The translations under genes were made by a program, and so were the position numbers. This document shows, piece by piece, positions 1-64,000 of a stretch of DNA of 64,000 nucleotides. Below the pieces are notes generated by a model. That model was not told where the DNA came from, made no database searches, and saw only the letters and a program-made list of their open reading frames with translations. The stretch's first letter is position 1; every line of letters begins with the position of its first letter. Source of the DNA: Octopus sinensis (Eukaryota); the NCBI RefSeq assembly GCF_006345805.1, contig NW_021837025.1, positions 308,946 to 372,945 on the forward strand, written 5' to 3'.

Positions 1-817
1 TCGAGTTATCGACAGACACTCACTCTATCCATATATAAATACCCAAACCTCCTTGGAAGTAAAGAAGGAGACCAGACAGTCGATGGCCGACTCAGTCAAA
101 TGGACATTATACATCACATCCACCACAAGTGTGAGTTTAGTGGACTGACTTTTGTACATAGAAAGTGGACATTTGTCAATATATCGACTCAGACAGTACA
201 AATTGTCTTTAGATATAGATTGGGGAGTAATATTGAGATAATGGTCCAGAATTATTAGTATTTGAGTGTTCAAATGAGTGGAAGAAGGACCCTTATAGGC
301 CTCCTCCACGACCTGAACGAATGCTTTGCAGACTACTGAGTCAAACAAGTTCTGAAATATGATTTATCCGACCTGCCTTAAAATGGGGCATTTTCTCTCG
401 TAGATTAATGAGGATATGCCCGATGGAGACATTGGCTGAGTTTAAAGACATTTTGGCCACCAGACGACTGAGGGAGTCACTCAGAATATTGTTAGAGAGA
501 CAGTCTGGGTTGCCTAAAATAGGGGACACGTCCTCGATTATGTTTTCTATTGACATTCCGCTGCATTGGTGAGGGGAGGGGACTTTATATTGGCGGTCAT
601 TAACTTTAGTCCAAAAGCACTGACTAGGGGATCACCGTATTGGAGAAGGCTTTTGCCGATGTTGTATGAATCTGGGTAGACAAGTAAATTTTCCAGATAC
701 TTGGGTTTAATATTATTGGCTAACCTTTGTGGAAATCATCATCTTAGAGGGGTCAGATGTAGGATTTTTGAATAGGTCTAAATGTTGGACCACCTCAGAA
801 ACAATATCACGATGCAT
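1..817 (-). CDS. 5' exons of a putative karyopherin-beta (exportin-5-like) gene, left-arm copy, cut by window edge
   Basis: Mirror of 54262-55078. ATG at 817; splices to MHRDIVSEVVQHLDLFKNPTSDPSKMMISTK|YLENLLVYPDSYNIGKSLLQYGDPLVSAFGLKLM. Confidence 0.5.
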
Positions 818-1062
818 TTTATAACACTTTATAAAATATTTATTTTCAATTTTAGTTTACCAATCAATAATTATATTATTATAATAATTAAAAAATATTT
901 ATAACAATTTATTGACTAATAAAAAAAAGTATTTGATCCATTTTACAAAGGAATGTCGTGTAATTTATTTGTATAATTAAAAATTGAATATAATAAAAAG
1001 TAATAATTAAAAAAATTACTAATTTATTTAGTTTAATATTTCTAAAAAAACGTGTTTTAAAG
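818..1062. promoter_or_regulatory. Putative bidirectional promoter between the exportin-like gene and LYAR
   Basis: 245 nt extremely AT-rich gap between divergent ATGs at 817(-) and 1063(+). Function is inferred from geometry only. Confidence 0.4.
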
Positions 1063-1826
1063 ATGGTCATTTTTGTTTGTGATGTGTGTGGTTCTTCCTT
1101 ACAAAAACGACAAGTAAATGGTCATCGGACGGAATGCAGTGTAAATTCAATTTCTTGCATTCAGTGTGGCATTAATCTAAAGTCCTTGCCATATTTGAAT
1201 ATTCCAGTCTCAATAATTTCGCCCAACACGATTGTTGTAGTTCAGACCAGCCCAAAAAACCAAATCTCAAAAAAGATATATTTCTACGAGTTATCTCCTC
1301 ACCTGATTTTTAGAACATTTCTTCATACCTCGAAAACCCTGACCCCACCTCCCTCCTCCAAATATTCCGACGTTTAAAACAAGTGCCCAACCTCCCCACC
1401 AAAGAACGTGCTTTCCGTGTATTTACCCCCTAAAAACTCAGAATTTTATTTTCTCTACTTTTTCCTGTCGGGAACCATCCACGGTGGACCAGATTTGGGA
1501 GATTGTGTCTGCACAACCAGCGAGTGTCCCCCAATCGAATATTCAGACTGAGAAGCCACCAAAGGACTCACATGTGGCCACCAATGTGGCTCAATCTATT
1601 CTAAACGGCAGTAATAAACACAGAATGAAACTGACTCGTTTGAGAAGGAAGGTATGGATGTGAGTAAGCATCTTAGACCATAAGAATGGTGGAAAGTGAG
1701 GGGAATGTCCCATTGGCTCATAAGTTGGGGAGTGACCTTTATTGGGACAGAATTGTTCGGAAATTGCAAAAAACTAAATATCTAACAGTCGATTCTGCAT
1801 ATGTCACGATTCTCACCAAATTATGA
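1063..1826 (+). CDS. LYAR: LYAR (cell growth-regulating nucleolar protein), multi-exon
   Basis: N-terminal LYAR-type C2HC zinc finger [29 protein letters not shown]. After removing 23-26 nt GT-AG introns the frame gives [19 protein letters not shown]...VDQIWEIV, matching the LYAR NVPRKKAKFQNW...DQVW motif; stop TGA at 1824-1826. Confidence 0.85.
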
Positions 1827-1934
1827 TTTTGATATCCAATTGAACATTTTTTTGACAATTTATATAACTTTATGATAACATCAGAAAGTATTGGAATAAT
1901 ATGTAAAGTGAGTGTCAGAAATAGAACAGTCAAT

Positions 1935-2536
1935 TCAATATCTAACAAGTTTTTCGATATGTTTGAAAAATAGCGAGGAATCTCCATTTTGGTAGTATTC
2001 AAGAGTAGACAAGTCCATTTGATTAATAAAATCAAAAAAATGACTAAATATGAGTATTTGATATCATACGTGAGAGTAGTATAGAATATGTAGTTATCCT
2101 CTCTCAATTTCTGGGCTAGTTCGAGCTGGTGGTTGTCGTATAAGGACTCATTTACCACCACCAGCAGTGGTATTCCCGCATTCAATGTTTCCAGGATTGT
2201 TCCCGCGCCTTACTAATTTCTGGAATTGGATAACCTCCGTGACTGATAACCAGATGGGCGGACTCGATGTCTGCTCGAATGGATGGTTTAAAACTGCTCA
2301 ATTTAGTATTTTATTTTACTTGTAGGCTTCAAGTTCGATGTTTGTGAGGTTATTTTTGAAGTTTTTAAAAATTGAATTTCCATGTTGAATTATTATTTTA
2401 GTGAATTTATTTGTATTTAGGTACTATTAAATGTATTTTATTATCTGACTTTATTAAAATTTTCAGATAAAACAGCAGTAATTAGAGAGTCAAAATTTGT
2501 TGTACCCACAGTCACAAAAACCAGACGTTGATCCAT
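1935..2536 (-). CDS. ALG13: ALG13 UDP-GlcNAc transferase subunit, multi-exon
   Basis: Spliced product [19 protein letters not shown]...LVISHG|[35 protein letters not shown] carries the ALG13 hallmark motifs. Confidence 0.92.
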
Positions 2537-2899
2537 TTTAAGTGATTTAAACAATTTAATCTCAGAAAATTAAGATATATATAATTAGAAACATAATTTA
2601 TAATCATTTGTTTATTCAGTTAAAGTCTTTTAGCTTGTAAAATATTACTAATCTCTTAGAAAGTCTAAGATGTGATATGAAGGAATGAATACACGTGGGA
2701 AACTGGTTACATTTTACCTTCAAATAATAATTTTGACAATAAATTTCATAATTAATTATTTTTAATCTACGGGTATCTCCTTTGGCATATTTAAATAAAA
2801 ATGCTTTTTTTCATCAACTTGATTTTTGGATAAATTGTTAATTATTTCAGAATTTAAATAGAATGGCAACTCGAATTTATCTAACCGCAACAGATATCT

Positions 2900-3720
2900 T
2901 TTTTTGAACAAAGGTATCTATGTATATTTAATCTCTGGCACTAAATCTGCATTTAGTATTATGGACATTCATTTCCCTACTAATTGATTAACAGTAAGCT
3001 GAGTTTCCATCAATCGGATTTAAATTAATTTTTAATTTGTCTAAACTCTCATAAAAATACTTTAAATCGGCTAAATATGAATTTCAAAATTAAAATACTT
3101 AAGTTTTCAATTGCGTTCAAATAAAAAATCTAGATTTAGGGCTATTCCTCTACAGCTATTAATAGCCAGTGCCTTGTCTTGGCGTGCATGATCTCCAAGG
3201 ACTTCCGCAACACCAGTGTCTGGATACTCCACTATGTCCAAATTTTAGTTTGACTTTCACAATGTCAAAAAGTGTAAACAGTTGGCCATGCGTAATTAGT
3301 TGTTCATCTTGTGCTGATAAAGCCAGAAATTGCGTCCAACAAAAAAATTCTATTAAAAATAATCAGTAATTTCCCCACCGAATTGGTTTTTTTCCAGTTC
3401 TCCTGGTAGGTTTTTTTGAAATTCTTAATAGAATTTTAAACTTTGTGGGAATGTACTAACAATATTATCTTCTAGAGAATTCATGATGTTTATGACTCCT
3501 TAATTGATGATTTGTTGATTCATATTCATCATAAGTGATTTTGTCCTAATAATATTTGTCGAATTCATTAAGATTTTTTAAACACCGAGGAGATTTGAAC
3601 TTTTAAATTAATATATGTCACAGTCGGATAAATGGACACTTTCAAATTTTAAGCAATATTGCCATACAAAATACACGTTAATTTTTTCCAAGTCTCACTT
3701 TAAACACATTTTTAATAATT
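2900..3720 (-). CDS. Possible micro-intron gene of unknown function; left copy appears frameshifted
   Basis: Candidate GT-AG micro-introns join frames into ..QFEFFCWTQFLALSAQDEQLITHGQLFTLFDIVK|YPDTGVAEVLGDHAR.. No family recognised. The left copy stops soon after NLDF, whereas the right copy stays open. Confidence 0.3.
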
Positions 3721-3872
3721 TTGGTACCTGTTGAAAAAAGCAGGATTTCGAAAAACCAACATCAAATAATGATTTAAAATTGTAAAAAATCCGTTAAAAT
3801 CGAGATAATAATTAAAATTTACATTATAAAATAGAAAAAAATTCTAGATTCCATATAAAAGCTTCGTCTACT

Positions 3873-3937
3873 CCTAACCCTAATCCATAACTCTATGGGA
3901 GCTTTGCCCATCCCTATCCCTAACTCAAATCCTAACC
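3873..3937. repeat. Degenerate interstitial telomere-like (CCCTAA)-type hexamer tract
   Basis: cctaaccctaatccataactc...ccctatccctaactcaaatcctaacc; mirrored at about 51171-51235. Confidence 0.5.
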
Positions 3938-3939
3938 GA

Positions 3940-4769
3940 TGATTGATTAGCGTTATTTGTGGCTTAATCGTCATTAATTTCTTAGCATAACATTATAGAA
4001 TTAATATTTGCTTGGCAATAAACACATTTATTAATTACTCCTGGAATTTCATTTAGCCTAAATCGTTGTTTTCTGTTGGGATTGTCGTCTAATGTGTGTT
4101 CTTCTTGGTTTCCTCTGATTTTTTGATTTTTTCAAGAATTTCTTTGCTGAGCTTCACAACCCGCATAGTTCCAGGCATTTTTGAATATTGAAAAAAGGTT
4201 AGACGAATTCTTTTCTCCAATTATAGTTTTGAATAGCAACTTGAGTTCTTTTTGAACTGGTCGAGCCATCCATTTGATGCTTTAAATAATTCGTAATTTA
4301 TTATGTGTGAAAAATTTGTATTGCAATAAGTTTCAACATGGTTTTAAGAATTGGAAAAAATTCATTTCTCAAACGTAGAAGTTTCAAAAACTCATCTATC
4401 TAGTGAAGACGATTTATCTTGTGTAAAAGATTGATTATTTGGATCGTATAATTCCTCGTTTCGATCACATTCAGTTAATCCCACATAAAAATAACAAGCA
4501 AAATTTTGTTTAATGCGAGAAATAGTAACTGTAATTAAAAAATTATTTGAATTCTTTTTAAAAACAATACAAGAATAAAAATAAAACTTAAAATGATAGT
4601 ACCATTTGTAATTTTAAATAAATTAAATATGTGCCCCATACCAGGGTCATCAAAAATAAATAATATATTGAAAAATTGACTATTTTTAAAAACTGCCCCA
4701 AAATGCGTGGGTGCCCCAAAACCGAAAGTGGACCACCCCTGAGGTCTGCCCTCAACTGGGGGCGTACTG
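3940..4769 (-). mobile_element. Truncated pogo/Tigger-like DNA transposon (family A), one TIR retained
   Basis: End reads TA|CAGTACGCCCCCAGTTGAGGGCAGACC, similar to the 39939 TIR, with the same GGGGCACCC subterminal motifs. A degenerate CENP-B HTH motif FKASNGWLDQFKK lies near 4240-4290. Mirrored at about 50339-51168. Confidence 0.7.
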
Positions 4770-5212
4770 TAGTGCACTTTTTATAATTTTGTAGAAAGTT
4801 TTTCATAGCAAAAAATTATTTAGGACACAGCTGGAAAAATCGACTTTCTGTCGCCTAAAAAGATTGCAACCGCTTTCCGGAGTTTCCCGTACAAGTCCAA
4901 TTCTATTTAGTGCCATTTTGTCGTTACCAGAACTATAAAGTAAATTTAAGACCAAGTTAATTCATTGTTCAGCACAAATCACCCGAATGTCGTTCACATA
5001 AAGCTAATTAGGTTCGACATTATTTGATTCCGTCAGAATTATACATATCGATCCAAAAGAATCTCGAAACCAGATTATAAATGAGTTTTGTAATGTCAAC
5101 AAATACTAGCAAAGAGTTTAAAATTGTCCAGGAACACTAACAGCAGAACTATTGAAGAAAGTAAATTAATTGACAGTATAAAACAATTTTCATTAAAATG
5201 GAGAAAATATAA

Positions 5213-7051
5213 TCACGTTCGATTAGGTCTGACAGCTTTCTTGCAAATGGGCTGGATGATGGTTCCCGATTTAGTGACAACCCTCGATTTGATCATTTTC
5301 CTAAATGCACTCTCCGGCACCCACGTTCGGTCAATCGGAGTCCTCAAACTCGCCTCAAACTGGGCAACACTCAAAAACGGGAAGGGAACGTGTCTTACCT
5401 AACAACTAACATAAATTATCACAACTCGATGCCCCTCAAATGTAGGCTGTTTCTTTGATATGATCACATTCCCAAACCCAGAATCACGGCGAGGATTTTC
5501 CCGCGCTTTCACAGTATACTGAGACTCACGTTTTTTATTTTTCTTAATTCCAGGGCCAGCCCACGAATTCCACCCAGGAAGAAAAGCCTCCAAATCTCTT
5601 TCTTTCTCGTCTTCAACAACTTTCTGCTTCTCATCCTTGAACTCCCCGACCACATCGACTCCATATGTCACATTCCCAGCAATATCCTCAAAGTTTGGCT
5701 GCTCATTGGGACACACGGACATCCCAGTCTCCACACTAAAGTCCCCCAACTTGAGACTACTCCTCCCAACATCAATTATTGGCTCCTACTCTCACATAAT
5801 AAAAATACTGGAATAGTCAGTTCTTTGTTGACAAATTCCTCCTCGTCCCAACCCCTCTTCGACTCCTTCGGGGCAACCACTGGCTTATATATCTCCGTCT
5901 CGTCCAAACAGCGGTTCATTTCAGCCCTCTCGTCCTCCCACGCCCCCGTCCTATCCACCAAATCTCTCTTCTTTGAACTCATTTGAGAAATAAACTCCCG
6001 AGCCTCCAAATTAATATTTCACATACACTTTCGTTGTATTTGGCATACATTTTTTGGTTATGTGCATATTTTGTGGACGCCGAGTGCTTCAAACTCATTC
6101 TTTCCTTCATTCGGTCAGTTCGGAGTTGGAGAACACGTCGGGAAAACTCCTCAGGGTCCTGTTCCTTGAGGTTTCCCAGGGTCCTCTCATCTTTCTTCCT
6201 CTTCTCGTGCCGAGTAATGCGGCGGTAACTTTTACTTTTGATTTTCTTGGCCCATTTCGCCTTCTTTTCATATTTTGCTTGAAGTGACCGAAGACGGGCC
6301 AATTCTGACTGCATTTTTCGAGCGCTTTCAACATCCATTGCCTTTAGGACCTTTCTTTCATTTTTTGTGAGAGTCAAAGCTGATTTGACTGTATTTTTGT
6401 TAGCTGAAAGCACTGATTGGATTTCCCTCTCCATTTCACAGTCCTCAGTCCGACATAGTGCCTTGTAGGGGTCAATCCTCTCATTTCTGGGGATCACGTG
6501 TTCCAGAGGGTACACAACTTGGTCGGACTAGGAATTGGGGTATTTCCAAACCTTTCTATTCATATCGACAGTGGGTTGCCATAAATTCACATCCTGCTTT
6601 GCTCGTTCATACAAAGCTTGTCTTTCGGTCTATTTTTTACTATTTTTGAGGGACCTTTCTTTTTTGGTTCGTTGATAAAGTTTTTTTAGGTTTTGGAGGT
6701 GGAATGGGTCGTAAGGCGTGCTTTTGTGCCGTTTTGGTTGAAATTAGGTCTGTTAGGGTGATTTGTTCACCTGAAATTCGTATTTTTGATTGAATGTGTA
6801 CTTGGTGGTATTCCGTGTTCTGATATTTTTTTTCCTGCCTCAGTTCGTTGTATTATTTCGGGTTTTTTTGGTTTTTGAACGTCGGCTTTAAGTTTTTTGA
6901 GCATCAAGGAATGATGGGCTGGATCGAGGTCAATATCATTGATTTCGTAGTTCGATATTTCATTATTTTGTGATTCTTTTGAAAGCAACCTTTATTATAA
7001 AATATTGTATGTTTTTAGTAACTTATCGAATATTTGGTGACTTTTACTCAT
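5213..7051 (-). CDS. UTP14: UTP14 (U3 snoRNA-associated protein 14), multi-exon
   Basis: Motifs ELARLRSLQAKYEKKAKWAKKIKSKSYRRI, FLPGWNSWAGPG, NVIISKK and PFPFLSVAQFEASLRTPIDRTW...KSRVVTKSGTIIQPI match the Utp14 family. Confidence 0.93.
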
Positions 7052-7429
7052 GACACCACTAAACCAATAACGTGTATATAATTTTTAAATTAAAATATTT
7101 TTAAAAATAAATAATTTATAATACTATTCAAACTAACAAACTGTTGTTTATATTTAACTTAAATCTTACATTTCTTATGCGTCTTTGAATATCTATCTTT
7201 AGTCACATTAAAATAAATCATTACATGACATGGTTTGACGTATCTTCTGAGATCTAAATTTATTTTAGCTAATATTTATTCGAGATTTATTTTCGACAAT
7301 TTTAGTAAATTTGATTATTTAGAAATGCCTTGTCTCTTTATTTTTTATATTTTTAAATAATATATTTAACTGTAATGCAAGAAAATGATTATTAAATAAT
7401 TTAATAGCTAAATTTATTTCCATAGAAAA

Positions 7430-7973
7430 ATGACGAATGTTAGTCAACAGAGCCCTGTTTCTGATTATTTCGTGGAAGAAGAACTTCAATGTGAATTTTT
7501 AAAATTCAGTACTCAGGGTTTCGACAGAATTTCAAATTATATTCCTCCAAGTCAGAGGATGACTCGATAACCATCTCTGAGCTCCCTCAGGTGATGAGAA
7601 TGTGCGGATACAACCCAAAGGAACGCCAAATAAAAATCTTATGTGAAGAATTATTATTGAAAAGTTATTTAAACGTTTAATCCTAGAAAACGGAGTTGTT
7701 AAATTTCCTGATCTGGTTTTTGCTCTTCAAAGCCTCGACAGAAAACCAGAAAAAATAAGAGAAATTTTAGCTGCCTTTCGAGTTATCGATAAAGAAGGAG
7801 ATGGGTTCATTCAAACCGACCTCCTTCGGCATGTCTTGACTACTGTGGGAGAGGAGTACAACGCCGATGAGATCGGAACCTTCCTTAAGGTCACTGAACC
7901 AGACGTGGATGGTAATCTCGACTATATCGAGTTTGTAAAAAAGTTCCATCCTATTCCACGACCAACTAGTTAA
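7430..7973 (+). CDS. Calmodulin-like / myosin-light-chain-like EF-hand protein
   Basis: Spliced frame ELPQVMRMCGYNPKE...EILAAFRVIDKEGDGFIQTDLLRHVLTTVGEEYNADEIGTFLKVTEPDVDGNLDYIEFVKK; stop TAA at 7971-7973. Confidence 0.85.
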
Positions 7974-8334
7974 AATTTCTAATCAACTATTTTTTTCAAT
8001 CTTAATTTCTCAAACCAAACTACATTTACAATTGTGTACTAATCTGTGTATACTTATCCTCTTCAACTTAAGATGTAATTCTACGTGCTCTGTTATTATA
8101 CCAATTAGTTGAGGATTGGAATTAAAGTTATCCCCAAGTTGCACATCATCAGTTAAATTTTTGAGATGGCTCAAAAACTCGATTATTTTAAGAGATGGCT
8201 CAAAAAACTTTTTTCTTTTTGATTGAAAGATTCATTTGATGAACGATCATTGGCCTGATCACTCAGAAGGAAAAAACTTGTTTGTTTAATTTATCTAATT
8301 TAACAATTTTTCATTAGATATTACTAAAAACAAA

Positions 8335-9310
8335 GACAAAAATTATTTGAACTGCCCGCGCATAAGATAATATGGGCAGTTCCCCCGGACAATCGCCAAC
8401 GAGACTCTTTGAAGAAGATGACAAGTCTCGTAGAGATTTTTTACTTTTCTTGGTGATCTTTGTCCCCAAATTCTCTTATTGAATCCCCTTTGAACCATGA
8501 GTTCTCTTTGGCTGTTAAATGCTGATCCGCTAATGGTCATAAGGTTTCTGATGATTTAACCAAACAGCGGAAATTGGACACAATTTTTTTCCGACTACAA
8601 CATTTTGTTCCTCAGGTGTAAACTTGATTAACACCGCCTGGCCTGTTTGCTCGCAGAGTCCCAAAAGTATTCAGGAGCCTGCTGATAGCTATCCCGATGG
8701 CGTCAGTTGACACATTACTGGATAACGAATGCCTCCGTGTCGCAGTTTCTCTGCACCTTGGATTGAACATCTGCCGTGAGCATTAATTCCGCTGTCGTCA
8801 GACGATTGATACCTTATGACTACATCCGCTATCTTTCTCTCGCTACTTTGGTCTTAATGATGTGGTGAGCCGCGCCCTGGCATCTGCGGGATTCTCTAAT
8901 GTGTTGGAACCAGTCGGGTTGGATTGCAGAGATGGAAAACATCCAAATGGCATGACAACATTTCCCTTCGACCACGGGAAATGCCTCATCTTGGACGCGA
9001 CATGCTCTAACAATTTCTCTCCCAACAATCTGATCTTGTTAGTTGCCGAGCCTGGCTTGGCGGAAGACACGTGGATCATGGAAAGTCAACAAAATACTCG
9101 TCCCTGGCCAGAAATCAATAGCTGTGGAGACATTCTGGGTCATCGGTCCGGAATCGCTTTCTTTCCTTTGTCGGCTAACGAAGATCGCTAAGAAAAGTAA
9201 AAATCCAACGAGACTCTTTATTTTCTGCAAAGAGTGTCGTTGGGGATCTTTTGGGGAAACTGTCAGGCCATCTTATGCGCAGGCAGTTCAATATCATTTT
9301 TGTCCATGAA
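8335..9310. mobile_element. Two 3' fragments of a CRE-like (restriction-like endonuclease, RLE) non-LTR retrotransposon in opposite orientation
   Basis: Plus strand: LNDVVSRALASAG..LEPVGLDCRDGKHPNGMT..GKCLILDATC and IAVETFWVIGPESLSFL. Minus strand 8343-8540: ETCHLLQRVSLAIVRGN. Contains stops and frameshifts. Flanked by an ~80 bp direct repeat (8229-8309, 9381-9458). Confidence 0.75.
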
Positions 9311-9731
9311 AATTGTGTATGAATTATCGCCCGTTACTTTTATTTTTAAGTATTATAGTTCATTAAAAAATATATTGAGAGATTCATTTGATCAACGCTA
9401 ATCGGCCTTGTCACTCAGAAGGAGAAAAACTTGTTTAATTTATCTAATTTTACAATTTGAACTAATAAATCATAAAATTGCCATACTTTGTTCTAAATGT
9501 CACTGTTTTGATAAATTTTAGATATATTTTTGTTTTTAATGTGTTTTTAGTCTTCAGATAACTCATGATTCTTTTATTCAAATCACAATTTGAGGTTATT
9601 TACGTTATTAATTTGGTAAGCGGTTGAGCTTAACCGGAAGTGTCAAACCGAAAAATTTCCTGATAATTCAAAGCATTGAAATTAAACCATCTTTTAGTAG
9701 AGGAAAAGAAAAAATATTAGCAAATTATTTT

Positions 9732-10139
9732 TTAGTTGAGCCCGTACATGAGCTGAGCAATTGCAGCAATAATGCTTATTTTCCCAACAATTTTAGATGT
9801 CTCCGAACTTGGCAAGGTTCCGTTTGGTGTTGTTGCATTTGTTACTGGCGTTGCTGTTGTAGCTGTAGGTGTAGCAGTCGTATCTGATGCTGCTGTAGTT
9901 GTAGGTGCCTCTGTTGTTGTGGTTGTAGGTGCCTCTGTTGTTGTGGTTGTAGGTGCCTCTGTTGCTGTGGTTGTAGCTGCCTCTGTTGCTGTGCTTGTTG
10001 TTTCATCTGTTGCCGTTGTTGTAGCTGCCCCTGTTTCTGGAATACCAGCGGCAGTTGCTTGATTGAATAAGAATATCACTAGGTAAATAATATTAGATAG
10101 AATACTGAATATTCCAAAGATACAAAATGCAATTTTCAT
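9732..10139 (-). CDS. Small Thr/Ala-rich mucin-like surface protein, putative signal peptide and GPI signal
   Basis: Hydrophobic N-terminus MKIAFCIFGIF(27-nt intron)MIFLFNQATA, four 24-bp repeats encoding (A/T)TEA(A/P)TTT, NAT and NGT sequons, and hydrophobic tail IVGKISIIAAIAQLMYGLN*. Confidence 0.75.
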   Translation of the reverse strand: MKIAFCIFGIFSILSNIIYLVIFLFNQATAAGIPETGAATTTATDETTSTATEAATTTATEAPTTTTTEAPTTTTTEAPTTTAASDTTATPTATTATPVTNATTPNGTLPSSETSKIVGKISIIAAIAQLMYGLN

Positions 10140-11139
10140 TTTAGCTATCCAATTGAAATTATTTTTTATCCAATTTATACCAAAATTAATTATTGCGGAA
10201 TAAGTGTTTGATAAGAACAATTGTAGCTTCAATTGTCTTATTCAACCATTATTTTTTAAATGTGTGGTTAAAATATTCCATTTTTGGCATGATGAATTTT
10301 TTATTAGATTTTAACTTCAGGTGCATAAAAAACTTTTTTAATCATTATATCTTGAAATATTTCTTATCCGATAAAAATTTAAAAATTGATAATTAAAAAA
10401 TCCTAACAAACATTCCAAGATAACTGATTTTCTAATATTTATACTTATCCAATATAAAGATCTCTAATAATCTTACCTCAGGCATCAAAAAATCATTATT
10501 TAATTATTTAAGAGCACTAAGCCATCTTCACGATACAATTTTTAATAAAGAACCTACTCACAAAACTGATTGTTTAGAAATATAATCAACTTGGTGCCAC
10601 TTTGATTGCTTTATAAATATTGTCAAAGGGCCTTGTAAATGAGGATTCCAATTTGATAACAGTTTTGTGAAACTTTATACTAAATATACTAAAATTTCTT
10701 TTTGCATAGATTATTCGGTTTCCATTATTATCTTAACATGAATGACAATATTGTGGTTATTAGATACAACAGCATTTCCTTTGATTAATTGTTTGCTGAG
10801 AAAATATATTCAAATGGATTTAATGACTATTCAAGAGATTTTACTTGCCTTGCGGGCAGCTAGGACGTGGACTGAGTAACATCGTCCACTAAAGTGAGCA
10901 AATTTTTACTAAGATGCACGACACCTAAAAAGAATTTTTTAGATAATTTTTTGGCAACAATGTTCTTTAAAACGTGAATTTGCTAATATTTATCTTTTGC
11001 AGAAAATTTATAAAAAAACAGATAACGAACCCACAAACAAAAAAAAAGAAAAGAATAACAATTTTCAGAATTTTATTTAAGTAAATTACTTAATTCCCCA
11101 AGAAGGGCCGCTTGTACTCTTCTTGCGATCTGTATTTTC

Positions 11140-11420
11140 ACTTATTTTGCGTCGGGCTCTCCAGGGCCAGCTTGGCAATTATCCAATTCTGGAAGTGCTA
11201 TGTTGAAGAATCTTTTGAATTTGCCCCCCTTGCTTTCAAATCCTCAAGAATCGTCGACAAGGCTGCGACTCAACTCCTCACTGTTATTGGTATGAGAATC
11301 TCTCCAAAAAAACGACCGGAAGGAGACGAGCTGCCTTTTTCAGCGAATCTCGGTCGCCGTACTTTACAGGAAACTGCCACTCAATATCCAATGCGGGGTT
11401 GTTGAGCTGACTCAGGCTTT
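11140..11420 (+). mobile_element. CRE-like retrotransposon 3' relic
   Basis: FEFAPLAFKSS..IGMRIS..ETSCLFQRIS-type C-terminal motif, frameshifted; mirrored at about 43730-44010. Confidence 0.6.
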
Positions 11421-11950
11421 TGACTATTCTTTGAGTTATTTACTTTTTCTGTTCTCACAAAAAAATTAAAAAAACTTCTCAAGGTTTTTGAATAAGCAGA
11501 ATTTTTTCGACTGGCATTACAGCAGCATTCTAATAATAGTCAACAAAAACCCCGCCTTGGAGCACCTTCACTTTTTGGGGCGATTTTAAAAGCACAACTT
11601 ATTGTATTATCGCAATATAAACACTTTGGAAGATGTGAAAGAGTTCTTTGTTTGCAAAGCAAACCAAAATTTAAATTAAATAAACTATAATTCAATAGTT
11701 TGAACCAGACCCCTGTTTGGAAGGGCACCCCTGGTTAGACTGTTTTTCGGGTAAAAAGGGATTATAGAAAGTAAAGCTTTGTTTAGAATCTAAATTTTAG
11801 ATTATTTAAAGGTAGCAAGTTTTATGAGTACAATGAAGTTAGGTCTTCGATTTTTAATCACTCAATGGCTTAATCAGTTTATTTAAAAACATATAGATTA
11901 AAAAACAGAAATCTGTAGTTATAGAAAATTTTTGTCCCGAAATACGAGTT

Positions 11951-13231
11951 AGTTAGTTAGTTACCCCGGCTTCTCTAGCATGTAGGAAGCCGGCTGCAAT
12001 CAGGTAGCGGACAGCGGCGATCGGGCGCTCCCAGAGATCCCGAATCCCAATAGGTGGCGACTGGTGAGGCGGTCCAGGACAGGAAAAAGGTCTTCAGGGG
12101 CGAGGGTGCGGAGTGTTTCGAAAAAGAGTGGATGATGTCCTGAGCAAAATCGTGCAAGCTGGACACGGAAGTACCTGTCGAGTGATTGCTCTGAAGGATG
12201 GACTGGTGGCGGAGAAGAATCAAGGAGTTTGTTATTTTTAAGCATCCTGATAGCACGAGTTGAGATGTAATCGTGAATTAATTTCTTCCCAGTTTTCCCA
12301 ATTGTTCGTTAAGAGTATTTTTGAGAGAGGTCTGCATTGATCGGCTAGAGTAGTGATAATATGTCTTTTGTTTTCTGAGATAGAGATTTTGTGGAATGGA
12401 TGAGATATTTCTTGTATTTCGTAGAGGAATTGAAGTCCTCTCATCTCCAAGTGGTCTTCGAACGGAAGGATACAAGATTCCCAATGAAGATAATCGATGG
12501 GAGTGGAGGCTAGGCAGCCAGCTATTGTGCGGAGGCCTGAGTTTTGGATTCTTTGTAGTTTTTGGAGATTTGATAGAGAAAGGTTCTATGACCAAGCCGG
12601 ACTACCATAGTTCATTGATGATCTGACAAATTGTCTGTAGACCAGAGCGAGGCATTCTTTGGCTTGGCCATAAGATTGTCCTGATAAGGCACATAATGCG
12701 TTCAGCTTGCGTTTGACTTTGGTGGAAATGAACTTTACATGTTGCGTAAAAGAAAGGCATTGATCGAATACGATACCAAGGATTTTTGGGTGTTTTACAA
12801 CAGGAATTCTTTCACCGACCACATAGAGGGCTGGGTTTAAGTTGAATTGTCGTTTATCAGAGGTAAAAACAGTGATAGATGATTTGGATGCCGAAGGAGT
12901 CATATGGTTAGATGTTAGCCATTTGGTTAGGGAGTCAAGTTGAGTTTGGAGTGAGCTAGTCGCTGTGTTAATGATCTTGTGTCGGGAAGCAAACACAAGA
13001 TCGTCAGCGTAGGAGAGGAGTAGTGTTTCTGAGTTAGTTGGCATATCACTGAGGTGTAGGTTGAAAAGGGCTGGAGAAAGACAGGAGCCTTGAGGTACTC
13101 CATTAGGTAAGTAGCGAAACCGGGAGTTTTTTAACCCGAATTTGGTCTGAGCCAGTCTACCAGATAAGAAACTACACAGCCATATTTTCAGACGATGAGG
13201 GATAGGAGAAGAGCAGATTTTTGAGCTGAGG
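11951..13231 (-). mobile_element. 5'-truncated LINE (I/Ingi-Vingi-like) inserted only in the left arm
   Basis: RT motifs GVPQGSCLSPALFN, YADD and KILGIVFD; C-terminal LARF.SGHHP; (TAAC)n 3' tail. Perfect 7-bp TSD ACGAGTT at 11944-11950 and 13232-13238; the right arm has a single empty site (AACTCGT, 43200-43206). Confidence 0.92.
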
Positions 13232-13299
13232 ACGAGTTTCCACATTTTTTCATGATTTCTTTCTCTGTAAGAATTCTGTTTGTTGAAATTATTTTAAAA

Positions 13300-15070
13300 T
13301 TTAAATGCATATTATCATAGCAGTAGTAATTGATCTTCTATTGCCAAATGTCAGATTTAACACATATGTCGAATACTCTACCTATGGGCCTACTTATCGG
13401 AGAAACAACTATAAATACGGAAAGAGGCATAGGCTAGTCTGCCCGGGGGGATTTTAGCACACAGATAAATCGTCTCCATTCTGAGTCATCTAAAATCTCT
13501 GTTCTTCGTGCCATTATAGACTTGACAACATGCGAAGATCGTGGAAAGTGTGTATACTCCGTCGTTCAGTCAATAAAAACGCGCATGAACCGTGTGCCCA
13601 GAGGGGGATGGAACGCTATACGAGATGCATTTTTGGCTAAATTCGGGCAGAATAAATCTATTGCTAACCTACTCAGTCTGTCAAAAGAAAAGCAGACTAC
13701 GGAAAATAATGGCAATTCCTTAAACTTCCTTAGAGAATGTGAAAACGAGTTTTTTTATCAAAAAGGCTCTTTACAATTATTACATTGGATTGATAGACAT
13801 AGAACCTGATGAGTTTGAAGTAATTGACAGAGAAATTCGTCTACAACTTAATTCATATCACATACATTTGAGACATCCAAATTGTCAGAGGCTATATCTC
13901 CCTCGTGATACCTTAGAAGAAGATTGGAATCAATATCGATGAAGAGCGAAAGAATGTTACTGGAAGTCTATAATGACATAAAAAGAAAGTCGGTAGGCTG
14001 TCTGAAAAAGGCTGATATTCTGCGGACTGAAAATTTAATGAAAACCCATTTGGTCACCATCGCAGACTACTTAAAGCATAAATACACCAAATATAACAAT
14101 GAAATCAACATAAAAAATTTAAAGAAAATTCAACTCAAATACCTTCTTGATATAATCGAAACGAAAAGTTTACATTCATCACTTTGCAAATGCAACAAAA
14201 ACATTCATTCCGATATTAAAGAATCTTCTTTGTGGTTGCAGAAAGGCAATATAAGCCCAAGGAGTGAGGGTCTATATTGCTTACTGCAAGATAGAAATCT
14301 GTTCTGGTCAGAACGAGATGTAAATTGTCCCCACTGCAAATTGGCTAAGAAGTTAGTCGACCGAAATCGCCACACGAAGCAACAGAATGCTGAATTATGA
14401 GTACACGAAGAGACACAATGAAGTAGTAAGATGTTTGCACGTCCACTTATGTCGCCTTTTTGGATTAAAATCAACAAAAATGATAAAATCACACTCTGTC
14501 CAGTCTATCACATCAAACGATGTGTAGAAATCAGAGTGGACACTACGATAAAAACAGAACTAAAGATACAATTCAATAAACAAGATACAATTGTCTATGA
14601 CAAAAAAGAAAACATGATAACAATCATTGAAGTAGGAATTACATCGCAAGACAACTTGCAAAAGGTGGAAGTGAAAAAACTCCACAAATACGACCTACTT
14701 GCGAATGAGATCGTACTGCTACATAGTGCCAAAGTACAAATTGTACCAATTGTCTTGACGTGGAATGCAATTACAACTAAATTTTACCCGAAATATTGCC
14801 AAAAACTGAAGTTACCGGATAAAATTAAAACATACATACAGTCTGTTGTTCTCAGAGCAACCTACCAAAGTATGAACATAGAATAAAAATTTGGGCTTAT
14901 CAATAGCGTCGGAAAAGACACCACCGATATATTGTGTTTCGATACTATCGATACCTGCACTCCCAGAGCCAATATGTCCCAGAGCGGAAACAAGAGACAG
15001 AGATTGGAATGAGCAAATTAGTAACACTATACCTAAACTATCAAATAACTAAACTTAATAACTATCAAAT
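13300..15070 (+). mobile_element. Internally deleted R4/R2-type RLE non-LTR retrotransposon (RT core missing)
   Basis: Post-RT motif CQRLYLPR, then CPHC..YTKRHNEVVRCLH zinc-knuckle region and RLE motifs EIRVDTTIKT..IIEVGIT..KYDLLANE..VPIVLTW. No YADD-type RT between the 5' ORF and the thumb region; frameshifted. Confidence 0.8.
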
Positions 15071-15234
15071 AAATTGATTAAATTTTAAGAACAAAATTGT
15101 TCATTAAGTTATTTTTCGTATTTTTTATTTTTGATCAATAAATTTTTTGATAACTCAGTGAAATTGATTGACATAGCATTTTTTAAGACGTTATAAATTC
15201 CACATAACTTAAATTCTCCGTCCAATTGACTCAG

Positions 15235-16719
15235 ATGATTAAATTCTATGTTGGGTTCCCAAAAAGAAATCCTGAAATTCTCTGTGATACCTACAAAAAA
15301 GATGATAAAATAGACCAAATATTTGGGATTTCACTTGAATCAATAATTCAAAATGGAATCCTTCCTTCAAAATTATATGTATCACCAATTACTTATCCGA
15401 AGGGTATAATGCTTGATCTACACAGACGTGGTCCATTTAAAGAAGGAATCTTTCGGAAATCGGTCTCTCTGGTTGAACAAAACATTCTTGCTCAACAATT
15501 TTCAAAGTCAAATATAATCAATTTTGAAAAATACGACATCTTAGTTGTAGGTTCAGTCCTTAAAGTTAATTTTACTAATTATAAATAAGCAATATTTACG
15601 TTCTCTTCCTCGCTGTGTTCTGCTGACTAGTTTTTACAATAAATGGAAAAACGCTGTGCTTTTTAGCGAATCAGAAGACAAAATAAAAATATTTAAAAAG
15701 TATTTACTGGCCATGTATACTCCACAGAATTATTGAACAACTGCCTCCATCACATTACGTCATGCTCAAACATATAATTTGCCTCTTGCACAGAATTGAC
15801 GAATATTCTCACATCAACAAAATGGACTCATTGAATCTCTCAATTTGTATTTCTGCTTCCCTTTGGATTCCAAGAAAACACGCATCCAAAAAACTGTTGT
15901 TGACATCATGCAAAATTGTATATTTATTTGTTATGTGATTATAGATGGTGGAGTGCGTTGAATATATAATCAAAAACGCAGAATTACTTTTCGACGAAAG
16001 CATTCACACACTCTTCAAGTCAACCGATATGAAAATACAAAGTATTATAGACATTTATTAAATAAGATTTCGACCATTTTAATTTGAAAAAGTTCAATTC
16101 TTTCCAAAATATAAAAACAACAATTATAAACAGTGTAAAAAAGTCAAAAAGTCAAGAGCAGCTAAATCATACAGGGAGTTGTTCAATCGAGTTTTCCCTA
16201 GGTTTTTTTGGTTTCATGAAGTACGTCAGTCAATCAGTGGATATGTTTTATAAAAATGACTGCAAATGTGTTCGCTGTTCAAATAAAGATTTCAACTCTG
16301 ACTTTTACAGTCAGAGTCTTGGAGAGTCATCGAATAAAATAAATTCCGGAGTTTCTTCGGATTCGAAAAGCAATCAAAACTCTGATATGATTACTTCCTC
16401 GTCCAATTCTTCCTCCAACATTGAATCATTTGATAACTCACAATCTTCTGTGAGCAAATAAACAAACTGATTTTTTCAGATTTTTGAAACAATTTCACTA
16501 AATTTATCAAAGAAAATCAAAAAAATGAAATCAAGTATAGATCGAATCAGAAATAAAAAGAAAATCCCAATTATATTCCAAACTGTCACCACCAACCAAG
16601 GTTTAATTACAAAATTATTCCAAAAGCAGAAGAAGATGCCTCCGAGACACACATTAAAAGGTCAATCAGTGCTGCCTCAGAAAAAAGTCACTCAAGCGCT
16701 GAATCCGATAAGACATTGA
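15235..16719 (+). CDS. RhoGAP-domain protein (ARHGAP20-like), multi-exon; start uncertain
   Basis: IFGISLESI..LP..RGPFKEGIFRK (arginine finger), YLRSLPRCVL, LPPSHYVMLKHIICLLHRI..NKMDSLNLSICI, then a Ser-rich tail ending ALNPIRH*. Confidence 0.8.
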
Positions 16720-16928
16720 CCAACTTGTGACTTTTAATAATTAATTACAAGTTTTTTAATAAATATAATTCACCTCTGTTACAAATATCCAATTTTCTTT
16801 GGCTACCCACCAAAAAAACATTTAGTGATTAAAGCTTAAAAAATTATTAATCAAAGTTAGGCTAAAATTTCTTTTATAATAATTGTCATTTATAAATAAA
16901 TATTTAAATTAAACAAGATCACGTGGTG

Positions 16929-19061
16929 ATGTTATCGTTTAGAGAAAAGCCAAACTACACAATAACATTAGAAGACATTGAGAGTTCTCACAACTACAAC
17001 TTAGTATGGTCAGACGACAACCAAATAGCAATCTGCATGCGAGACAGAATCGTCACAATGGTGCTCATAATCATAACGTTAGAACTTTCTCGACAAAATA
17101 AGCAGCAAAAACTACGACGTGAGTCCTAAAAGAAGCATCATTCACATTCCATCAGACGAGTTCTCTTCCCAATCGATGTTTACCAGTGTCCTATTCTCTC
17201 CGTTTATGGCTAAATGTCGACACAGGTTTGTCGGAAATTTGTAGTTTAGGCCACATGTCTCTGCTCTCACATCTGAAGGGCATATTTTGCTTTATTGGTG
17301 GAATGCGGGCTGGGAATTGGTTTTTGTGTATTTGACAATGTTTAGGCTCAAGACTTGTTTAGTTCCTTATGGACCTTTCTAGAAGTGAATCGAGTCGGCA
17401 GGAATGTCGAATTGCTTAATTTGTTAAGAAATAATGATTTGATGTTTACAGGTTATTTATTCTTGTCAATTAAGCACTAATAATTATTACATATTTGTAC
17501 CCCACCTCAACCATTATGTACATACAGTTTATTATAAATTAATATTTTAAATTATAACTTAATACTATTATTTTATAAATTATTCAGACATGAGTTGGAG
17601 ATGTACAGACACCCAGTCCGAAAGCGAAACATTTGTCGCGGCCACAAGCAATGGAAGCATAGTCAAATTTACAATAACCACAAACCAGTCCCCCACCTGC
17701 CAGGTCAGTAGACTCTATCCAGGAGACCACCCCTTAAAGTACCCCACAAAACTGTCCTCCACAACCTCATCCCCCAATTTGGGAGGAGTCGTCGTATTTG
17801 GAGTCTCACTCGGGACTATTTATATACTCTCCCTTACTCAAGACGACTCTCCCAAGGCAGTCCTTAGTGTAGAATCATCCACCCTGATATCCTCCCTCCG
17901 CATTCTCGGGGGGAAGACCCTGGTGGTGGTGGCAGTAGGCATAAACACCATAAACGTACTCCACATTGAAGGGAGGTCTTTCACTCTCCTGTCCTCCAAA
18001 CATATTTCGAGCTACGATTTGACTGTGCCGTTTATTGGAGGTTTGTGGTGTCCAAAAAGTAGAGGATTCGACATTTTTGAGTCGACGGTGGTTTTTGCTG
18101 GGGATTCCGGTCAGCTGCATTTTGTTGAGTTGGGTGGAGAGTGTGAGGTCCGGAAATGTTTGTCACGGAAAGTGGTGAAAGGACTGGCTATTTCTCGTTC
18201 TGGTGCTTATTTGGTGATGCTCGTTGAGTTTGTTGTTGTTTAAGTGTAGATGTCCTGACAAGTTGTGTTACAAGAAACTGTTCCAATACAGTGTTGGTGT
18301 GTTGGGTGATGGGTAGATTATTATTTTGGAGTCATTTTCGACTGATTCTGTTCTTCGGGGACTTTGTTGTGGAAAAGGTTCGTCGCTTTTGAGTTATCAT
18401 GACTCGTTTGACTATATGAGGAGGCATATCAGGAGTGATGTTACTTTGGAATGTGATTTTGAGTATGATCCACGTGTTTTTAGGTGGTATCTTCAGTTAT
18501 ATGTGTTAGGATTCTTCTCAAACTGTACAGTTTACAAGTGAAGAACCCACATGAGACTGTATTTGTTTAAATATTTTATTATAATTAATTAATTATATTT
18601 AAAATTAAATAAATTTAAAGTAAAAATGATTATATATTAGCAGAAACGAATAGAAGATATCACGAGGAAAATTATAAAGGACTATTTAGTACGCCTGTTG
18701 TCTGTATTTGATGTAATTCGAGGTAGTATAACATGTATATGATAGAACATTCTTTTATTGCACTGAAAAAATTTATAAACGAAGGTAGTGGATTGATAGA
18801 GACATGTCCGATATGCCAAAATGGTTGGTAGTTGGGTACATTAGGTCAGTGATCGAGGACAGTGATGACTTGTTGTATGCTACGTGTGTATCTAAGCACG
18901 TCGTGTCTCGTTGTCCGCTTAGTCTACTTCCGTGTGGTCTGTTTGATTCACGACAGTGCAGTTTTTGTGAAGCAAAGTATTCGTGTTTGCAGGACATTAC
19001 TCCATTAAATCGATTTGTCAATGTTTATGATTGCATTTTCTGTGATTTGCGTTTAGTTTGA
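16929..19061 (+). CDS. GTF3C4: General transcription factor IIIC subunit 4 (TFIIIC90/tau-delta), multi-exon
   Basis: N-terminal NLVWSDDNQIAI (TFIIIC_delta-like), beta-propeller-like middle, and C-terminal zinc region ATCVSKHVVSRCPLS..C..CSFC..CIFCD as in zf-TFIIIC. Confidence 0.7.
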
Positions 19062-19559
19062 TTTTTATTTTGGTTTTATGGATTTTGTGCACAGGATTCT
19101 TAATTCAAAATTTTAGTTAATTTTAACATAAAAACTATTACTGAACATCGCTAAAAATTCTGAGCGTGGATGTTGGAGGAGAATGACAGTTTTCTAGGCA
19201 GATGAGTCGGCGGAATATAGCGATTCAGTTTTATTTAATCTTTTTGAGAAATTCTTACTAGAGAAAAAGTTTACTTTTAATGGTTCTTAGATAATTAGAA
19301 TGAGATTGTCGTATTCCTCACCGATAGAAACTGCCCCAGAATGCTCTATACGACCTTTATTTATTAAGATAGGAGCTGCGTTTTATAGAATTTTATTATA
19401 GCGTAATAAGTTAGATATAAAAGCTCGATACCGTCGAAAATGATATAAAGCTGGGGAACCAGTTGTGGAGGCTCAGAGAACGAAGTTCCGTGATTTGGTG
19501 GAGAATGAGCGGATCCGTCTGGAGGAGAAAAGGAAGAGGGTACTTTTGTCGAAGTAACT

Positions 19560-19723
19560 AAAAAAACCTGCGAAATAAGATCCCAGATGATGTCTGATGA
19601 TGTCCCTTCGGACATCTGATGTCCCTTCGGACATATACGTGATTTTGAAAGGATATCCACATTTTGCAGAAAATGCACTGCATCCTCCTTACTTATTGGA
19701 GCTGTCGGAATTTGATGTTGCAT
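19560..19723 (-). mobile_element. Possible Merlin/ISXO2-like transposase N-terminal relic
   Basis: SKEDAVHFLQNVDILSKSRICPKGHQM resembles Merlin N-termini; no DDE motif found. Confidence 0.3.
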
Positions 19724-20064
19724 AAGTCCACAACAGAATTTTCCATGTGACCTATAGTGCCAGTTTATATCAATATTAGGTACATGCTCGCCATAATATT
19801 AAAAAAATTAGAAAATAATTAGTAAAAAATTTAATAATATTTTAAATTATTGATAGAGCGACTTAAATAAAATATAATATATTCCACCTCAAAAATTATT
19901 AGATTTTTTAAAAGGCCTAAAAAAACTGCGACCACTTCGACAAAAGTACCAGGAAGAGTTGTAAGAAGCATAGAATTCTTAAGAAGGCGTCCCACGACGT
20001 GCCTTCTCGGGTTCCTGTTGCAAGGCACGCCTCTCTTCATTCAATTGTGGGCTAATCTTCATAT

Positions 20065-20400
20065 ATCAATATCTCAAATAAGTCAAAGGTTAGGTTGTGA
20101 GTTTAAATTTTTTAGATGGACAGATTGGTTTGTTTAATTTCTTTCAAATGAATAAATTACATGTTCTTTACAATATTCACAAAGTACAATTCATTTGTTC
20201 CAGTTGTCCTAATTTGTTCCAGTTCCACCTTTTTCTTTACAATATTCACAAAATAAAATTTATCAGTTTTCGATTTTCCACGATGGTAACAACTGTAGAA
20301 CGTCCAATTTATTCATTTTAAAGAAATTGAATAAACCCATCTATCCATCTAAAAAAATTTAAACTCACAACCTAACCTTTGACTTATTTGAGACATTAAT
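20065..20400. mobile_element. MITE-like element with ~95 bp imperfect terminal inverted repeats
   Basis: atcaatatctcaaataagtcaaaggttaggttgtgagtttaaatt.. is inverted at 20307-20400; internal direct repeat ttctttacaatattcacaaa occurs twice; no coding capacity; TSD not resolved. Confidence 0.75.
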
Positions 20401-20754
20401 TGATCGAGCAGCTTACAAATATGAAAATTATCACACAATTGATTCAAGGAATCCTAGAAGGCACGTTTTGAGACGCCTTTTTGAGAATTTTATGCTCCTT
20501 ACGACTCTTCTCCTCCAGAAGGATCCGCTTATCTTTGACAAAATCTCGGAAATTCTCTTTCTTCGCCTCCACAAACGCGTTTAAATAAAAGTCTGAAATG
20601 TTTTCGATCGAGAATAATCTAATTTTTGTTTCCAATCGGGATAATTCCTTATGCTTCTTATTTATCTGAGCTCTTTCTTTCAAAAAAATCCCCTCTCTTT
20701 TCTCCATTTATCAACAAGGCCCGCCAAACATGTGGCATTTTTCTTTACAAGTTT

Positions 20755-20868
20755 GACACGTGCCAATTAGTCGGCACCACATCTAGAATAGCCATAACCA
20801 TTAGAAGCCATTCCTCCTGCCATTTCGATTATGAATGCCATAGGATTGCACTCTTACAAAACTTCAGC
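20755..20868 (-). pseudogene. Fructose-1,6-bisphosphatase C-terminal pseudo-exon
   Basis: VL*ECNPMAFIIEMAGGMASNG then, after a frameshift, AILDVVPT, matching FBPase LLYECNPMAY..AGG..AVLDVIPT. In-frame TAA where Tyr is expected; preceded by an AG acceptor. Confidence 0.7.
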
Positions 20869-20944
20869 TAAAGCAACAAATGTATGCAGGCTTCGTCAAC
20901 AACCTTCAAAACTACTTTATCACTAAAAATTAGATTAGTAAATA

Positions 20945-21065
20945 CATGATGCGGATAGACCCTGGTGACGGAAAACGGGTCTACATTATTCTCGTTCAAG
21001 ATGGGACAAAATATGCTTCCTTGACCGACACTTGTTGCTTCGTCCCCCTGGCTTTCAAAATTAAT
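20945..21065 (+). mobile_element. Deleted CRE-like RLE fragment
   Basis: RIDPGDGKRV...KYASLTDTCCFVPLAF, two fused pieces of the CRE C-terminal domain. Confidence 0.55.
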
Positions 21066-21314
21066 TGTTGAAAATTTTATTCTTATTGACGTAAAGCTAT
21101 ATCTGCGAAATACCAATCAACACCACAAGCTTGCTATAGCTTCAACAAGCGCAAAAGAAATGAAAATAATCTGTTAAAAATCCACGAAAAAAACCATTGT
21201 GGGCATTTTGAATGCACTTTGAATTTATTGTAATGAAACGTAATTTGTCAAGTCGTAAATGAATGTAATATATTCAAGTAATAGAAATTCTGTTGATTAA
21301 AGTAAATCAACTAA

Positions 21315-21550
21315 CTATGACTCAAGGTGTATTAAGAGCCGCAGGGTCAGCTCTTTGACGCCGCGATGCGTATAGAATGGCAGTTTGCTGACAAAGCGCA
21401 TGACACTCGTCGACAGTAAAGATATGTCTAATATAATCTCCTCCACAAACTGCCGAGTAAGGAGTGGAGTGACCCTCGGACTGTCCACGTGCGGCTTAAT
21501 GTACCCATCCTCGCTCAAGTCCAAGACGTGGAAAACGTGACCATTGGTGA
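21315..21550 (-). pseudogene. ALKBH7: ALKBH7-like fragment, 5'-truncated and degenerate
   Basis: HVLDLSEDGYIKPHVDSPR|F...ISLLSTSVMRFV matches ALKBH7 HVLDL..GYIKPHVDS..SLLSPSVMRLV. An in-frame stop lies upstream with no acceptor; abuts the 3' end of an RTE element. Confidence 0.7.
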
Positions 21551-22279
21551 GGTAAGTTTAGTTATTTAAAATGTAGGACAGTGAGAATTATAAGTTTCGT
21601 TTGGAAAATTATGAAGATTCATTTTAAAAATACTATAAACGATACAGTTGAAAACAGAATTACGAGAATTATTATGCAATTCACGCGAAATCAAAAGCTT
21701 AGTTAATATTTCACTTTTGTCATGCGACTCAGGATACGCTCTGTTAGTCGTTTTCATCCTCTGCTGTTTCGTGCAAGATCTCTCAGGTCGTCCAGATCAT
21801 CTATCGAATTCAGTTTTCTTCCAATTGTTTTAAGTTACAGCGTAGCCGGCAATGTTGTTCTTTGTTGACCCCGATATTTTGTATTGTTTGATAAGTAAAA
21901 GTAAGATTGATGGCCTGATTAGCCGGAGTCATTTGCAATGTTCTTAAGATATGTCCAAATAGCTGCCACTTCATGGCCATCGCTTTATTTGCGATTTGAG
22001 ATGTATGAGTAATTCTGTACAGTTCTTCGTTGCTCATCTTTTTCGGCCATCGAACTCCTAATAGTTGTCTTAATTCTTGTCTGTGGAACGAGTTGAGCTA
22101 TTCCAGTTTTTTAGCGGATAGATCCGTACTTGCGCCTCATCCAGATTGTCCACATTTTTTTGAAAGAAGGAACAGCCAACACTTTCCTTCGAATAAAGTC
22201 CTCTGAATCCCTAAGGAGAGATTCAACTTTCTTGCACATTCTCCACTTCTCCTCGTTTTTCGTCGCGAGACTGGATATA

Positions 22280-25160
22280 CAGTCTTCCCTCTATTGCTCG
22301 CCATTTTTAGGACCAAGCCAAAATTGGCGACTAAGAGAATTTGGCGAGTAAGAGAAATAATCAATATCCTATTTTCTATCAACAAAAAATTTCTATAATT
22401 TTTAACTATCTAAACATTTAAATAAATAGCCGAAACATTTATTTAAAAAACCAAAATTTTAAGTAAAGTAATCATTTATAGCAGCGGTTCTCAACCGTGG
22501 TCCCCAGAAAATTTTTAGTGGTCCCCAGGAATTTTCGAAAAATAAAAATATATTAAAGTTAAAACTAATTGTACAATTAAGTATAAATCAAAAACATTGA
22601 AATTAATCTGATTTGATTAGCGTGGTTTATCATTCTAGTTATGGTTAACAAGAATCGTCGTCTTTGGTCGGATTCTTACGTACAATTTGGATTCACTAAA
22701 TTCATTGCCCCAAATAATGAAATAAAGGCAAAATGCATGATTTGCCATAAAATTTTGGGAAACAATTCACTGAAACCTTCTCACTTAGGCGCCACAAAGA
22801 GTCTGTACACCCAGAAAATTCCTGTTGAAGACCCATTCCAAACTGGATCGTTCAACCTTTCTTGACCTCATTTAAAGAATATCAGGAACTCAATTTTCAG
22901 CAGAGCTTGATTGAACTTCAATGTAATCAGTCTGCTCAGATTATTTTCAAATGTACTTCATTATTAGATTTTTGGTATTCTCATTAATAATTACTTTTTA
23001 TTGTTAGGTGTCAGATGGCGAAAGAATTCCCCATTTTGAGTAAAACTGCATTGGAATCAATACTTGCATTCCCCACTACTTATCACTGTGAAATGGCGAT
23101 GTCGTGTCTGACTTTTCTAAAAACAAAATATGAAATAGACTACGGGTACAAGATGATATGCGAGTAGCTTTGTCGAACATAGAGCCTGATATAAGTAAAA
23201 TTATTCTGAGCAAACAAGATCAGAAATCTCACTAAATTACTATTAAATTTTCTGTTATTTTCATAATGTTCATGTTATTTTTATAATAAATATTCGAACA
23301 TGTCTAAACCTGGCCCTGGCGAGGCCAAAAATTGTGCGCTAATACCAAAAAATGTTTATTTTATTTAAGGTGGTCCCCACAAAATTTTATAGTGCAAAAG
23401 TGGTCCCCAGTCTAAAAAAGGTTGAGAACCGCTGATTTATAGTTTTTTTGTATGATCTTTTCTCTATATTTTTTTGCATTTTTAATAAACTTTCTAGCAT
23501 ATTCACATCAAAATTATCGTCATGTGAAAAATATTTTTTGAGGTCCGAAATACATTTTATCGCATCTCGATGTGTAATACAGTTTTTTCTTTCACAATCT
23601 TCAGTAATTGAACTGTCTAAATTGCATTTTCATCGTTATTTTCATAGTTATTGTTTTGAACAAATTCATGAAGTTCGTCATTTTCAGAGTACGTAAAGTC
23701 TATAAACTCCTCCTCTTTTATGGGATCTGTGATCATTAATTTTTCTATATTTTGTTCGAAATTTTTTATTTTATGGTCCCCATAATAGGTTCTTCAATTC
23801 TGTTTTCCCATTTGGCGTGCTGAAAACATTTTGATATTGTATCCACTGACACATCTTTCCAGGCTAGATAAGAAAATAAGACTGCATCTTTCAGGGTTAA
23901 TTTTTTATAGCATTCAATAGTTGCGTCACCGTAGTTTATTTGTTCAATTATATGTTTAAATTTAAATTTGTTGAAATGAGATTTGAATGATCTAATGATT
24001 CCTTGATCCATCGGTTGAAGCACAGTAGTCGTGTTTTTTGGTAAATATAAAACTTCTATCATACTTAATTCGATTGTTATTCTATGCGAAGGACAATGGT
24101 CTACAACCAAAAGTATCTTTTTTTGTTTTTGTTTGAGAGTCTTGTTCCAATTATACAACCATTCGTTAAATATTTCCATGTTCATCCAAGCCTTTGAAGA
24201 ATTCCGGTATTGTAAATATTCATCAACGTTCAAGTTTTTAAAACACCTTGGTTTCTTAAACTGCCAGATCATCAAAGGGGTTCTTTTATCGGATCCAGTC
24301 ATATTTGCGCAAAGCATTAATGAAAATCTGAAAATTGGCTAAAAATGTTAAACCTATCTTTAAGTAATTTTTGTCCTGATCGGCGTTTCCTGCAGACACT
24401 TTTTGATGGAATGGTCTTGTAAAATACGCCGGTTTCGTCGGCATTATAAACATTTTCTGAACCATATTCATTTATTTTAGAAGGGATAATTTTTTAAAGT
24501 CTTCGATTTGGTCTTTGAAGTCTTCGATCCCAATTCACCATGAAAAATTCTTAGTTTTACATTGTGCCTTTTTTTGAACTTTTCAAGCCATCCTTTACTG
24601 GCTTTAAATTCGAAGAGACCGTTTAACGCAGCAATTTCAGTTGCTTTCGACAAAATTATCTCATCATTGAGGCAAACTCCAATAGATTCCATGTAATCTA
24701 TCCAGGCAATGATTTCAGAATCAATTGCTGAATATCTAAGTTTCGAAAAACGAGAACTTCTCCCATAAATTGGATTAATTCCAAGAATCTTCTGTTTGTT
24801 CAATTTAAGATCGTTAATTGCACGTCTCGAAATTGATTTTTTGAAACGCGACGAAAAAATTTCTGAAACACGCCTTAGACTTAGAGAAGAATTATCAATA
24901 AGATAATTTATAATTTCTCTTTTTTGATCATAAGATAATCTTGAGCACTTCCTCATGTTACAAAAAAAACACGCGGTATAAATATTTGAAAAAATTATTT
25001 TTTTAATAATAAATTTTAATTTTTTAATACTAAAACGTGGCGAGTAAGAGAATTTGGCGAGCAATGGAATTTCCTTAGTAAAAATGGCATTTTTTCCAAA
25101 AAAGTGGCGAGTTATAGAAATGGCGAGCAATAGAATTGGCGAGCAATAGAGGGTAAACTG
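22280..25160 (-). mobile_element. pogo/Tigger-like transposon (family B) with frameshifted DDD transposase
   Basis: TIRs CAGTCTTCCCTCTATTGCTCGCCA and CAGTTTACCCTCTATTGCTCGCCA, each flanked by TA. HTH (FKASKGWLEKFKKRH) plus NADETG, VDHCPSH and LQPMDQG motifs. Confidence 0.92.
22482..23434 (+). mobile_element. Non-autonomous hAT (Buster/SPIN-like) element nested in the pogo
   Basis: Perfect 15-bp TIR CAGCGGTTCTCAACC; perfect 8-bp TSD ATTTATAG (22474-22481, 23435-23442). Internally carries Buster N-terminal (RLWSDSYVQFGF..CMIC..LKPSHL) and C-terminal (FPTTYHCE..KTKY) remnants. Confidence 0.95.
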
Positions 25161-28143
25161 TAATTGTTTTCTCTCTTTTATCCGGGTTTACAATTAAAGA
25201 CCATTTATTCAGAAAATGAAGAATCACTTTTACTAAGTTTTCGAATGAATTCTGGCCTCGGCAGACGAAATCGAATTCGTCGGCGTAAATTACTACTATC
25301 ACATTAGTAAAACATTTATTTTTCCAAAGAGGTCTTGAAAGCTGTTTCCAGATAGATTATGATCGGGGATAGTAAGTCGCCCTGAGGTGCGCCAGTTTCG
25401 GTTTTAAATTTCATCGAGGTATAATTTCCAACACGCACTGATAACGATGTGTTGGCAAAGAAGAATCTGATCATACGTAATGCATCCTCATTTAGGATGT
25501 TTTCAAATACAAGTAATAGCTTTTTGCGGTTGATAGTGTATTATAGAACACGAGATAGAGCAATTTCAAGTATTAAGAGTTCTTCGTGTTTCTGACGCAT
25601 CCCACATAGCCATCTGTGCCTCCGTACTACTTCTGCTGTTGACTTTCCAGGTTTGAATCCACTTTGACTTGTGCTTATGAACTTATTTACTGGGCCTGAA
25701 ATACAATTCGTTACAACAAGAGAAAGTATTTTTCTTAGTGTGTTTATTAGCGTATCCGGGCGTAGAATGTTTAAATTTCCCTTTTCTTTACCAGGTTTCT
25801 GAAGTGGAATTAAAGTGGCATTCCCCGCATCAAAGGGATGTGACATTTGAATGTCCTGTTCAGAACTGTGCAGATCAACGCAACTACTCTTTCCGGCGCG
25901 TATTTCAATAATTTTGCACTCAAGTTGTCTGGTTTCGAAGCTCTGCCATTTTTCAGCTTTGAAAAAGTTGAAATGACTTCATAGCGCTGATGTTTTTGTT
26001 GAGTCCTCTGGGAGTACTTTCGAATGGCTTTAGGTTGTCATTGAGAATTAGTCGTCCTTTGTAAAAGGCTGAAATTTTGTTTGCTAATTCTTGGTCATCT
26101 ATTATGGCTTTTCCTGCATCATCAAAAATTACAATTCTTTCCGGTCTGGTATTGCGGGATAATTTTTTAACTACAGCGAACATTTTTGCACCATATTTGT
26201 ATCGTTCAATGTCTTTTGCCAAGTTATCCAGTGTAGGCTCAGACTGTTCTTTTACTTTTTTCTTTATTTTGTATTTAATTTTGTTGCGTTCTGTTTTAAG
26301 AAAATCAGTATGGCCGGTCAAGTTTGGCGATTCAATTAGGAGACGAAGTTTCTTTTGTTCTTTTGTTAATTTGTTTATTTCTTGGTCAAAAGTCCCCTCG
26401 AATGTCCTTGGACGATTTCCCAGTATCGTCTCAGCAGCCTTCTTTACTCTTTCAAAACATACTTCCATAGTCGTCCGGAAGACACATTCGAGTCAATATT
26501 GTCCAACAGTTTGAGTATTTTCTTGCCCTACTTTACACATAAGCTTTTCACTGCCAAGTTCCTGCCCTGTGTACGAGCTGCAAGTTCTTCAGAAATTTCA
26601 AAGCGTAGTTTTAAAATGAGGCGTGCAACCAGTAGTCGATGATCACTCGAGGTAATCATGAGCCTTCTGTGTTTGTCTGCATAGTATGTCATCAATTTGG
26701 TTGAATATATGAACAAGATTTCCATAGAGATCTCTTTTCTGGCCAGTCCACATCTTAATATATCGAGCTGCATGCCACCGTGTTACAGAGGAATAGTCCG
26801 AATGACTCACAAAAATGTATGAGTGCCTCCTCGGACAGATTTATGATCCTACGAATGTAGCTGCCCAGGCAATTTGATTCTTCAAGCTTTTTTCCACTTT
26901 GGGATTCTAATCACTAGCTATAAAAAAGTGATGAGTATGCCAATGATAAAGACGAGTAGAATTCGTTGACGGATATCTTCATTGTGATCAGTGCATATAC
27001 ATTTATAATCGATAGAACTGTATTGGGATTGTTTTCAAGGCGTTGTTTAAGAATGGCAATTCTGTCCTTGATATTCAATGCTTTTTGAGTTACGACAGCT
27101 GCGTCGATTCGTACTGCCAAACCATCCCATAATGTCGGCAGTTTGACGGCAATGAGAGCAGCCGGTACCCGTTCATCGTTTTATAAAGGCCATTAGAGAC
27201 TTTGGTCTTCTGCAGGCAGCATACAAAAATTTCATAACGTTTTAAATCCGTACATAAATGGGGATGACGATCCAATAGAAAACAGAGAAGATTGAGCGCA
27301 TGAATTACGAGAATGTGTCTAAAAATATCAATAAATTAAAGAATTCTACATTTACTAAAAACAATAATCTACTCGACTGATCAGACTACAATGAATTCGT
27401 GCAAATATTACTTCGCACAGTTGACTATTTAGAAATTATTTTGTATTCTCAAATTATATTTTTCATTCTATATGCACGCCGTTGTCCAAAATTAAGTAGT
27501 TAAGACAATATTAACGATATTGAGTAGTTTAAACTAGATTTTGTCTTGGAGGAAACTTAAGCATGACTATTATTTATGTAATGAATAATCCTTATTTTAT
27601 GTTTCTTGACTTTCTTTAAAATATGAAGCATTTTCTAAAATCTTTAAAGGCAATTAAACAAGAGATTTGTAAAAAAACTAATCAACTAATAAGTCCTAAG
27701 TCCAGAGTTTTCGAAGTGAACATAAGATGACACTTCAAGGACCTCCAACCCTTCTTTCTCCTTTTCTTTGGCAGTCCAGCACCTCTCGCTGATTAAATGT
27801 CAGGGTAGGACTGGATCGGAAAGCAGAAAACGAGATACTCTCCAAAATCCTCTAAAGAACAGTTGACTCTATATAAGGCTGTAAAATCTTTTGACGCCAA
27901 ACTCTCTTAAGTACCCCTTGTGGTATTTGGCAAAAACTAGTAATTGTCTATTAAAATATTATTAAATTTGAAATTTAACCAAAAGCCCTGATTTAAAAAT
28001 CTAATTGTGAGATGAACATAGAAAAAGAACTACAGAAAATATCTAATCAAAAAAATCAAAAAAGCCACATTCAATTTCTTACATTACACAGAACGTTAAT
28101 TTTGTCTCAGAATTATCAAAAAAAGCTCATTATTTTAGCAATA

Positions 28144-29775
28144 TCACGTGTTTACAACCCCAGAAAGGCACATTAACTTAGTTTTATATGACTGTCCATC
28201 CACAGCGTAAGGAATATGAATAGAATGATCCCTTCCCTGAGTGTACGTAAAAGCACTAGCCAGCGGAAGAGGCATTTCCAAGTTCCCCCTCTCGTCACAA
28301 AAAATCTGCTGCCGACTTTGCCACACTCTGAATATGAGGGTTATTTTCCGCGGCATTTTATCGGTGGCGTTTGTGAACTTGTCGTCTAATCGACTCTTAA
28401 ATACAACACAACTCGACAAAAACGAGCAGTTCCTTCCACTGGCCATGGCCGCTGACAACACAAAGGCGTCGTCGTTTCTAAACATAAACCTCCTCCAGCA
28501 GACCTCGAATCCTCCAAAAAGAAGACATCCACCCATGGAGATTGGAAAACTGAAATTTTTTTTTCGATGAATTTTTTGCCGACAAGAAGAATTTTTTTCC
28601 CAGCAAGCAACTCATTTTGAAACATTTTTTTTAGTTGCTGCAAAATCTAAAAAAAGATTTTGAACTCGAAAACCTTATTAAGTCTGTGAATATGTCGGAC
28701 AGTGCCACGGAGAGCATTAAGGACGTCTACCACGACGACAAACGGTCCCCCTTCACTAACAAACTCCATAAATCTGCCAGTCTCCTCCTTGGAAAGATTA
28801 TATTCAGTCTCCAAAGGATTGATAAACTATATAAATAATTTCGATTAATACTATTTTTATAATTAAAATTATATTACTTTTGAAATCATTGAATCCCTTA
28901 AATAAATAAAATCTTTTGAAGTTATTTTTAAAATATTAAATCCTTGTTGGCATTCTGGACACTTTAAATTCACACGAGAAATGCTGGTTTTTTTACAATT
29001 CCAGGCAACTTTAGAACTATTTTTTAGCTTTTCAACCAAATTATCCACAACTCTCTCGTCAGGAATGTCAAGTAAACAATCATTCGAAAACTACTGTTGA
29101 ATTATCAATTCCAAATACTTTATCAACCGCTGCCAAAAACTGAAAAAAATCATCACTTTGATTCTGACAGGACAATTCCGAAATAATCACGTGGATTACT
29201 CTGACTGTATAACATCGATAGTAAGAAATCAGCTCACACAGAAGGTTGAGGTCCATTTTACGGACAGCGAGTTTTATAAGCGGAGAAATGACTCTCCAAC
29301 TTGACATGTCCTCTATCCGGTTTCCGAACACGTTTTTTGCCTCAAACACAAGTCCATGAGCAGCCAGTGCCTCGAGGAGTTGTTCTTTGTTGATATAATT
29401 ATTATCCAAATTGGAATATAGTCGCAGAAGGAGGTCTCTGCCGTGATTTGGGGCGTCTTTTAGACTGGTTAGTGAGAGATGTGATAAGACAGGGTCTTTG
29501 AGTGGCTCACAGATGTGGGAATAGTAGGAAATGGCTGTCTGAGGTAGTCCGGATTGAATTAAATAGGCCATATTTTGTCGGTGGAGGGTTAAAGAGTCGT
29601 CTGATGTGGACGATGGGAGTTCGAATTGTGTCCAGAAATGAGCAGGTGGGTAGGAATCAGGAATATTTAATTCTTTGAAGAAGGCACGGACAGTATTGGG
29701 GGATTGGGAGTAAAATTTGTGGTTAGAAAAAATCAGTTCCAGTTTTTGAAGTGACTTGTAATATCTACACAACAT
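28144..29775 (-). CDS. PRORP: Mitochondrial proteinaceous RNase P catalytic subunit (PRORP/MRPP3), multi-exon
   Basis: PPR-like helical N-terminal half, then CPECQ, NYN motifs GPFVVVVDVLN, KILLVGKK, NDDAFVLSAAMASG, SND, FRVWQ, and IHIPY..LMCL. All four zinc ligands and the catalytic-position aspartates align with recalled human PRORP motifs. Confidence 0.85.
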
Positions 29776-29823
29776 GACAAGACTATAATGTGATAATTTA
29801 TTTAAAATTTAATCAAGATTTTA

Positions 29824-31488
29824 TTAAACAGAAATTAATAACTCATTAAGTTTTTTCAAAAGTTTAATTGATTCATAGTTGAAAGGATTTAAACTCAATG
29901 ACTGCGAAATAGACACGTGTGCTGTGTGGAATTCTCCTTCCTAAAATTAACCCCACGAGATAACCTCAAAGGCAATGAGGGCAACATTATAAAACGGTTC
30001 ATAGCAAAAAAGCCCGCATTCCGTGGCCGTTTTAAAATATGAACAGGCCTGTTAATTATAAATAAACTACCAAATTAATATCTTTATTCCGCACGTGGAT
30101 AACTCCTAAATTATTCAGCGCTTCAACATGTTTAGGATTGATCACAGTGGCGAGCATAAAACACTGTTTTGCAAAGTTCAAGTCTCCCGAGTACTAAACA
30201 ATGTTTCGAGGGGAGTACTAGGCCAATCATTCCCAGGTTGTAATACACGTCGGCCTTGCTGGAGTCCTCGGAAATGGAAAGCGCTCGTTCGAAGCAATTG
30301 TAGACCAAATCGAGTTCTTCTCCCATGAAACTGCAGAGGCCGAGATTGCAGTAAATTTCTGAGTTTTCAACTCCCATTTGAAGCAATCTTCTGAAAATAT
30401 TTTAAAAACTATGCCTGAAGAGTTTTAGAGCGATTTCTGGGTGATCGTTGTAAAAATATTCGGTCGCAATGCAAGAAATTGCTTCAACGTGTGTTGAGTC
30501 AATTTTAAGCACATTTCTCAGAATTTTTCCCGATTCTGACATGTTTCCGAAATCCTGTTCAAGTCGAGCCAGTCCCGTGAGTAGGTGGACGTCCTGTGGG
30601 AAGGATTGAAGTCCTGAACTCAGAACTGACCTCGCTTTTTCTGGCTGACTGACACGCACATATAATTTTGACAAATAAAGATAAATTTCAATGTTTTTAA
30701 GCAGTTCCAAAGCCTGACAAAACGAATTTTCTGCTTCCGAAAACATTCCAAAACTGTGATTTGACTATTTTTAGTTTACACCGATAGTAGCACTTTGCAG
30801 TCTGCAGTTTCCACCACCAGTCTTGTTCTTTAGAGTGGCAATCCGCTCGGGAGGCCATGGAAAGTGCCTGAAATGCACAAGTCGAGAATTTACGTTTTTT
30901 ATGTCGCTTTGAACATGAAACAAATATTCAAAAACAGCTTTCGAAAAGTCATGTTCTGCCGCCAATTTGTCGAAATCGAGTCGGCTTACGTTAAACTGGG
31001 GTCCCGAGTCAATGGAAGAAGCAGTGGCCATTCGAACTAGTTTTCCTGTTTTTGATGTGAAGGGTCTTGCCGTGGCTCCTGATTGTCTCATCCGCGATTT
31101 CACGGAGGAACGGAAATCTTTAAAACCGTTAGTTGCTGTGTCCTGTCTTTCGAATCCTGTGATTGGTCTTCCAGTTTGAGTCATTGGACTGAAGGTTAGC
31201 GGGTTTTTTTCAACCGATCGACGATGGTTGTTGTTTTTTTCCTTCCGGTTTTTGTGATCGCCGAAGAGTCCATCGCAAGGTCCGCAATCGACTCGACGTC
31301 AACTTCCAATTCGTCGACGTACATTTCCTTGGTCAAACACCTCATTTTGAGGAACCAAACTGCCTGGAATTTCTCAAAATGGGGACTTTTTCGTTGGGAT
31401 TTGTGCGGAGGATTTGATCACAGATTTCAGAACATTTTGAATATTTGTCCATAGAGAAGTGATAATATGCCTCATAAAGGGGATCCAT
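29824..31488 (-). CDS. TTC8: Tetratricopeptide repeat protein 8 (BBS8), multi-exon
   Basis: MDPLYEAY..KAVWFLKMRCLT..YVDELEV, TQTGRPITGF..TARPFTS.TGKLVRMATAS and TPRs (YCNLGLC, ADVYYNLG, EALNNLGV, EPFYNVA); stop TAA at 29824-29826. Confidence 0.93.
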
Positions 31489-31597
31489 CTTTATTGCTGT
31501 GGAAACAATTTTTTAATTAATTAAAGTTGAAAAATTATATTTATTTGTTAATATTTGGGTTTTTTACTAATAATATTTAAAAGTAATAAATATATAA
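31489..31597. promoter_or_regulatory. Putative bidirectional promoter TTC8/NDUFS2
   Basis: Only 109 AT-rich nt between divergent ATGs at 31488(-) and 31598(+). Function is inferred from geometry only. Confidence 0.45.
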
Positions 31598-33222
31598 ATG
31601 TTGTCCCCTTGTGGGTTTCGTCCCATCTTTATAAGGTACCGGTGAATTACTTAGACAGGACTCTGAAATGGATACCAGACAAGGAATATTATGACATGTA
31701 TAAACAGCCCGTATTTTTCCCCGACGAACGTTTCTCAATGTGGAAAAGACTTCCACCTAACAGTGGACTTTTTATTTAAATCTTCCAGAGGCGTCGATTC
31801 CTACAAACGCAGTGGTAAAAAACCTTACAATCAACTTTGGGCCTCAACATCCGGCTGCTCACGGTGTTCTACGGTTGGTCCTGACGTTGGACGGGGAGGT
31901 AATTTAAATAAAATATTTGAATTTTCAGTCGATGTGGTGATTGTTTTTTTAATTAATTTATTTAAAAGTATGTATATATAGAATGTCGTACGGGCTGATC
32001 CACATATTGGACTTTTGCACAGAGCGACCGAAAAACTGATAGAATACAAAACATACACCCAGGTAGGCCACAAATGAGATAAAAAAGGCTCTTCCCTACT
32101 TTGATCGACTGGACTATGTCTCTATGATGAGCAACGAGCAGTGTTTCGCTCTCGCCATAGAGAAATTGCTCGGAATTGACATTCCTCGGAGAGCAAAGTT
32201 TATTCGAAGTAAATTTATCCACAAAATATGACTCCCAGCTCTCTTTTCTGAGATAACCCGAATAATGAACCATTTGATGGGGATTGGGACACATATTTTG
32301 GATATTGGAGGTCTTACCCCTTTCTTCTGGATGTTCGAAGAGCGGGAAAAGATGTTTGAGTTGTACGAACGAGTTTCCGGAGCAAGAATGCACGCAAACT
32401 ACATTCGACCAGGAGGAGTCGCCCAAGTATTTAAAAAAATGTTAAAATAACCAAAAAGGATCTCCCAATTGGTTTTCTGGACGACACATTCGAGCTGTTT
32501 TCCAAATTTGTGCGTAGAGTGGACGAAGTGGACGAGTTTTTGTCGGAAAGTCGTATTTGGAAGTCGAGAACGGTGGGAGTGGGGACAGTGAGTGCTAAGG
32601 ACGCCCTCCTCTACGGATTCAGTGGACCGATGCTCAGAGGATCGGGGATCAAGTGGGATTTGAGAAAGGCCCAGCCCTATGAAATATACGACGAGTTGGA
32701 ATTCGACATTCCCATCGGGCAGTTTGGGGACACATACGACAGGTGCTTAGTTTTGAGTGGAGGGTTAGATATTTGGTGAGGATGGAGGAAATGAGGCAGA
32801 GTGTTCGTATAATTAATCAGTGTCTTGATAAGATGCCGTCGGGGGATATTAAAGTCGATGATTTGAAGATTGTGCCGCCCAGAAGAGGGGATATGAAGAC
32901 CTCGATGGAGTCGTTGATTCACCATTTCAAGTTTTATACGGAAGGATTTTCCGTGCCTCCTGGGGAGACTTACACGGCGATTGAGCATCCAAAAGTAGTG
33001 TAGGTGGAGGACGGTAGGGGGAGTTTGGGGTTTATTTGGTGTCGGATGGGTCGTCTATTCCCTATCGATGTAAGATCAAGGCGCCGGGATTTGCTCATTT
33101 GGCTGCATTGGATCATGTGGCCAAGAATCATATGTTGGCGGATGTAGTAGCCATTATTGGTTGATGAGTGTCTACTATTCTCAGGGACGTTGGATGTCGT
33201 GTTTGGTGAAGTCGACCGCTGA
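31598..33222 (+). CDS. NDUFS2: NADH dehydrogenase Fe-S protein 2 (49 kDa subunit), multi-exon
   Basis: [59 protein letters not shown] and C-terminal [22 protein letters not shown] after removing micro-introns such as 32995-33017 (23 nt) and 33160-33184 (25 nt). Confidence 0.97.
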
Positions 33223-33543
33223 AGACTAACACTAACCAGTGCAATAATATTATTTCATTTTCTTGTTTTCTTGTGGTAAATTCTGGCTAGTGAGGTCAGA
33301 GTATATTCTTGAGGGAATTTCATTTTAAGTTTAGAAATCTCATTTGCAAATAAGTCGATCGTATAAAATAATAGTATTGTTGTGACGAAATACCTAGAAT
33401 CAATATTTGAATCAATGTTGAACTATTAGTATTTATTGTTAAATCGTGATTTTTTTATATGTATATAACAGTTATGCAGTTATCTTACAATTTAGGCAGA
33501 ATAACCTTTCAAGAATACCAACTATTTTTAATCATATTCAAGA

Positions 33544-34458
33544 ATGTTTTGCCGCTATAAAAACAAACGACTGTTAGTTATATCTGTCTTCCTCATAATA
33601 CTATATTACCTTTCGTGGCCAAAAATGTCGAACAAAGTAATCAAAGAAGATTTTGTATTAGTTTCATGCTTCTACAATATTGGGAACTTTGAAAAGCCAG
33701 GTGGAGTCCGGAAGCCTTCCCAGTATTATGAGTGGATCAACAAATACGGGTTTGTCAAAAATCACATTGTGTTTTTCTCGGATAGCAAATCTATTCTCAT
33801 CCACCTGTTAAAGGTCCGAAAAGAAAAGCAAACCACCGCTGTTTATCTTTCTCGTTGGGAGTTGATTGGATTTAAAAATATTCGGAGAATACAGGAAATA
33901 TTCACTCTTCCGGGTTATAGAAAGTATCCACTCCAAACGGGGAATTTCCAGTATTCGGCAATCATGCATTCCAAACACGAACTGGTCGAAAGGGCCATTC
34001 GAATGTTTTCAAATACGTCCTCGTATTTTGCATGGGCAGATGTGGGGTTATTGCGTAATACCGACCCTCAAATGGACTATATTTTGACAACTTCCAAATA
34101 CATTGACAAAACCAGCATTTTCTGGTCCCAGGTAAAAGATTTTCATGAAAGATCTATTGAAATAATCACCAAAGACGCCCACGAGTGGGTTGGTGGTGCC
34201 ATGTTCGCTGGTCATGTCCAAGTCGTTCTTCAATTCTGCGAAGCGTACAAAAAATTATTTTATAAACTCCTGGACCTCAATTTAATCGCTACAGACGAAC
34301 AAGCTCTCTACATTCTCTTCACACGTCAAGGACGGGCTCTAACAGACAATAATGTCAGTATACACGTGTACAAATGTGGGTATTTTGGACTTTATACTCT
34401 CTTCTCAAATGTTAAAACTACTGACAAATGTGACTTGCATAGATTCTATTTTATATAA
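33544..34458 (+). CDS. HtrL/YibB (WlaTC)-family glycosyltransferase-like type II membrane protein, intronless
   Basis: 304 aa uninterrupted ORF with N-terminal TM anchor and motifs LVSCFYNIG, YSAIMHSK..LVERAI, YFAWADVG, VGGAMFAG and IATDEQ recalled for the HtrL_YibB family. Confidence 0.7.
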   Translation: MFCRYKNKRLLVISVFLIILYYLSWPKMSNKVIKEDFVLVSCFYNIGNFEKPGGVRKPSQYYEWINKYGFVKNHIVFFSDSKSILIHLLKVRKEKQTTAVYLSRWELIGFKNIRRIQEIFTLPGYRKYPLQTGNFQYSAIMHSKHELVERAIRMFSNTSSYFAWADVGLLRNTDPQMDYILTTSKYIDKTSIFWSQVKDFHERSIEIITKDAHEWVGGAMFAGHVQVVLQFCEAYKKLFYKLLDLNLIATDEQALYILFTRQGRALTDNNVSIHVYKCGYFGLYTLFSNVKTTDKCDLHRFYFI

Positions 34459-35279
34459 CAAATTAATTTTTATGTTCGATTGTCTGTTTTGTCAGAAATT
34501 AAATGGCGCTTCAAGTTCTATTGCCAATAAATTTAACGGATAATTCATACAAATGCGGTTTAGTTTTTAATATTTAAAAATTCTGAAATTCTGTGGTCAC
34601 AAAATACCACAAGGGGAACATAGTTTTGATAAATCTCTTAACGATAAGATTATTGGTTGCTCTGGCAATTTTATTGTTTGCTTCCATTGCAAGTTTTTAT
34701 TGTTTTAACAATTCCGGAAGAAATGAACGTTATATTAGTAAAAAATTGACCAAATAAACCATTGTAAGAATAATGTACTTTACAAAAGAAGATTTATTGT
34801 AACTAAGCAAAATATAAGTGCAATATATTTAAAATGTCAATGAAACAGTAATTCAAGTCATATTGTCACTGATAATTAAATATTTCAAGTCGAAAATCAT
34901 ATAAACGGGAATTAAAACTGTTAACTAAGTATGTTTAAAACTACTAATGATCAAAAGACGTTTCCATCAAAATGGAGATTTTTTGGAACAGCCATTGCTT
35001 CTCCCAGGCTCTCGGCGTCTTCAGAAGATCAGTTGCCCGATTATATTGTCACTAAAAGTTAAATATTTCAGGTCGAAAATTAAAAATGAAAACAACCATT
35101 TTTTTAGTTAATAATAGACTCTATATCAAATATGCGTTTACGGAAAGTAAAGTGGAAGGCAACGAATTGAAATAAAATTTTTATAAACTTTGGTAGTTTT
35201 CGCGAGGGAAATTATGAGTTTTATATAGACTTAATAATTAAAAAATATAAATTAAATAATAATTTAAATAAATTATTTA

Positions 35280-35746
35280 ATCTTATTTTGTTGTTTTTAT
35301 GGGTTTTTGCTGCAATTTAATCAATTAGACGATTTAATAACACGTTGTGGATTCTGTGGCATTATCTGGTTTCCACAATTTGTAAAAACAAAATTTTTAT
35401 CTGCCAAGCAATACAAAAAAATACCAAAATCTCAAAAAAGGTTAATTCTCAAGTCTGCCCAAGAAATATCTCCAAAAAACAAGTCCATTTTTGTATAAAT
35501 TTTATTTAAAATCAAAAGATGCGAGAATGTCTGAATTGTAAGCACATCACTTTGGATTTTATTTCAAAAAACAAAAAGGAAAAACTCCATGAAATAAGCG
35601 ACCAGAAAGTTATTTCTGCAAAAAATATTTTTCCTATGAAAACGGGGAATTCGGCCAAAAAACTGCATCAAAACCTCAAGAAAATATTTTCTTCCGATGC
35701 GATTTCAACTTCAAGAAATAATTTATTTAAATTTTTTAAATTTTAG
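35280..35746 (+). CDS. Small basic CxxC..CxxC protein, possibly Rpr2/Rpp21/C18orf21-like
   Basis: TRCGFCGIIWFP..FVKTK...SIFV|..ECLNCKH followed by a Lys-rich tail; start codon not resolved. Confidence 0.35.
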
Positions 35747-35885
35747 TTAATAAATTTTTTTAAAAACAATGTATTTCCAACCTAAAAATGAGTTTTAAAA
35801 TAATTTTGTATTTTTTTAATGGATAGTACGGAACGTATTATCAGATTTTGAAACAAAAAATAATAACGAGGCAATTTATATGTGA

Positions 35886-36260
35886 CTAGCTCGGCAGCTC
35901 GCTTCGCTCACCGCGACCTAGCTCCTGCGGAGGGCCTGTTTCATCAAACAACTATAAGTTTATGTAGATGTATAAAACTACCTGGTTTAATGTAACCCTA
36001 TTCTATCGCCTGTTGATAAACGATGTTTGTCGTCCGTCCTTCCTTGGCATATATGAATAAATTTTCTCTTCTGCCTACCCTCGAGCATCCCACATACAGC
36101 TGTCCATGTGAAAAGCACTCACTCTCTAAAAATAACCCAACTACCTTTAATGACTGTCCCTGGGCCTTGTTTATTGTCATTGCAAAACTCATCCTCAAAG
36201 GAAATTGCAGCCTTTTAAATCTAAATGGTAATTCATCATAAATTATCGGAATTCGTGGAA
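35886..36260 (-). mobile_element. Helitron 3' end with PIF1 helicase C-terminus
   Basis: FKRLQFPLRMSFAMTINKAQGQSL..FSHGQLYVGCSRV..TTNIVY*, followed by a GC-rich subterminal segment and terminal CTAG|T at 35886. Confidence 0.88.
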
Positions 36261-37879
36261 TATAAATGCGGCAGGCGAAGATGCGGCAGGCAGAGATGCG
36301 GCAGGCAAAAAAGCGACACACAAAAAGTTTTTCCTCCTTTGTTATCTATTAAAAAATTATTTTTGAATAATAAAAAATATTAGGAAAAAAAGGCATACAG
36401 AAAATAAATTCTATCTTACGAAAAACTTCTTTCTTAAGGTCGTCTTCCCTCCTTCGGTTATCTATTAAAAAATTATTTTTGAATAATAAAAAGTTTAGGA
36501 AAAGAGGCATACCGAAAATAAATTCTAGCTTTACGAAAACTTAACTAAATAGTTAATATTTTTACGCAAATTCTTCTGATTGCGCTGTCAATTGGTGGTA
36601 AATTGTGTTAATGATTGTGCTAATGTGGTTTCAACAACTATCAAAGTGTTTTTCAAAATCTGTTAATTGCACACTCTATTCAAGGTCGTGCAATCTGTAA
36701 TTGCACATTCTGTCAAAGTCAAATATGATAATAGCTTTAATTTTGATTCATGGTCGATAATGATATATGCATTTAATTTTAAAGAGAAAATAATAGGATA
36801 AAAAAAAACAATAACGAATTGTTGGGAAACAATTAATAACTATCGGCAACAGATTCCTAGTTCAAATTTTTTAGTTAACAGTGAGAAAGAAAATTTGGAC
36901 ACAATAATTGCAGACGTAATTGCTGAAAATGAAGAAGATATACTGTACCGAGTTTGTTCTTATGAAATGCATCTAGCTTCTTTAAATCGTTTTTGAGATT
37001 CCGCAAGTTCCAGAATTATAGAGCAATATTGGCTTCACAATAGTAGCACATAATCTAATGCAAATGTTAGGCGAAACATACTTTTTCTTATCCAGATGTT
37101 GTGCATTATTTAAAGAAGATGGTGGCAAGCATTTTCGGCATCCTTAAGTAGTAGGCCAAGTTTTTTATGTCTCCAGTCCTCGTCAGTTCTTGATTTTGTT
37201 TATTCGATTTGTGTACAGTCAGTCTTTAAAGAAGATTACGGAACAATTGGCCGTAAACTGGTGACAACCGACAATCTGGACGATGTTTAATGAGGGCCAG
37301 AAACAAGAAAGCGTGGGGGAAGATTAGGGAGGACGGCTCTAAGCATTGTTCAAGAAAAACCATTTTAGGGCGACGCGAAAGAGTTTTGACTAACTATAAA
37401 ATGATATCAAAGGACTGTTTCGATGGGATCTTCCCACTCCTTCACCAATTAGATGTCTGTTTAATCTGATATGTCTTTTTGATAGAGAGCAATATATTAC
37501 ACTGAGAAATAGCAATTTAATTCTCTTAGGAGTCTATTATATATTCTATTTTTTGTATTCTTATGTCTGTCTATAAATCTTTTGTTATGACCGGTATTTT
37601 CATGAAAGGAATTGAGACATAAGAAAAGTAGCTTTCATCAATTTTGTCACTATTGACAAAACCTGTACTTGGTATTGAAAATACTAAAATTGATTAAATC
37701 ACAGTAAAGAGCGACATAATTTGTCTAGACGGGAGAGGCACGACATGAACACAACTAAATGTCACAATTATACCATTTTGTGATTAAATTAATAATAAAC
37801 TATAAGTCATTAGTCAATTAACTTTAGCTTTTTAAGATTTAAAAATCAAAATATCCGATTTGTTTAAAAAATCAAGTTT

Positions 37880-38560
37880 TTGTTGTTTTTTGATGTATTT
37901 ATTAATACTCTTTTTTCATAAACTCTGGCCAGTGCCCTTCTTCGTGATAACCGTCGTATTTCGGTATGTAGCAATAAATTCTTATAACTTGGCTCATTTC
38001 ATCGCATAAATAATTAAAAATTCTAAAATTTTTAGATTGAATTTTTATATAATTGATCATTTTTATGAAATCATCCATAACTAAATTCAAAGCAAGCGGG
38101 ATAGTTTTTGAAACAAATACTTCACAATGTAAAAACAATGTGTAGAAAATATTTGATCATTATGTGCTTTTAGTTAAGAAACCTGAATTTACTTATATGA
38201 AAAACGATATACAGATCCAATAAGTCTTCTAGACATAGATGGTCCCCCATCTGTGCATACACCAAAACAATTTTTAAGGGAAATATTATGTTGATTAAAA
38301 TAATCAAATATCAACTTGTACATATCAATTGCAAAAGTAGTACTAACTAATTCCTTGCAAAAAAGAAAATGTTCAATATTAGTTTATGACTTTTTAGTAC
38401 GAATATAAGTAAGCAACTGTGAATTCCTGCAAATTAATTAGTCAATTAGGAATGAATATAAATTGTTTTTCATTATAGATACCACTTTTTCTTCAATATC
38501 AAATGACATTGTACTAATTATTCGACAAATATTATTGTAAGAAAAGGGAATTTTTAATAT
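37880..38560 (-). mobile_element. Degenerate hAT Buster/ZBED5-like transposase fragment
   Basis: NNICRII..MSFDIEE, FCKEL..CFGVCTDGG, FLHCEVFVSK..KMINYIK..RIFNYLCDEM; multiple frameshifts. Confidence 0.8.
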
Positions 38561-39938
38561 TTTTTCAAATTCCTCAACAAACATTTTTCGGACTATAATT
38601 GTTTTGTAATAAATAATTTTCAAGTTAAAAATTAAAAAAATGACGACGTCACTTTTCAAATCCGATGGGAGCTTCCAGTCCGGAAAACAAACCCGAAACT
38701 AAAAGAGTCAACAACAAATTCTCAAAAAACTAAAAAATACAAAAACTACATAATTTGGATAATTTGGCGATTTAAAAATAAATCTTGCTTTGAAATTTTT
38801 TATGGATTCTGTTATCCGCCATTTTCTGATAATCGTTACATTTTTAGGAATCACATTATTGACGAATATGGGAGACTTTACTGTATTCTTTTCAAGGTAA
38901 ATCAAGAACAATTAAATTTCTATCTATGAAATCAAATCTCAACTCAGCACATGTAAAATTGATCATACGAAAAAATACCTTCGTTATTAGTGTATTAATC
39001 GATGACTTTAAAACACATTTTAAAGAAACTTTATTGATTATGAAAATATTTTCGCCACTTATGGAAACAGATGCTCAACCGCTCCATATGTATATCATCC
39101 GAAAATACTTAAATACAGTCAGATGTACAACTAACTGCAGATAAAATACTAGATTGTTGGAATCAAATTCCACAATAGATAAATCTAAACTTGGTGTCTA
39201 ATGCTCAAGAAATGCATCAATTTTCGAATCAGCGTATGATATAAAACTCTTTTCAGCAAACTTACGCTAATAAAAAATCAACTATCAGCTTTATTCAACT
39301 TTTACGTACAGCGTTTAGTAAACGTTTCGACAAAATAATAGACCCCAAAAAGAATCAAGTCTTACATTGCTTTTTCTTTTCTTATTAATCGTATTACTTA
39401 TCTCTAATAACATGAAAATTTTGTGTGCAGTCTCAAAAGAAACTCTTAATTACTGAATTGGCCTTTGAGCCAAAAAATTGAGAATTCCTGGTATAAAGTA
39501 CAGGCTTTTTAAAAAGATTCAACAAAAAATCGTTATGAGCTCTCAGCAAATGATTTTACTCTCCAAATATTCATCAATAATAAACAGGTGAATTCGATTA
39601 TATTTATTTGAAATGGAAAAGAAATCATCAAAAAAAACTAGCTACTATGAACTGGCTCGCAGGATTGAAAGACAATTCCCGCGTAAAACAGCCAAATTAT
39701 TTTCATATTTAACTTAACTTTCTTTCCTAAAGGTTTTGAGGTTAATCAATTCCATAATTTTGCCTAAATGATTAAAAAGCTTATTTTGTAGTATAATTAG
39801 TCAGTTTAAAGCAGCAATAAATCTCAGGAACAAAAATTTCACTCCCAATAGGGACATGTTCGTCATCCAACAGTTTTACTTCTAGATTACCTACCAATAT
39901 CCAACAAATTTTGCTATCCAAGATTTATCTTTCAAATA

Positions 39939-41679
39939 CAGTCCGACGCCCAAAATGGGGCAGACCCCAGGGGTGGGGCACCCTCGGATTTTGGGGCACC
40001 CCCGCAATTTGGGGCACTTTATTCCAAAAGTACATTTTGGCAGAAAAAAAATAAAAATCGATAAAAAATTATGGAATTTTTGGGGCACCATAAAATCATT
40101 TATAAGGAATTAAAAATAAAATAAAATTATAATAAATTAATTATTTTTTGTTTTATTTTCAATTTATATTTTTATTGTTGTGGTTATGGATTACGAAACT
40201 AAATTGAAGATTGCTAAAGAAATTTTGAAGAAAAATTTATCTGAGAGGCAACTAATGAAAAAGTACAACACAAGTAAAGGAACAATATCAAGAATAAAAC
40301 GAACTATTGTACCTTTCTTGCAACACGGCAATACTATTTCTGAGGAATATGACACATTTAAAGCCGATAAAGATAAATTTGATGATCAAGTCTTTGAAAT
40401 ATTTCAAAGACTACGCGTAGATAAAATTCCGATTTCAGGCCCTATTTTGAAAAAAATTGCCTTAGTACAGCTTCAAAAATTGGATTTACTTCTTTTAAAG
40501 CTTCCAATGGGTGGCTTGATAGATTTAAATTGCGGCATGAACTTCAATTCAAGTCAATATGTGGTGAAAAAGCTTCATGTGATTTATCTTATGTGAAAAA
40601 TTATTTTGAAAAATATGACCAGAAGTATTAAAATATGGACCTGAGAATATATTTAATTGTGATGAAACTGCGCTTTTTATAAAAAGAACTCCTCAAAAAT
40701 CATTTGTTGAACAAGGCGAACCGTGTTTTGGTTATAAACAAGGGAAAGAAAGACTCACTGTTCTTCTATGCTGCAGTTTAATCGGGGAAAAACTTAATCC
40801 ATTGATTATTGGAAAATATAAAAAACCTCGGTGTCTAAAAAATTTTGATGTTCAAGATTTTGGGTTATTGTATTCATCTTCTCAAAATGCATGGATGACT
40901 GGAAAGACTTTTATGAGTTGGCTTACACTTATAAATGAATCGTTTTGCAAAAACAACAGAAAAATATTATTAATACTTGACAATGCGGGATGCCATAAAA
41001 CTGCCGAATGTTCGAACATCGAATTTTTATTTTTGCCGAAAAATACAACGCCCTATTTACAACCTTTGGATATGGGAATAATCAAGATTTTTAAAGATTA
41101 TTATTCCTCTTTCTTAATGGAATTTTTATGTTTTCAAGATTTCGAAAACGATTTTACACATTCTATTGGTAAATTAAATTTGCGTCAGGTTATGATGCTA
41201 ATTTCAAAAGGATGGGAGAAAATAGATGCTAAAAGTATTGTTAATTGTTGGAAGAAAATCGACAGGAACCGTGATTCTTATGCAACAAAAAAAACTGTCT
41301 AACAGATGAACATTTAGATCAAGTTGTTAACGAAACAATTGATGGAGAATGCGAAGACATGAACAATAATGTTTATGATACATATTCAGAACCGAAAATA
41401 GTGAAAATGTCGTAGCAAAAACAAAAGATCTGCTAACAATTTAGAAGAAAAAATTTCTAATGTTGCACCAAGTATCTCCGAGATTTTTTTGATTTTCGGC
41501 TGAAATTGACGAACAATATCAGACAAAACTCTACAAATAAAAAGAAAATAACTGAATATTTTAGTAAAATGTTTTTTGATGTTTATTAATGGTTTTAATT
41601 TTTAAAAAAATAACAAACCCCTGTTTTTGGGGCACCCCCGCATTTTGGGGCACTTGGTGCCCCATTTGGGGTCGGACTG
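39939..41679 (+). mobile_element. Full-length pogo/Tigger-like transposon (family A), frameshifted transposase
   Basis: TA|CAGTCCGACGCCCAAAATGGGGCA ... TGCCCCATTTGGGGTCGGACTG|TA; HTH-psq, CENP-B HTH (IPISGPILKK, FKASNGWLDRFK), NCDET, ILDNAGCH and LQPLDMG motifs. Confidence 0.93.
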
Positions 41680-41681
41680 TA

Positions 41682-43140
41682 GTAGCAGTACGATCTCATT
41701 CGCAAGTAGGTCGTATTGTGGAGTTTTTTCACTTCCACCTTTTGCAAGTTGTCTTGCGATGTAATTCCTACTTCAATGATTGTTATCATGTTTTCTTTTT
41801 TGTCATAGACAATTGTATCTTGTTTATTGAATTGTATCTTTAGTTCTGTTTTTATCGTAGTGTCCACTCTGATTTCTACACATCGTTTGATTGTGATAGA
41901 CTGGACAGAGTGTGATTTTTATCATTTTTGTTGATTTTAATCCAAAAAGGCGACATAAGTGGACATGCAAACATCTTACTACTTCATTGTGTCTCTTCGT
42001 GTACTCATAATTCAGCATTCTGTTGCTTCGTGTGGCGATTTCGGTCGACTAACTCTTAGCCAATTTGCAGTGGGGACAATTTACATCTCGTTCTGACCAG
42101 AACAGATTTCTATCTTGCAGTAAGCAATATAGACCCTCACTCCTTGGCTTATATTGCCTTTCTGCAACCACAAAGAAGATTCTTTAATATCGGAATGAAT
42201 GTTTTTGTTGCATTTGCAAAGTGATGAATGTAAACTTTTCGTTTCGATTATATCAAGAAGGTATTTGAGTTGAATTTTCTTTAAATTTTTTATGTTGATT
42301 TCATTGTTATATTTGGTGTATTTATGCTTTAAGTAGTCTGCGATGGTGACCAAATGGGTTTTCATTAAATTTTCAGTCCGCAGAATATCAGCCTTTTTCA
42401 GACAGCCTACCGACTTTCTTTTTATTTCAGTATAGAATTCAAGTAACATTCTTTCGCTCTTCATCGATATTGATTCCAATCTTCTTCTAAGGTATCACGA
42501 GGGAGATATAGCCTCTGACAATTTGGAGGTCTCAAATGTATGTGATATGAATTAAGTTGTAGACGAATTTCTCTGTCAATTACTTCAAACTCATCAGGTT
42601 CTATGTCTATCAATCCAATGTAATAATTGTAAAGAGTCTTTATTGACTTGGATGTTTGGGATTTTCTTTGCAGGCGGCCTTTTGGATAAAAAAACTCGTT
42701 TTCGCATTCTCTAAGGAAGGTTAAGGAATTACCATTATTTTCCGTAGTCTGCTTTTCAGTGTATGCTTTTGACAGACTGTTAGCAATAGATTTATTCTGC
42801 CCTAATTTAGCCGAAAATGCATCTCGTATAGCGTTCCATCCCCCTCTGGGCATACGGTTCATGCGCGTTTTTATTGACTGAACGACGGAGTACACCCACT
42901 CTCCACGATCTTCGCATGTTGTCCCGTCCATAATGGCACGGAGAACAGAGATTTTAGATGATTCAGAATGGAGACGATTTATCTGTGTGCTAAAATCCCC
43001 CAGGCAGACTGGCCTATCCCTCTTTCCGTATTTATAGTTGCTTCTCGTGGGCCCATAGGTAGATTCGACATATGTGTTAAATCTGACATTTGGCAATAGA
43101 AGATCAATTACTGCTGCTATGATAATATGCATTTAAAATT
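41682..43140 (-). mobile_element. Right-arm copy of the deleted R4/R2-type RLE element, 3'-truncated at the pogo TIR
   Basis: Mirror of about 13300-14722; ends at KYDLLANEIVLL immediately against the pogo end. Confidence 0.85.
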
Positions 43141-44985
43141 TTAAAATAATTTCAACAAACAGAATTTTTACAGAGAAAGAAATCGTAAAAAAATATGGAA
43201 ACTCGTATTTCGGGACAAAAATTTTCTATAACTACAGATTTCTGTTTTTTAATCCATATTGTTTTTAAATAAACTGATTAAGCCATTGAGTGATTAAAAA
43301 TCAAAGACTTTTAACTTCATTGTACTCATAAAACTTGCTACTTTTAAATAATCTAAAATTTAGGTTCTAAACAAAGCTTTACTTTCTATAATCTCTATTT
43401 ACCCGAAAAACAGTCTAACCGGGGGTGCCCTTCCAAACAGAGGTCTGGTTCAAACTATTGAATTATAGTTTATTTAATTCAAATTTTGGTTTGCTTTGCA
43501 AACAAAGAACTCTTTCACATCTTCCAAAATGTTTATATTGCGATAATACAATAAGTTGTGCTTTTAAAATCGCCTCAAAAAGTGAAGGTGCCCCAAGGCG
43601 GGGTTTTTGTTGACTATTATTAGAATGCTGCTGTAATGCCAGTCGAAAAAATTCTGCTTATTAAAAAACCTTGAGAATTTATTTTAATTTTTTTGTGAGA
43701 ACAGAAAAAGTAAATAACTCAAAAAATAGTCAAAAGCCTGAGGGTCAGCTCAACGACCCCGCATTAAATATTGAGTGGCAGTATCCTGCAAAGCACGGCG
43801 AACGAGATTCGCTGAAAAAGGCAGCTCGTCTCCTTCTCTTTTTTTGGAGAGATTCTCATACCAATAACAGTGAGGAGTTGAGTCGCAGCCTTGTCGACGA
43901 TTCCTGAGGATTTGAAGGCAAGGGGGGCAAATTCAAAAGATTCTTCAACATAGCACTTCCAGAATTGGATAATAGCCAAGCTGGCCTTGGAGAGCCCGAC
44001 GCAAAATAAGTGAAAATACAGATCGCAAGAAGAGTACAAGCGGCCCTTCTTGGGGAATTAAGTAATTTACTTAAATAAAATTCTGAAAATTGTTATTCGT
44101 TATCTGTTTTTTTATAAATTTTGTGTGAAAGACAAATATTAGCAAATTCATGTTTTAAAGAACATTATTTCCAAAAAATTATCTAAAAAATTCTTTTTAG
44201 GTGTCGTGCATCTTAGTAAAAATTTGCTCACTTTAGTGGACGATGTTACTCAGTCCACGTCCTAGCTGCCCGCAAGGCAAGTAAAATCTCTTGAATAGTC
44301 ATTAAATCCATTTGAATATATTTTCTCAGCAAACAATTAATCAAAGGAAATGCTGTTGTATCTAATAACCACAATATTGTCATTCATGTTAAGATAATAA
44401 TGGAAACCGAATAATCTATGCAAAAAGAAATTTTAGTATATTTAGTATAAAGTTTCACAAAACTGTTATCAAATTGGAATCCTCATTTACAAGGCCCTTC
44501 GACAATATTTACAAAGCAATCGAAGTGGCACCAAGTTGATTATATTTCTAAACAATCAGTTTTGTGAGTAGGTTCTTTATTAAAAATTATATCGTGAAGA
44601 TGGCTTAGTGCTCTTAAATAACTAAATAATGATTTTTTGATGTCTGAGTAAGATTATTAGAGATCTTTATATTGGATAAGTATAAATATTAGAAAATCAG
44701 TTATCTTGGAATGTTTGTTAGGATGTTTTAATTATCAATTTTTAAATTTTTATCGGATAAGAAATATTTCAAGATATAATGATTAAAAAAGTTTCTTATG
44801 CACCTAAAGTTAAAAACTAATAAAAAATTCATCATGCCAAAAATGGAATATTTTAACCACACATTTAAAAAATAATGGTCGAATAAGACAATTGTAAGCT
44901 ACAATTGTTCTTATCAAACACTTATCCCGCAATAATTAATTTTGGTATAAATTGGATAAAAAATAATTTCAATTGGATAGCTAAA

Positions 44986-45393
44986 ATGAAAATTGCATTT
45001 TGTATCTTTGGAATATTCAGTATTCTATCTAATATTATTTACCTAGTGATATTCTTATTCAATCAAGCAACTGCCGCTGGTATTCCAGAAACAGGGGCAG
45101 CTACAACAACGGCAACAGATGAAACAACAAGCACAGCAACAGAGGCAGCTACAACCACAGCAACAGAGGCAGCTACAACCACAGCAACAGAGGCACCTAC
45201 AACCACAACAACAGAGGCACCTACAACTACAGCAGCATCAGATACGACTGCTACACCTACAGCTACAACAGCAACGCCAGTAACAAATGCAACAACACCA
45301 AACGGAACCTTGCCAAGTTCGGAGACATCTAAAATTGTTGGGAAAATAAGCATTATTGCTGCAATTGCTCAGCTCATGTACGGGCTCAACTAA
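44986..45393 (+). CDS. Thr/Ala-rich mucin-like putative GPI-anchored protein, right-arm copy
   Basis: Mirror of 9732-10139 with a different repeat composition (2xEAA+2xEAP). Confidence 0.75.
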   Translation: MKIAFCIFGIFSILSNIIYLVIFLFNQATAAGIPETGAATTTATDETTSTATEAATTTATEAATTTATEAPTTTTTEAPTTTAASDTTATPTATTATPVTNATTPNGTLPSSETSKIVGKISIIAAIAQLMYGLN

Positions 45394-45827
45394 AAAAATA
45401 ATTTGCTAATATTTTTTCTTTTCCTCTACTAAATGATGATTTAATTTTAATGCTTTGAATTATCAGGAAATTTTTCGGTTTGACACTTCCGGTTAAGCTC
45501 AACCGCTTACCAAATTAATAACGTAAATAACCTCAAATTGTGATTTGAATAAAAAAATCATGAGTTATCTGGCATGTCTTCAAGACTAAAAACACATTAA
45601 AAACAAAAATATATCTAACATTTATCAAAACAGTGACATTTAGAACAAAGTATGGCGATTTTATGATTTATTAGTTCAAATTGTAAAATTAGATAAATTA
45701 AACAAGTTTTTCTCTTTCTGAGTGACAAGGCCGATTAGCGTTGATCAAATGAATCTCTCAATATATTTTTTTAATGAACTATAATACTTAAAAATAAAAG
45801 TAACGGGCGATAATTCATACACAATTT

Positions 45828-46810
45828 TCATGGACAAAAATGATATTGAACTGCCTGCGCATAAGATGGCCTGACAGTTTCCCCAAAAGATCCCCAACGA
45901 CACTCTTTGCAGAAAATAAAGAGTCTCGTTGGATTTTTATTTTTCTTACCGATCTTCGTTAGCCGACAAAGGAAAGAAAGCGATTCCGGACCGATGACCC
46001 AGAATGTCTCCACAGCTATTGATTTCTGGCCAGGGACGAGTATTTTGTTGACTTTCCATGATCCACGTGTCTTCCGCCAAGCCAGGCTCGGCAACTAACA
46101 AGATCAGATTGTTGGGAGAGAAATTGTTAGAGCATGTCGCGTCCAAGATGAGGCATTTCCCGTGGTCGAAGGGAAATGTTGTCATGCCATTTGGATGTTT
46201 TCCATCTCTGCAATCCAACCCGACTGGTTCCAACACATTAGAGAATCCCGCAGATGCCAGGGCGCGGCTCACCACATCATTAAGACCAAAGTGGCGAGAG
46301 AAAGATAGCGGATGTAGTCATAAGGTATCAATCGTCTGACGACAGCGGAATTAATGCTCACGGCAGATGTTCAATCCAAGGTGCAGAGAAACTGCGACAC
46401 GGAGACATTCGTTATCCAGTAATGTGTCATCTGACGCCATCGGGATAGCTGTCAGCAGGCTCCTGAATACTTTTGAGACTCTGCGAGCAAACAGACCAGG
46501 CGGTGTTGATCAAGTTTACACTTGAAGAGCAAAATGTTGTAGTCGGAAAAAAATTGTGTCCAATTTCCGCTGTTTGGTTAAATCATCAGGAACCTTGAGA
46601 CCATTAGCCACCAGCATTTAACAGCCGAAGAGAACTCATGGTTCAAAGGGAATTCAATAGTGGATTGGAGAATTTGGGGACAAAGATCACCAAGAAAAGT
46701 AAAAAATCTCTACGAGACTTGTCATCTTCTTCAAAGAGTCTCGTTGGCGATCGTCCGGGGAACTGCCCATATTATCTTATGCGCGGGCAGTTCAAATAAT
46801 TTTTGTCTTT
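45828..46810. mobile_element. CRE-like retrotransposon fragments, right-arm copy
   Basis: Mirror of 8335-9310; same translated motifs. Confidence 0.72.
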
Positions 46811-47139
46811 GTTTTTAGTAATATCTAATGAAAAATTGTTAAATTAGATAAATTAAACAAACAAGTTTTTTCCTTCTGAGTGATCAGGCCAATGATCGTT
46901 CATCAAATGAATTTCTCAATCAAAAAGAAAAAAGTTTTTTGAGCCATCTCAAAAATTTAACTGATGATATGCAACTTAGGGATAACTTTAATTCGAATCC
47001 TCAACTAATTGGTATAATAACAGAGCACGTAGAATTACATCTTAAGTTGAAGAGGATAAGTATACACAGATTAGTACACAATTGTAAATGTAGTTTGGTT
47101 TGAGAAATTAAGATTGGAAAAAATAGTTGATTAGAAATT

Positions 47140-47683
47140 TTAACTAGTTGGTCGTGGAATGGGATGGAACTTTTTTACAAACTCGATATAGTCGAGATTA
47201 CCATCCACGTCTGGTTCAGTGACCTTAAGGAAGGTTCCGATCTCATCGGCGTTGTACTCCTCTCCCACAGTTGTCAAGACATGCCGAAGGAGGTCGGTTT
47301 GAATGAACCCATCTCCTTCTTTATCGATAACTCGAAAGGCAGCTAAAATTTCTCTTATTTTTTCTGGTTTTCTGTCGAGGCTTTGAAGAGCAAAAACCAG
47401 ATCAGGAAATTTAACAACTCCGTTTTCTAGGATTAAACGTTTAAATAACTTTTCAACAATAATTCTTCACATAAGATTTTTATTTGGCGTTCCTTTGGGT
47501 TGTATCCGCACATTCTCATCACCTGAGGGAGCTCAGCGATGGTTATCGAGTCATCCTCTGACTTGGAGGAATATAATTTGAAATTCTGTCGAAACCCTGA
47601 GTACTGAATTTTAAAAATTCACATTGAAGTTCTTCTTCCACGAAATAATCAGAAACAGGGCTCTGTTGACTAACATTCGTCAT
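47140..47683 (-). CDS. Calmodulin-like EF-hand protein, right-arm copy
   Basis: Mirror of 7430-7973. Confidence 0.85.
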
Positions 47684-48056
47684 TTTTCTATGGAAATAAA
47701 TTTAGCTATTAAATTATTTAATAATCATTTTCTTGCATTACAATTAAATATATTATTTAAAAATATAAAAAAATAAAGAGACAAGACATTTCTAAATAAT
47801 CAAATTTACTAAAATTGTCGAAAATAAATCTCGAATAAATATTAGCTAAAATAAATTTAGATCTCAGAAGATACGTCAAACCATGTAATGATTTATTTTA
47901 ATGTGACTAAAGATAGATATTCAAAGACGAATAAGAAATGTAAGATTTAAGTTAAATATAAACAACAGTTTGTTAGTTTGAATAGTATTATAAATTATTT
48001 ATTTTTAAAATATTTTAATTTAAAAATTATATACACGTTATTGGTTTAGTGGTGTC

Positions 48057-49895
48057 ATGAGTAATAGTCATCAAATATTCGATAAGTTAGTAAAAAAATA
48101 CAATATTTTATAATAAAGGTTGCTTTCAAAAGAATCACAAAATAATGAAATATCGAACTACGAAATCAATGATATTGACCTCGATCCAGCCCATCATTCC
48201 TTGATGCTCAAAAAACTTAAAGCCGACGTTCAAAAACCAAAAAAACCCGAAATAATACAACGAACTGAGGCAGGAAAAAAAATATCAGAACACGGAATAC
48301 CACCAAGTACACATTCAATCAAAAATACGAATTTCAGGTGAACAAATCACCCTAACAGACCTAATTTCAACCAAAACGGCACAAAAGCACGCCTTACGAC
48401 CCATTCCACCTCCAAAACCTAAAAAAACTTTATCAACGAACCAAAAAAGAAAGGTCCCTCAAAAATAGTAAAAAATAGACCGAAAGACAAGCTTTGTATG
48501 AACGAGCAAAGCAGGATGTGAATTTATGGCAACCCACTGTCGATATGAATAGAAAGGTTTGGAAATACCCCAATTCCTAGTCCGACCAAGTTGTGTACCC
48601 TCTGGAACACGTGATCCCCAGAAATGAGAGGATTGACCCCTACAAGGCACTATGTCGGACTGAGGACTGTGAAATGGAGAGGGAAATCCAATCAGTGCTT
48701 TCAGCTAACAAAAATACAGTCAAATCAGCTTTGACTCTCACAAAAAATGAAAGAAAGGTCCTAAAGGCAATGGATGTTGAAAGCGCTCGAAAAATGCAGT
48801 CAGAATTGGCCCGTCTTCGGTCACTTCAAGCAAAATATGAAAAGAAGGCGAAATGGGCCAAGAAAATCAAAAGTAAAAGTTACCGCCGCATTACTCGGCA
48901 CGAGAAGAGGAAGAAAGATGAGAGGACCCTGGGAAACCTCAAGGAACAGGACCCTGAGGAGTTTTCCCGACGTGTTCTCCAACTCCGAACTGACCGAATG
49001 AAGGAAAGAATGAGTTTGAAGCACTCAGCGTCCACAAAATATGCACATAACCAAAAAATGTATGCCAAATACAACGAAAGTGTATGTGAAATATTAATTT
49101 GGAGGCTCGGGAGTTTATTTCTCAAATGAGTTCAAAGAAGAGAGATTTGGTGGATAGGACGGGGGCGTGGGAGGACGAGAGGGCTGAAATGAACCGCTGT
49201 TTGGACGAGACGGAGATATATAAGCCAGTGGTTGCCCCGAAGGAGTCGAAGAGGGGTTGGGACGAGGAGGAATTTGTCAACAAAGAACTGACTATTCCAG
49301 TATTTTTATTATGTGAGAGTAGGAGCCAATAATTGATGTTGGGAGGAGTAGTCTCAAGTTGGGGGACTTTAGTGTGGAGACTGGGATGTCCGTGTGTCCC
49401 AATGAGCAGCCAAACTTTGAGGATATTGCTGGGAATGTGACATATGGAGTCGATGTGGTCGGGGAGTTCAAGGATGAGAAGCAGAAAGTTGTTGAAGACG
49501 AGAAAGAAAGAGATTTGGAGGCTTTTCTTCCTGGGTGGAATTCGTGGGCTGGCCCTGGAATTAAGAAAAATAAAAAACGTGAGTCTCAGTATACTGTGAA
49601 AGCGCGGGAAAATCCTCGCCGTGATTCTGGGTTTGGGAATGTGATCATATCAAAGAAACAGCCTACATTTGAGGGGCATCGAGTTGTGATAATTTATGTT
49701 AGTTGTTAGGTAAGACACGTTCCCTTCCCGTTTTTGAGTGTTGCCCAGTTTGAGGCGAGTTTGAGGACTCCGATTGACCGAACGTGGGTGCCGGAGAGTG
49801 CATTTAGGAAAATGATCAAATCGAGGGTTGTCACTAAATCGGGAACCATCATCCAGCCCATTTGCAAGAAAGCTGTCAGACCTAATCGAACGTGA
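48057..49895 (+). CDS. UTP14: UTP14, right-arm copy
   Basis: Mirror of 5213-7051; ORF-track translations are identical except the first exon (MSNSH vs MSKSH). Confidence 0.93.
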
Positions 49896-51389
49896 TTATA
49901 TTTTCTCCATTTTAATGAAAATTGTTTTATACTGTCAATTAATTTACTTTCTTCAATAGTTCTGCTGTTAGTGTTCCTGGACAATTTTAAACTCTTTGCT
50001 AGTATTTGTTGACATTACAAAACTCATTTATAATCTGGTTTCGAGATTCTTTTGGATCGATATGTATAATTCTGACGGAATCAAATAATGTCGAACCTAA
50101 TTAGCTTTATGTGAACGACATTCGGGTGATTTGTGCTGAACAATGAATTAACTTGGTCTTAAATTTACTTTATAGTTCTGGTAACGACAAAATGGCACTA
50201 AATAGAATTGGACTTGTACGGGAAACTCCGGAAAGCGGTTGCAATCTTTTTAGGCGACAGAAAGTCGATTTTTCCAGCTGTGTCCTAAATAATTTTTTGC
50301 TATGAAAAACTTTCTACAAAATTATAAAAAGTGCACTACAGTACGCCCCCAGTTGAGGGCAGACCTCAGGGGTGGTCCACTTTCGGTTTTGGGGCACCCA
50401 CGCATTTTGGGGCAGTTTTTAAAAATAGTCAATTTTTCAATATATTATTTATTTTTGATGACCCTGGTATGGGGCACATATTTAATTTATTTAAAATTAC
50501 AAATGGTACTATCATTTTAAGTTTTATTTTTATTCTTGTATTGTTCTTAAAAAGAATTCAAATAATTTTTTAATTACAGTTACTATTTCTCGCATTAAAC
50601 AAAATTTTGCTTGTTATTTTTATGTGGGATTAACTGAATGTGATCGAAACGAGGAATTATACGATCCAAATAATCAATCTTTTACACAAGATAAATCGTC
50701 TTCACTAGATAGATGAGTTTTTGAAACTTCTACGTTTGAGAAATGAATTTTTTCCAATTCTTAAAACCATGTTGAAACTTATTGCAATACAAATTTTTCA
50801 CACATAATAAATTACGAATTATTTAAAGCATCAAATGGATGGCTCGACCAGTTCAAAAAGAACTCAAGTTGCTATTCAAAACTATAATTGGAGAAAAGAA
50901 TTCGTCTAACCTTTTTTCAATATTCAAAAATGCCTGGAACTATGCGGGTTGTGAAGCTCAGCAAAGAAATTCTTGAAAAAATCAAAAAATCAGAGGAAAC
51001 CAAGAAGAACACACATTAGACGACAATCCCAACAGAAAACAACGATTTAGGCTAAATGAAATTCCAGGAGTAATTAATAAATGTGTTTATTGCCAAGCAA
51101 ATATTAATTCTATAATGTTAGGCTAAGAAATTAATGACGATTAAGCCACAAATAACGCTAATCAATCATCGGTTAGGATTTGAGTTAGGGATAGGGATGG
51201 GCAAAGCTCCCATAGAGTTATGGATTAGGGTTAGGAGTAGGCGAAGCTTTTATATGGAATCTAGAATTTTTTTCTATTTTATAATGTAAATTTTAATTAT
51301 TATCTCGATTTTAACGGATTTTTTACAATTTTAAATCATTATTTGATGTTGGTTTTTCGAAATCCTGCTTTTTTCAACAGGTACCAAAA

Positions 51390-52127
51390 TTATTAAAAAT
51401 GTGTTTAAAGTGAGACTTGGAAAAAATTAACGTGTATTTTGTATGGCAATATTGCTTAAAATTTGAAAGTGTCCATTTATCCGACTGTGACATATATTAA
51501 TTTAAAAGTTCAAATCTCCTCGGTGTTTAAAAAATCTTAATGAATTCGACAAATATTATTAGGACAAAATCACTTATGATGAATATGAATCAACAAATCA
51601 TCAATTAAGGAGTCATAAACATCATGAATTCTCTAGAAGATAATATTGTTAGTACATTCCCACAAAGTTTAAAATTCTATTAAGAATTTCAAAAAAACCT
51701 ACCAGGAGAACTGGAAAAAAACCAATTCGGTGGGGAAATTACTGATTATTTTTAATAGAATTTTTTTGTTGGACGCAATTTCTGGCTTTATCAGCACAAG
51801 ATGAACAACTAATTACGCATGGCCAACTGTTTACACTTTTTGACATTGTGAAAGTCAAACTAAAATTTGGACATAATGGAGTATCCAGACACTGGTGTTG
51901 CGGAAGTCCTTGGAGACCATGCACGCCGAGACAAGGCACTGGTTATTAATAGTTGTGGAGGAGGTATCCTAAATCTAGATTTTTTTAACTTGGACGCAAT
52001 TGAAAACTTGAGTATTTTAATTTCGCAATTCGATTTGAAGTATTTTTATGAGAGTTTAGACAAATTCAAAATTGATTTTTATCCGATTGATGAAAACTCA
52101 GCTTACTGTGAATGTCCACATTACTAA
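51390..52127 (+). CDS. Possible micro-intron gene of unknown function, right-arm copy with open 3' exon
   Basis: ORF 51867-52127 stays open (YPDTGVAEVLG...AYCECPHY*); the upstream exon joins are tentative. Confidence 0.33.
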
Positions 52128-52542
52128 ATACAAATTTAGTGCCAAAAATAAAATATACATAGATAACTTTGTTCAAAAAAAGATATTTGTTGCAGTTTGA
52201 TAAATTCGAGTTGCCATTCTATTTAAATTCTGAAATAATTAACAATTTATCCAAAAATCAAGTTGATGAAAAAAAGCATTTTTATTTAAATATGCCAAAG
52301 GAGATACCCGTAGATTAAAAATAATTAGTTATGAAATTTATTGTCAAAATTATTATTTGAAGGTAAAATGTAACCAGTTTCCCACGTGTATTCATTCCTT
52401 CATATCACATCTTAGACTTTCTAAGAGATTAGTAATATTTTACAAGCTAAAAGACTTTAACTTTATAAAAAATGATTATAAATTATGTTTCTAATTATAT
52501 ATATCTTAATTTTCTGAGATTAAATTGTTTAAATCACTTAAA

Positions 52543-53144
52543 ATGGATCAACGTCTGGTTTTTGTGACTGTGGGTACAACAAATTTTGACTCTCTAATTA
52601 CTGCTGTTTTATCTGAAAATTTTAATAAAGTCAGATAATAAAATACATTTAATAGTACCTAAATACAAATAAATTCACTAAAATAATAATTCAACATGGA
52701 AATTCAATTTTTAAAAACTTCAAAAATAACCTCACAAACATCGAACTTGAAGCCTACAAGTAAAACAAAATACTAAATTGAGCAGTTTTAAACCATCCAT
52801 TCGAGCAGACATCGAGTCCGCCCATCTGGTTATCAGTCACGGAGGTTATCCAATTCCAGAAATTAGTAAGGCGCGGGAACAATCCTGGAAACATTGAATG
52901 CGGGAATACCACTGCTGGTGGTGGTAAATGAGTCCTTATACGACAACCACCAGCTCGAACTAGCCCAGAAATTGAGAGAGGATAACTACATATTCTATAC
53001 TACTCTCACGTATGATATCAAATACTCATATTTAGTCATTTTTTTGATTTTATTAATCAAATGGACTTGTCTACTCTGGAATACTACCAAAATGGAGATT
53101 CCTCGCTTTTTTTCAAACATATCGAAAAACTTGTTAGATATTGA
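52543..53144 (+). CDS. ALG13: ALG13, right-arm copy
   Basis: Mirror of 1935-2536; the two last-exon differences checked are synonymous (CTG/CTT and CTT/CTA Leu). Confidence 0.92.
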
Positions 53145-53252
53145 ATTGACTGTTCTATTTCTGACACTCACTTTACATATTATTCCAATACTTTCTGATG
53201 TTATCATAAAGTTATATAAATTGTCAAAAAAATGTTCAATTGGATATCAAAA

Positions 53253-54016
53253 TCATAATTTAGTGAGAATCGTGACATATGCAGAATCGACTGTTAGATA
53301 TTTAGTTTTTTGCAATTTCCGAACAATTCTGTCCCAATAAAGGTCATTCCCCAACTTATGAGCCAATGGGACATTCCCCTCACTTTCCACCATTCTTATG
53401 GTCTAAGATGCTTACTCACATCCATACCTTCCTTCTCAAACGAGTCAGTTTCATTCTGTGTTTATTACTGCCGTTTAGAATAGATTGAGCCACATTGGTG
53501 GCCACATGTGAGTCCTTTGGTGGCTTCTCAGTCTGAATATTCGATTGGGGGACACTCGCTGGTTGTGCAGACACAATCTCCCAAATCTGGTCCACCGTGG
53601 ATGGTTCCCGACAGGAAAAAGTAGAGAAAATAAAATTCTGAGTTTTTAGGGGGTAAATACACGGAAAGCACGTTCTTTGGTGGGGAGGTTGGGTACTTGT
53701 TTTAAACGTCGGAATATTTGGAGGAGGGAGGTGGGGTCAGGGTTTTCGAGGTATGAAGAAATGTTCTAAAAATCAGGTGAGGAGATAACTCGTAGAAATA
53801 TATCTTTTTTGAGATTTGGTTTTTTGGGCTGGTCTGAACTACAACAATCGTGTTGGGCGAAATTATTGAGACTGGAATATTCAAATATGGCAAGGACTTT
53901 AGATTAATGCCACACTGAATGCAAGAAATTGAATTTACACTGCATTCCGTCCGATGACCATTTACTTGTCGTTTTTGTAAGGAAGAACCACACACATCAC
54001 AAACAAAAATGACCAT
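53253..54016 (-). CDS. LYAR: LYAR, right-arm copy
   Basis: Mirror of 1063-1826. Confidence 0.85.
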
Positions 54017-54261
54017 CTTTAAAACACGTTTTTTTAGAAATATTAAACTAAATAAATTAGTAATTTTTTTAATTATTACTTTTTATTATATTCAATTTTT
54101 AATTATACAAATAAATTACACGACATTCCTTTGTAAAATGGATCAAATACTTTTTTTTATTAGTCAATAAATTGTTATAAATATTTTTTAATTATTATAA
54201 TAATATAATTATTGATTGGTAAACTAAAATTGAAAATAAATATTTTATAAAGTGTTATAAA

Positions 54262-57200
54262 ATGCATCGTGATATTGTTTCTGAGGTGGTCCAACATTTA
54301 GACCTATTCAAAAATCCTACATCTGACCCCTCTAAGATGATGATTTCCACAAAGGTTAGCCAATAATATTAAACCCAAGTATCTGGAAAATTTACTTGTC
54401 TACCCAGATTCATACAACATCGGCAAAAGCCTTCTCCAATACGGTGATCCCCTAGTCAGTGCTTTTGGACTAAAGTTAATGACCGCCAATATAAAGTCCC
54501 CTCCCCTCACCAATGCAGCGGAATGTCAATAGAAAACATAATCGAGGACGTGTCCCCTATTTTAGGCAACCCAGACTGTCTCTCTAACAATATTCTGAGT
54601 GACTCCCTCAGTCGTCTGGTGGCCAAAATGTCTTTAAACTCAGCCAATGTCTCCATCGGGCATATCCTCATTAATCTACGAGAGAAAATGCCCCATTTTA
54701 AGGCAGGTCGGATAAATCATATTTCAGAACTTGTTTGACTCAGTAGTCTGCAAAGCATTCGTTCAGGTCGTGGAGGAGGCCTATAAGGGTCCTTCTTCCA
54801 CTCATTTGAACACTCAAATACTAATAATTCTGGACCATTATCTCAATATTACTCCCCAATCTATATCTAAAGACAATTTGTACTGTCTGAGTCGATATAT
54901 TGACAAATGTCCACTTTCTATGTACAAAAGTCAGTCCACTAAACTCACACTTGTGGTGGATGTGATGTATAATGTCCATTTGACTGAGTCGGCCATCGAC
55001 TGTCTGGTCTCCTTCTTTACTTCCAAGGAGGTTTGGGTATTTATATATGGATAGAGTGAGTGTCTGTCGATAACTCGATATTTGTTTCAGTCACATGAGA
55101 GACACTGTTCTTTTTTGAGTAGATTTGGTGGTTGGTTGGGGGATGTTTCCCTGGACTATTCACTCCTTAAGAAATACGCTTATTTCATTTCAGAGGCGGT
55201 TTCTGCCTTTAGAAATAGGATTGTGGTGACAAAGGGAGATCCCCCACACGTCTATTCTCCATTTCTCAACACAATTCAAGTTCTGATTGAAGTACTCCTG
55301 AATTGTCGGTCCATGGTTGGAGTGTGTCAATAATTCTATAGAAAGTGTCGATGTGTGCAGTTGAAGCATTCACTTATCTTGTTTTGAATAGAAGGGGGTC
55401 TCCTGTTATATCCGGTTATGTGTGCGAGGTGGTGATGAACGGTGGGCTGTTGAAACGGATTTTATATTCTTATTTTTATGTTGGTGTGGTTGTATATTTC
55501 AGCCTGAGTTTGAGAGGGGGAATTTGTGGATGGATGTGAGTGTCTTTGCGACTGATTTTGTGACTGAGGAGGACTATAATGAGTTTTGCAGAGGTTTGGG
55601 TTGTCTGTGACCCTTAGAATATGGCTTGAATATAGAGCACATGCTGCATGGAGTGCACAAGATGAATCCTCAATATCTCAATTCTGTATTTATATCAGTT
55701 ATTCAGGATATATTTGGGAATTACAATTTGAAAAGTAATAGTGTTGGTCGATTGGTAGATTCTGTCAGTTCGACTGTGAGTTTGCTGTCAAAAGTGACTG
55801 TTTTGTGCAGGATTTGTCTGCTGGACAAGTCATTCCATCCTACTGACGAGAATGAGAGGTCAGTGCTGCATCAAATATTCAAATATTTGTGTCAGTATTT
55901 GAAATGTGAATCCTGTGAGCACTGTGTGGGAGTACAGTCAATTTGGTGTCCTCAAAGAATGTCTCCGAATGTTCTAGAATGTTCTATATTGTAGTATATG
56001 GGACTGGTTGTCCATACTTTCACTACTCTTGCTGTGATTGCCAACAGTCCATATTCTGACCCTCCAATGGTCGACCTGGTCTTCGATACTGTTGATTGTG
56101 TGGGAATAGTGTAGATGATAGGCATGTATGGAATGTTTGAGTTGGTCGTGACTGATTTGGACAGTTTTGTGGCCAAGACCAGTCTGTCCAAGTTGTGTCG
56201 TTCAATCGTTGACTTTGTGTCCTCCAACAAGGCTCAGCTTTTTGTATTCGGAGGGATATTACTTTAGAACTCGAAAATTGACACAATCACTGTATTTCTG
56301 ACTCGTCTGCTCTCCCCCGAGTCATTGATGGCTAAAATGCCAATTTCCTACCCGTCCACACTGATTGAGATGTTGTTTGTAGTCATGTACTATTCTATAT
56401 ACACCCTAGCAAGCTGTATGAGGACAAATCCGTGATAAAACAGGCCTACAGTTTCTACTTTCTGCCTTATGTGGATGGATTCCTGTCGTCGGAGGAATAC
56501 AACAAGTAAGTTAATGGTTAACCAGACTATGCTGTAATCAAAACTCATTCCCTGCCTTCATGGAGGGATCAGTCGACGGTCGTTGTGAGAGGGTAGACAC
56601 ATTCACTAGCAGTAGTTGAATATTCTGCTCGAAGTCATCCACATATTCCTCACAATCGTGACTGAGGACTTGGGGGAGGAATTCGGGAATAGCATGGCTC
56701 GTCTTGTCTTAATGTGTATGCAGTTGGCACGGTATTGTCTTGCTTGCACGTGCAGTTCGGTGGCCTCTCTGTGGCAGGTCATTCGGGGTGACTGTGGAAA
56801 TACATTCTCCCTACTGGTGGAGGACGATACTGGTCTGCACTACACACGCAATTATCTGCACAAACTGTATTGACTGGCTTTACTTTAGATTGATGATTAT
56901 TAATCTGATTGAGAGCAAGTTTGAATTCGACCGACAGTTTTTCTTTGCTTTCATGACGAATCGACTACTGCCTTGCATACTCAGAACTAGTCACGTGGAT
57001 ATTTCTGTGTTCATACGTAAGGCACTGTGTTCTACTATAGGGGTTTTGTTGACTCCCCTGGTCATTCGGTATTCCGCCACGTCGGACGTGTTTGCCTTCA
57101 AGATTGCCCACATATTCATATATTGCATAATTGATGTAGTCTTGTGGGGTGATTGTAGATAATCATGGTTGCCAACCAGGAGGAATTCCTTAATGCTGTG

Positions 57201-57891
57201 ACTGAAAATAGATTTCAATCTTTTCTTAAATGTTTTCTCAAGTTTATAAGTAATCGTGTTTTCATTACTTTACAGACCTTGTCGTGTTTGCCATTAAGGA
57301 AGAAGACTCGGTCGATGACTTGAATAAAATGTTCCACACCAGTTGTACAATTCTATCTCCCCCCTCAACCATCCAACCACACCTCAGGACTAACAAAATG
57401 TCACAAATTGGAGTCGCATTTCTAACTAAGGTTGTTTTTAAGTTTATTTCAGCACGTGGATAAACTGTTTGGATTTGTTATTTTCCTGGTGGAGTACATC
57501 CCGTCCGAGTACGTATCACTTCGGGGGGCGTTCATAAATTTGATTGAGCAGGTCGTTAGAAATGTACTTGTCTTTGTTATTGTAGTATTCTTTGGATCCC
57601 CCGTTCGTTGTTTTCGCCTTCAAGTCACTGTCCACGTTGCATCCTCTACTGCAGGAGGGAGAGGAGGTGAGGAGAATAGAACACGTGGTGATTAACTTTA
57701 TTGACAGATTTGTAAGCTAGTGTTAGTTTGATGTGTAGAATGGTCCTCTTTTGCCGTATTGGTATGAGTATTTGGGTTATCTGTCGGAGACGGAGACTGA
57801 GGTATTGGAACACTTTCGGCAGAACATGTCTTCCTTGTCTCGTCATGATAAACTGGTTCAAGTTAAATTCATATTGCGTGTTATCCGGTGA
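54262..57891 (+). CDS. Large many-exon helical-repeat protein, putative karyopherin-beta (exportin-5-like)
   Basis: About 3.6 kb of exons joined by GT-AG micro-introns, ending KFILRVIR* (TGA at 57889-57891). The N-terminus (AFGLKLM..., NILSDSLSRLVAKM) weakly resembles exportin-5 (HFGLQIL, HIKDALSRIVVEM). Gene presence is well supported; identity is weak. Confidence 0.5.
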
Positions 57892-57963
57892 TTTCTGCTT
57901 CTGTGATCATGTGCGATGGAAAATATTTTTGTGTGTTTTTAATTTTACACATTTTATTTACAA

Positions 57964-60750
57964 TCAATGATGTGTTTGTTTTAGGCCCAAGTACTTTGTT
58001 TTAAAAAAGAATTTTACAAGTGCCTTCCACTCTGGAATAACCTCCATGTCAGTCAGTCGGACATTTAAAGGAATTAAGCAAGTTCGATTAGAGTCTTTAT
58101 GGATTATATCTAGCAATGGGGACCAGGCATTCTGTCGACAAAGTGAAAAAGGCGAGAAACAAAAGCTTCTGTTCATAAAATCCCGTATTCTTCGAGTCGA
58201 AACAAAGCCAGTTACCAGGAATTCGACAACAACGAAAATTAAGTCAGTTCTCTCATGTTCGAACAAATTTGAATCACATTTGAACAAATCAGCTTTTTGT
58301 TTCCTTCGGGAATTCTTTTCGACTTTTTTGTCGACACACTCTTTCATAATAGAGGATAAATCTTAAATAAAGTCGCTGAGTTCATAAAATGAGACCAACT
58401 ATATTTTGTGTACTGACAGATGGGCGAGAGACACGATTGTACATTCTAACATTTCAGGACTCTCCCCTCGAAGTGCTAGTATAAATAGTCGCAGCATTTG
58501 GAGACAGTACATTGTGCCCATATCTACACTCATGAAGCTTTCGGATACGTCGGATTTGTCCTTTAAGAACCTAGAATTGTAGAATGGTGAGCACTCGTAA
58601 GAGTCGTTCAACAATGTGCAGTAGATAACCGAAAAGCCCTGCCTGGAAAACCCGAAAGTATTTCCGTCCTTCTTTGTGAATAAAATACGTTGTTTCTGGC
58701 CTTCCAAATACATATTAGTAAGTCACTTGTAGATGTTGGTTTTGAATTGTTGTATAGAGCTACGAGACGCAAATGGATGAGGTGGACTGCAGTTGAAAAG
58801 ACAGGCGACTCTTTCGAGTTATGCAGAAGAATCGAGTGGAGAAGTTGGCCTCATACCCAATTCACAAGGATAAAATAGTTATATTCGACACTCGAAAAAC
58901 TCGGATAGAAAGCCCGGAAATATGTTCAACAACTCTTTGTCGATTTGAAGTTAATTCTTACACAAGTCAACTCATCTGCGACAACTAGCAATTGACAGCC
59001 GAGCTGTTTGGACGAATTCTCCGGAAAAGTTAAAAAAAGAGCTGTACTTTCGATTGAACTAATGAAACAAGTGTCTACTACTGTGGCTTTCGACAAATAA
59101 TATACAGTAAAACCTCTGGTGCTCGCCACCTCTGTTACTCGCCACCTCTATTGCTCGCCACATATTTTTCAAAAAATTAAAAATTTCTAGTAAATTTTGA
59201 TAAATATTCTATTGCTCGCCATTTTCTAAATCTCGCCATTAATTTTTAAAAATATTTTTTTTGGTTAAACTATTTTTTATATAAAATATTTCAACCAGGC
59301 TGAATTTAACATACGTAAGTGCTAAAGATTGTCTTTTAATGGAAAACGTCGCATTCTTGCGTATATGGAGGAGAACAAAAGTCTCACGATGGACCGTATA
59401 GCAGTTGAGCAGTTGATCAGAAACAAGAAATTGATGCATTTACTTCTTTGATCTCTGCAAAGATTCAACAATATAATGCTGAAAACATTTATAACGCTGA
59501 TGAAACTGGGATTTTTTACAAATCTATCCCTTCAAAAAGTGTTTGTCAGAAGGTTCGACATGGACATAAAATCCTTAAAGAACGGTTTAATTTTTATTTA
59601 TTTTTTAGATTTTCTTTGTTGCTATGCTCAAATATGACTGGGACAGACAAAAAAATTCCACTTATGATTGGAAAGTTCCAGAAACCTCGCTGCTTTAAAA
59701 ATTTTAAAGTCGAAAATTTTGTCGATTACTGTCATTCACCAAAAGCATGGATGACAAGTAAAATTTTTAACGAATGGCTTCTAACATAAGATAGGCATCT
59801 AAAAAAACGAAAAATTCTTTTAGTTGTGGATCGATGCCCATCCCATAAACTTTACGCTGATTTACAGTCAATTGAAGTTCTTTACCTACCTTCGAAGACT
59901 ACAACAATTCTACAACCAATGAATCAAGGAATCATTAGATCCTTCAAAGGACATTTTAATAAACTTAAATTTGAGTTTATGTTAGAAAAAATTGAAAATG
60001 GAGAAAATCCACTGGAAGCTCATAAAAAAATAACTTTAAAAGACGGTCTTCTTTTTACATATTTTGCCTGGAAAAAAGTAACGACCAAAAACAATTACAA
60101 ATTGTTTTGGACATTCAAAATGGATCGAATGTGAAAATCAATTCGAAAGACCAACTGTTGAAATTGATAATTATGATCAAATGGTAAATATCTTGAAAAT
60201 ATTGGACCCGGTGGATAAAGATGATTTTATTAATCATGAATTTACCGAAATAGATGAAATTGAAGATTACCTTAATATTGCTGGAGATTCTTTTCCACAC
60301 AAATATGACGATGAAGATACTCATAATGACGAATCTCATGTGACTTCAGAAGAGGCTTTGAAAATGTTGAAAAGAATAAAGTCATTCTTTTATCAAAATG
60401 AAAATTTTGATATAAATTCGTTGGAACTAATCGAAACCGTTATTAAAAATATGGCTGAATTAAAAAAAACTATTAAAGATTTTTTAGTTAATTTTTTCCT
60501 TTTAATTTCTTTCGATTCTCTTTGTTTCTTTGCTCAAATATGACTTGGAAGGCTCACTTATGATCGGAAAGTATCGAAAACGGAGATGTTTTCAAAATTT
60601 CAATGTCAACAAATTTATTGATTATTTCTATTGCTCGCCAAATTCTATTGCTCGCCATTTTTTCTTCGGTCCCGAAAATGGCGAGCACCAGAGGTTTTAC
60701 TGTATGTTGTAGTGGAATATGTCTACATGGACATTGAACATAATGCTCAT
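57964..60750 (-). CDS. Multi-exon gene of unknown function, first exon apparently split by a pogo insertion
   Basis: Successive minus-strand ORFs at 57964-59100. Removing the pogo and one TA restores MSIMFNVHVDIFHYNIYYLSKATVVDTCF from ATG 60750. No family recognised. Confidence 0.4.
59105..60702 (+). mobile_element. pogo/Tigger-like transposon (family B variant), internally deleted and inactive
   Basis: Perfect TIR CAGTAAAACCTCTGGTGCTCGCCA with TA on both sides; CTCGCCA subterminal arrays; NADETG and VDRCPSH present, third Asp changed (LQPMNQG); CENP-B HTH region absent; internal stop. Confidence 0.93.
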
Positions 60751-60759
60751 GGACTATAC

Positions 60760-62000
60760 AAATAAAGAATATGAAGATACTCTCAATAAGCAGCGGAATT
60801 GATTCTGGATAGTTCCAACGATCGACTGGAGAGATTAGATCCTATCCAATTAGACAGGAAAACTCACGCTTCTGGGTCTAAATGGAAGTAGAGGTTTGAA
60901 GCGCTCCAAAATTAAAAACAAGAGACTTCAGCGTTTCCAAGATGCCTTCGGGGGTTCCTCCAATTGAAGCGATTTTATTAAGAGGAATATAATTCGTTTC
61001 AAAATATTCTACGACTGCGCCAACAAGATACCACATGTTAAGATCATTTTTACACGATCTTGTTGTTTGGTGGATTGCGAGGGAGAATAAAAGAGGACCT
61101 AGAGGGTCACCTTGTTGAACTCCATTGGCAGAATCAAGTATGGTTGTCCCGAATATAAGCGCGGAAGGCTTGGAGTATGCCAAATTGACAATCGGTAGGA
61201 TGTACGGAATTTCTTTGGCGCAAGCTTCAAGGATACAGTCTCTTCTAACAGAATTGAATGCATTCTTTAAGTCGATCTTGGCCAGCATGAGGAAAAGATC
61301 AGTTCGCGGGCAAAAAAGCATAAGTCGCCGGACAGAATCTTGTTAGAGAGTTCGACGATCTTTTCGAGCAAGGTAGTATTGTTTTCCCCTGAAAGCCGGC
61401 ATATCAAATCACGAACATGCTTAGGCCATCCACACCGCCAGAGCTGCTGCGGCGGAAGGATTTCAGGCTATCGGAGACGTCCGCGGCCAAGGCTACTAGT
61501 GGCATGACATTAGGGAGGTGGAATTCGCGAAAGTCTTCAGGGGCGCTGGGATGTTTTGCCTTCAATGCGGAAACAGTAGCAGTGCTGTATGGAAGGGTGC
61601 CCAGGTCCGAGGATATGGTTCGTACAGCGGCCTTTACGTCTCCTTCCATGAGTTTTGTCAGTACCAACCGCCGTATCCTTTCGGCCTCAGATGCCTTTGA
61701 AGGCCTTCTTTCAACTTTGTGCGTCCCTTCGGCAGGGGGGCAGCGTAGAGGGGAAAGAGAAATAGTTTTGCCCATGAAAGGGCGTCGGAGTGTTTCTTCG
61801 TGGCATTTCCAATCAAGGTGGCAAGACTCTCTGCAGCAAGTAACCTGACTGCCTTCGGAATCCTGACGGGGATGTATCTGCACCGTCGCAAAGCGGACAA
61901 ATATCGCAGAAAATCCTCTGCATCAAAGACGGGAAGGGCAAAGGGAGGTGGACACCATCCAGGAACTACGCACGAAGGGCAATTCCACGTCTGGAGGGCA
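60760..62000 (-). mobile_element. CRE-like non-LTR retrotransposon RT fragment
   Basis: TKLMEGDVKAAVR..ALKAKHP, SSSGGVDGL, KIDLKNAFNSVRRD, GVQQGDPLGPLLFSL..NMWYL; deleted and frameshifted. Confidence 0.85.
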
Positions 62001-62229
62001 GATGCCTGCTTCCTCTTGAGACCAATACAAAAAAATGGAAAAAATTACACCACCACAACAAACAGAATTACTAATTGATTAGAAATCAATTTGTATTACT
62101 AATTGCTATTTGTATTATTTGAATAATAAATGTAGAATTTTTATATAGACAGTTTATATTTATTATATATTTGTAAAATATTAATTTTTATTTTAAATAT
62201 TATAATACTATTATACATTTCTAGTGGTG

Positions 62230-62712
62230 ATGACTAAAGGACCTGACTGTTTGGATAACTTAATGGAGGAAACTGACGACAAAAACTGTATCACCGTCTC
62301 TCAACTGAAAACCCTCGTCGAAAAGTACTCCCCCTCTATTAATATCCTCAGAGGAAATTACGAAACTGCCATAAAAGAAGCAATTTCACGTCCAAACACC
62401 TCGGGCGATTCTGACACGAAGGTGGCTTACTCTAATCAGTTCTCAGAAGGAAATAGGAATCCTGATCTCCCAGAGCATGGTGCTGTTCCGAGGGAAGGTG
62501 GATTCCTTTGTGAGTGGATTGAGTGAGGGAGAGAGGATCAACACACTCAAGTACGTCTACAAGGCCCTGGAAGTGCCCTACGACGGGAACTCGAACAAAT
62601 TATTGCAGTGGCACAAGGAAGTAGTCAGACCATGTTTACGTGCTATTAGATCACCGACAAGTCAGGGGTGGGGGCCATATGTCGAATTGTGGCAGACCGG
62701 AAGAGAGTTTAG
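62230..62712 (+). CDS. ARPC5: Actin-related protein 2/3 complex subunit 5 (p16-Arc)
   Basis: Spliced frame GNYETAIKEAISRP...TLKYVYKALEVPYDGNSNKLLQWHKE|ITDKSGVGAICRIVADRKRV* matches ARPC5 LMKYIYKGF..LLQWHEK..GGVGSIVRVLTARKTV. Confidence 0.85.
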
Positions 62713-63129
62713 TCACTAATCCAATAATAACAGGATATAATAAATTGGACTATTTATTGTCTTTGGTTTCAGTTAGAATCTTTAATTCTTCTGGAAATAG
62801 GAACTGCATATTAATTTTTGGAAACAAATTAAAAAAGCATTGGGGAATCAACAAGCTAGTTTAAATAAGCTAAAATTGACTAAGACTTAACTTTTACAAA
62901 AATTCCTCTTATATACAAACAGTACTTTTGTTACAACTTGGTTTAATGACATAAAACAACTTATAAAAGCTTAATATGTATAAAGACTGTCCCAAGTACG
63001 ATTAGAAAATGAGATTTCTCTAAAAGGGTAGTGCAGGAGTCCTTTGTGAGTGGATTGGTCTTTTTTCTAAATTCGGTGTAGTAGAAAATTTTCCAATTTA
63101 GTGCTACAATTATCAGGGCAGTGTTGTAT

Positions 63130-63760
63130 ACAATTAGTTTGTTAGTTACCCACGACTTCACTAATTTGTAGGAAGGCGGTAGCGACAAGAAAGTGCTTAG
63201 CGGGAACAGGAAGTTTTCAAAAATTCCCGGTTGCTAGCGGAGGAGGCGGAATTGGAGGCCCCTTGCCAGAGAAGAGTTTCACAACTGTGTAAAGCAGGAC
63301 GTTATTGGTAGAAAAGTTAAATCTATATGTTTTGTGGAGGAGAGAGTGGTGTCCAGAGCGGATTCTGGATAAGTGAACTCAAAGTTCTCTAGGGAGATTC
63401 GATTGATAGGAGGAGGGGGTGAGTCAAGAAGGATGTTGTTTTTCAGTGATTTGATAGCTCTTGAAGCAATAAAGTCGTGTATTTGTTTATAGACCCTCCT
63501 CTTTTATGGGGATCATTGAGGATGGTGACAATGTGTCTTCGGTTGGTAGTGAGTGATATAGTGGATGATGTGTGAGGTATCTTGGATACTTGGAGGAATT
63601 CAAGTCAGCATTGACAGGAATTATTTACAATTTCAAGTGATTTGTGTGGAGGGGAGGCAGCCAGTTATTGTTCTCAAGGCTAAGTTTTGTAGACTCTGGA
63701 GTTTGGCAATGTTTGAAGAAGACGGTTTTACAGACGAATTCTTTGTAGATTATTGTTAAA
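63130..63760 (-). mobile_element. 3' fragment of the same LINE family as 11951-13231
   Basis: RAIKSLKNNILLDSPPP and LSRIRSGHHSLL parallel RAIRMLKNNKLLDSSPPP and LARF.SGHHP; TAAC-like tail near 63135. Confidence 0.7.
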
Positions 63761-64000
63761 CTGTTTTTATCTTGGCCAAGTGTATGTACAGAATCAGCGC
63801 TGAGAGCGTTTAGCTTTTTGGTGTATAATTGAAATGGAAAGCTAACATATTTTAACCAGATTTAACAATTCCCTTTGAAAATAATATGTCGCACTCCAGA
63901 GCGGCTACGTTTCAAAATAATAATAAATTTTAATAAAATTACATTTCTGAAGTTTTTTTGCTGTTCTTTTTAGTAAATATCTGAAATTAATAATTTTTTT

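What the first reader, a model, noticed from the sequence alone, without database searches (positions are those of the whole stretch)
1..55078. Gene-bearing inverted duplication (arms of at least 14.7 kb left and 13.4 kb right) around a 27 kb unique spacer
Seen: the first 14.7 kb recur reverse-complemented at 41682-55078, duplicating LYAR, ALG13, UTP14, a calmodulin-like gene, a surface mucin and the 5' end of an exportin-like gene. The arms are similar but not identical. Inference: either a true intrachromosomal palindrome, in which allele-like copies sit on one molecule and could undergo arm-to-arm conversion, or two haplotypes mis-joined by the assembler. The outer breakpoint is not visible.
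Basis: partly seen in the sequence, partly recalled or inferred. Interest (0 to 1): 0.8.

Follow-up and report, generated by a model that had tools for sequence, protein, structure and literature searches.

The report
Probable two-haplotype fold-back, parasite contig
The inverted duplication is really in the sequence, but it sits at the very end of a contig from an octopus kidney parasite (dicyemid-like) that was co-assembled with the octopus, and its two arms look more like two alleles strung together at a transposon than a true chromosomal palindrome.

Summary
The left arm is 1-14722 plus at least 4788 bp upstream of the window. The right arm is 41682 to at least 59894. Arm identity is 98-99.3%.

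The window is the last 64 kb of contig VCDQ01003981.1 (372,945 bp) of the Octopus sinensis assembly, so the right arm runs to within 4.1 kb of the contig end. The DNA is not octopus-like. Introns are 22-29 nt, GC is 35.5% and the sequence is rich in transposable elements (TEs), which fits a Dicyema kidney parasite.

Only one novel junction exists. The right arm ends exactly at the inverted terminal repeat (TIR) of an intact pogo-like transposon (39937-41681). That transposon interrupts a retroelement ORF that runs uninterrupted through the same point in the left arm.

The arms differ by about 1.0-1.3% substitutions (transitions:transversions 2.3:1), against a published D. japonicum heterozygosity of 1.24%. 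They also differ by a LINE insertion with target-site duplication present in one arm only.

Best reading (about 0.6): the arms are alleles. The contig switches haplotype across a pogo-associated heterozygous inversion, or is mis-joined inside the pogo repeat. A real TE-bounded palindrome remains possible (about 0.3). Read depth and spanning reads would decide.

The parts
1..14722 (+). Left arm. It continues at least 4788 bp upstream of the window, record 304158-308945.
41682..59894 (-). Right arm. 41682-55078 mirrors window 1-14722. 55079-59894 mirrors the 4788 bp upstream of the window at 99.3%. Whether 59895-64000 (the contig end) is also mirrored could not be checked.
14723..39936. Single-copy spacer. 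Contents: tail of the R2-like element, a RhoGAP-like exon at 15226-15588, TPR gene exons at 30402-31184, an intronless HtrL_YibB-like gene at 33625-34458, plus pogo, LINE and Helitron remnants (a hAT-like remnant at about 37900-38660 is a by-eye call; Pfam found nothing there).
39937..41681 (+). pogo/Tigger-like DNA transposon lying exactly on the right junction. TIRs are at 39937-39962 and 41658-41681 (TACAGTCCGAC...), with TA at both ends. An HTH ORF is at 40180-40596 and a DDE_1 ORF at 40802-41302. Its two flanks are not contiguous with each other: one is spacer, the other is the interrupted retroelement ORF of the right arm.
14431..14886 (+). C-terminal-domain ORF of an R2-like (RT plus C-terminal domain) non-LTR retroelement. 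It is uninterrupted across the left 'junction' at 14722/14723, so the left junction is the ancestral arrangement.
41682..41867 (-). Right-arm copy of the same ORF, cut off at about residue 97 by the pogo terminus.
11951..13231 (-). 5'-truncated LINE (RVT_1) insertion present only in the left arm. It is flanked by the 7-bp target-site duplication ACGAGTT (11944-11950 and 13232-13238). The right arm keeps the empty site at about 43200-43206.
1938..2536 (-). ALG13 with four GT-AG introns of 22-26 nt. The mirror copy is at about 52543-53141 (+).
5213..6434 (-). UTP14, RefSeq model XP_029657976.1. The real gene is longer and has introns of about 27 nt. The mirror copy differs by one synonymous base in the long exons compared.
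7430..7973 (+). EF-hand (calmodulin-like) gene. The mirror copy has 4 nucleotide differences.
9732..10232 (-). Thr/Ala-rich 'mucin-like' ORF with a 24-nt tandem repeat at 9891-10039 (mirror at 45086-45234).

Best explanation
The two arms are most likely two alleles of one locus of a dicyemid-like parasite genome that was co-assembled with its octopus host. They could be two haplotypes, or two clones in the parasite population. They were laid end to end, in opposite orientation, at the end of one contig. On this reading the structure is a false duplication and not a chromosomal palindrome.

The turn-around is at a pogo-like transposon. In one haplotype (the left half of the window) the order is: flank, arm, intact R2-like element, spacer. 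In the other, a pogo sits inside that R2-like element and is followed by the far end of the spacer in reverse.

The simplest way to get this arrangement is a heterozygous inversion of about 25 kb made between two inverted pogo copies. The assembler collapses the shared spacer, enters it on one haplotype and leaves it on the other. It then runs back along the second haplotype's copy of the arm until it runs out of unused reads, which is where the contig ends. A plain mis-join inside a repeated pogo would give the same picture.

Shown here: the anatomy, the single novel junction at the TIR, the contig-end position, and allele-level, patchy divergence with TE presence/absence differences. Inferred: that the arms are allelic, that an inversion exists, and that the organism is a Dicyema.
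For: (1) Position. Window position 64000 is the contig end (record 372945). The mirror reaches at least 59894, so the right arm runs into the contig end.

(2) One novel adjacency only. The left 'junction' is an uninterrupted retroelement ORF that aligns to the extreme C-terminus of 940-1310-aa RT proteins through residue 151. The right arm stops at residue ~97, exactly at the TIR of an intact pogo whose other flank is spacer. This is the signature of an inversion-type breakpoint. It is not a random chimeric ligation.

(3) Divergence. There are 173 substitutions in 13.4 kb (1.3%), or 179 in about 18.1 kb (1.0%). The transition:transversion ratio is 2.3 and there are multi-base indels. The published heterozygosity of D. 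japonicum is 1.24% (PMC6736024).

(4) Patchy divergence. UTP14 shows 0.05% over 2.2 kb, and there are no differences over 3.4 kb of outer arm. Intergenic and TE stretches show 1.6-2.8%. This is what variable coalescence between alleles would give.

(5) A LINE insertion with target-site duplication is present in one arm and the empty site in the other.

(6) The spacer gene P0001 and the UTP14 model each form a one-member protein cluster on one contig. No separate annotated haplotig of the locus turned up.

(7) Precedent. None of the gene-bearing palindromes of the first Adineta vaga assembly were retrieved in the chromosome-level AV20 assembly, and its authors judged them likely artefacts of erroneous scaffolding of phased haplotypes (PMC8494291; caveat also in PMC7953838).
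Against: No reads, depth or independent assembly could be examined, so allelism is inferred and not shown. The spacer and, as far as the sampled loci show, the rest of the 373-kb contig appear once. If so, the assembler collapsed haplotypes elsewhere yet kept the arms apart. A pogo exactly at the boundary is also what transposon-mediated (alternative-transposition) duplication would leave. Patchy identity with near-identical coding blocks is also what arm-to-arm gene conversion gives. A contig break inside a long near-identical repeat is expected for a real palindrome too. The last 4.1 kb of the window could not be compared with its putative mirror.
Confidence: 0.6

Rival explanations
1. A real inverted segmental duplication (palindrome) in the parasite genome. 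The arms are at least 19.5 kb around a ~27-kb spacer. It would have been created by, or bounded by, the pogo-like transposon, for example by alternative or sister-chromatid transposition. Both copies of ALG13, UTP14 and the EF-hand gene would be kept intact and partly homogenised by arm-to-arm gene conversion.
For: Both arms are on one contig, with a consensus built from distinct reads (173 substitutions plus indels). The transposon terminus lies exactly at the boundary. Coding blocks are almost identical while neighbouring non-coding DNA is 2-3% diverged; UTP14 has 1 synonymous difference in 2.2 kb. The spacer and the sampled parts of the rest of the contig appear once, so the assembler otherwise collapsed haplotypes. 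Contigs commonly break inside long near-identical repeats.
Against: Only one novel junction is visible and the outer one is missing, because the contig ends. Divergence matches the species' heterozygosity, which a duplication of arbitrary age has no reason to do. Overall identity of 98-99.3% is far below that of conversion-maintained palindromes. A duplicated block of housekeeping genes would be unusual in a genome reduced to about 5,000 genes. There is a precedent of such palindromes proving to be artefacts.
Confidence: 0.3
2. A pure assembler mis-join with no inversion in nature. Both haplotypes are colinear. One carries a pogo insertion inside the R2-like ORF, and another, oppositely oriented pogo copy lies at the right end of the spacer. 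The assembler entered one copy and left through the other, folding back onto the second haplotype. This is a sub-case of the best explanation, listed separately because it predicts different reads.
For: The element has intact TIRs and TA at both ends, yet its flanks are unrelated. The family has other members: a MITE-like piece in the arms at ~4690-4772, and more distant pogo copies at 23766-25130 and 59448-60700.
Against: A 1.7-kb repeat should be spanned by PacBio reads. No second copy of this particular pogo was found in the window or in 20 kb of the same contig sampled elsewhere.
Confidence: 0.2

Closest known systems
Assembly 'palindromes' of the first Adineta vaga genome (AV13), not retrieved in the chromosome-level AV20 assembly and judged by its authors likely artefacts of erroneous scaffolding of phased haplotypes (PMC8494291)
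   Same: Gene-bearing inverted collinear blocks on one scaffold. The arms are diverged at allele level. The structures were read at first as evidence for intrachromosomal allele-like copies.
   Different: Here the structure is inside a single long-read contig, not made by scaffolding. The turn-around is at a defined transposon. The artefact status here is inferred and not demonstrated with reads.
Ampliconic palindromes maintained by arm-to-arm gene conversion (e.g. primate Y chromosome; Rozen et al. 2003, as cited in PMC7953838)
   Same: Inverted arms of tens of kb around a unique spacer. The arms carry genes, and some blocks are nearly identical.
   Different: Identity here is 98-99.3% and patchy, not >99.9% throughout. 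The arms differ by TE insertions. The outer boundary is unseen. The organism and chromosome context are unrelated.
Transposon-associated inversions and inverted duplications (ectopic recombination between inverted TE copies; alternative transposition of cut-and-paste elements such as Ac/Ds or P). This comparison rests on my own knowledge.
   Same: An intact cut-and-paste element with TIRs sits exactly at the rearrangement junction and has non-contiguous flanks.
   Different: The second breakpoint and the second TE copy, which would define the event, are not in the available sequence.
Dicyema japonicum genome (Lu et al. 2019, PMC6736024)
   Same: The host is Octopus sinensis. GC is 36.7% there and 35.5% here. 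About half of that genome is repeats, with many LINEs. Introns are ultra-short.
   Different: No direct sequence comparison with that assembly was possible with these tools. The species, and even the genus, is inferred.

Membership tests
True chromosomal palindrome / inverted segmental duplication | Two reverse-complementary arms on the same DNA molecule | not testable with these tools
   Both arms are on one contig. A contig is a model, and no reads, Hi-C or independent assembly were available.
True chromosomal palindrome / inverted segmental duplication | Two novel junctions (inner and outer), each arm with its own flank | tested here: inconclusive
   Only one novel junction exists, the pogo at 39937-41681. 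The left inner junction is ancestral. The outer ends were not reached: the mirror holds to 59894 and the contig ends at 64000.
True chromosomal palindrome / inverted segmental duplication | Near-complete arm identity from ongoing gene conversion (for conversion-maintained palindromes) | tested here: not met
   Identity is 98.1-99.3% overall. There are 173 substitutions and 34 indel events in 13.4 kb, and one arm carries a 1.3-kb LINE. Only some blocks are near-identical.
False duplication from retained haplotypes | Copy divergence at the level of the organism's heterozygosity, with real (not error-like) differences | tested here: met
   1.0-1.3% substitutions, transition:transversion ratio 2.3, multi-base indels. 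Published D. japonicum heterozygosity is 1.24%. This rests on the inferred organism.
False duplication from retained haplotypes | Duplicate lies at a contig end or next to an assembly break | tested here: met
   Window 64000 equals record 372945, the contig end. The right arm reaches at least 59894.
False duplication from retained haplotypes | Each copy at about half the depth of flanking single-copy sequence | not testable with these tools
   No read data were accessible.
pogo/Tigger-type (DDE_1) cut-and-paste transposon | DDE_1 transposase, N-terminal HTH, terminal inverted repeats, TA at both ends | tested here: met
   DDE_1 at E=4e-30. A weak HTH hit (Trp_repressor, 2.4e-6). A TIR of about 26 bp at 39937-39962 / 41658-41681, with TA at both ends. 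The transposase is split over two ORFs, so it may be inactive.
R2-like (restriction-like-endonuclease) non-LTR retrotransposon | Central RT followed by a C-terminal domain; no N-terminal AP endonuclease | tested here: inconclusive
   The junction ORF matches the extreme C-terminus of 940-1310-aa proteins whose only Pfam domain is RVT_1. Endonuclease motifs were judged only by eye. The ORF itself has no Pfam or PDB hit.
Dicyemid (Dicyema) nuclear genome | Spliceosomal introns mostly under 30 nt. Among the 51 animal genomes compared in PMC13644364 this was seen only in dicyemids and myxobolid myxozoans. | tested here: met
   ALG13 has four GT-AG introns of 22-26 nt, and the spliced product hits Glyco_tran_28_C at 1e-28. 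UTP14 exons are separated by about 27 nt. Cuttlefish UTP14 spans 43.7 kb.
Dicyemid (Dicyema) nuclear genome | Sequence identity to a reference Dicyema assembly or transcriptome | not testable with these tools
   No Dicyema proteins surfaced in the protein searches. The best UTP14 hit is 40% identical, from a cuttlefish.

The most novel reading that the evidence does not exclude
A genuine gene-bearing palindrome of at least 19.5 kb per arm in a dicyemid genome. It would have been created at a pogo-like transposon, with arm-to-arm gene conversion keeping duplicated housekeeping genes (UTP14, ALG13, an EF-hand gene) nearly identical while non-coding DNA drifts. This would be the first large palindrome described in this highly reduced, partly clonally reproducing animal lineage.
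Probability: 0.3. Interest if true: 0.45.

Novelty: not a real feature. Interest (0 to 1): 0.25.

Why it matters
If the arms are alleles, the 'palindrome' should not be read as biology. It would then be one more case where uncollapsed haplotypes mimic intrachromosomal allele-like copies, as the authors of the later chromosome-level Adineta vaga assembly concluded for that species.

The practical point is larger than the palindrome. A 373-kb contig distributed and annotated as Octopus sinensis is, by its introns and composition, parasite DNA. Its RefSeq proteins, for example XP_029657976.1 and the LOC1152xxxxx HtrL-like proteins, carry the host's name and have wrong exon structures. That can seed false 'octopus-specific' genes or false gene-transfer claims.

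If instead the junction reflects a real pogo-associated inversion or duplication, it would be a concrete example of transposon-driven structural variation in a dicyemid.

Tried and rejected
(1) Reaching the sequence upstream of the window. Direct look-ups of ORFs failed. Thirty ORF and start-codon variants were tested by exact look-up. Twenty single-ORF guesses were absent. I then walked leftwards through genes called on the contig and enumerated splice models for the 298-aa UTP14 call. One of the 12 two-intron models enumerated (10 were submitted to the exact look-up) was in the collection. This gave 4788 bp upstream. No gene is called further upstream, so the last 4.1 kb of the window could not be compared with its putative mirror.

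(2) Independent assemblies. Protein searches with exportin-like, ALG13 and UTP14 queries returned no near-identical proteins from any other source. No second assembly of the locus could be examined.

(3) The missed-adapter (hairpin read) artefact was rejected. That artefact gives arms with no spacer, whereas here there is a 27-kb gene-bearing spacer.

(4) A random chimeric-read join was rejected. Both ends of the junction element are exact TIR termini with TA.

(5) A simple pogo insertion into the right arm was rejected. The sequence beyond the pogo is not the remainder of the retroelement ORF.

(6) The octopus origin of the DNA was rejected on intron size and gene compactness. A ciliate origin was considered and judged unlikely by inference from my own knowledge: standard stop codons, a metazoan-type TE load, and metazoan best hits.

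(7) Rfam and tRNA scans found nothing. Pfam and PDB searches did not support the names LYAR or exportin.


Full report
**Observation**

The inverted duplication is real in the sequence. The repeat finder and blastn place the left arm at 1-14722 and the right arm, reverse-complemented, at 41682-55078. Block identities are 98.1% (1-11029), 95.6%, 91% and 98.7%.

A global alignment gives 173 substitutions (120 transitions, 53 transversions) and 34 indel events. These include indels of 10-41 bp and one of 1288 bp. The differences are therefore biological and are not consensus noise.

The 26,959-bp spacer is single-copy within the window, apart from transposon fragments.

**Where the window comes from**

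The intronless spacer gene at 33625-34458 (P0001) lies on contig VCDQ01003981.1 (372,945 bp) of GCA_006345805.1, the Octopus sinensis assembly. The coordinates give window position 1 = record 308,946 and window position 64,000 = record 372,945. The window is thus the last 64 kb of the contig. This was re-checked with L006.

**The DNA is not octopus-like**

- ALG13 (1938-2536, minus strand) is interrupted by four GT-AG introns of 22-26 nt. The spliced product matches Glyco_tran_28_C over nearly the full profile at 1e-28.
- UTP14 exons are separated by about 27 nt.
- The nearest UTP14 in the databases is from a cuttlefish, is only 40% identical, and spans 43.7 kb.
- GC is 35.5% and TEs are abundant: pogo, LINE, R2-like and Helitron remnants.
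- In a comparison of 51 metazoan genomes, introns under 30 nt were found only in Dicyema japonicum and myxobolid myxozoans (PMC13644364).
- D. japonicum lives in the renal sac of O. sinensis. Its genome has 36.7% GC, 48.9% repeats and 1.24% heterozygosity (PMC6736024).

I therefore infer that the contig is dicyemid DNA co-assembled with the host. No direct match to a Dicyema reference could be made.

**True extent of the arms**

I walked left through genes called on the contig. I then reconstructed the exact RefSeq UTP14 model by enumerating splice models. The model is XP_029657976.1, which uses false 241- and 84-nt introns and skips a real exon.

This gave 4788 bp upstream of the window. They mirror 55079-59894 at 99.3%. 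The first 3369 bp are identical, followed by 6 mismatches and one 28-bp indel.

The arms are at least 19.5 kb and at least 18.2 kb. The right arm reaches to within 4.1 kb of the contig end. I could not obtain the next 4 kb upstream, so an outer boundary was neither found nor excluded.

**The junctions**

The left 'junction' is not a breakpoint. The ORF at 14431-14886 runs straight through 14722/14723. It aligns, through its last residue, to the extreme C-terminus of 940-1310-aa proteins whose Pfam domain is RVT_1. There are 626 cluster representatives. This is the C-terminal domain of an R2-like non-LTR element.

In the right arm the same ORF stops at about residue 97. What follows is the terminal inverted repeat of a pogo-like transposon at 39937-41681. 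Its TIRs are TACAGTCCGAC..., there is TA at both ends, and it carries an HTH ORF and a DDE_1 ORF (E = 4e-30). The other flank of this element is spacer sequence. It is not the remainder of the retroelement ORF.

The whole structure thus contains exactly one novel adjacency, and it is made through an intact cut-and-paste element with unrelated flanks. This excludes three artefacts or events:
- a random chimeric ligation, because both ends are exact TIR termini;
- a missed-adapter hairpin artefact, because there is a 27-kb spacer;
- a simple insertion, because the flanks do not match.

**Differences between the arms**

- A 5'-truncated LINE (RVT_1) with a 7-bp target-site duplication, ACGAGTT, is present only in the left arm. 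The right arm keeps the empty site.
- Divergence is very uneven. UTP14 shows 0.05% over 2.2 kb, with one synonymous change. ALG13 shows 0.5% and the EF-hand gene 0.74%. Intergenic and TE stretches show 1.6-2.8%. The outermost ~6 kb is almost identical.
- Overall substitution divergence is 1.3% within the window and 1.0% over all ~18.1 kb known. This is close to the published 1.24% heterozygosity of D. japonicum.

**Interpretation**

Three readings fit the anatomy.

(a) The arms are alleles and there is a heterozygous inversion of the ~25-kb spacer made between inverted pogo copies. The assembler collapses the spacer, enters on one haplotype and leaves on the other. It then runs back along the second haplotype's arm until the contig ends. 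This needs no assembler error beyond a phase switch. It explains the single novel junction, the intact pogo with unrelated flanks, the single-copy spacer, the allele-level divergence and the contig-end position.

(b) The arms are alleles and the assembler mis-joined inside a repeated pogo. This gives the same picture, but a 1.7-kb repeat should be spanned by long reads, and I found no second copy of this element.

(c) A real inverted duplication bounded or created by the pogo, with patchy gene conversion. In its favour, the assembler otherwise appears to have collapsed haplotypes: P0001 and the UTP14 model are one-member clusters on one contig. The near-identity of coding blocks is also what conversion would give. 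Against it: only one junction is visible, the divergence coincides with heterozygosity, and overall identity is much lower than in conversion-maintained palindromes. There is also the precedent of the A. vaga 'palindromes', which were not retrieved in the later chromosome-level assembly and were judged likely artefacts of scaffolding phased haplotypes (PMC8494291; caveat in PMC7953838).

I put (a)+(b) together at about 0.6, with (a) somewhat ahead. I put (c) at about 0.3 and leave the rest for something else.

**Comparison with known things**

As a pattern, this is closest to the haplotype-derived pseudo-palindromes of early assemblies of heterozygous genomes. As a possible biological object, it is closest to TE-associated inversions or inverted duplications.

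It fails the identity criterion of conversion-maintained palindromes. The criteria that would settle membership (same molecule, two junctions, depth) cannot be tested without reads.

**Verdict**

The finding is best treated as a probable assembly product in a contaminant contig. Interest is low to moderate.

The most useful by-products are two. First, a 373-kb 'Octopus sinensis' contig, and at least two other small scaffolds carrying the same HtrL-like family, are probably dicyemid DNA, with RefSeq gene models distorted by the 22-29-nt introns. Second, there is a clean candidate for a pogo-associated structural variant that reads could confirm.

Noticed in passing
whole window; contig VCDQ01003981.1 (also L002, record 63-84 kb, and L003, record 17-38 kb): The contig is labelled Octopus sinensis but has 22-29-nt introns, compact genes, 35.5% GC and a heavy TE load. 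This fits the dicyemid kidney parasite of that octopus. It is probable host-assembly contamination that has been annotated in RefSeq as octopus.
   Followed up: partly
window 5213-6434 (-): RefSeq model XP_029657976.1 ('UTP14 homolog C-like [Octopus sinensis]') is mis-spliced. It uses false 241- and 84-nt introns and skips a real ~240-nt exon, evidently because the true ~27-nt introns were not modelled. No identical model is on record for the mirror copy, even though the long UTP14 exons compared there translate identically.
   Followed up: yes
window 33625-34458 (+); L002 10001-10873; L003 10001-10750: Intronless genes of the HtrL_YibB family (PF09612, described as bacterial) form a small paralogous family (50-81% identity). 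Three lie on this contig and two on other small 'octopus' scaffolds. No hits were found outside this assembly. This is possibly a lineage-specific expansion or an old horizontal acquisition in the parasite. The window copy scores just at the Pfam cut-off (24.2 vs 24.1 bits).
   Followed up: partly
window 11944-13238: A 5'-truncated LINE (RVT_1) with a (TAAC)n-like tail and a 7-bp target-site duplication ACGAGTT, present in the left arm only. The right arm (~43200-43206) keeps the empty site.
   Followed up: yes
window ~4690-4772 and mirror 50357-50418: A short piece carrying the same terminal repeat as the junction pogo (…GGGGGCGTACTGTA). It is probably a MITE or solo end of that family, and it is present in both arms.
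   Followed up: partly
window 9891-10039 and 45086-45234: A 24-nt tandem repeat (6.2 copies, 84% matches) encoding Thr/Ala-rich repeats in a 166-aa ORF that appears (by eye) to have a hydrophobic N-terminal stretch. It has no family hit.
   Followed up: partly
window 23766-25130, 25541-26468, 35998-36321, 37900-38660, 59448-61883: Further transposon remnants. Two more pogo-like copies (about 71% identical to each other), LINE-like ORFs read by eye (25541-26468 had no Pfam hit; ~60878-61883 was not scanned), a Helitron/PIF1-type helicase fragment, and a possible hAT-like fragment. The right end of the spacer is a TE cluster.
   Followed up: partly
window 8222-9458 (mirror 45678-46920): Internal short direct and inverted repeats within each arm: 8222-8309 vs 9374-9458 (direct) and 8335-8463 vs 9178-9304 (inverted). 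They surround ORFs that look TE-derived. Not classified.
   Followed up: no
Its identity is unknown.
   Followed up: partly

What the first reader, a model, noticed from the sequence alone, without database searches (positions are those of the whole stretch)
41640..41730. Inner breakpoint of the duplication coincides with a pogo TIR
Seen: the right arm stops within 1-3 nt of the TA|CAGT end of the pogo element at 39939-41679 (left arm ..GTACTGCTAC-ATAGTG; right arm reverse complement ..GTACTGCTAC-TA-CAGTCCGAC). The other side of the pogo does not continue the interrupted RLE element, so this is not a simple insertion. Established: Tc1/mariner-pogo ends can cause adjacent deletions, inversions and duplications through alternative transposition. 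Inference: a cut-and-paste transposase created or trimmed this duplication.
Basis: partly seen in the sequence, partly recalled or inferred. Interest (0 to 1): 0.75.

Follow-up and report, generated by a model that had tools for sequence, protein, structure and literature searches.

The report
Pogo transposon at a doubtful duplication edge
The end of an inverted repeat in an octopus contig lies exactly at the tip of a pogo transposon, but the repeat is probably the animal's two chromosome copies stitched into one contig, not a duplication made by a transposase.

Summary
A 1,741-bp pogo element (39939-41679) has short terminal inverted repeats (TIRs), a TA on each side, and DDE_1 plus HTH_Tnp_Tc5 domains. 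It abuts the inner end of the right arm of a large inverted repeat (1-14722 versus 55078-41682). Homology to the left arm stops at 41682, two bases beyond the TIR. The other pogo flank is unrelated to the interrupted RLE retrotransposon.

The window is the last 64 kb of Octopus sinensis contig VCDQ01003981.1, so the right arm runs towards the contig end and no outer breakpoint is visible. This assembly has about ten times more duplicated BUSCO genes than sister octopus assemblies. Arm divergence is very patchy: 0 to 18 substitutions per 500 bp.

A one-step hybrid-end transposition that yields arm-spacer-pogo-inverted arm gives, by my derivation, a dicentric or acentric chromosome. Its viable product is an inversion.

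My best reading (about 0.5) is that the arms are two haplotypes threaded into one contig at a pogo-bounded structural difference or at the pogo repeat itself. A real duplication made or trimmed by pogo remains possible (about 0.25). Reads are needed to decide.

The parts
1..14722 (+). Left arm of the inverted repeat. It carries a Utp14 exon and candidate ALG13-like and LYAR-like exons (motif reading only; no Pfam match). It begins at window base 1, so it probably continues upstream of the window.
   Evidence: Self-BLAST. Utp14 Pfam hit 1.8e-25 for 5979-6515(-). Substitutions per 500 bp range from 0 to 18, index of dispersion 6.5.
11951..13231 (-). Insertion found only in the left arm: a 5'-truncated non-LTR retrotransposon fragment in antisense orientation, with an RVT_1 domain and an (AACT)n-type tail. 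It is flanked by the 7-bp target duplication ACGAGTT (11944-11950 and 13232-13238).
   Evidence: RVT_1 4e-13. The right arm has the uninterrupted site CGAAATACGAGTTTCCA.
13239..15060 (+). Left-arm copy of an RLE-bearing non-LTR retrotransposon. It is 5'-truncated, decayed, and complete to its 3' end. The 5' limit is uncertain; family homology starts at 13328 at the latest.
   Evidence: 92% nt identity to another O. sinensis copy, L001 5860-6582 vs 14338-15060. Conserved CCHC, RHNEV and PD...E...K motifs, and an RT domain upstream in relatives.
14723..15060 (+). 3' part of the RLE copy that has no counterpart in the right arm or anywhere else in the window.
15061..39936 (.). Single-copy spacer between the arms. 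It holds a RhoGAP-like exon, a TPR gene, an HtrL_YibB-like gene at 33625-34458, a second pogo-like family, an RT fragment and a Helitron/Pif1-like fragment.
   Evidence: No other annotated protein at 90% identity or more to the spacer gene P0117.
39937..39938 (.). TA flanking the left TIR.
39939..41679 (+). Pogo-superfamily DNA transposon, 1,741 bp, with TIRs CAGTCCGAC(G)CCC(A)AAATGGGGCA. The transposase ORF is broken by only three frameshifts, each at an A-run.
   Evidence: TIRs. Frames. DDE_1 1-177/177 at 1.1e-36 and HTH_Tnp_Tc5 at 2.7e-10 on the bridged protein.
41680..41681 (.). TA between the right TIR and the right arm. This is the junction of the finding.
41682..43206 (-). Right-arm copy of the RLE element, cut off at the position equivalent to 14722. 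It carries extra indels relative to both the left copy and the outgroup copy.
41682..55078 (-). Right arm of the inverted repeat, the part that can be compared within the window.
55079..64000 (-). Probable continuation of the right arm up to the contig end (record base 372945). Its counterpart would lie upstream of the window and could not be fetched.
   Evidence: Window = record 308946-372945 of a 372,945-bp contig. ORFs continue in the same orientation.

Best explanation
The 'inverted duplication' is most likely an assembly product. The left and right arms are the two haplotypes of one locus of a diploid Octopus sinensis, threaded head-to-head into the end of a single long-read contig. The switch point is the pogo copy.

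What is probably real is the integration-type junction pogo TIR-TA-RLE on one haplotype. It arose in one of two ways.
(a) A roughly 27-kb inversion of the segment 14723-41681 on one haplotype. This could come from hybrid-end (sister-chromatid) transposition of the pogo, or from recombination between two inverted pogo copies. The assembler then entered the collapsed spacer from haplotype A and left it through haplotype B.
(b) A heterozygous pogo insertion into the RLE copy, with the assembler switching inside the 1.7-kb repeat to the pogo at the end of the spacer.

Shown: the junction, the non-matching flanks, the contig-end position and the patchy divergence. Inferred: the allelic nature of the arms and which sub-variant applies.
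For: 1. The window is exactly the last 64,000 bases of contig VCDQ01003981.1 of GCA_006345805.1. The right arm heads into the contig end and no outer breakpoint is assembled.
2. This assembly has 5.2% duplicated BUSCO genes against 0.5% in O. vulgaris and 0.4% in O. bimaculoides, and only 86% of it lies in chromosome-scale scaffolds (PMC10700109). About nine in ten duplicated single-copy genes here would therefore be assembly-specific, and the arms carry Utp14.
3. Arm divergence is strongly over-dispersed. Substitutions per 500 bp run 0,0,1,3,2,14,18,2,0,1,0,0,1,0,7,5,12,16,4,7,7,11 (index of dispersion 6.5, p=6e-19), with a 1,518-bp identical run. This fits recombining alleles and rejects a single-age duplication without gene conversion.
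4. False 'heterotype' duplications arise in regions of raised heterozygosity (PMC9516828).
5. The arms differ by a presence/absence TE insertion with an intact 7-bp target duplication, as expected for an insertion polymorphism.
6. By my derivation, one-step hybrid-end insertion or recombination between inverted repeats that gives arm-spacer-pogo-inverted arm produces a dicentric or acentric chromosome. The viable product is an inversion, and read from the other side that inversion gives exactly spacer-pogo-TA-inverted arm.
7. In the RLE segment, polarised with another family copy, about 9-10 indel events are derived in the right arm and 0-1 in the left, while substitutions are symmetric at 13 versus 9. 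The three pogo frameshifts sit at A-runs. Both hint at a poorer consensus around the junction.
Against: 1. No reads, depth, k-mers or second assembly could be examined, so all evidence is circumstantial.
2. Arm divergence (1.0% substitutions and 1.9% with indels in the main block; 4-9% in 11039-13767) exceeds the k-mer heterozygosity quoted for O. sinensis (0.34%, PMC12564688). It is close to the 1.22% of O. vulgaris.
3. Long reads normally span a 1.7-kb repeat, which weakens sub-variant (b).
4. Typical false duplications are separated by gaps or lie on different contigs. This one lies inside a gap-free contig (no N).
5. Patchy identity is also what gene conversion between the arms of a real palindrome would give.
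6. Most right-arm indels cluster in one 0.5-kb tract and could reflect a single conversion event.
Confidence: 0.5

Rival explanations
1. A real inverted segmental duplication whose inner edge was made or trimmed by the pogo transposase. One route: the right pogo end integrated into a TA of the RLE copy on the sister chromatid, followed by limited re-replication and end joining, as in the maize Ac composite-insertion model. The other route: a pogo inserted normally into the right-arm RLE copy of a larger pre-existing inverted duplication, and a hybrid-end event then deleted everything between its left end and a new TA target at 39937-38.
For: The TIR-TA-RLE and spacer-TA-TIR junctions both have integration geometry, and the flanks are not contiguous. 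The transposase ORF is nearly intact, so the family may be young. Sister-chromatid transposition gives inverted duplications in maize (bioRxiv 10.1101/2020.01.07.897926). Aberrant transposition is reported for Tc1-mariner impala and Sleeping Beauty (PMC1592236). The adjacent-deletion route yields a viable chromosome.
Against: It needs two or three events. In the Ac sister-chromatid model the element ends sit at the outer target junction and a footprint sits at the centre, not at the inner edge next to a 25-kb spacer. No second pogo end, footprint or matching TA is seen at the left-arm boundary. The junction is 1 nt short of a canonical TA integration. The prior for a real duplication in this assembly is low, and the contig ends before any outer breakpoint.
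Confidence: 0.25
2. A chimeric contig. The right arm is a true second copy located elsewhere in the genome, next to its own pogo insertion in the RLE element. The assembler joined it to this locus through the shared pogo repeat.
For: The join is exactly at a repeat, the flanks do not match, and the contig ends soon afterwards.
Against: It requires both a real dispersed duplication of at least 13 kb at 98% identity and a misjoin that happens to land 25 kb from the other copy. Long reads usually span 1.7 kb.
Confidence: 0.1
3. A real inverted duplication formed by a mechanism unrelated to transposition, such as fold-back priming or template switching. The pogo later inserted at the pre-existing boundary by chance.
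For: TA on both sides is what a simple insertion leaves. The joined flanks give a plausible empty site, TTTCAAA-TA-GTAGCAG.
Against: The boundary and the insertion would have to coincide within 0-2 nt, about 2e-4 for this element. There is no microhomology at the junction.
Confidence: 0.05

Closest known systems
False heterotype (haplotypic) duplication in long-read assemblies (Ko et al. 2022, PMC9516828)
   Same: Two copies about 1-2% apart in a heterozygous diploid. The region is more divergent than the genome average, lies at a contig end, and sits in an assembly with excess duplicated BUSCO genes.
   Different: The copies are inverted, lie inside one gap-free contig, and are separated by 27 kb of single-copy DNA. 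The switch point is a transposon tip. Read depth and k-mer criteria could not be tested.
Alternative transposition of cut-and-paste elements (maize Ac/Ds sister-chromatid and reversed-ends transposition; P-element hybrid element insertion; impala in Fusarium; Sleeping Beauty clusters)
   Same: An element end is joined through its target dinucleotide to a sequence that is not its original flank. Inversions, deletions and inverted duplications are known outcomes.
   Different: Only one junction is visible. There is no reciprocal junction, second end or footprint. The pogo sits at the inner edge rather than the outer edge. The junction is 1 nt off a canonical TA integration. No experimental precedent was found for pogo-superfamily elements.
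Inversion by ectopic recombination between inverted transposon copies
   Same: It leaves a transposon whose two flanks come from different original insertions, each with its own TA.
   Different: The second pogo copy expected at the other breakpoint is not in the contig.
Pogo superfamily (Tigger/pogoR-like) transposons (PMC7386202)
   Same: DDE_1 plus HTH_Tnp_Tc5 domains, TA flanks, TIRs shorter than 40 bp that start with CAGT, length 1.7 kb, and about 29 residues between the second and third catalytic D.
   Different: The ORF is interrupted by three frameshifts in this assembly. The family within the superfamily was not resolved.

Membership tests
Pogo superfamily DNA transposon | DDE_1 catalytic domain | tested here: met
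   PF03184 at 4e-30 on the raw ORF. Full model 1-177/177 at 1.1e-36 on the frameshift-bridged protein.
Pogo superfamily DNA transposon | CENP-B/Tc5-type helix-turn-helix DNA-binding domain | tested here: met
   PF03221 HTH_Tnp_Tc5 at 2.7e-10.
Pogo superfamily DNA transposon | Short terminal inverted repeats and a TA target-site duplication | tested here: met
   TIRs of about 24 nt. TA at 39937-38 and 41680-81. Because the flanks are not contiguous, the two TAs need not be one duplication.
Alternative (hybrid-end, sister-chromatid or reversed-ends) transposition product | Element end joined through a canonical target dinucleotide to a non-native flank | tested here: inconclusive
   TIR-TA-RLE is present, but the RLE side is 1 nt short of the TA at 14724-25 in the left copy and in the outgroup copy. 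A single-base consensus error is plausible, because four single-base indels are derived in the right arm within the last 385 bp.
Alternative (hybrid-end, sister-chromatid or reversed-ends) transposition product | Reciprocal junction with the other element end, or a second copy, and the matching target duplication | tested here: not met
   There is no TIR at the left-arm boundary 14722/14723. The only other exact 9-mer TIR matches lie at a Utp14 exon. The outer breakpoint lies outside the contig, so this feature is only untestable there.
Alternative (hybrid-end, sister-chromatid or reversed-ends) transposition product | Junction present in the organism (reads or PCR) | not testable with these tools
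   Look-ups of junction-spanning ORFs in public assemblies found nothing.
False heterotype duplication | Located at a contig end or gap in an assembly with excess duplication | tested here: met
   The window ends at the contig end. Duplicated BUSCO genes are 5.2% against 0.4-0.5%. There is no N gap inside the window.
False heterotype duplication | Divergence between copies at the level of heterozygosity | tested here: inconclusive
   1.0% substitutions, very patchy. Quoted heterozygosity is 0.34% for O. sinensis and 1.22% for O. vulgaris.
False heterotype duplication | Half read depth and haplotype-specific k-mers on both copies | not testable with these tools
   No reads were available.
RLE-bearing non-LTR retrotransposon (the interrupted element) | C-terminal CCHC motif followed by a PD-(D/E)xK restriction-like endonuclease, downstream of a reverse transcriptase | tested here: met
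   Invariant C135, H137, C138 and near-invariant H147, C152, then RHNEV, near-invariant D222, and invariant E237, K253 and K256 in an alignment of 12 relatives. Relatives P0074 and P0082 carry PF00078 upstream. The window copies are 5'-truncated and lack the RT. No Pfam or PDB sequence match was found for the endonuclease part.

The most novel reading that the evidence does not exclude
A young, nearly intact pogo-superfamily element in Octopus sinensis carried out hybrid-end (alternative) transposition. That event either created a real inverted segmental duplication of at least 15-22 kb that includes Utp14, or produced a roughly 27-kb inversion now segregating in the population. This would be a natural, sequence-resolved case of alternative transposition by a pogo element in an animal.
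Probability: 0.2. Interest if true: 0.55.

Novelty: new member of a known kind. Interest (0 to 1): 0.27.

Why it matters
If the junction is real, it would be a clean natural example of a pogo-family transposon end marking a rearrangement breakpoint in a cephalopod. That would extend a mechanism known mainly from maize Ac/Ds and Drosophila P elements. If, as I think more likely, the duplication is an assembly product, the value is practical. Inverted repeats at contig ends of the O. sinensis reference should not be read as segmental duplications or gene gains (here Utp14) without read support. Transposon-bounded 'breakpoints' in such assemblies are also a signature of haplotype switches.

Tried and rejected
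1. Fetching the DNA upstream of the window, to see whether the duplication reaches the contig end and to find an outer breakpoint. Exact-product look-ups of window ORFs failed. Ten further candidate ORFs are not in the collection. A search with concatenated exon-like ORFs from 54523-55994 found no homologue. The other genes on the contig (P0118, P0121) lie 230-290 kb away.

2. Read-level proxy for the junction. Both junction-spanning ORFs (41595-41867 minus, 41589-41843 plus) are absent from public assemblies, including Logan.

3. A simple pogo insertion into the RLE element is rejected. The left flank has no similarity to 14723-15100.

4. A microhomology or fold-back junction is rejected as unsupported. 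No shared bases lie at 41681/41682, and a break exactly after the TA is not where Tc1/mariner-type transposases cut (established knowledge).

5. An 85-bp MITE with the same TIR at 6446-6530. It has no TA flanks and overlaps a Utp14 exon ORF, so I did not accept it as a family member.

6. A PDB sequence search for the RLE protein gave no match.

7. Other pogo copies in fetched O. sinensis DNA. None was found in L001, and L003 and L004 were not readable in the script.

8. The excess of right-arm indels as proof of poor consensus. I kept it only as a hint, because most events cluster in one 0.5-kb tract.

Full report
**What is in the sequence.** The window contains a large inverted repeat. Self-BLAST gives 1-11029 vs 55078-44096 (98.1%), 11039-11950 vs 44113-43200 (95.6%), 13232-13767 vs 43206-42677 (91.1%) and 13758-14722 vs 42646-41682 (98.7%). 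Between the arms lie about 25 kb of single-copy DNA and, directly against the right arm, a 1,741-bp element at 39939-41679.

That element has imperfect terminal inverted repeats (TIRs) of about 24 nt, CAGTCCGAC(G)CCC(A)AAATGGGGCA, and a TA on each side. Its DDE_1 domain scores 4e-30. The three reading frames show that the transposase is broken by only three frameshifts, each at a run of A. Bridging them gives a full-length DDE_1 match (1-177/177, 1.1e-36) and HTH_Tnp_Tc5 (2.7e-10). These are the defining features of the pogo superfamily (PMC7386202).

**The junction.** The left arm reads ...GATCGTACTGCTAC|ATAGTGCCAAAG. The reverse complement of the right arm reads ...GATCGTACTGCTAC|TA|CAGTCCGACCCC. 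Homology stops at 14722/41682, two bases (the TA) from the TIR tip.

The interrupted sequence is a decayed, 5'-truncated copy of an RLE-bearing non-LTR retrotransposon.
- It is 92% identical in DNA to another copy in the same genome (L001).
- Relatives conserve CCHC, RHNEV and PD...E...K motifs, and some carry a reverse transcriptase upstream.
- The left copy runs to the family's 3' end near 15060.

The last 338 bp (14723-15060) have no counterpart anywhere else in the window, and the pogo's left flank is unique.

One detail was not noted. Both the left copy (CTAC-A-TA-GTG) and the outgroup copy (TTAC-T-TA-GTG) have one base more than the right arm (CTAC-TA). The junction is thus 1 nt short of a canonical integration into the TA at 14724-25.

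**Where the window comes from.** A spacer gene (33625-34458) is recorded on Octopus sinensis GCA_006345805.1 contig VCDQ01003981.1, which is 372,945 bp long. The fetched locus is identical to window 23625-44458, which places the window at record 308946-372945, the last 64,000 bases of the contig. The left arm starts at window base 1.

Two consequences follow. The duplication probably extends upstream of the window. The right arm runs towards the contig end, with at most 8.9 kb left, so no outer breakpoint is visible. I could not obtain the upstream DNA.

**How the arms differ.**
- Substitutions are extremely patchy. Per 500 bp they run 0,0,1,3,2,14,18,2,0,1,0,0,1,0,7,5,12,16,4,7,7,11 (index of dispersion 6.5, p=6e-19), with a 1,518-bp identical run.
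- The left arm alone carries a 1,281-bp antisense non-LTR fragment with an intact 7-bp target duplication.
- In the RLE segment, using L001 as outgroup, substitutions are symmetric (13 derived in the left arm, 9 in the right). Nearly all indel events are derived in the right arm, including four single-base indels in the last 385 bp before the junction.

This pattern rejects a single-age duplication that simply drifted. It fits either recombining alleles or a real palindrome with arm-to-arm gene conversion.

**Mechanistic reasoning (inference).** A TA directly outside the TIR is what strand transfer into a TA target leaves. It is not where a Tc1/mariner-type transposase cuts. Both pogo junctions therefore look like integration junctions, but to two unrelated flanks. 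That pattern has three classical sources:
- recombination between two inverted copies;
- hybrid-end (sister-chromatid) transposition;
- an assembler switching between two copies.

I worked through the hybrid-end case for a single element. Inserting the right end in inverted orientation into the left flank of the sister chromatid gives arm-spacer-pogo-inverted arm only as a dicentric or acentric chromosome. Inserting it into the element's own chromatid gives a viable inversion of the segment 14723-41681, flanked by two pogo copies. Read from the other strand, that inversion contains exactly spacer-TA-pogo-TA-inverted arm.

In the documented maize case of sister-chromatid transposition, the element ends sit at the outer target junction and a footprint lies at the centre of the duplication. 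That is not the layout here. A real duplication would need extra steps, namely re-replication and end joining, or a pre-existing larger duplication later trimmed by a pogo-adjacent deletion.

**Assembly context.**
- The O. sinensis assembly has 5.2% duplicated BUSCO genes against 0.5% in O. vulgaris and 0.4% in O. bimaculoides. It has 20,491 contigs, and only 86% of it lies in chromosome-scale scaffolds (PMC10700109).
- Haplotypes retained as false 'heterotype' duplications are the main class of duplication error, and they favour regions of raised heterozygosity (PMC9516828).
- The arms include a Utp14 exon.
- Against this reading, the quoted k-mer heterozygosity of O. sinensis is 0.34% (PMC12564688). 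That is lower than the 1.0% substitution divergence of the arms. There is also no gap in the window.

**Verdict.** My best explanation (about 0.5) is that the two arms are the two haplotypes of one locus, threaded into one contig end. The switch would occur at a pogo-bounded heterozygous structural difference, meaning an inversion or a pogo insertion in the RLE copy. The missing base at the junction would then be a consensus error or a private mutation.

The rivals are:
- a real inverted duplication created or trimmed by the pogo (about 0.25);
- a chimera with a true paralogue located elsewhere (about 0.1);
- a coincidental insertion at a pre-existing boundary (about 0.05).

None can be excluded without reads. 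The claim that cut-and-paste elements of this group cause such rearrangements has support for impala and Sleeping Beauty. I found none for pogo itself.

**Novelty and interest.** Either way this belongs to a known kind of event: a transposon-bounded rearrangement, or a haplotypic false duplication. Interest is low to moderate. It would rise if reads confirmed a natural alternative-transposition product of a possibly active pogo element in a cephalopod.

Noticed in passing
window 6446-6462 and 48646-48662: The 17-nt string CAGTCCGACATAGTGCC lies at the edge of a Utp14 exon ORF. Its first 9 nt equal the pogo TIR tip and the next 8 nt equal the RLE sequence just after the breakpoint (14723-14730). 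An imperfect inverted copy of the 9-mer lies 67 nt away (6522-6530). There are no TA flanks and the orientation does not fit an insertion junction. It is unexplained and possibly chance.
   Followed up: partly
window 11951-13231: A 5'-truncated non-LTR fragment with RVT_1, found only in the left arm, with an (AACT)n-type tail and an intact 7-bp target duplication ACGAGTT. It is absent from the right arm, so it inserted after the arms diverged or is an insertion polymorphism.
   Followed up: yes
window 40455, 40625, 41285 (approximate): The three frameshifts that break the pogo transposase all lie at A-runs (A7, A4, A8), and no stop codon lies within the frame segments. They may be long-read consensus errors, in which case the copy could be intact and the family young.
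   Followed up: partly
window 13232-13767 vs 43206-42677: This 0.5-kb tract is only 91% identical between the arms. That is about as far as either arm is from an unrelated family copy (90.1% and 87.3% to L001), while the next kilobase is 98.7% identical. It suggests ectopic gene conversion from another RLE copy or a very old haplotype block.
   Followed up: partly
window 13239-15060 and one search hits: The nearest non-octopus relatives of this RLE retrotransposon family are microsporidian (Hamiltosporidium, Vairimorpha apis, Astathelohania, Nosema granulosis; 40-47% amino-acid identity). Two hits are labelled as a Paraclostridium MAG and look like contamination. This may reflect horizontal transfer between microsporidia and animals.
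   Followed up: no
window 23766-25130 (-) and 59448-60134 (+): A second, different pogo-like family with DDE_1 and HTH_Tnp_Tc5. The two copies are about 71% identical in DNA. The first copy is annotated as two separate genes in the public gene set (178 aa and 159 aa).
   Followed up: partly
window 4672-4771 and 50339-50436: A solo end of a related pogo family (CAGTACGCCCCCAG...), flanked by TA and present in both arms. No partner end was found.
   Followed up: partly
window 33625-34458: An intronless gene of the bacterial-type HtrL_YibB family. Four paralogues at 50-81% identity exist in O. sinensis, two of them on the same contig (P0118, P0121).
   Followed up: partly
window 35998-36321 (-): A Pif1/Helitron-like helicase C-terminal fragment, next to a tandem repeat at 36327-36542.
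   Followed up: no
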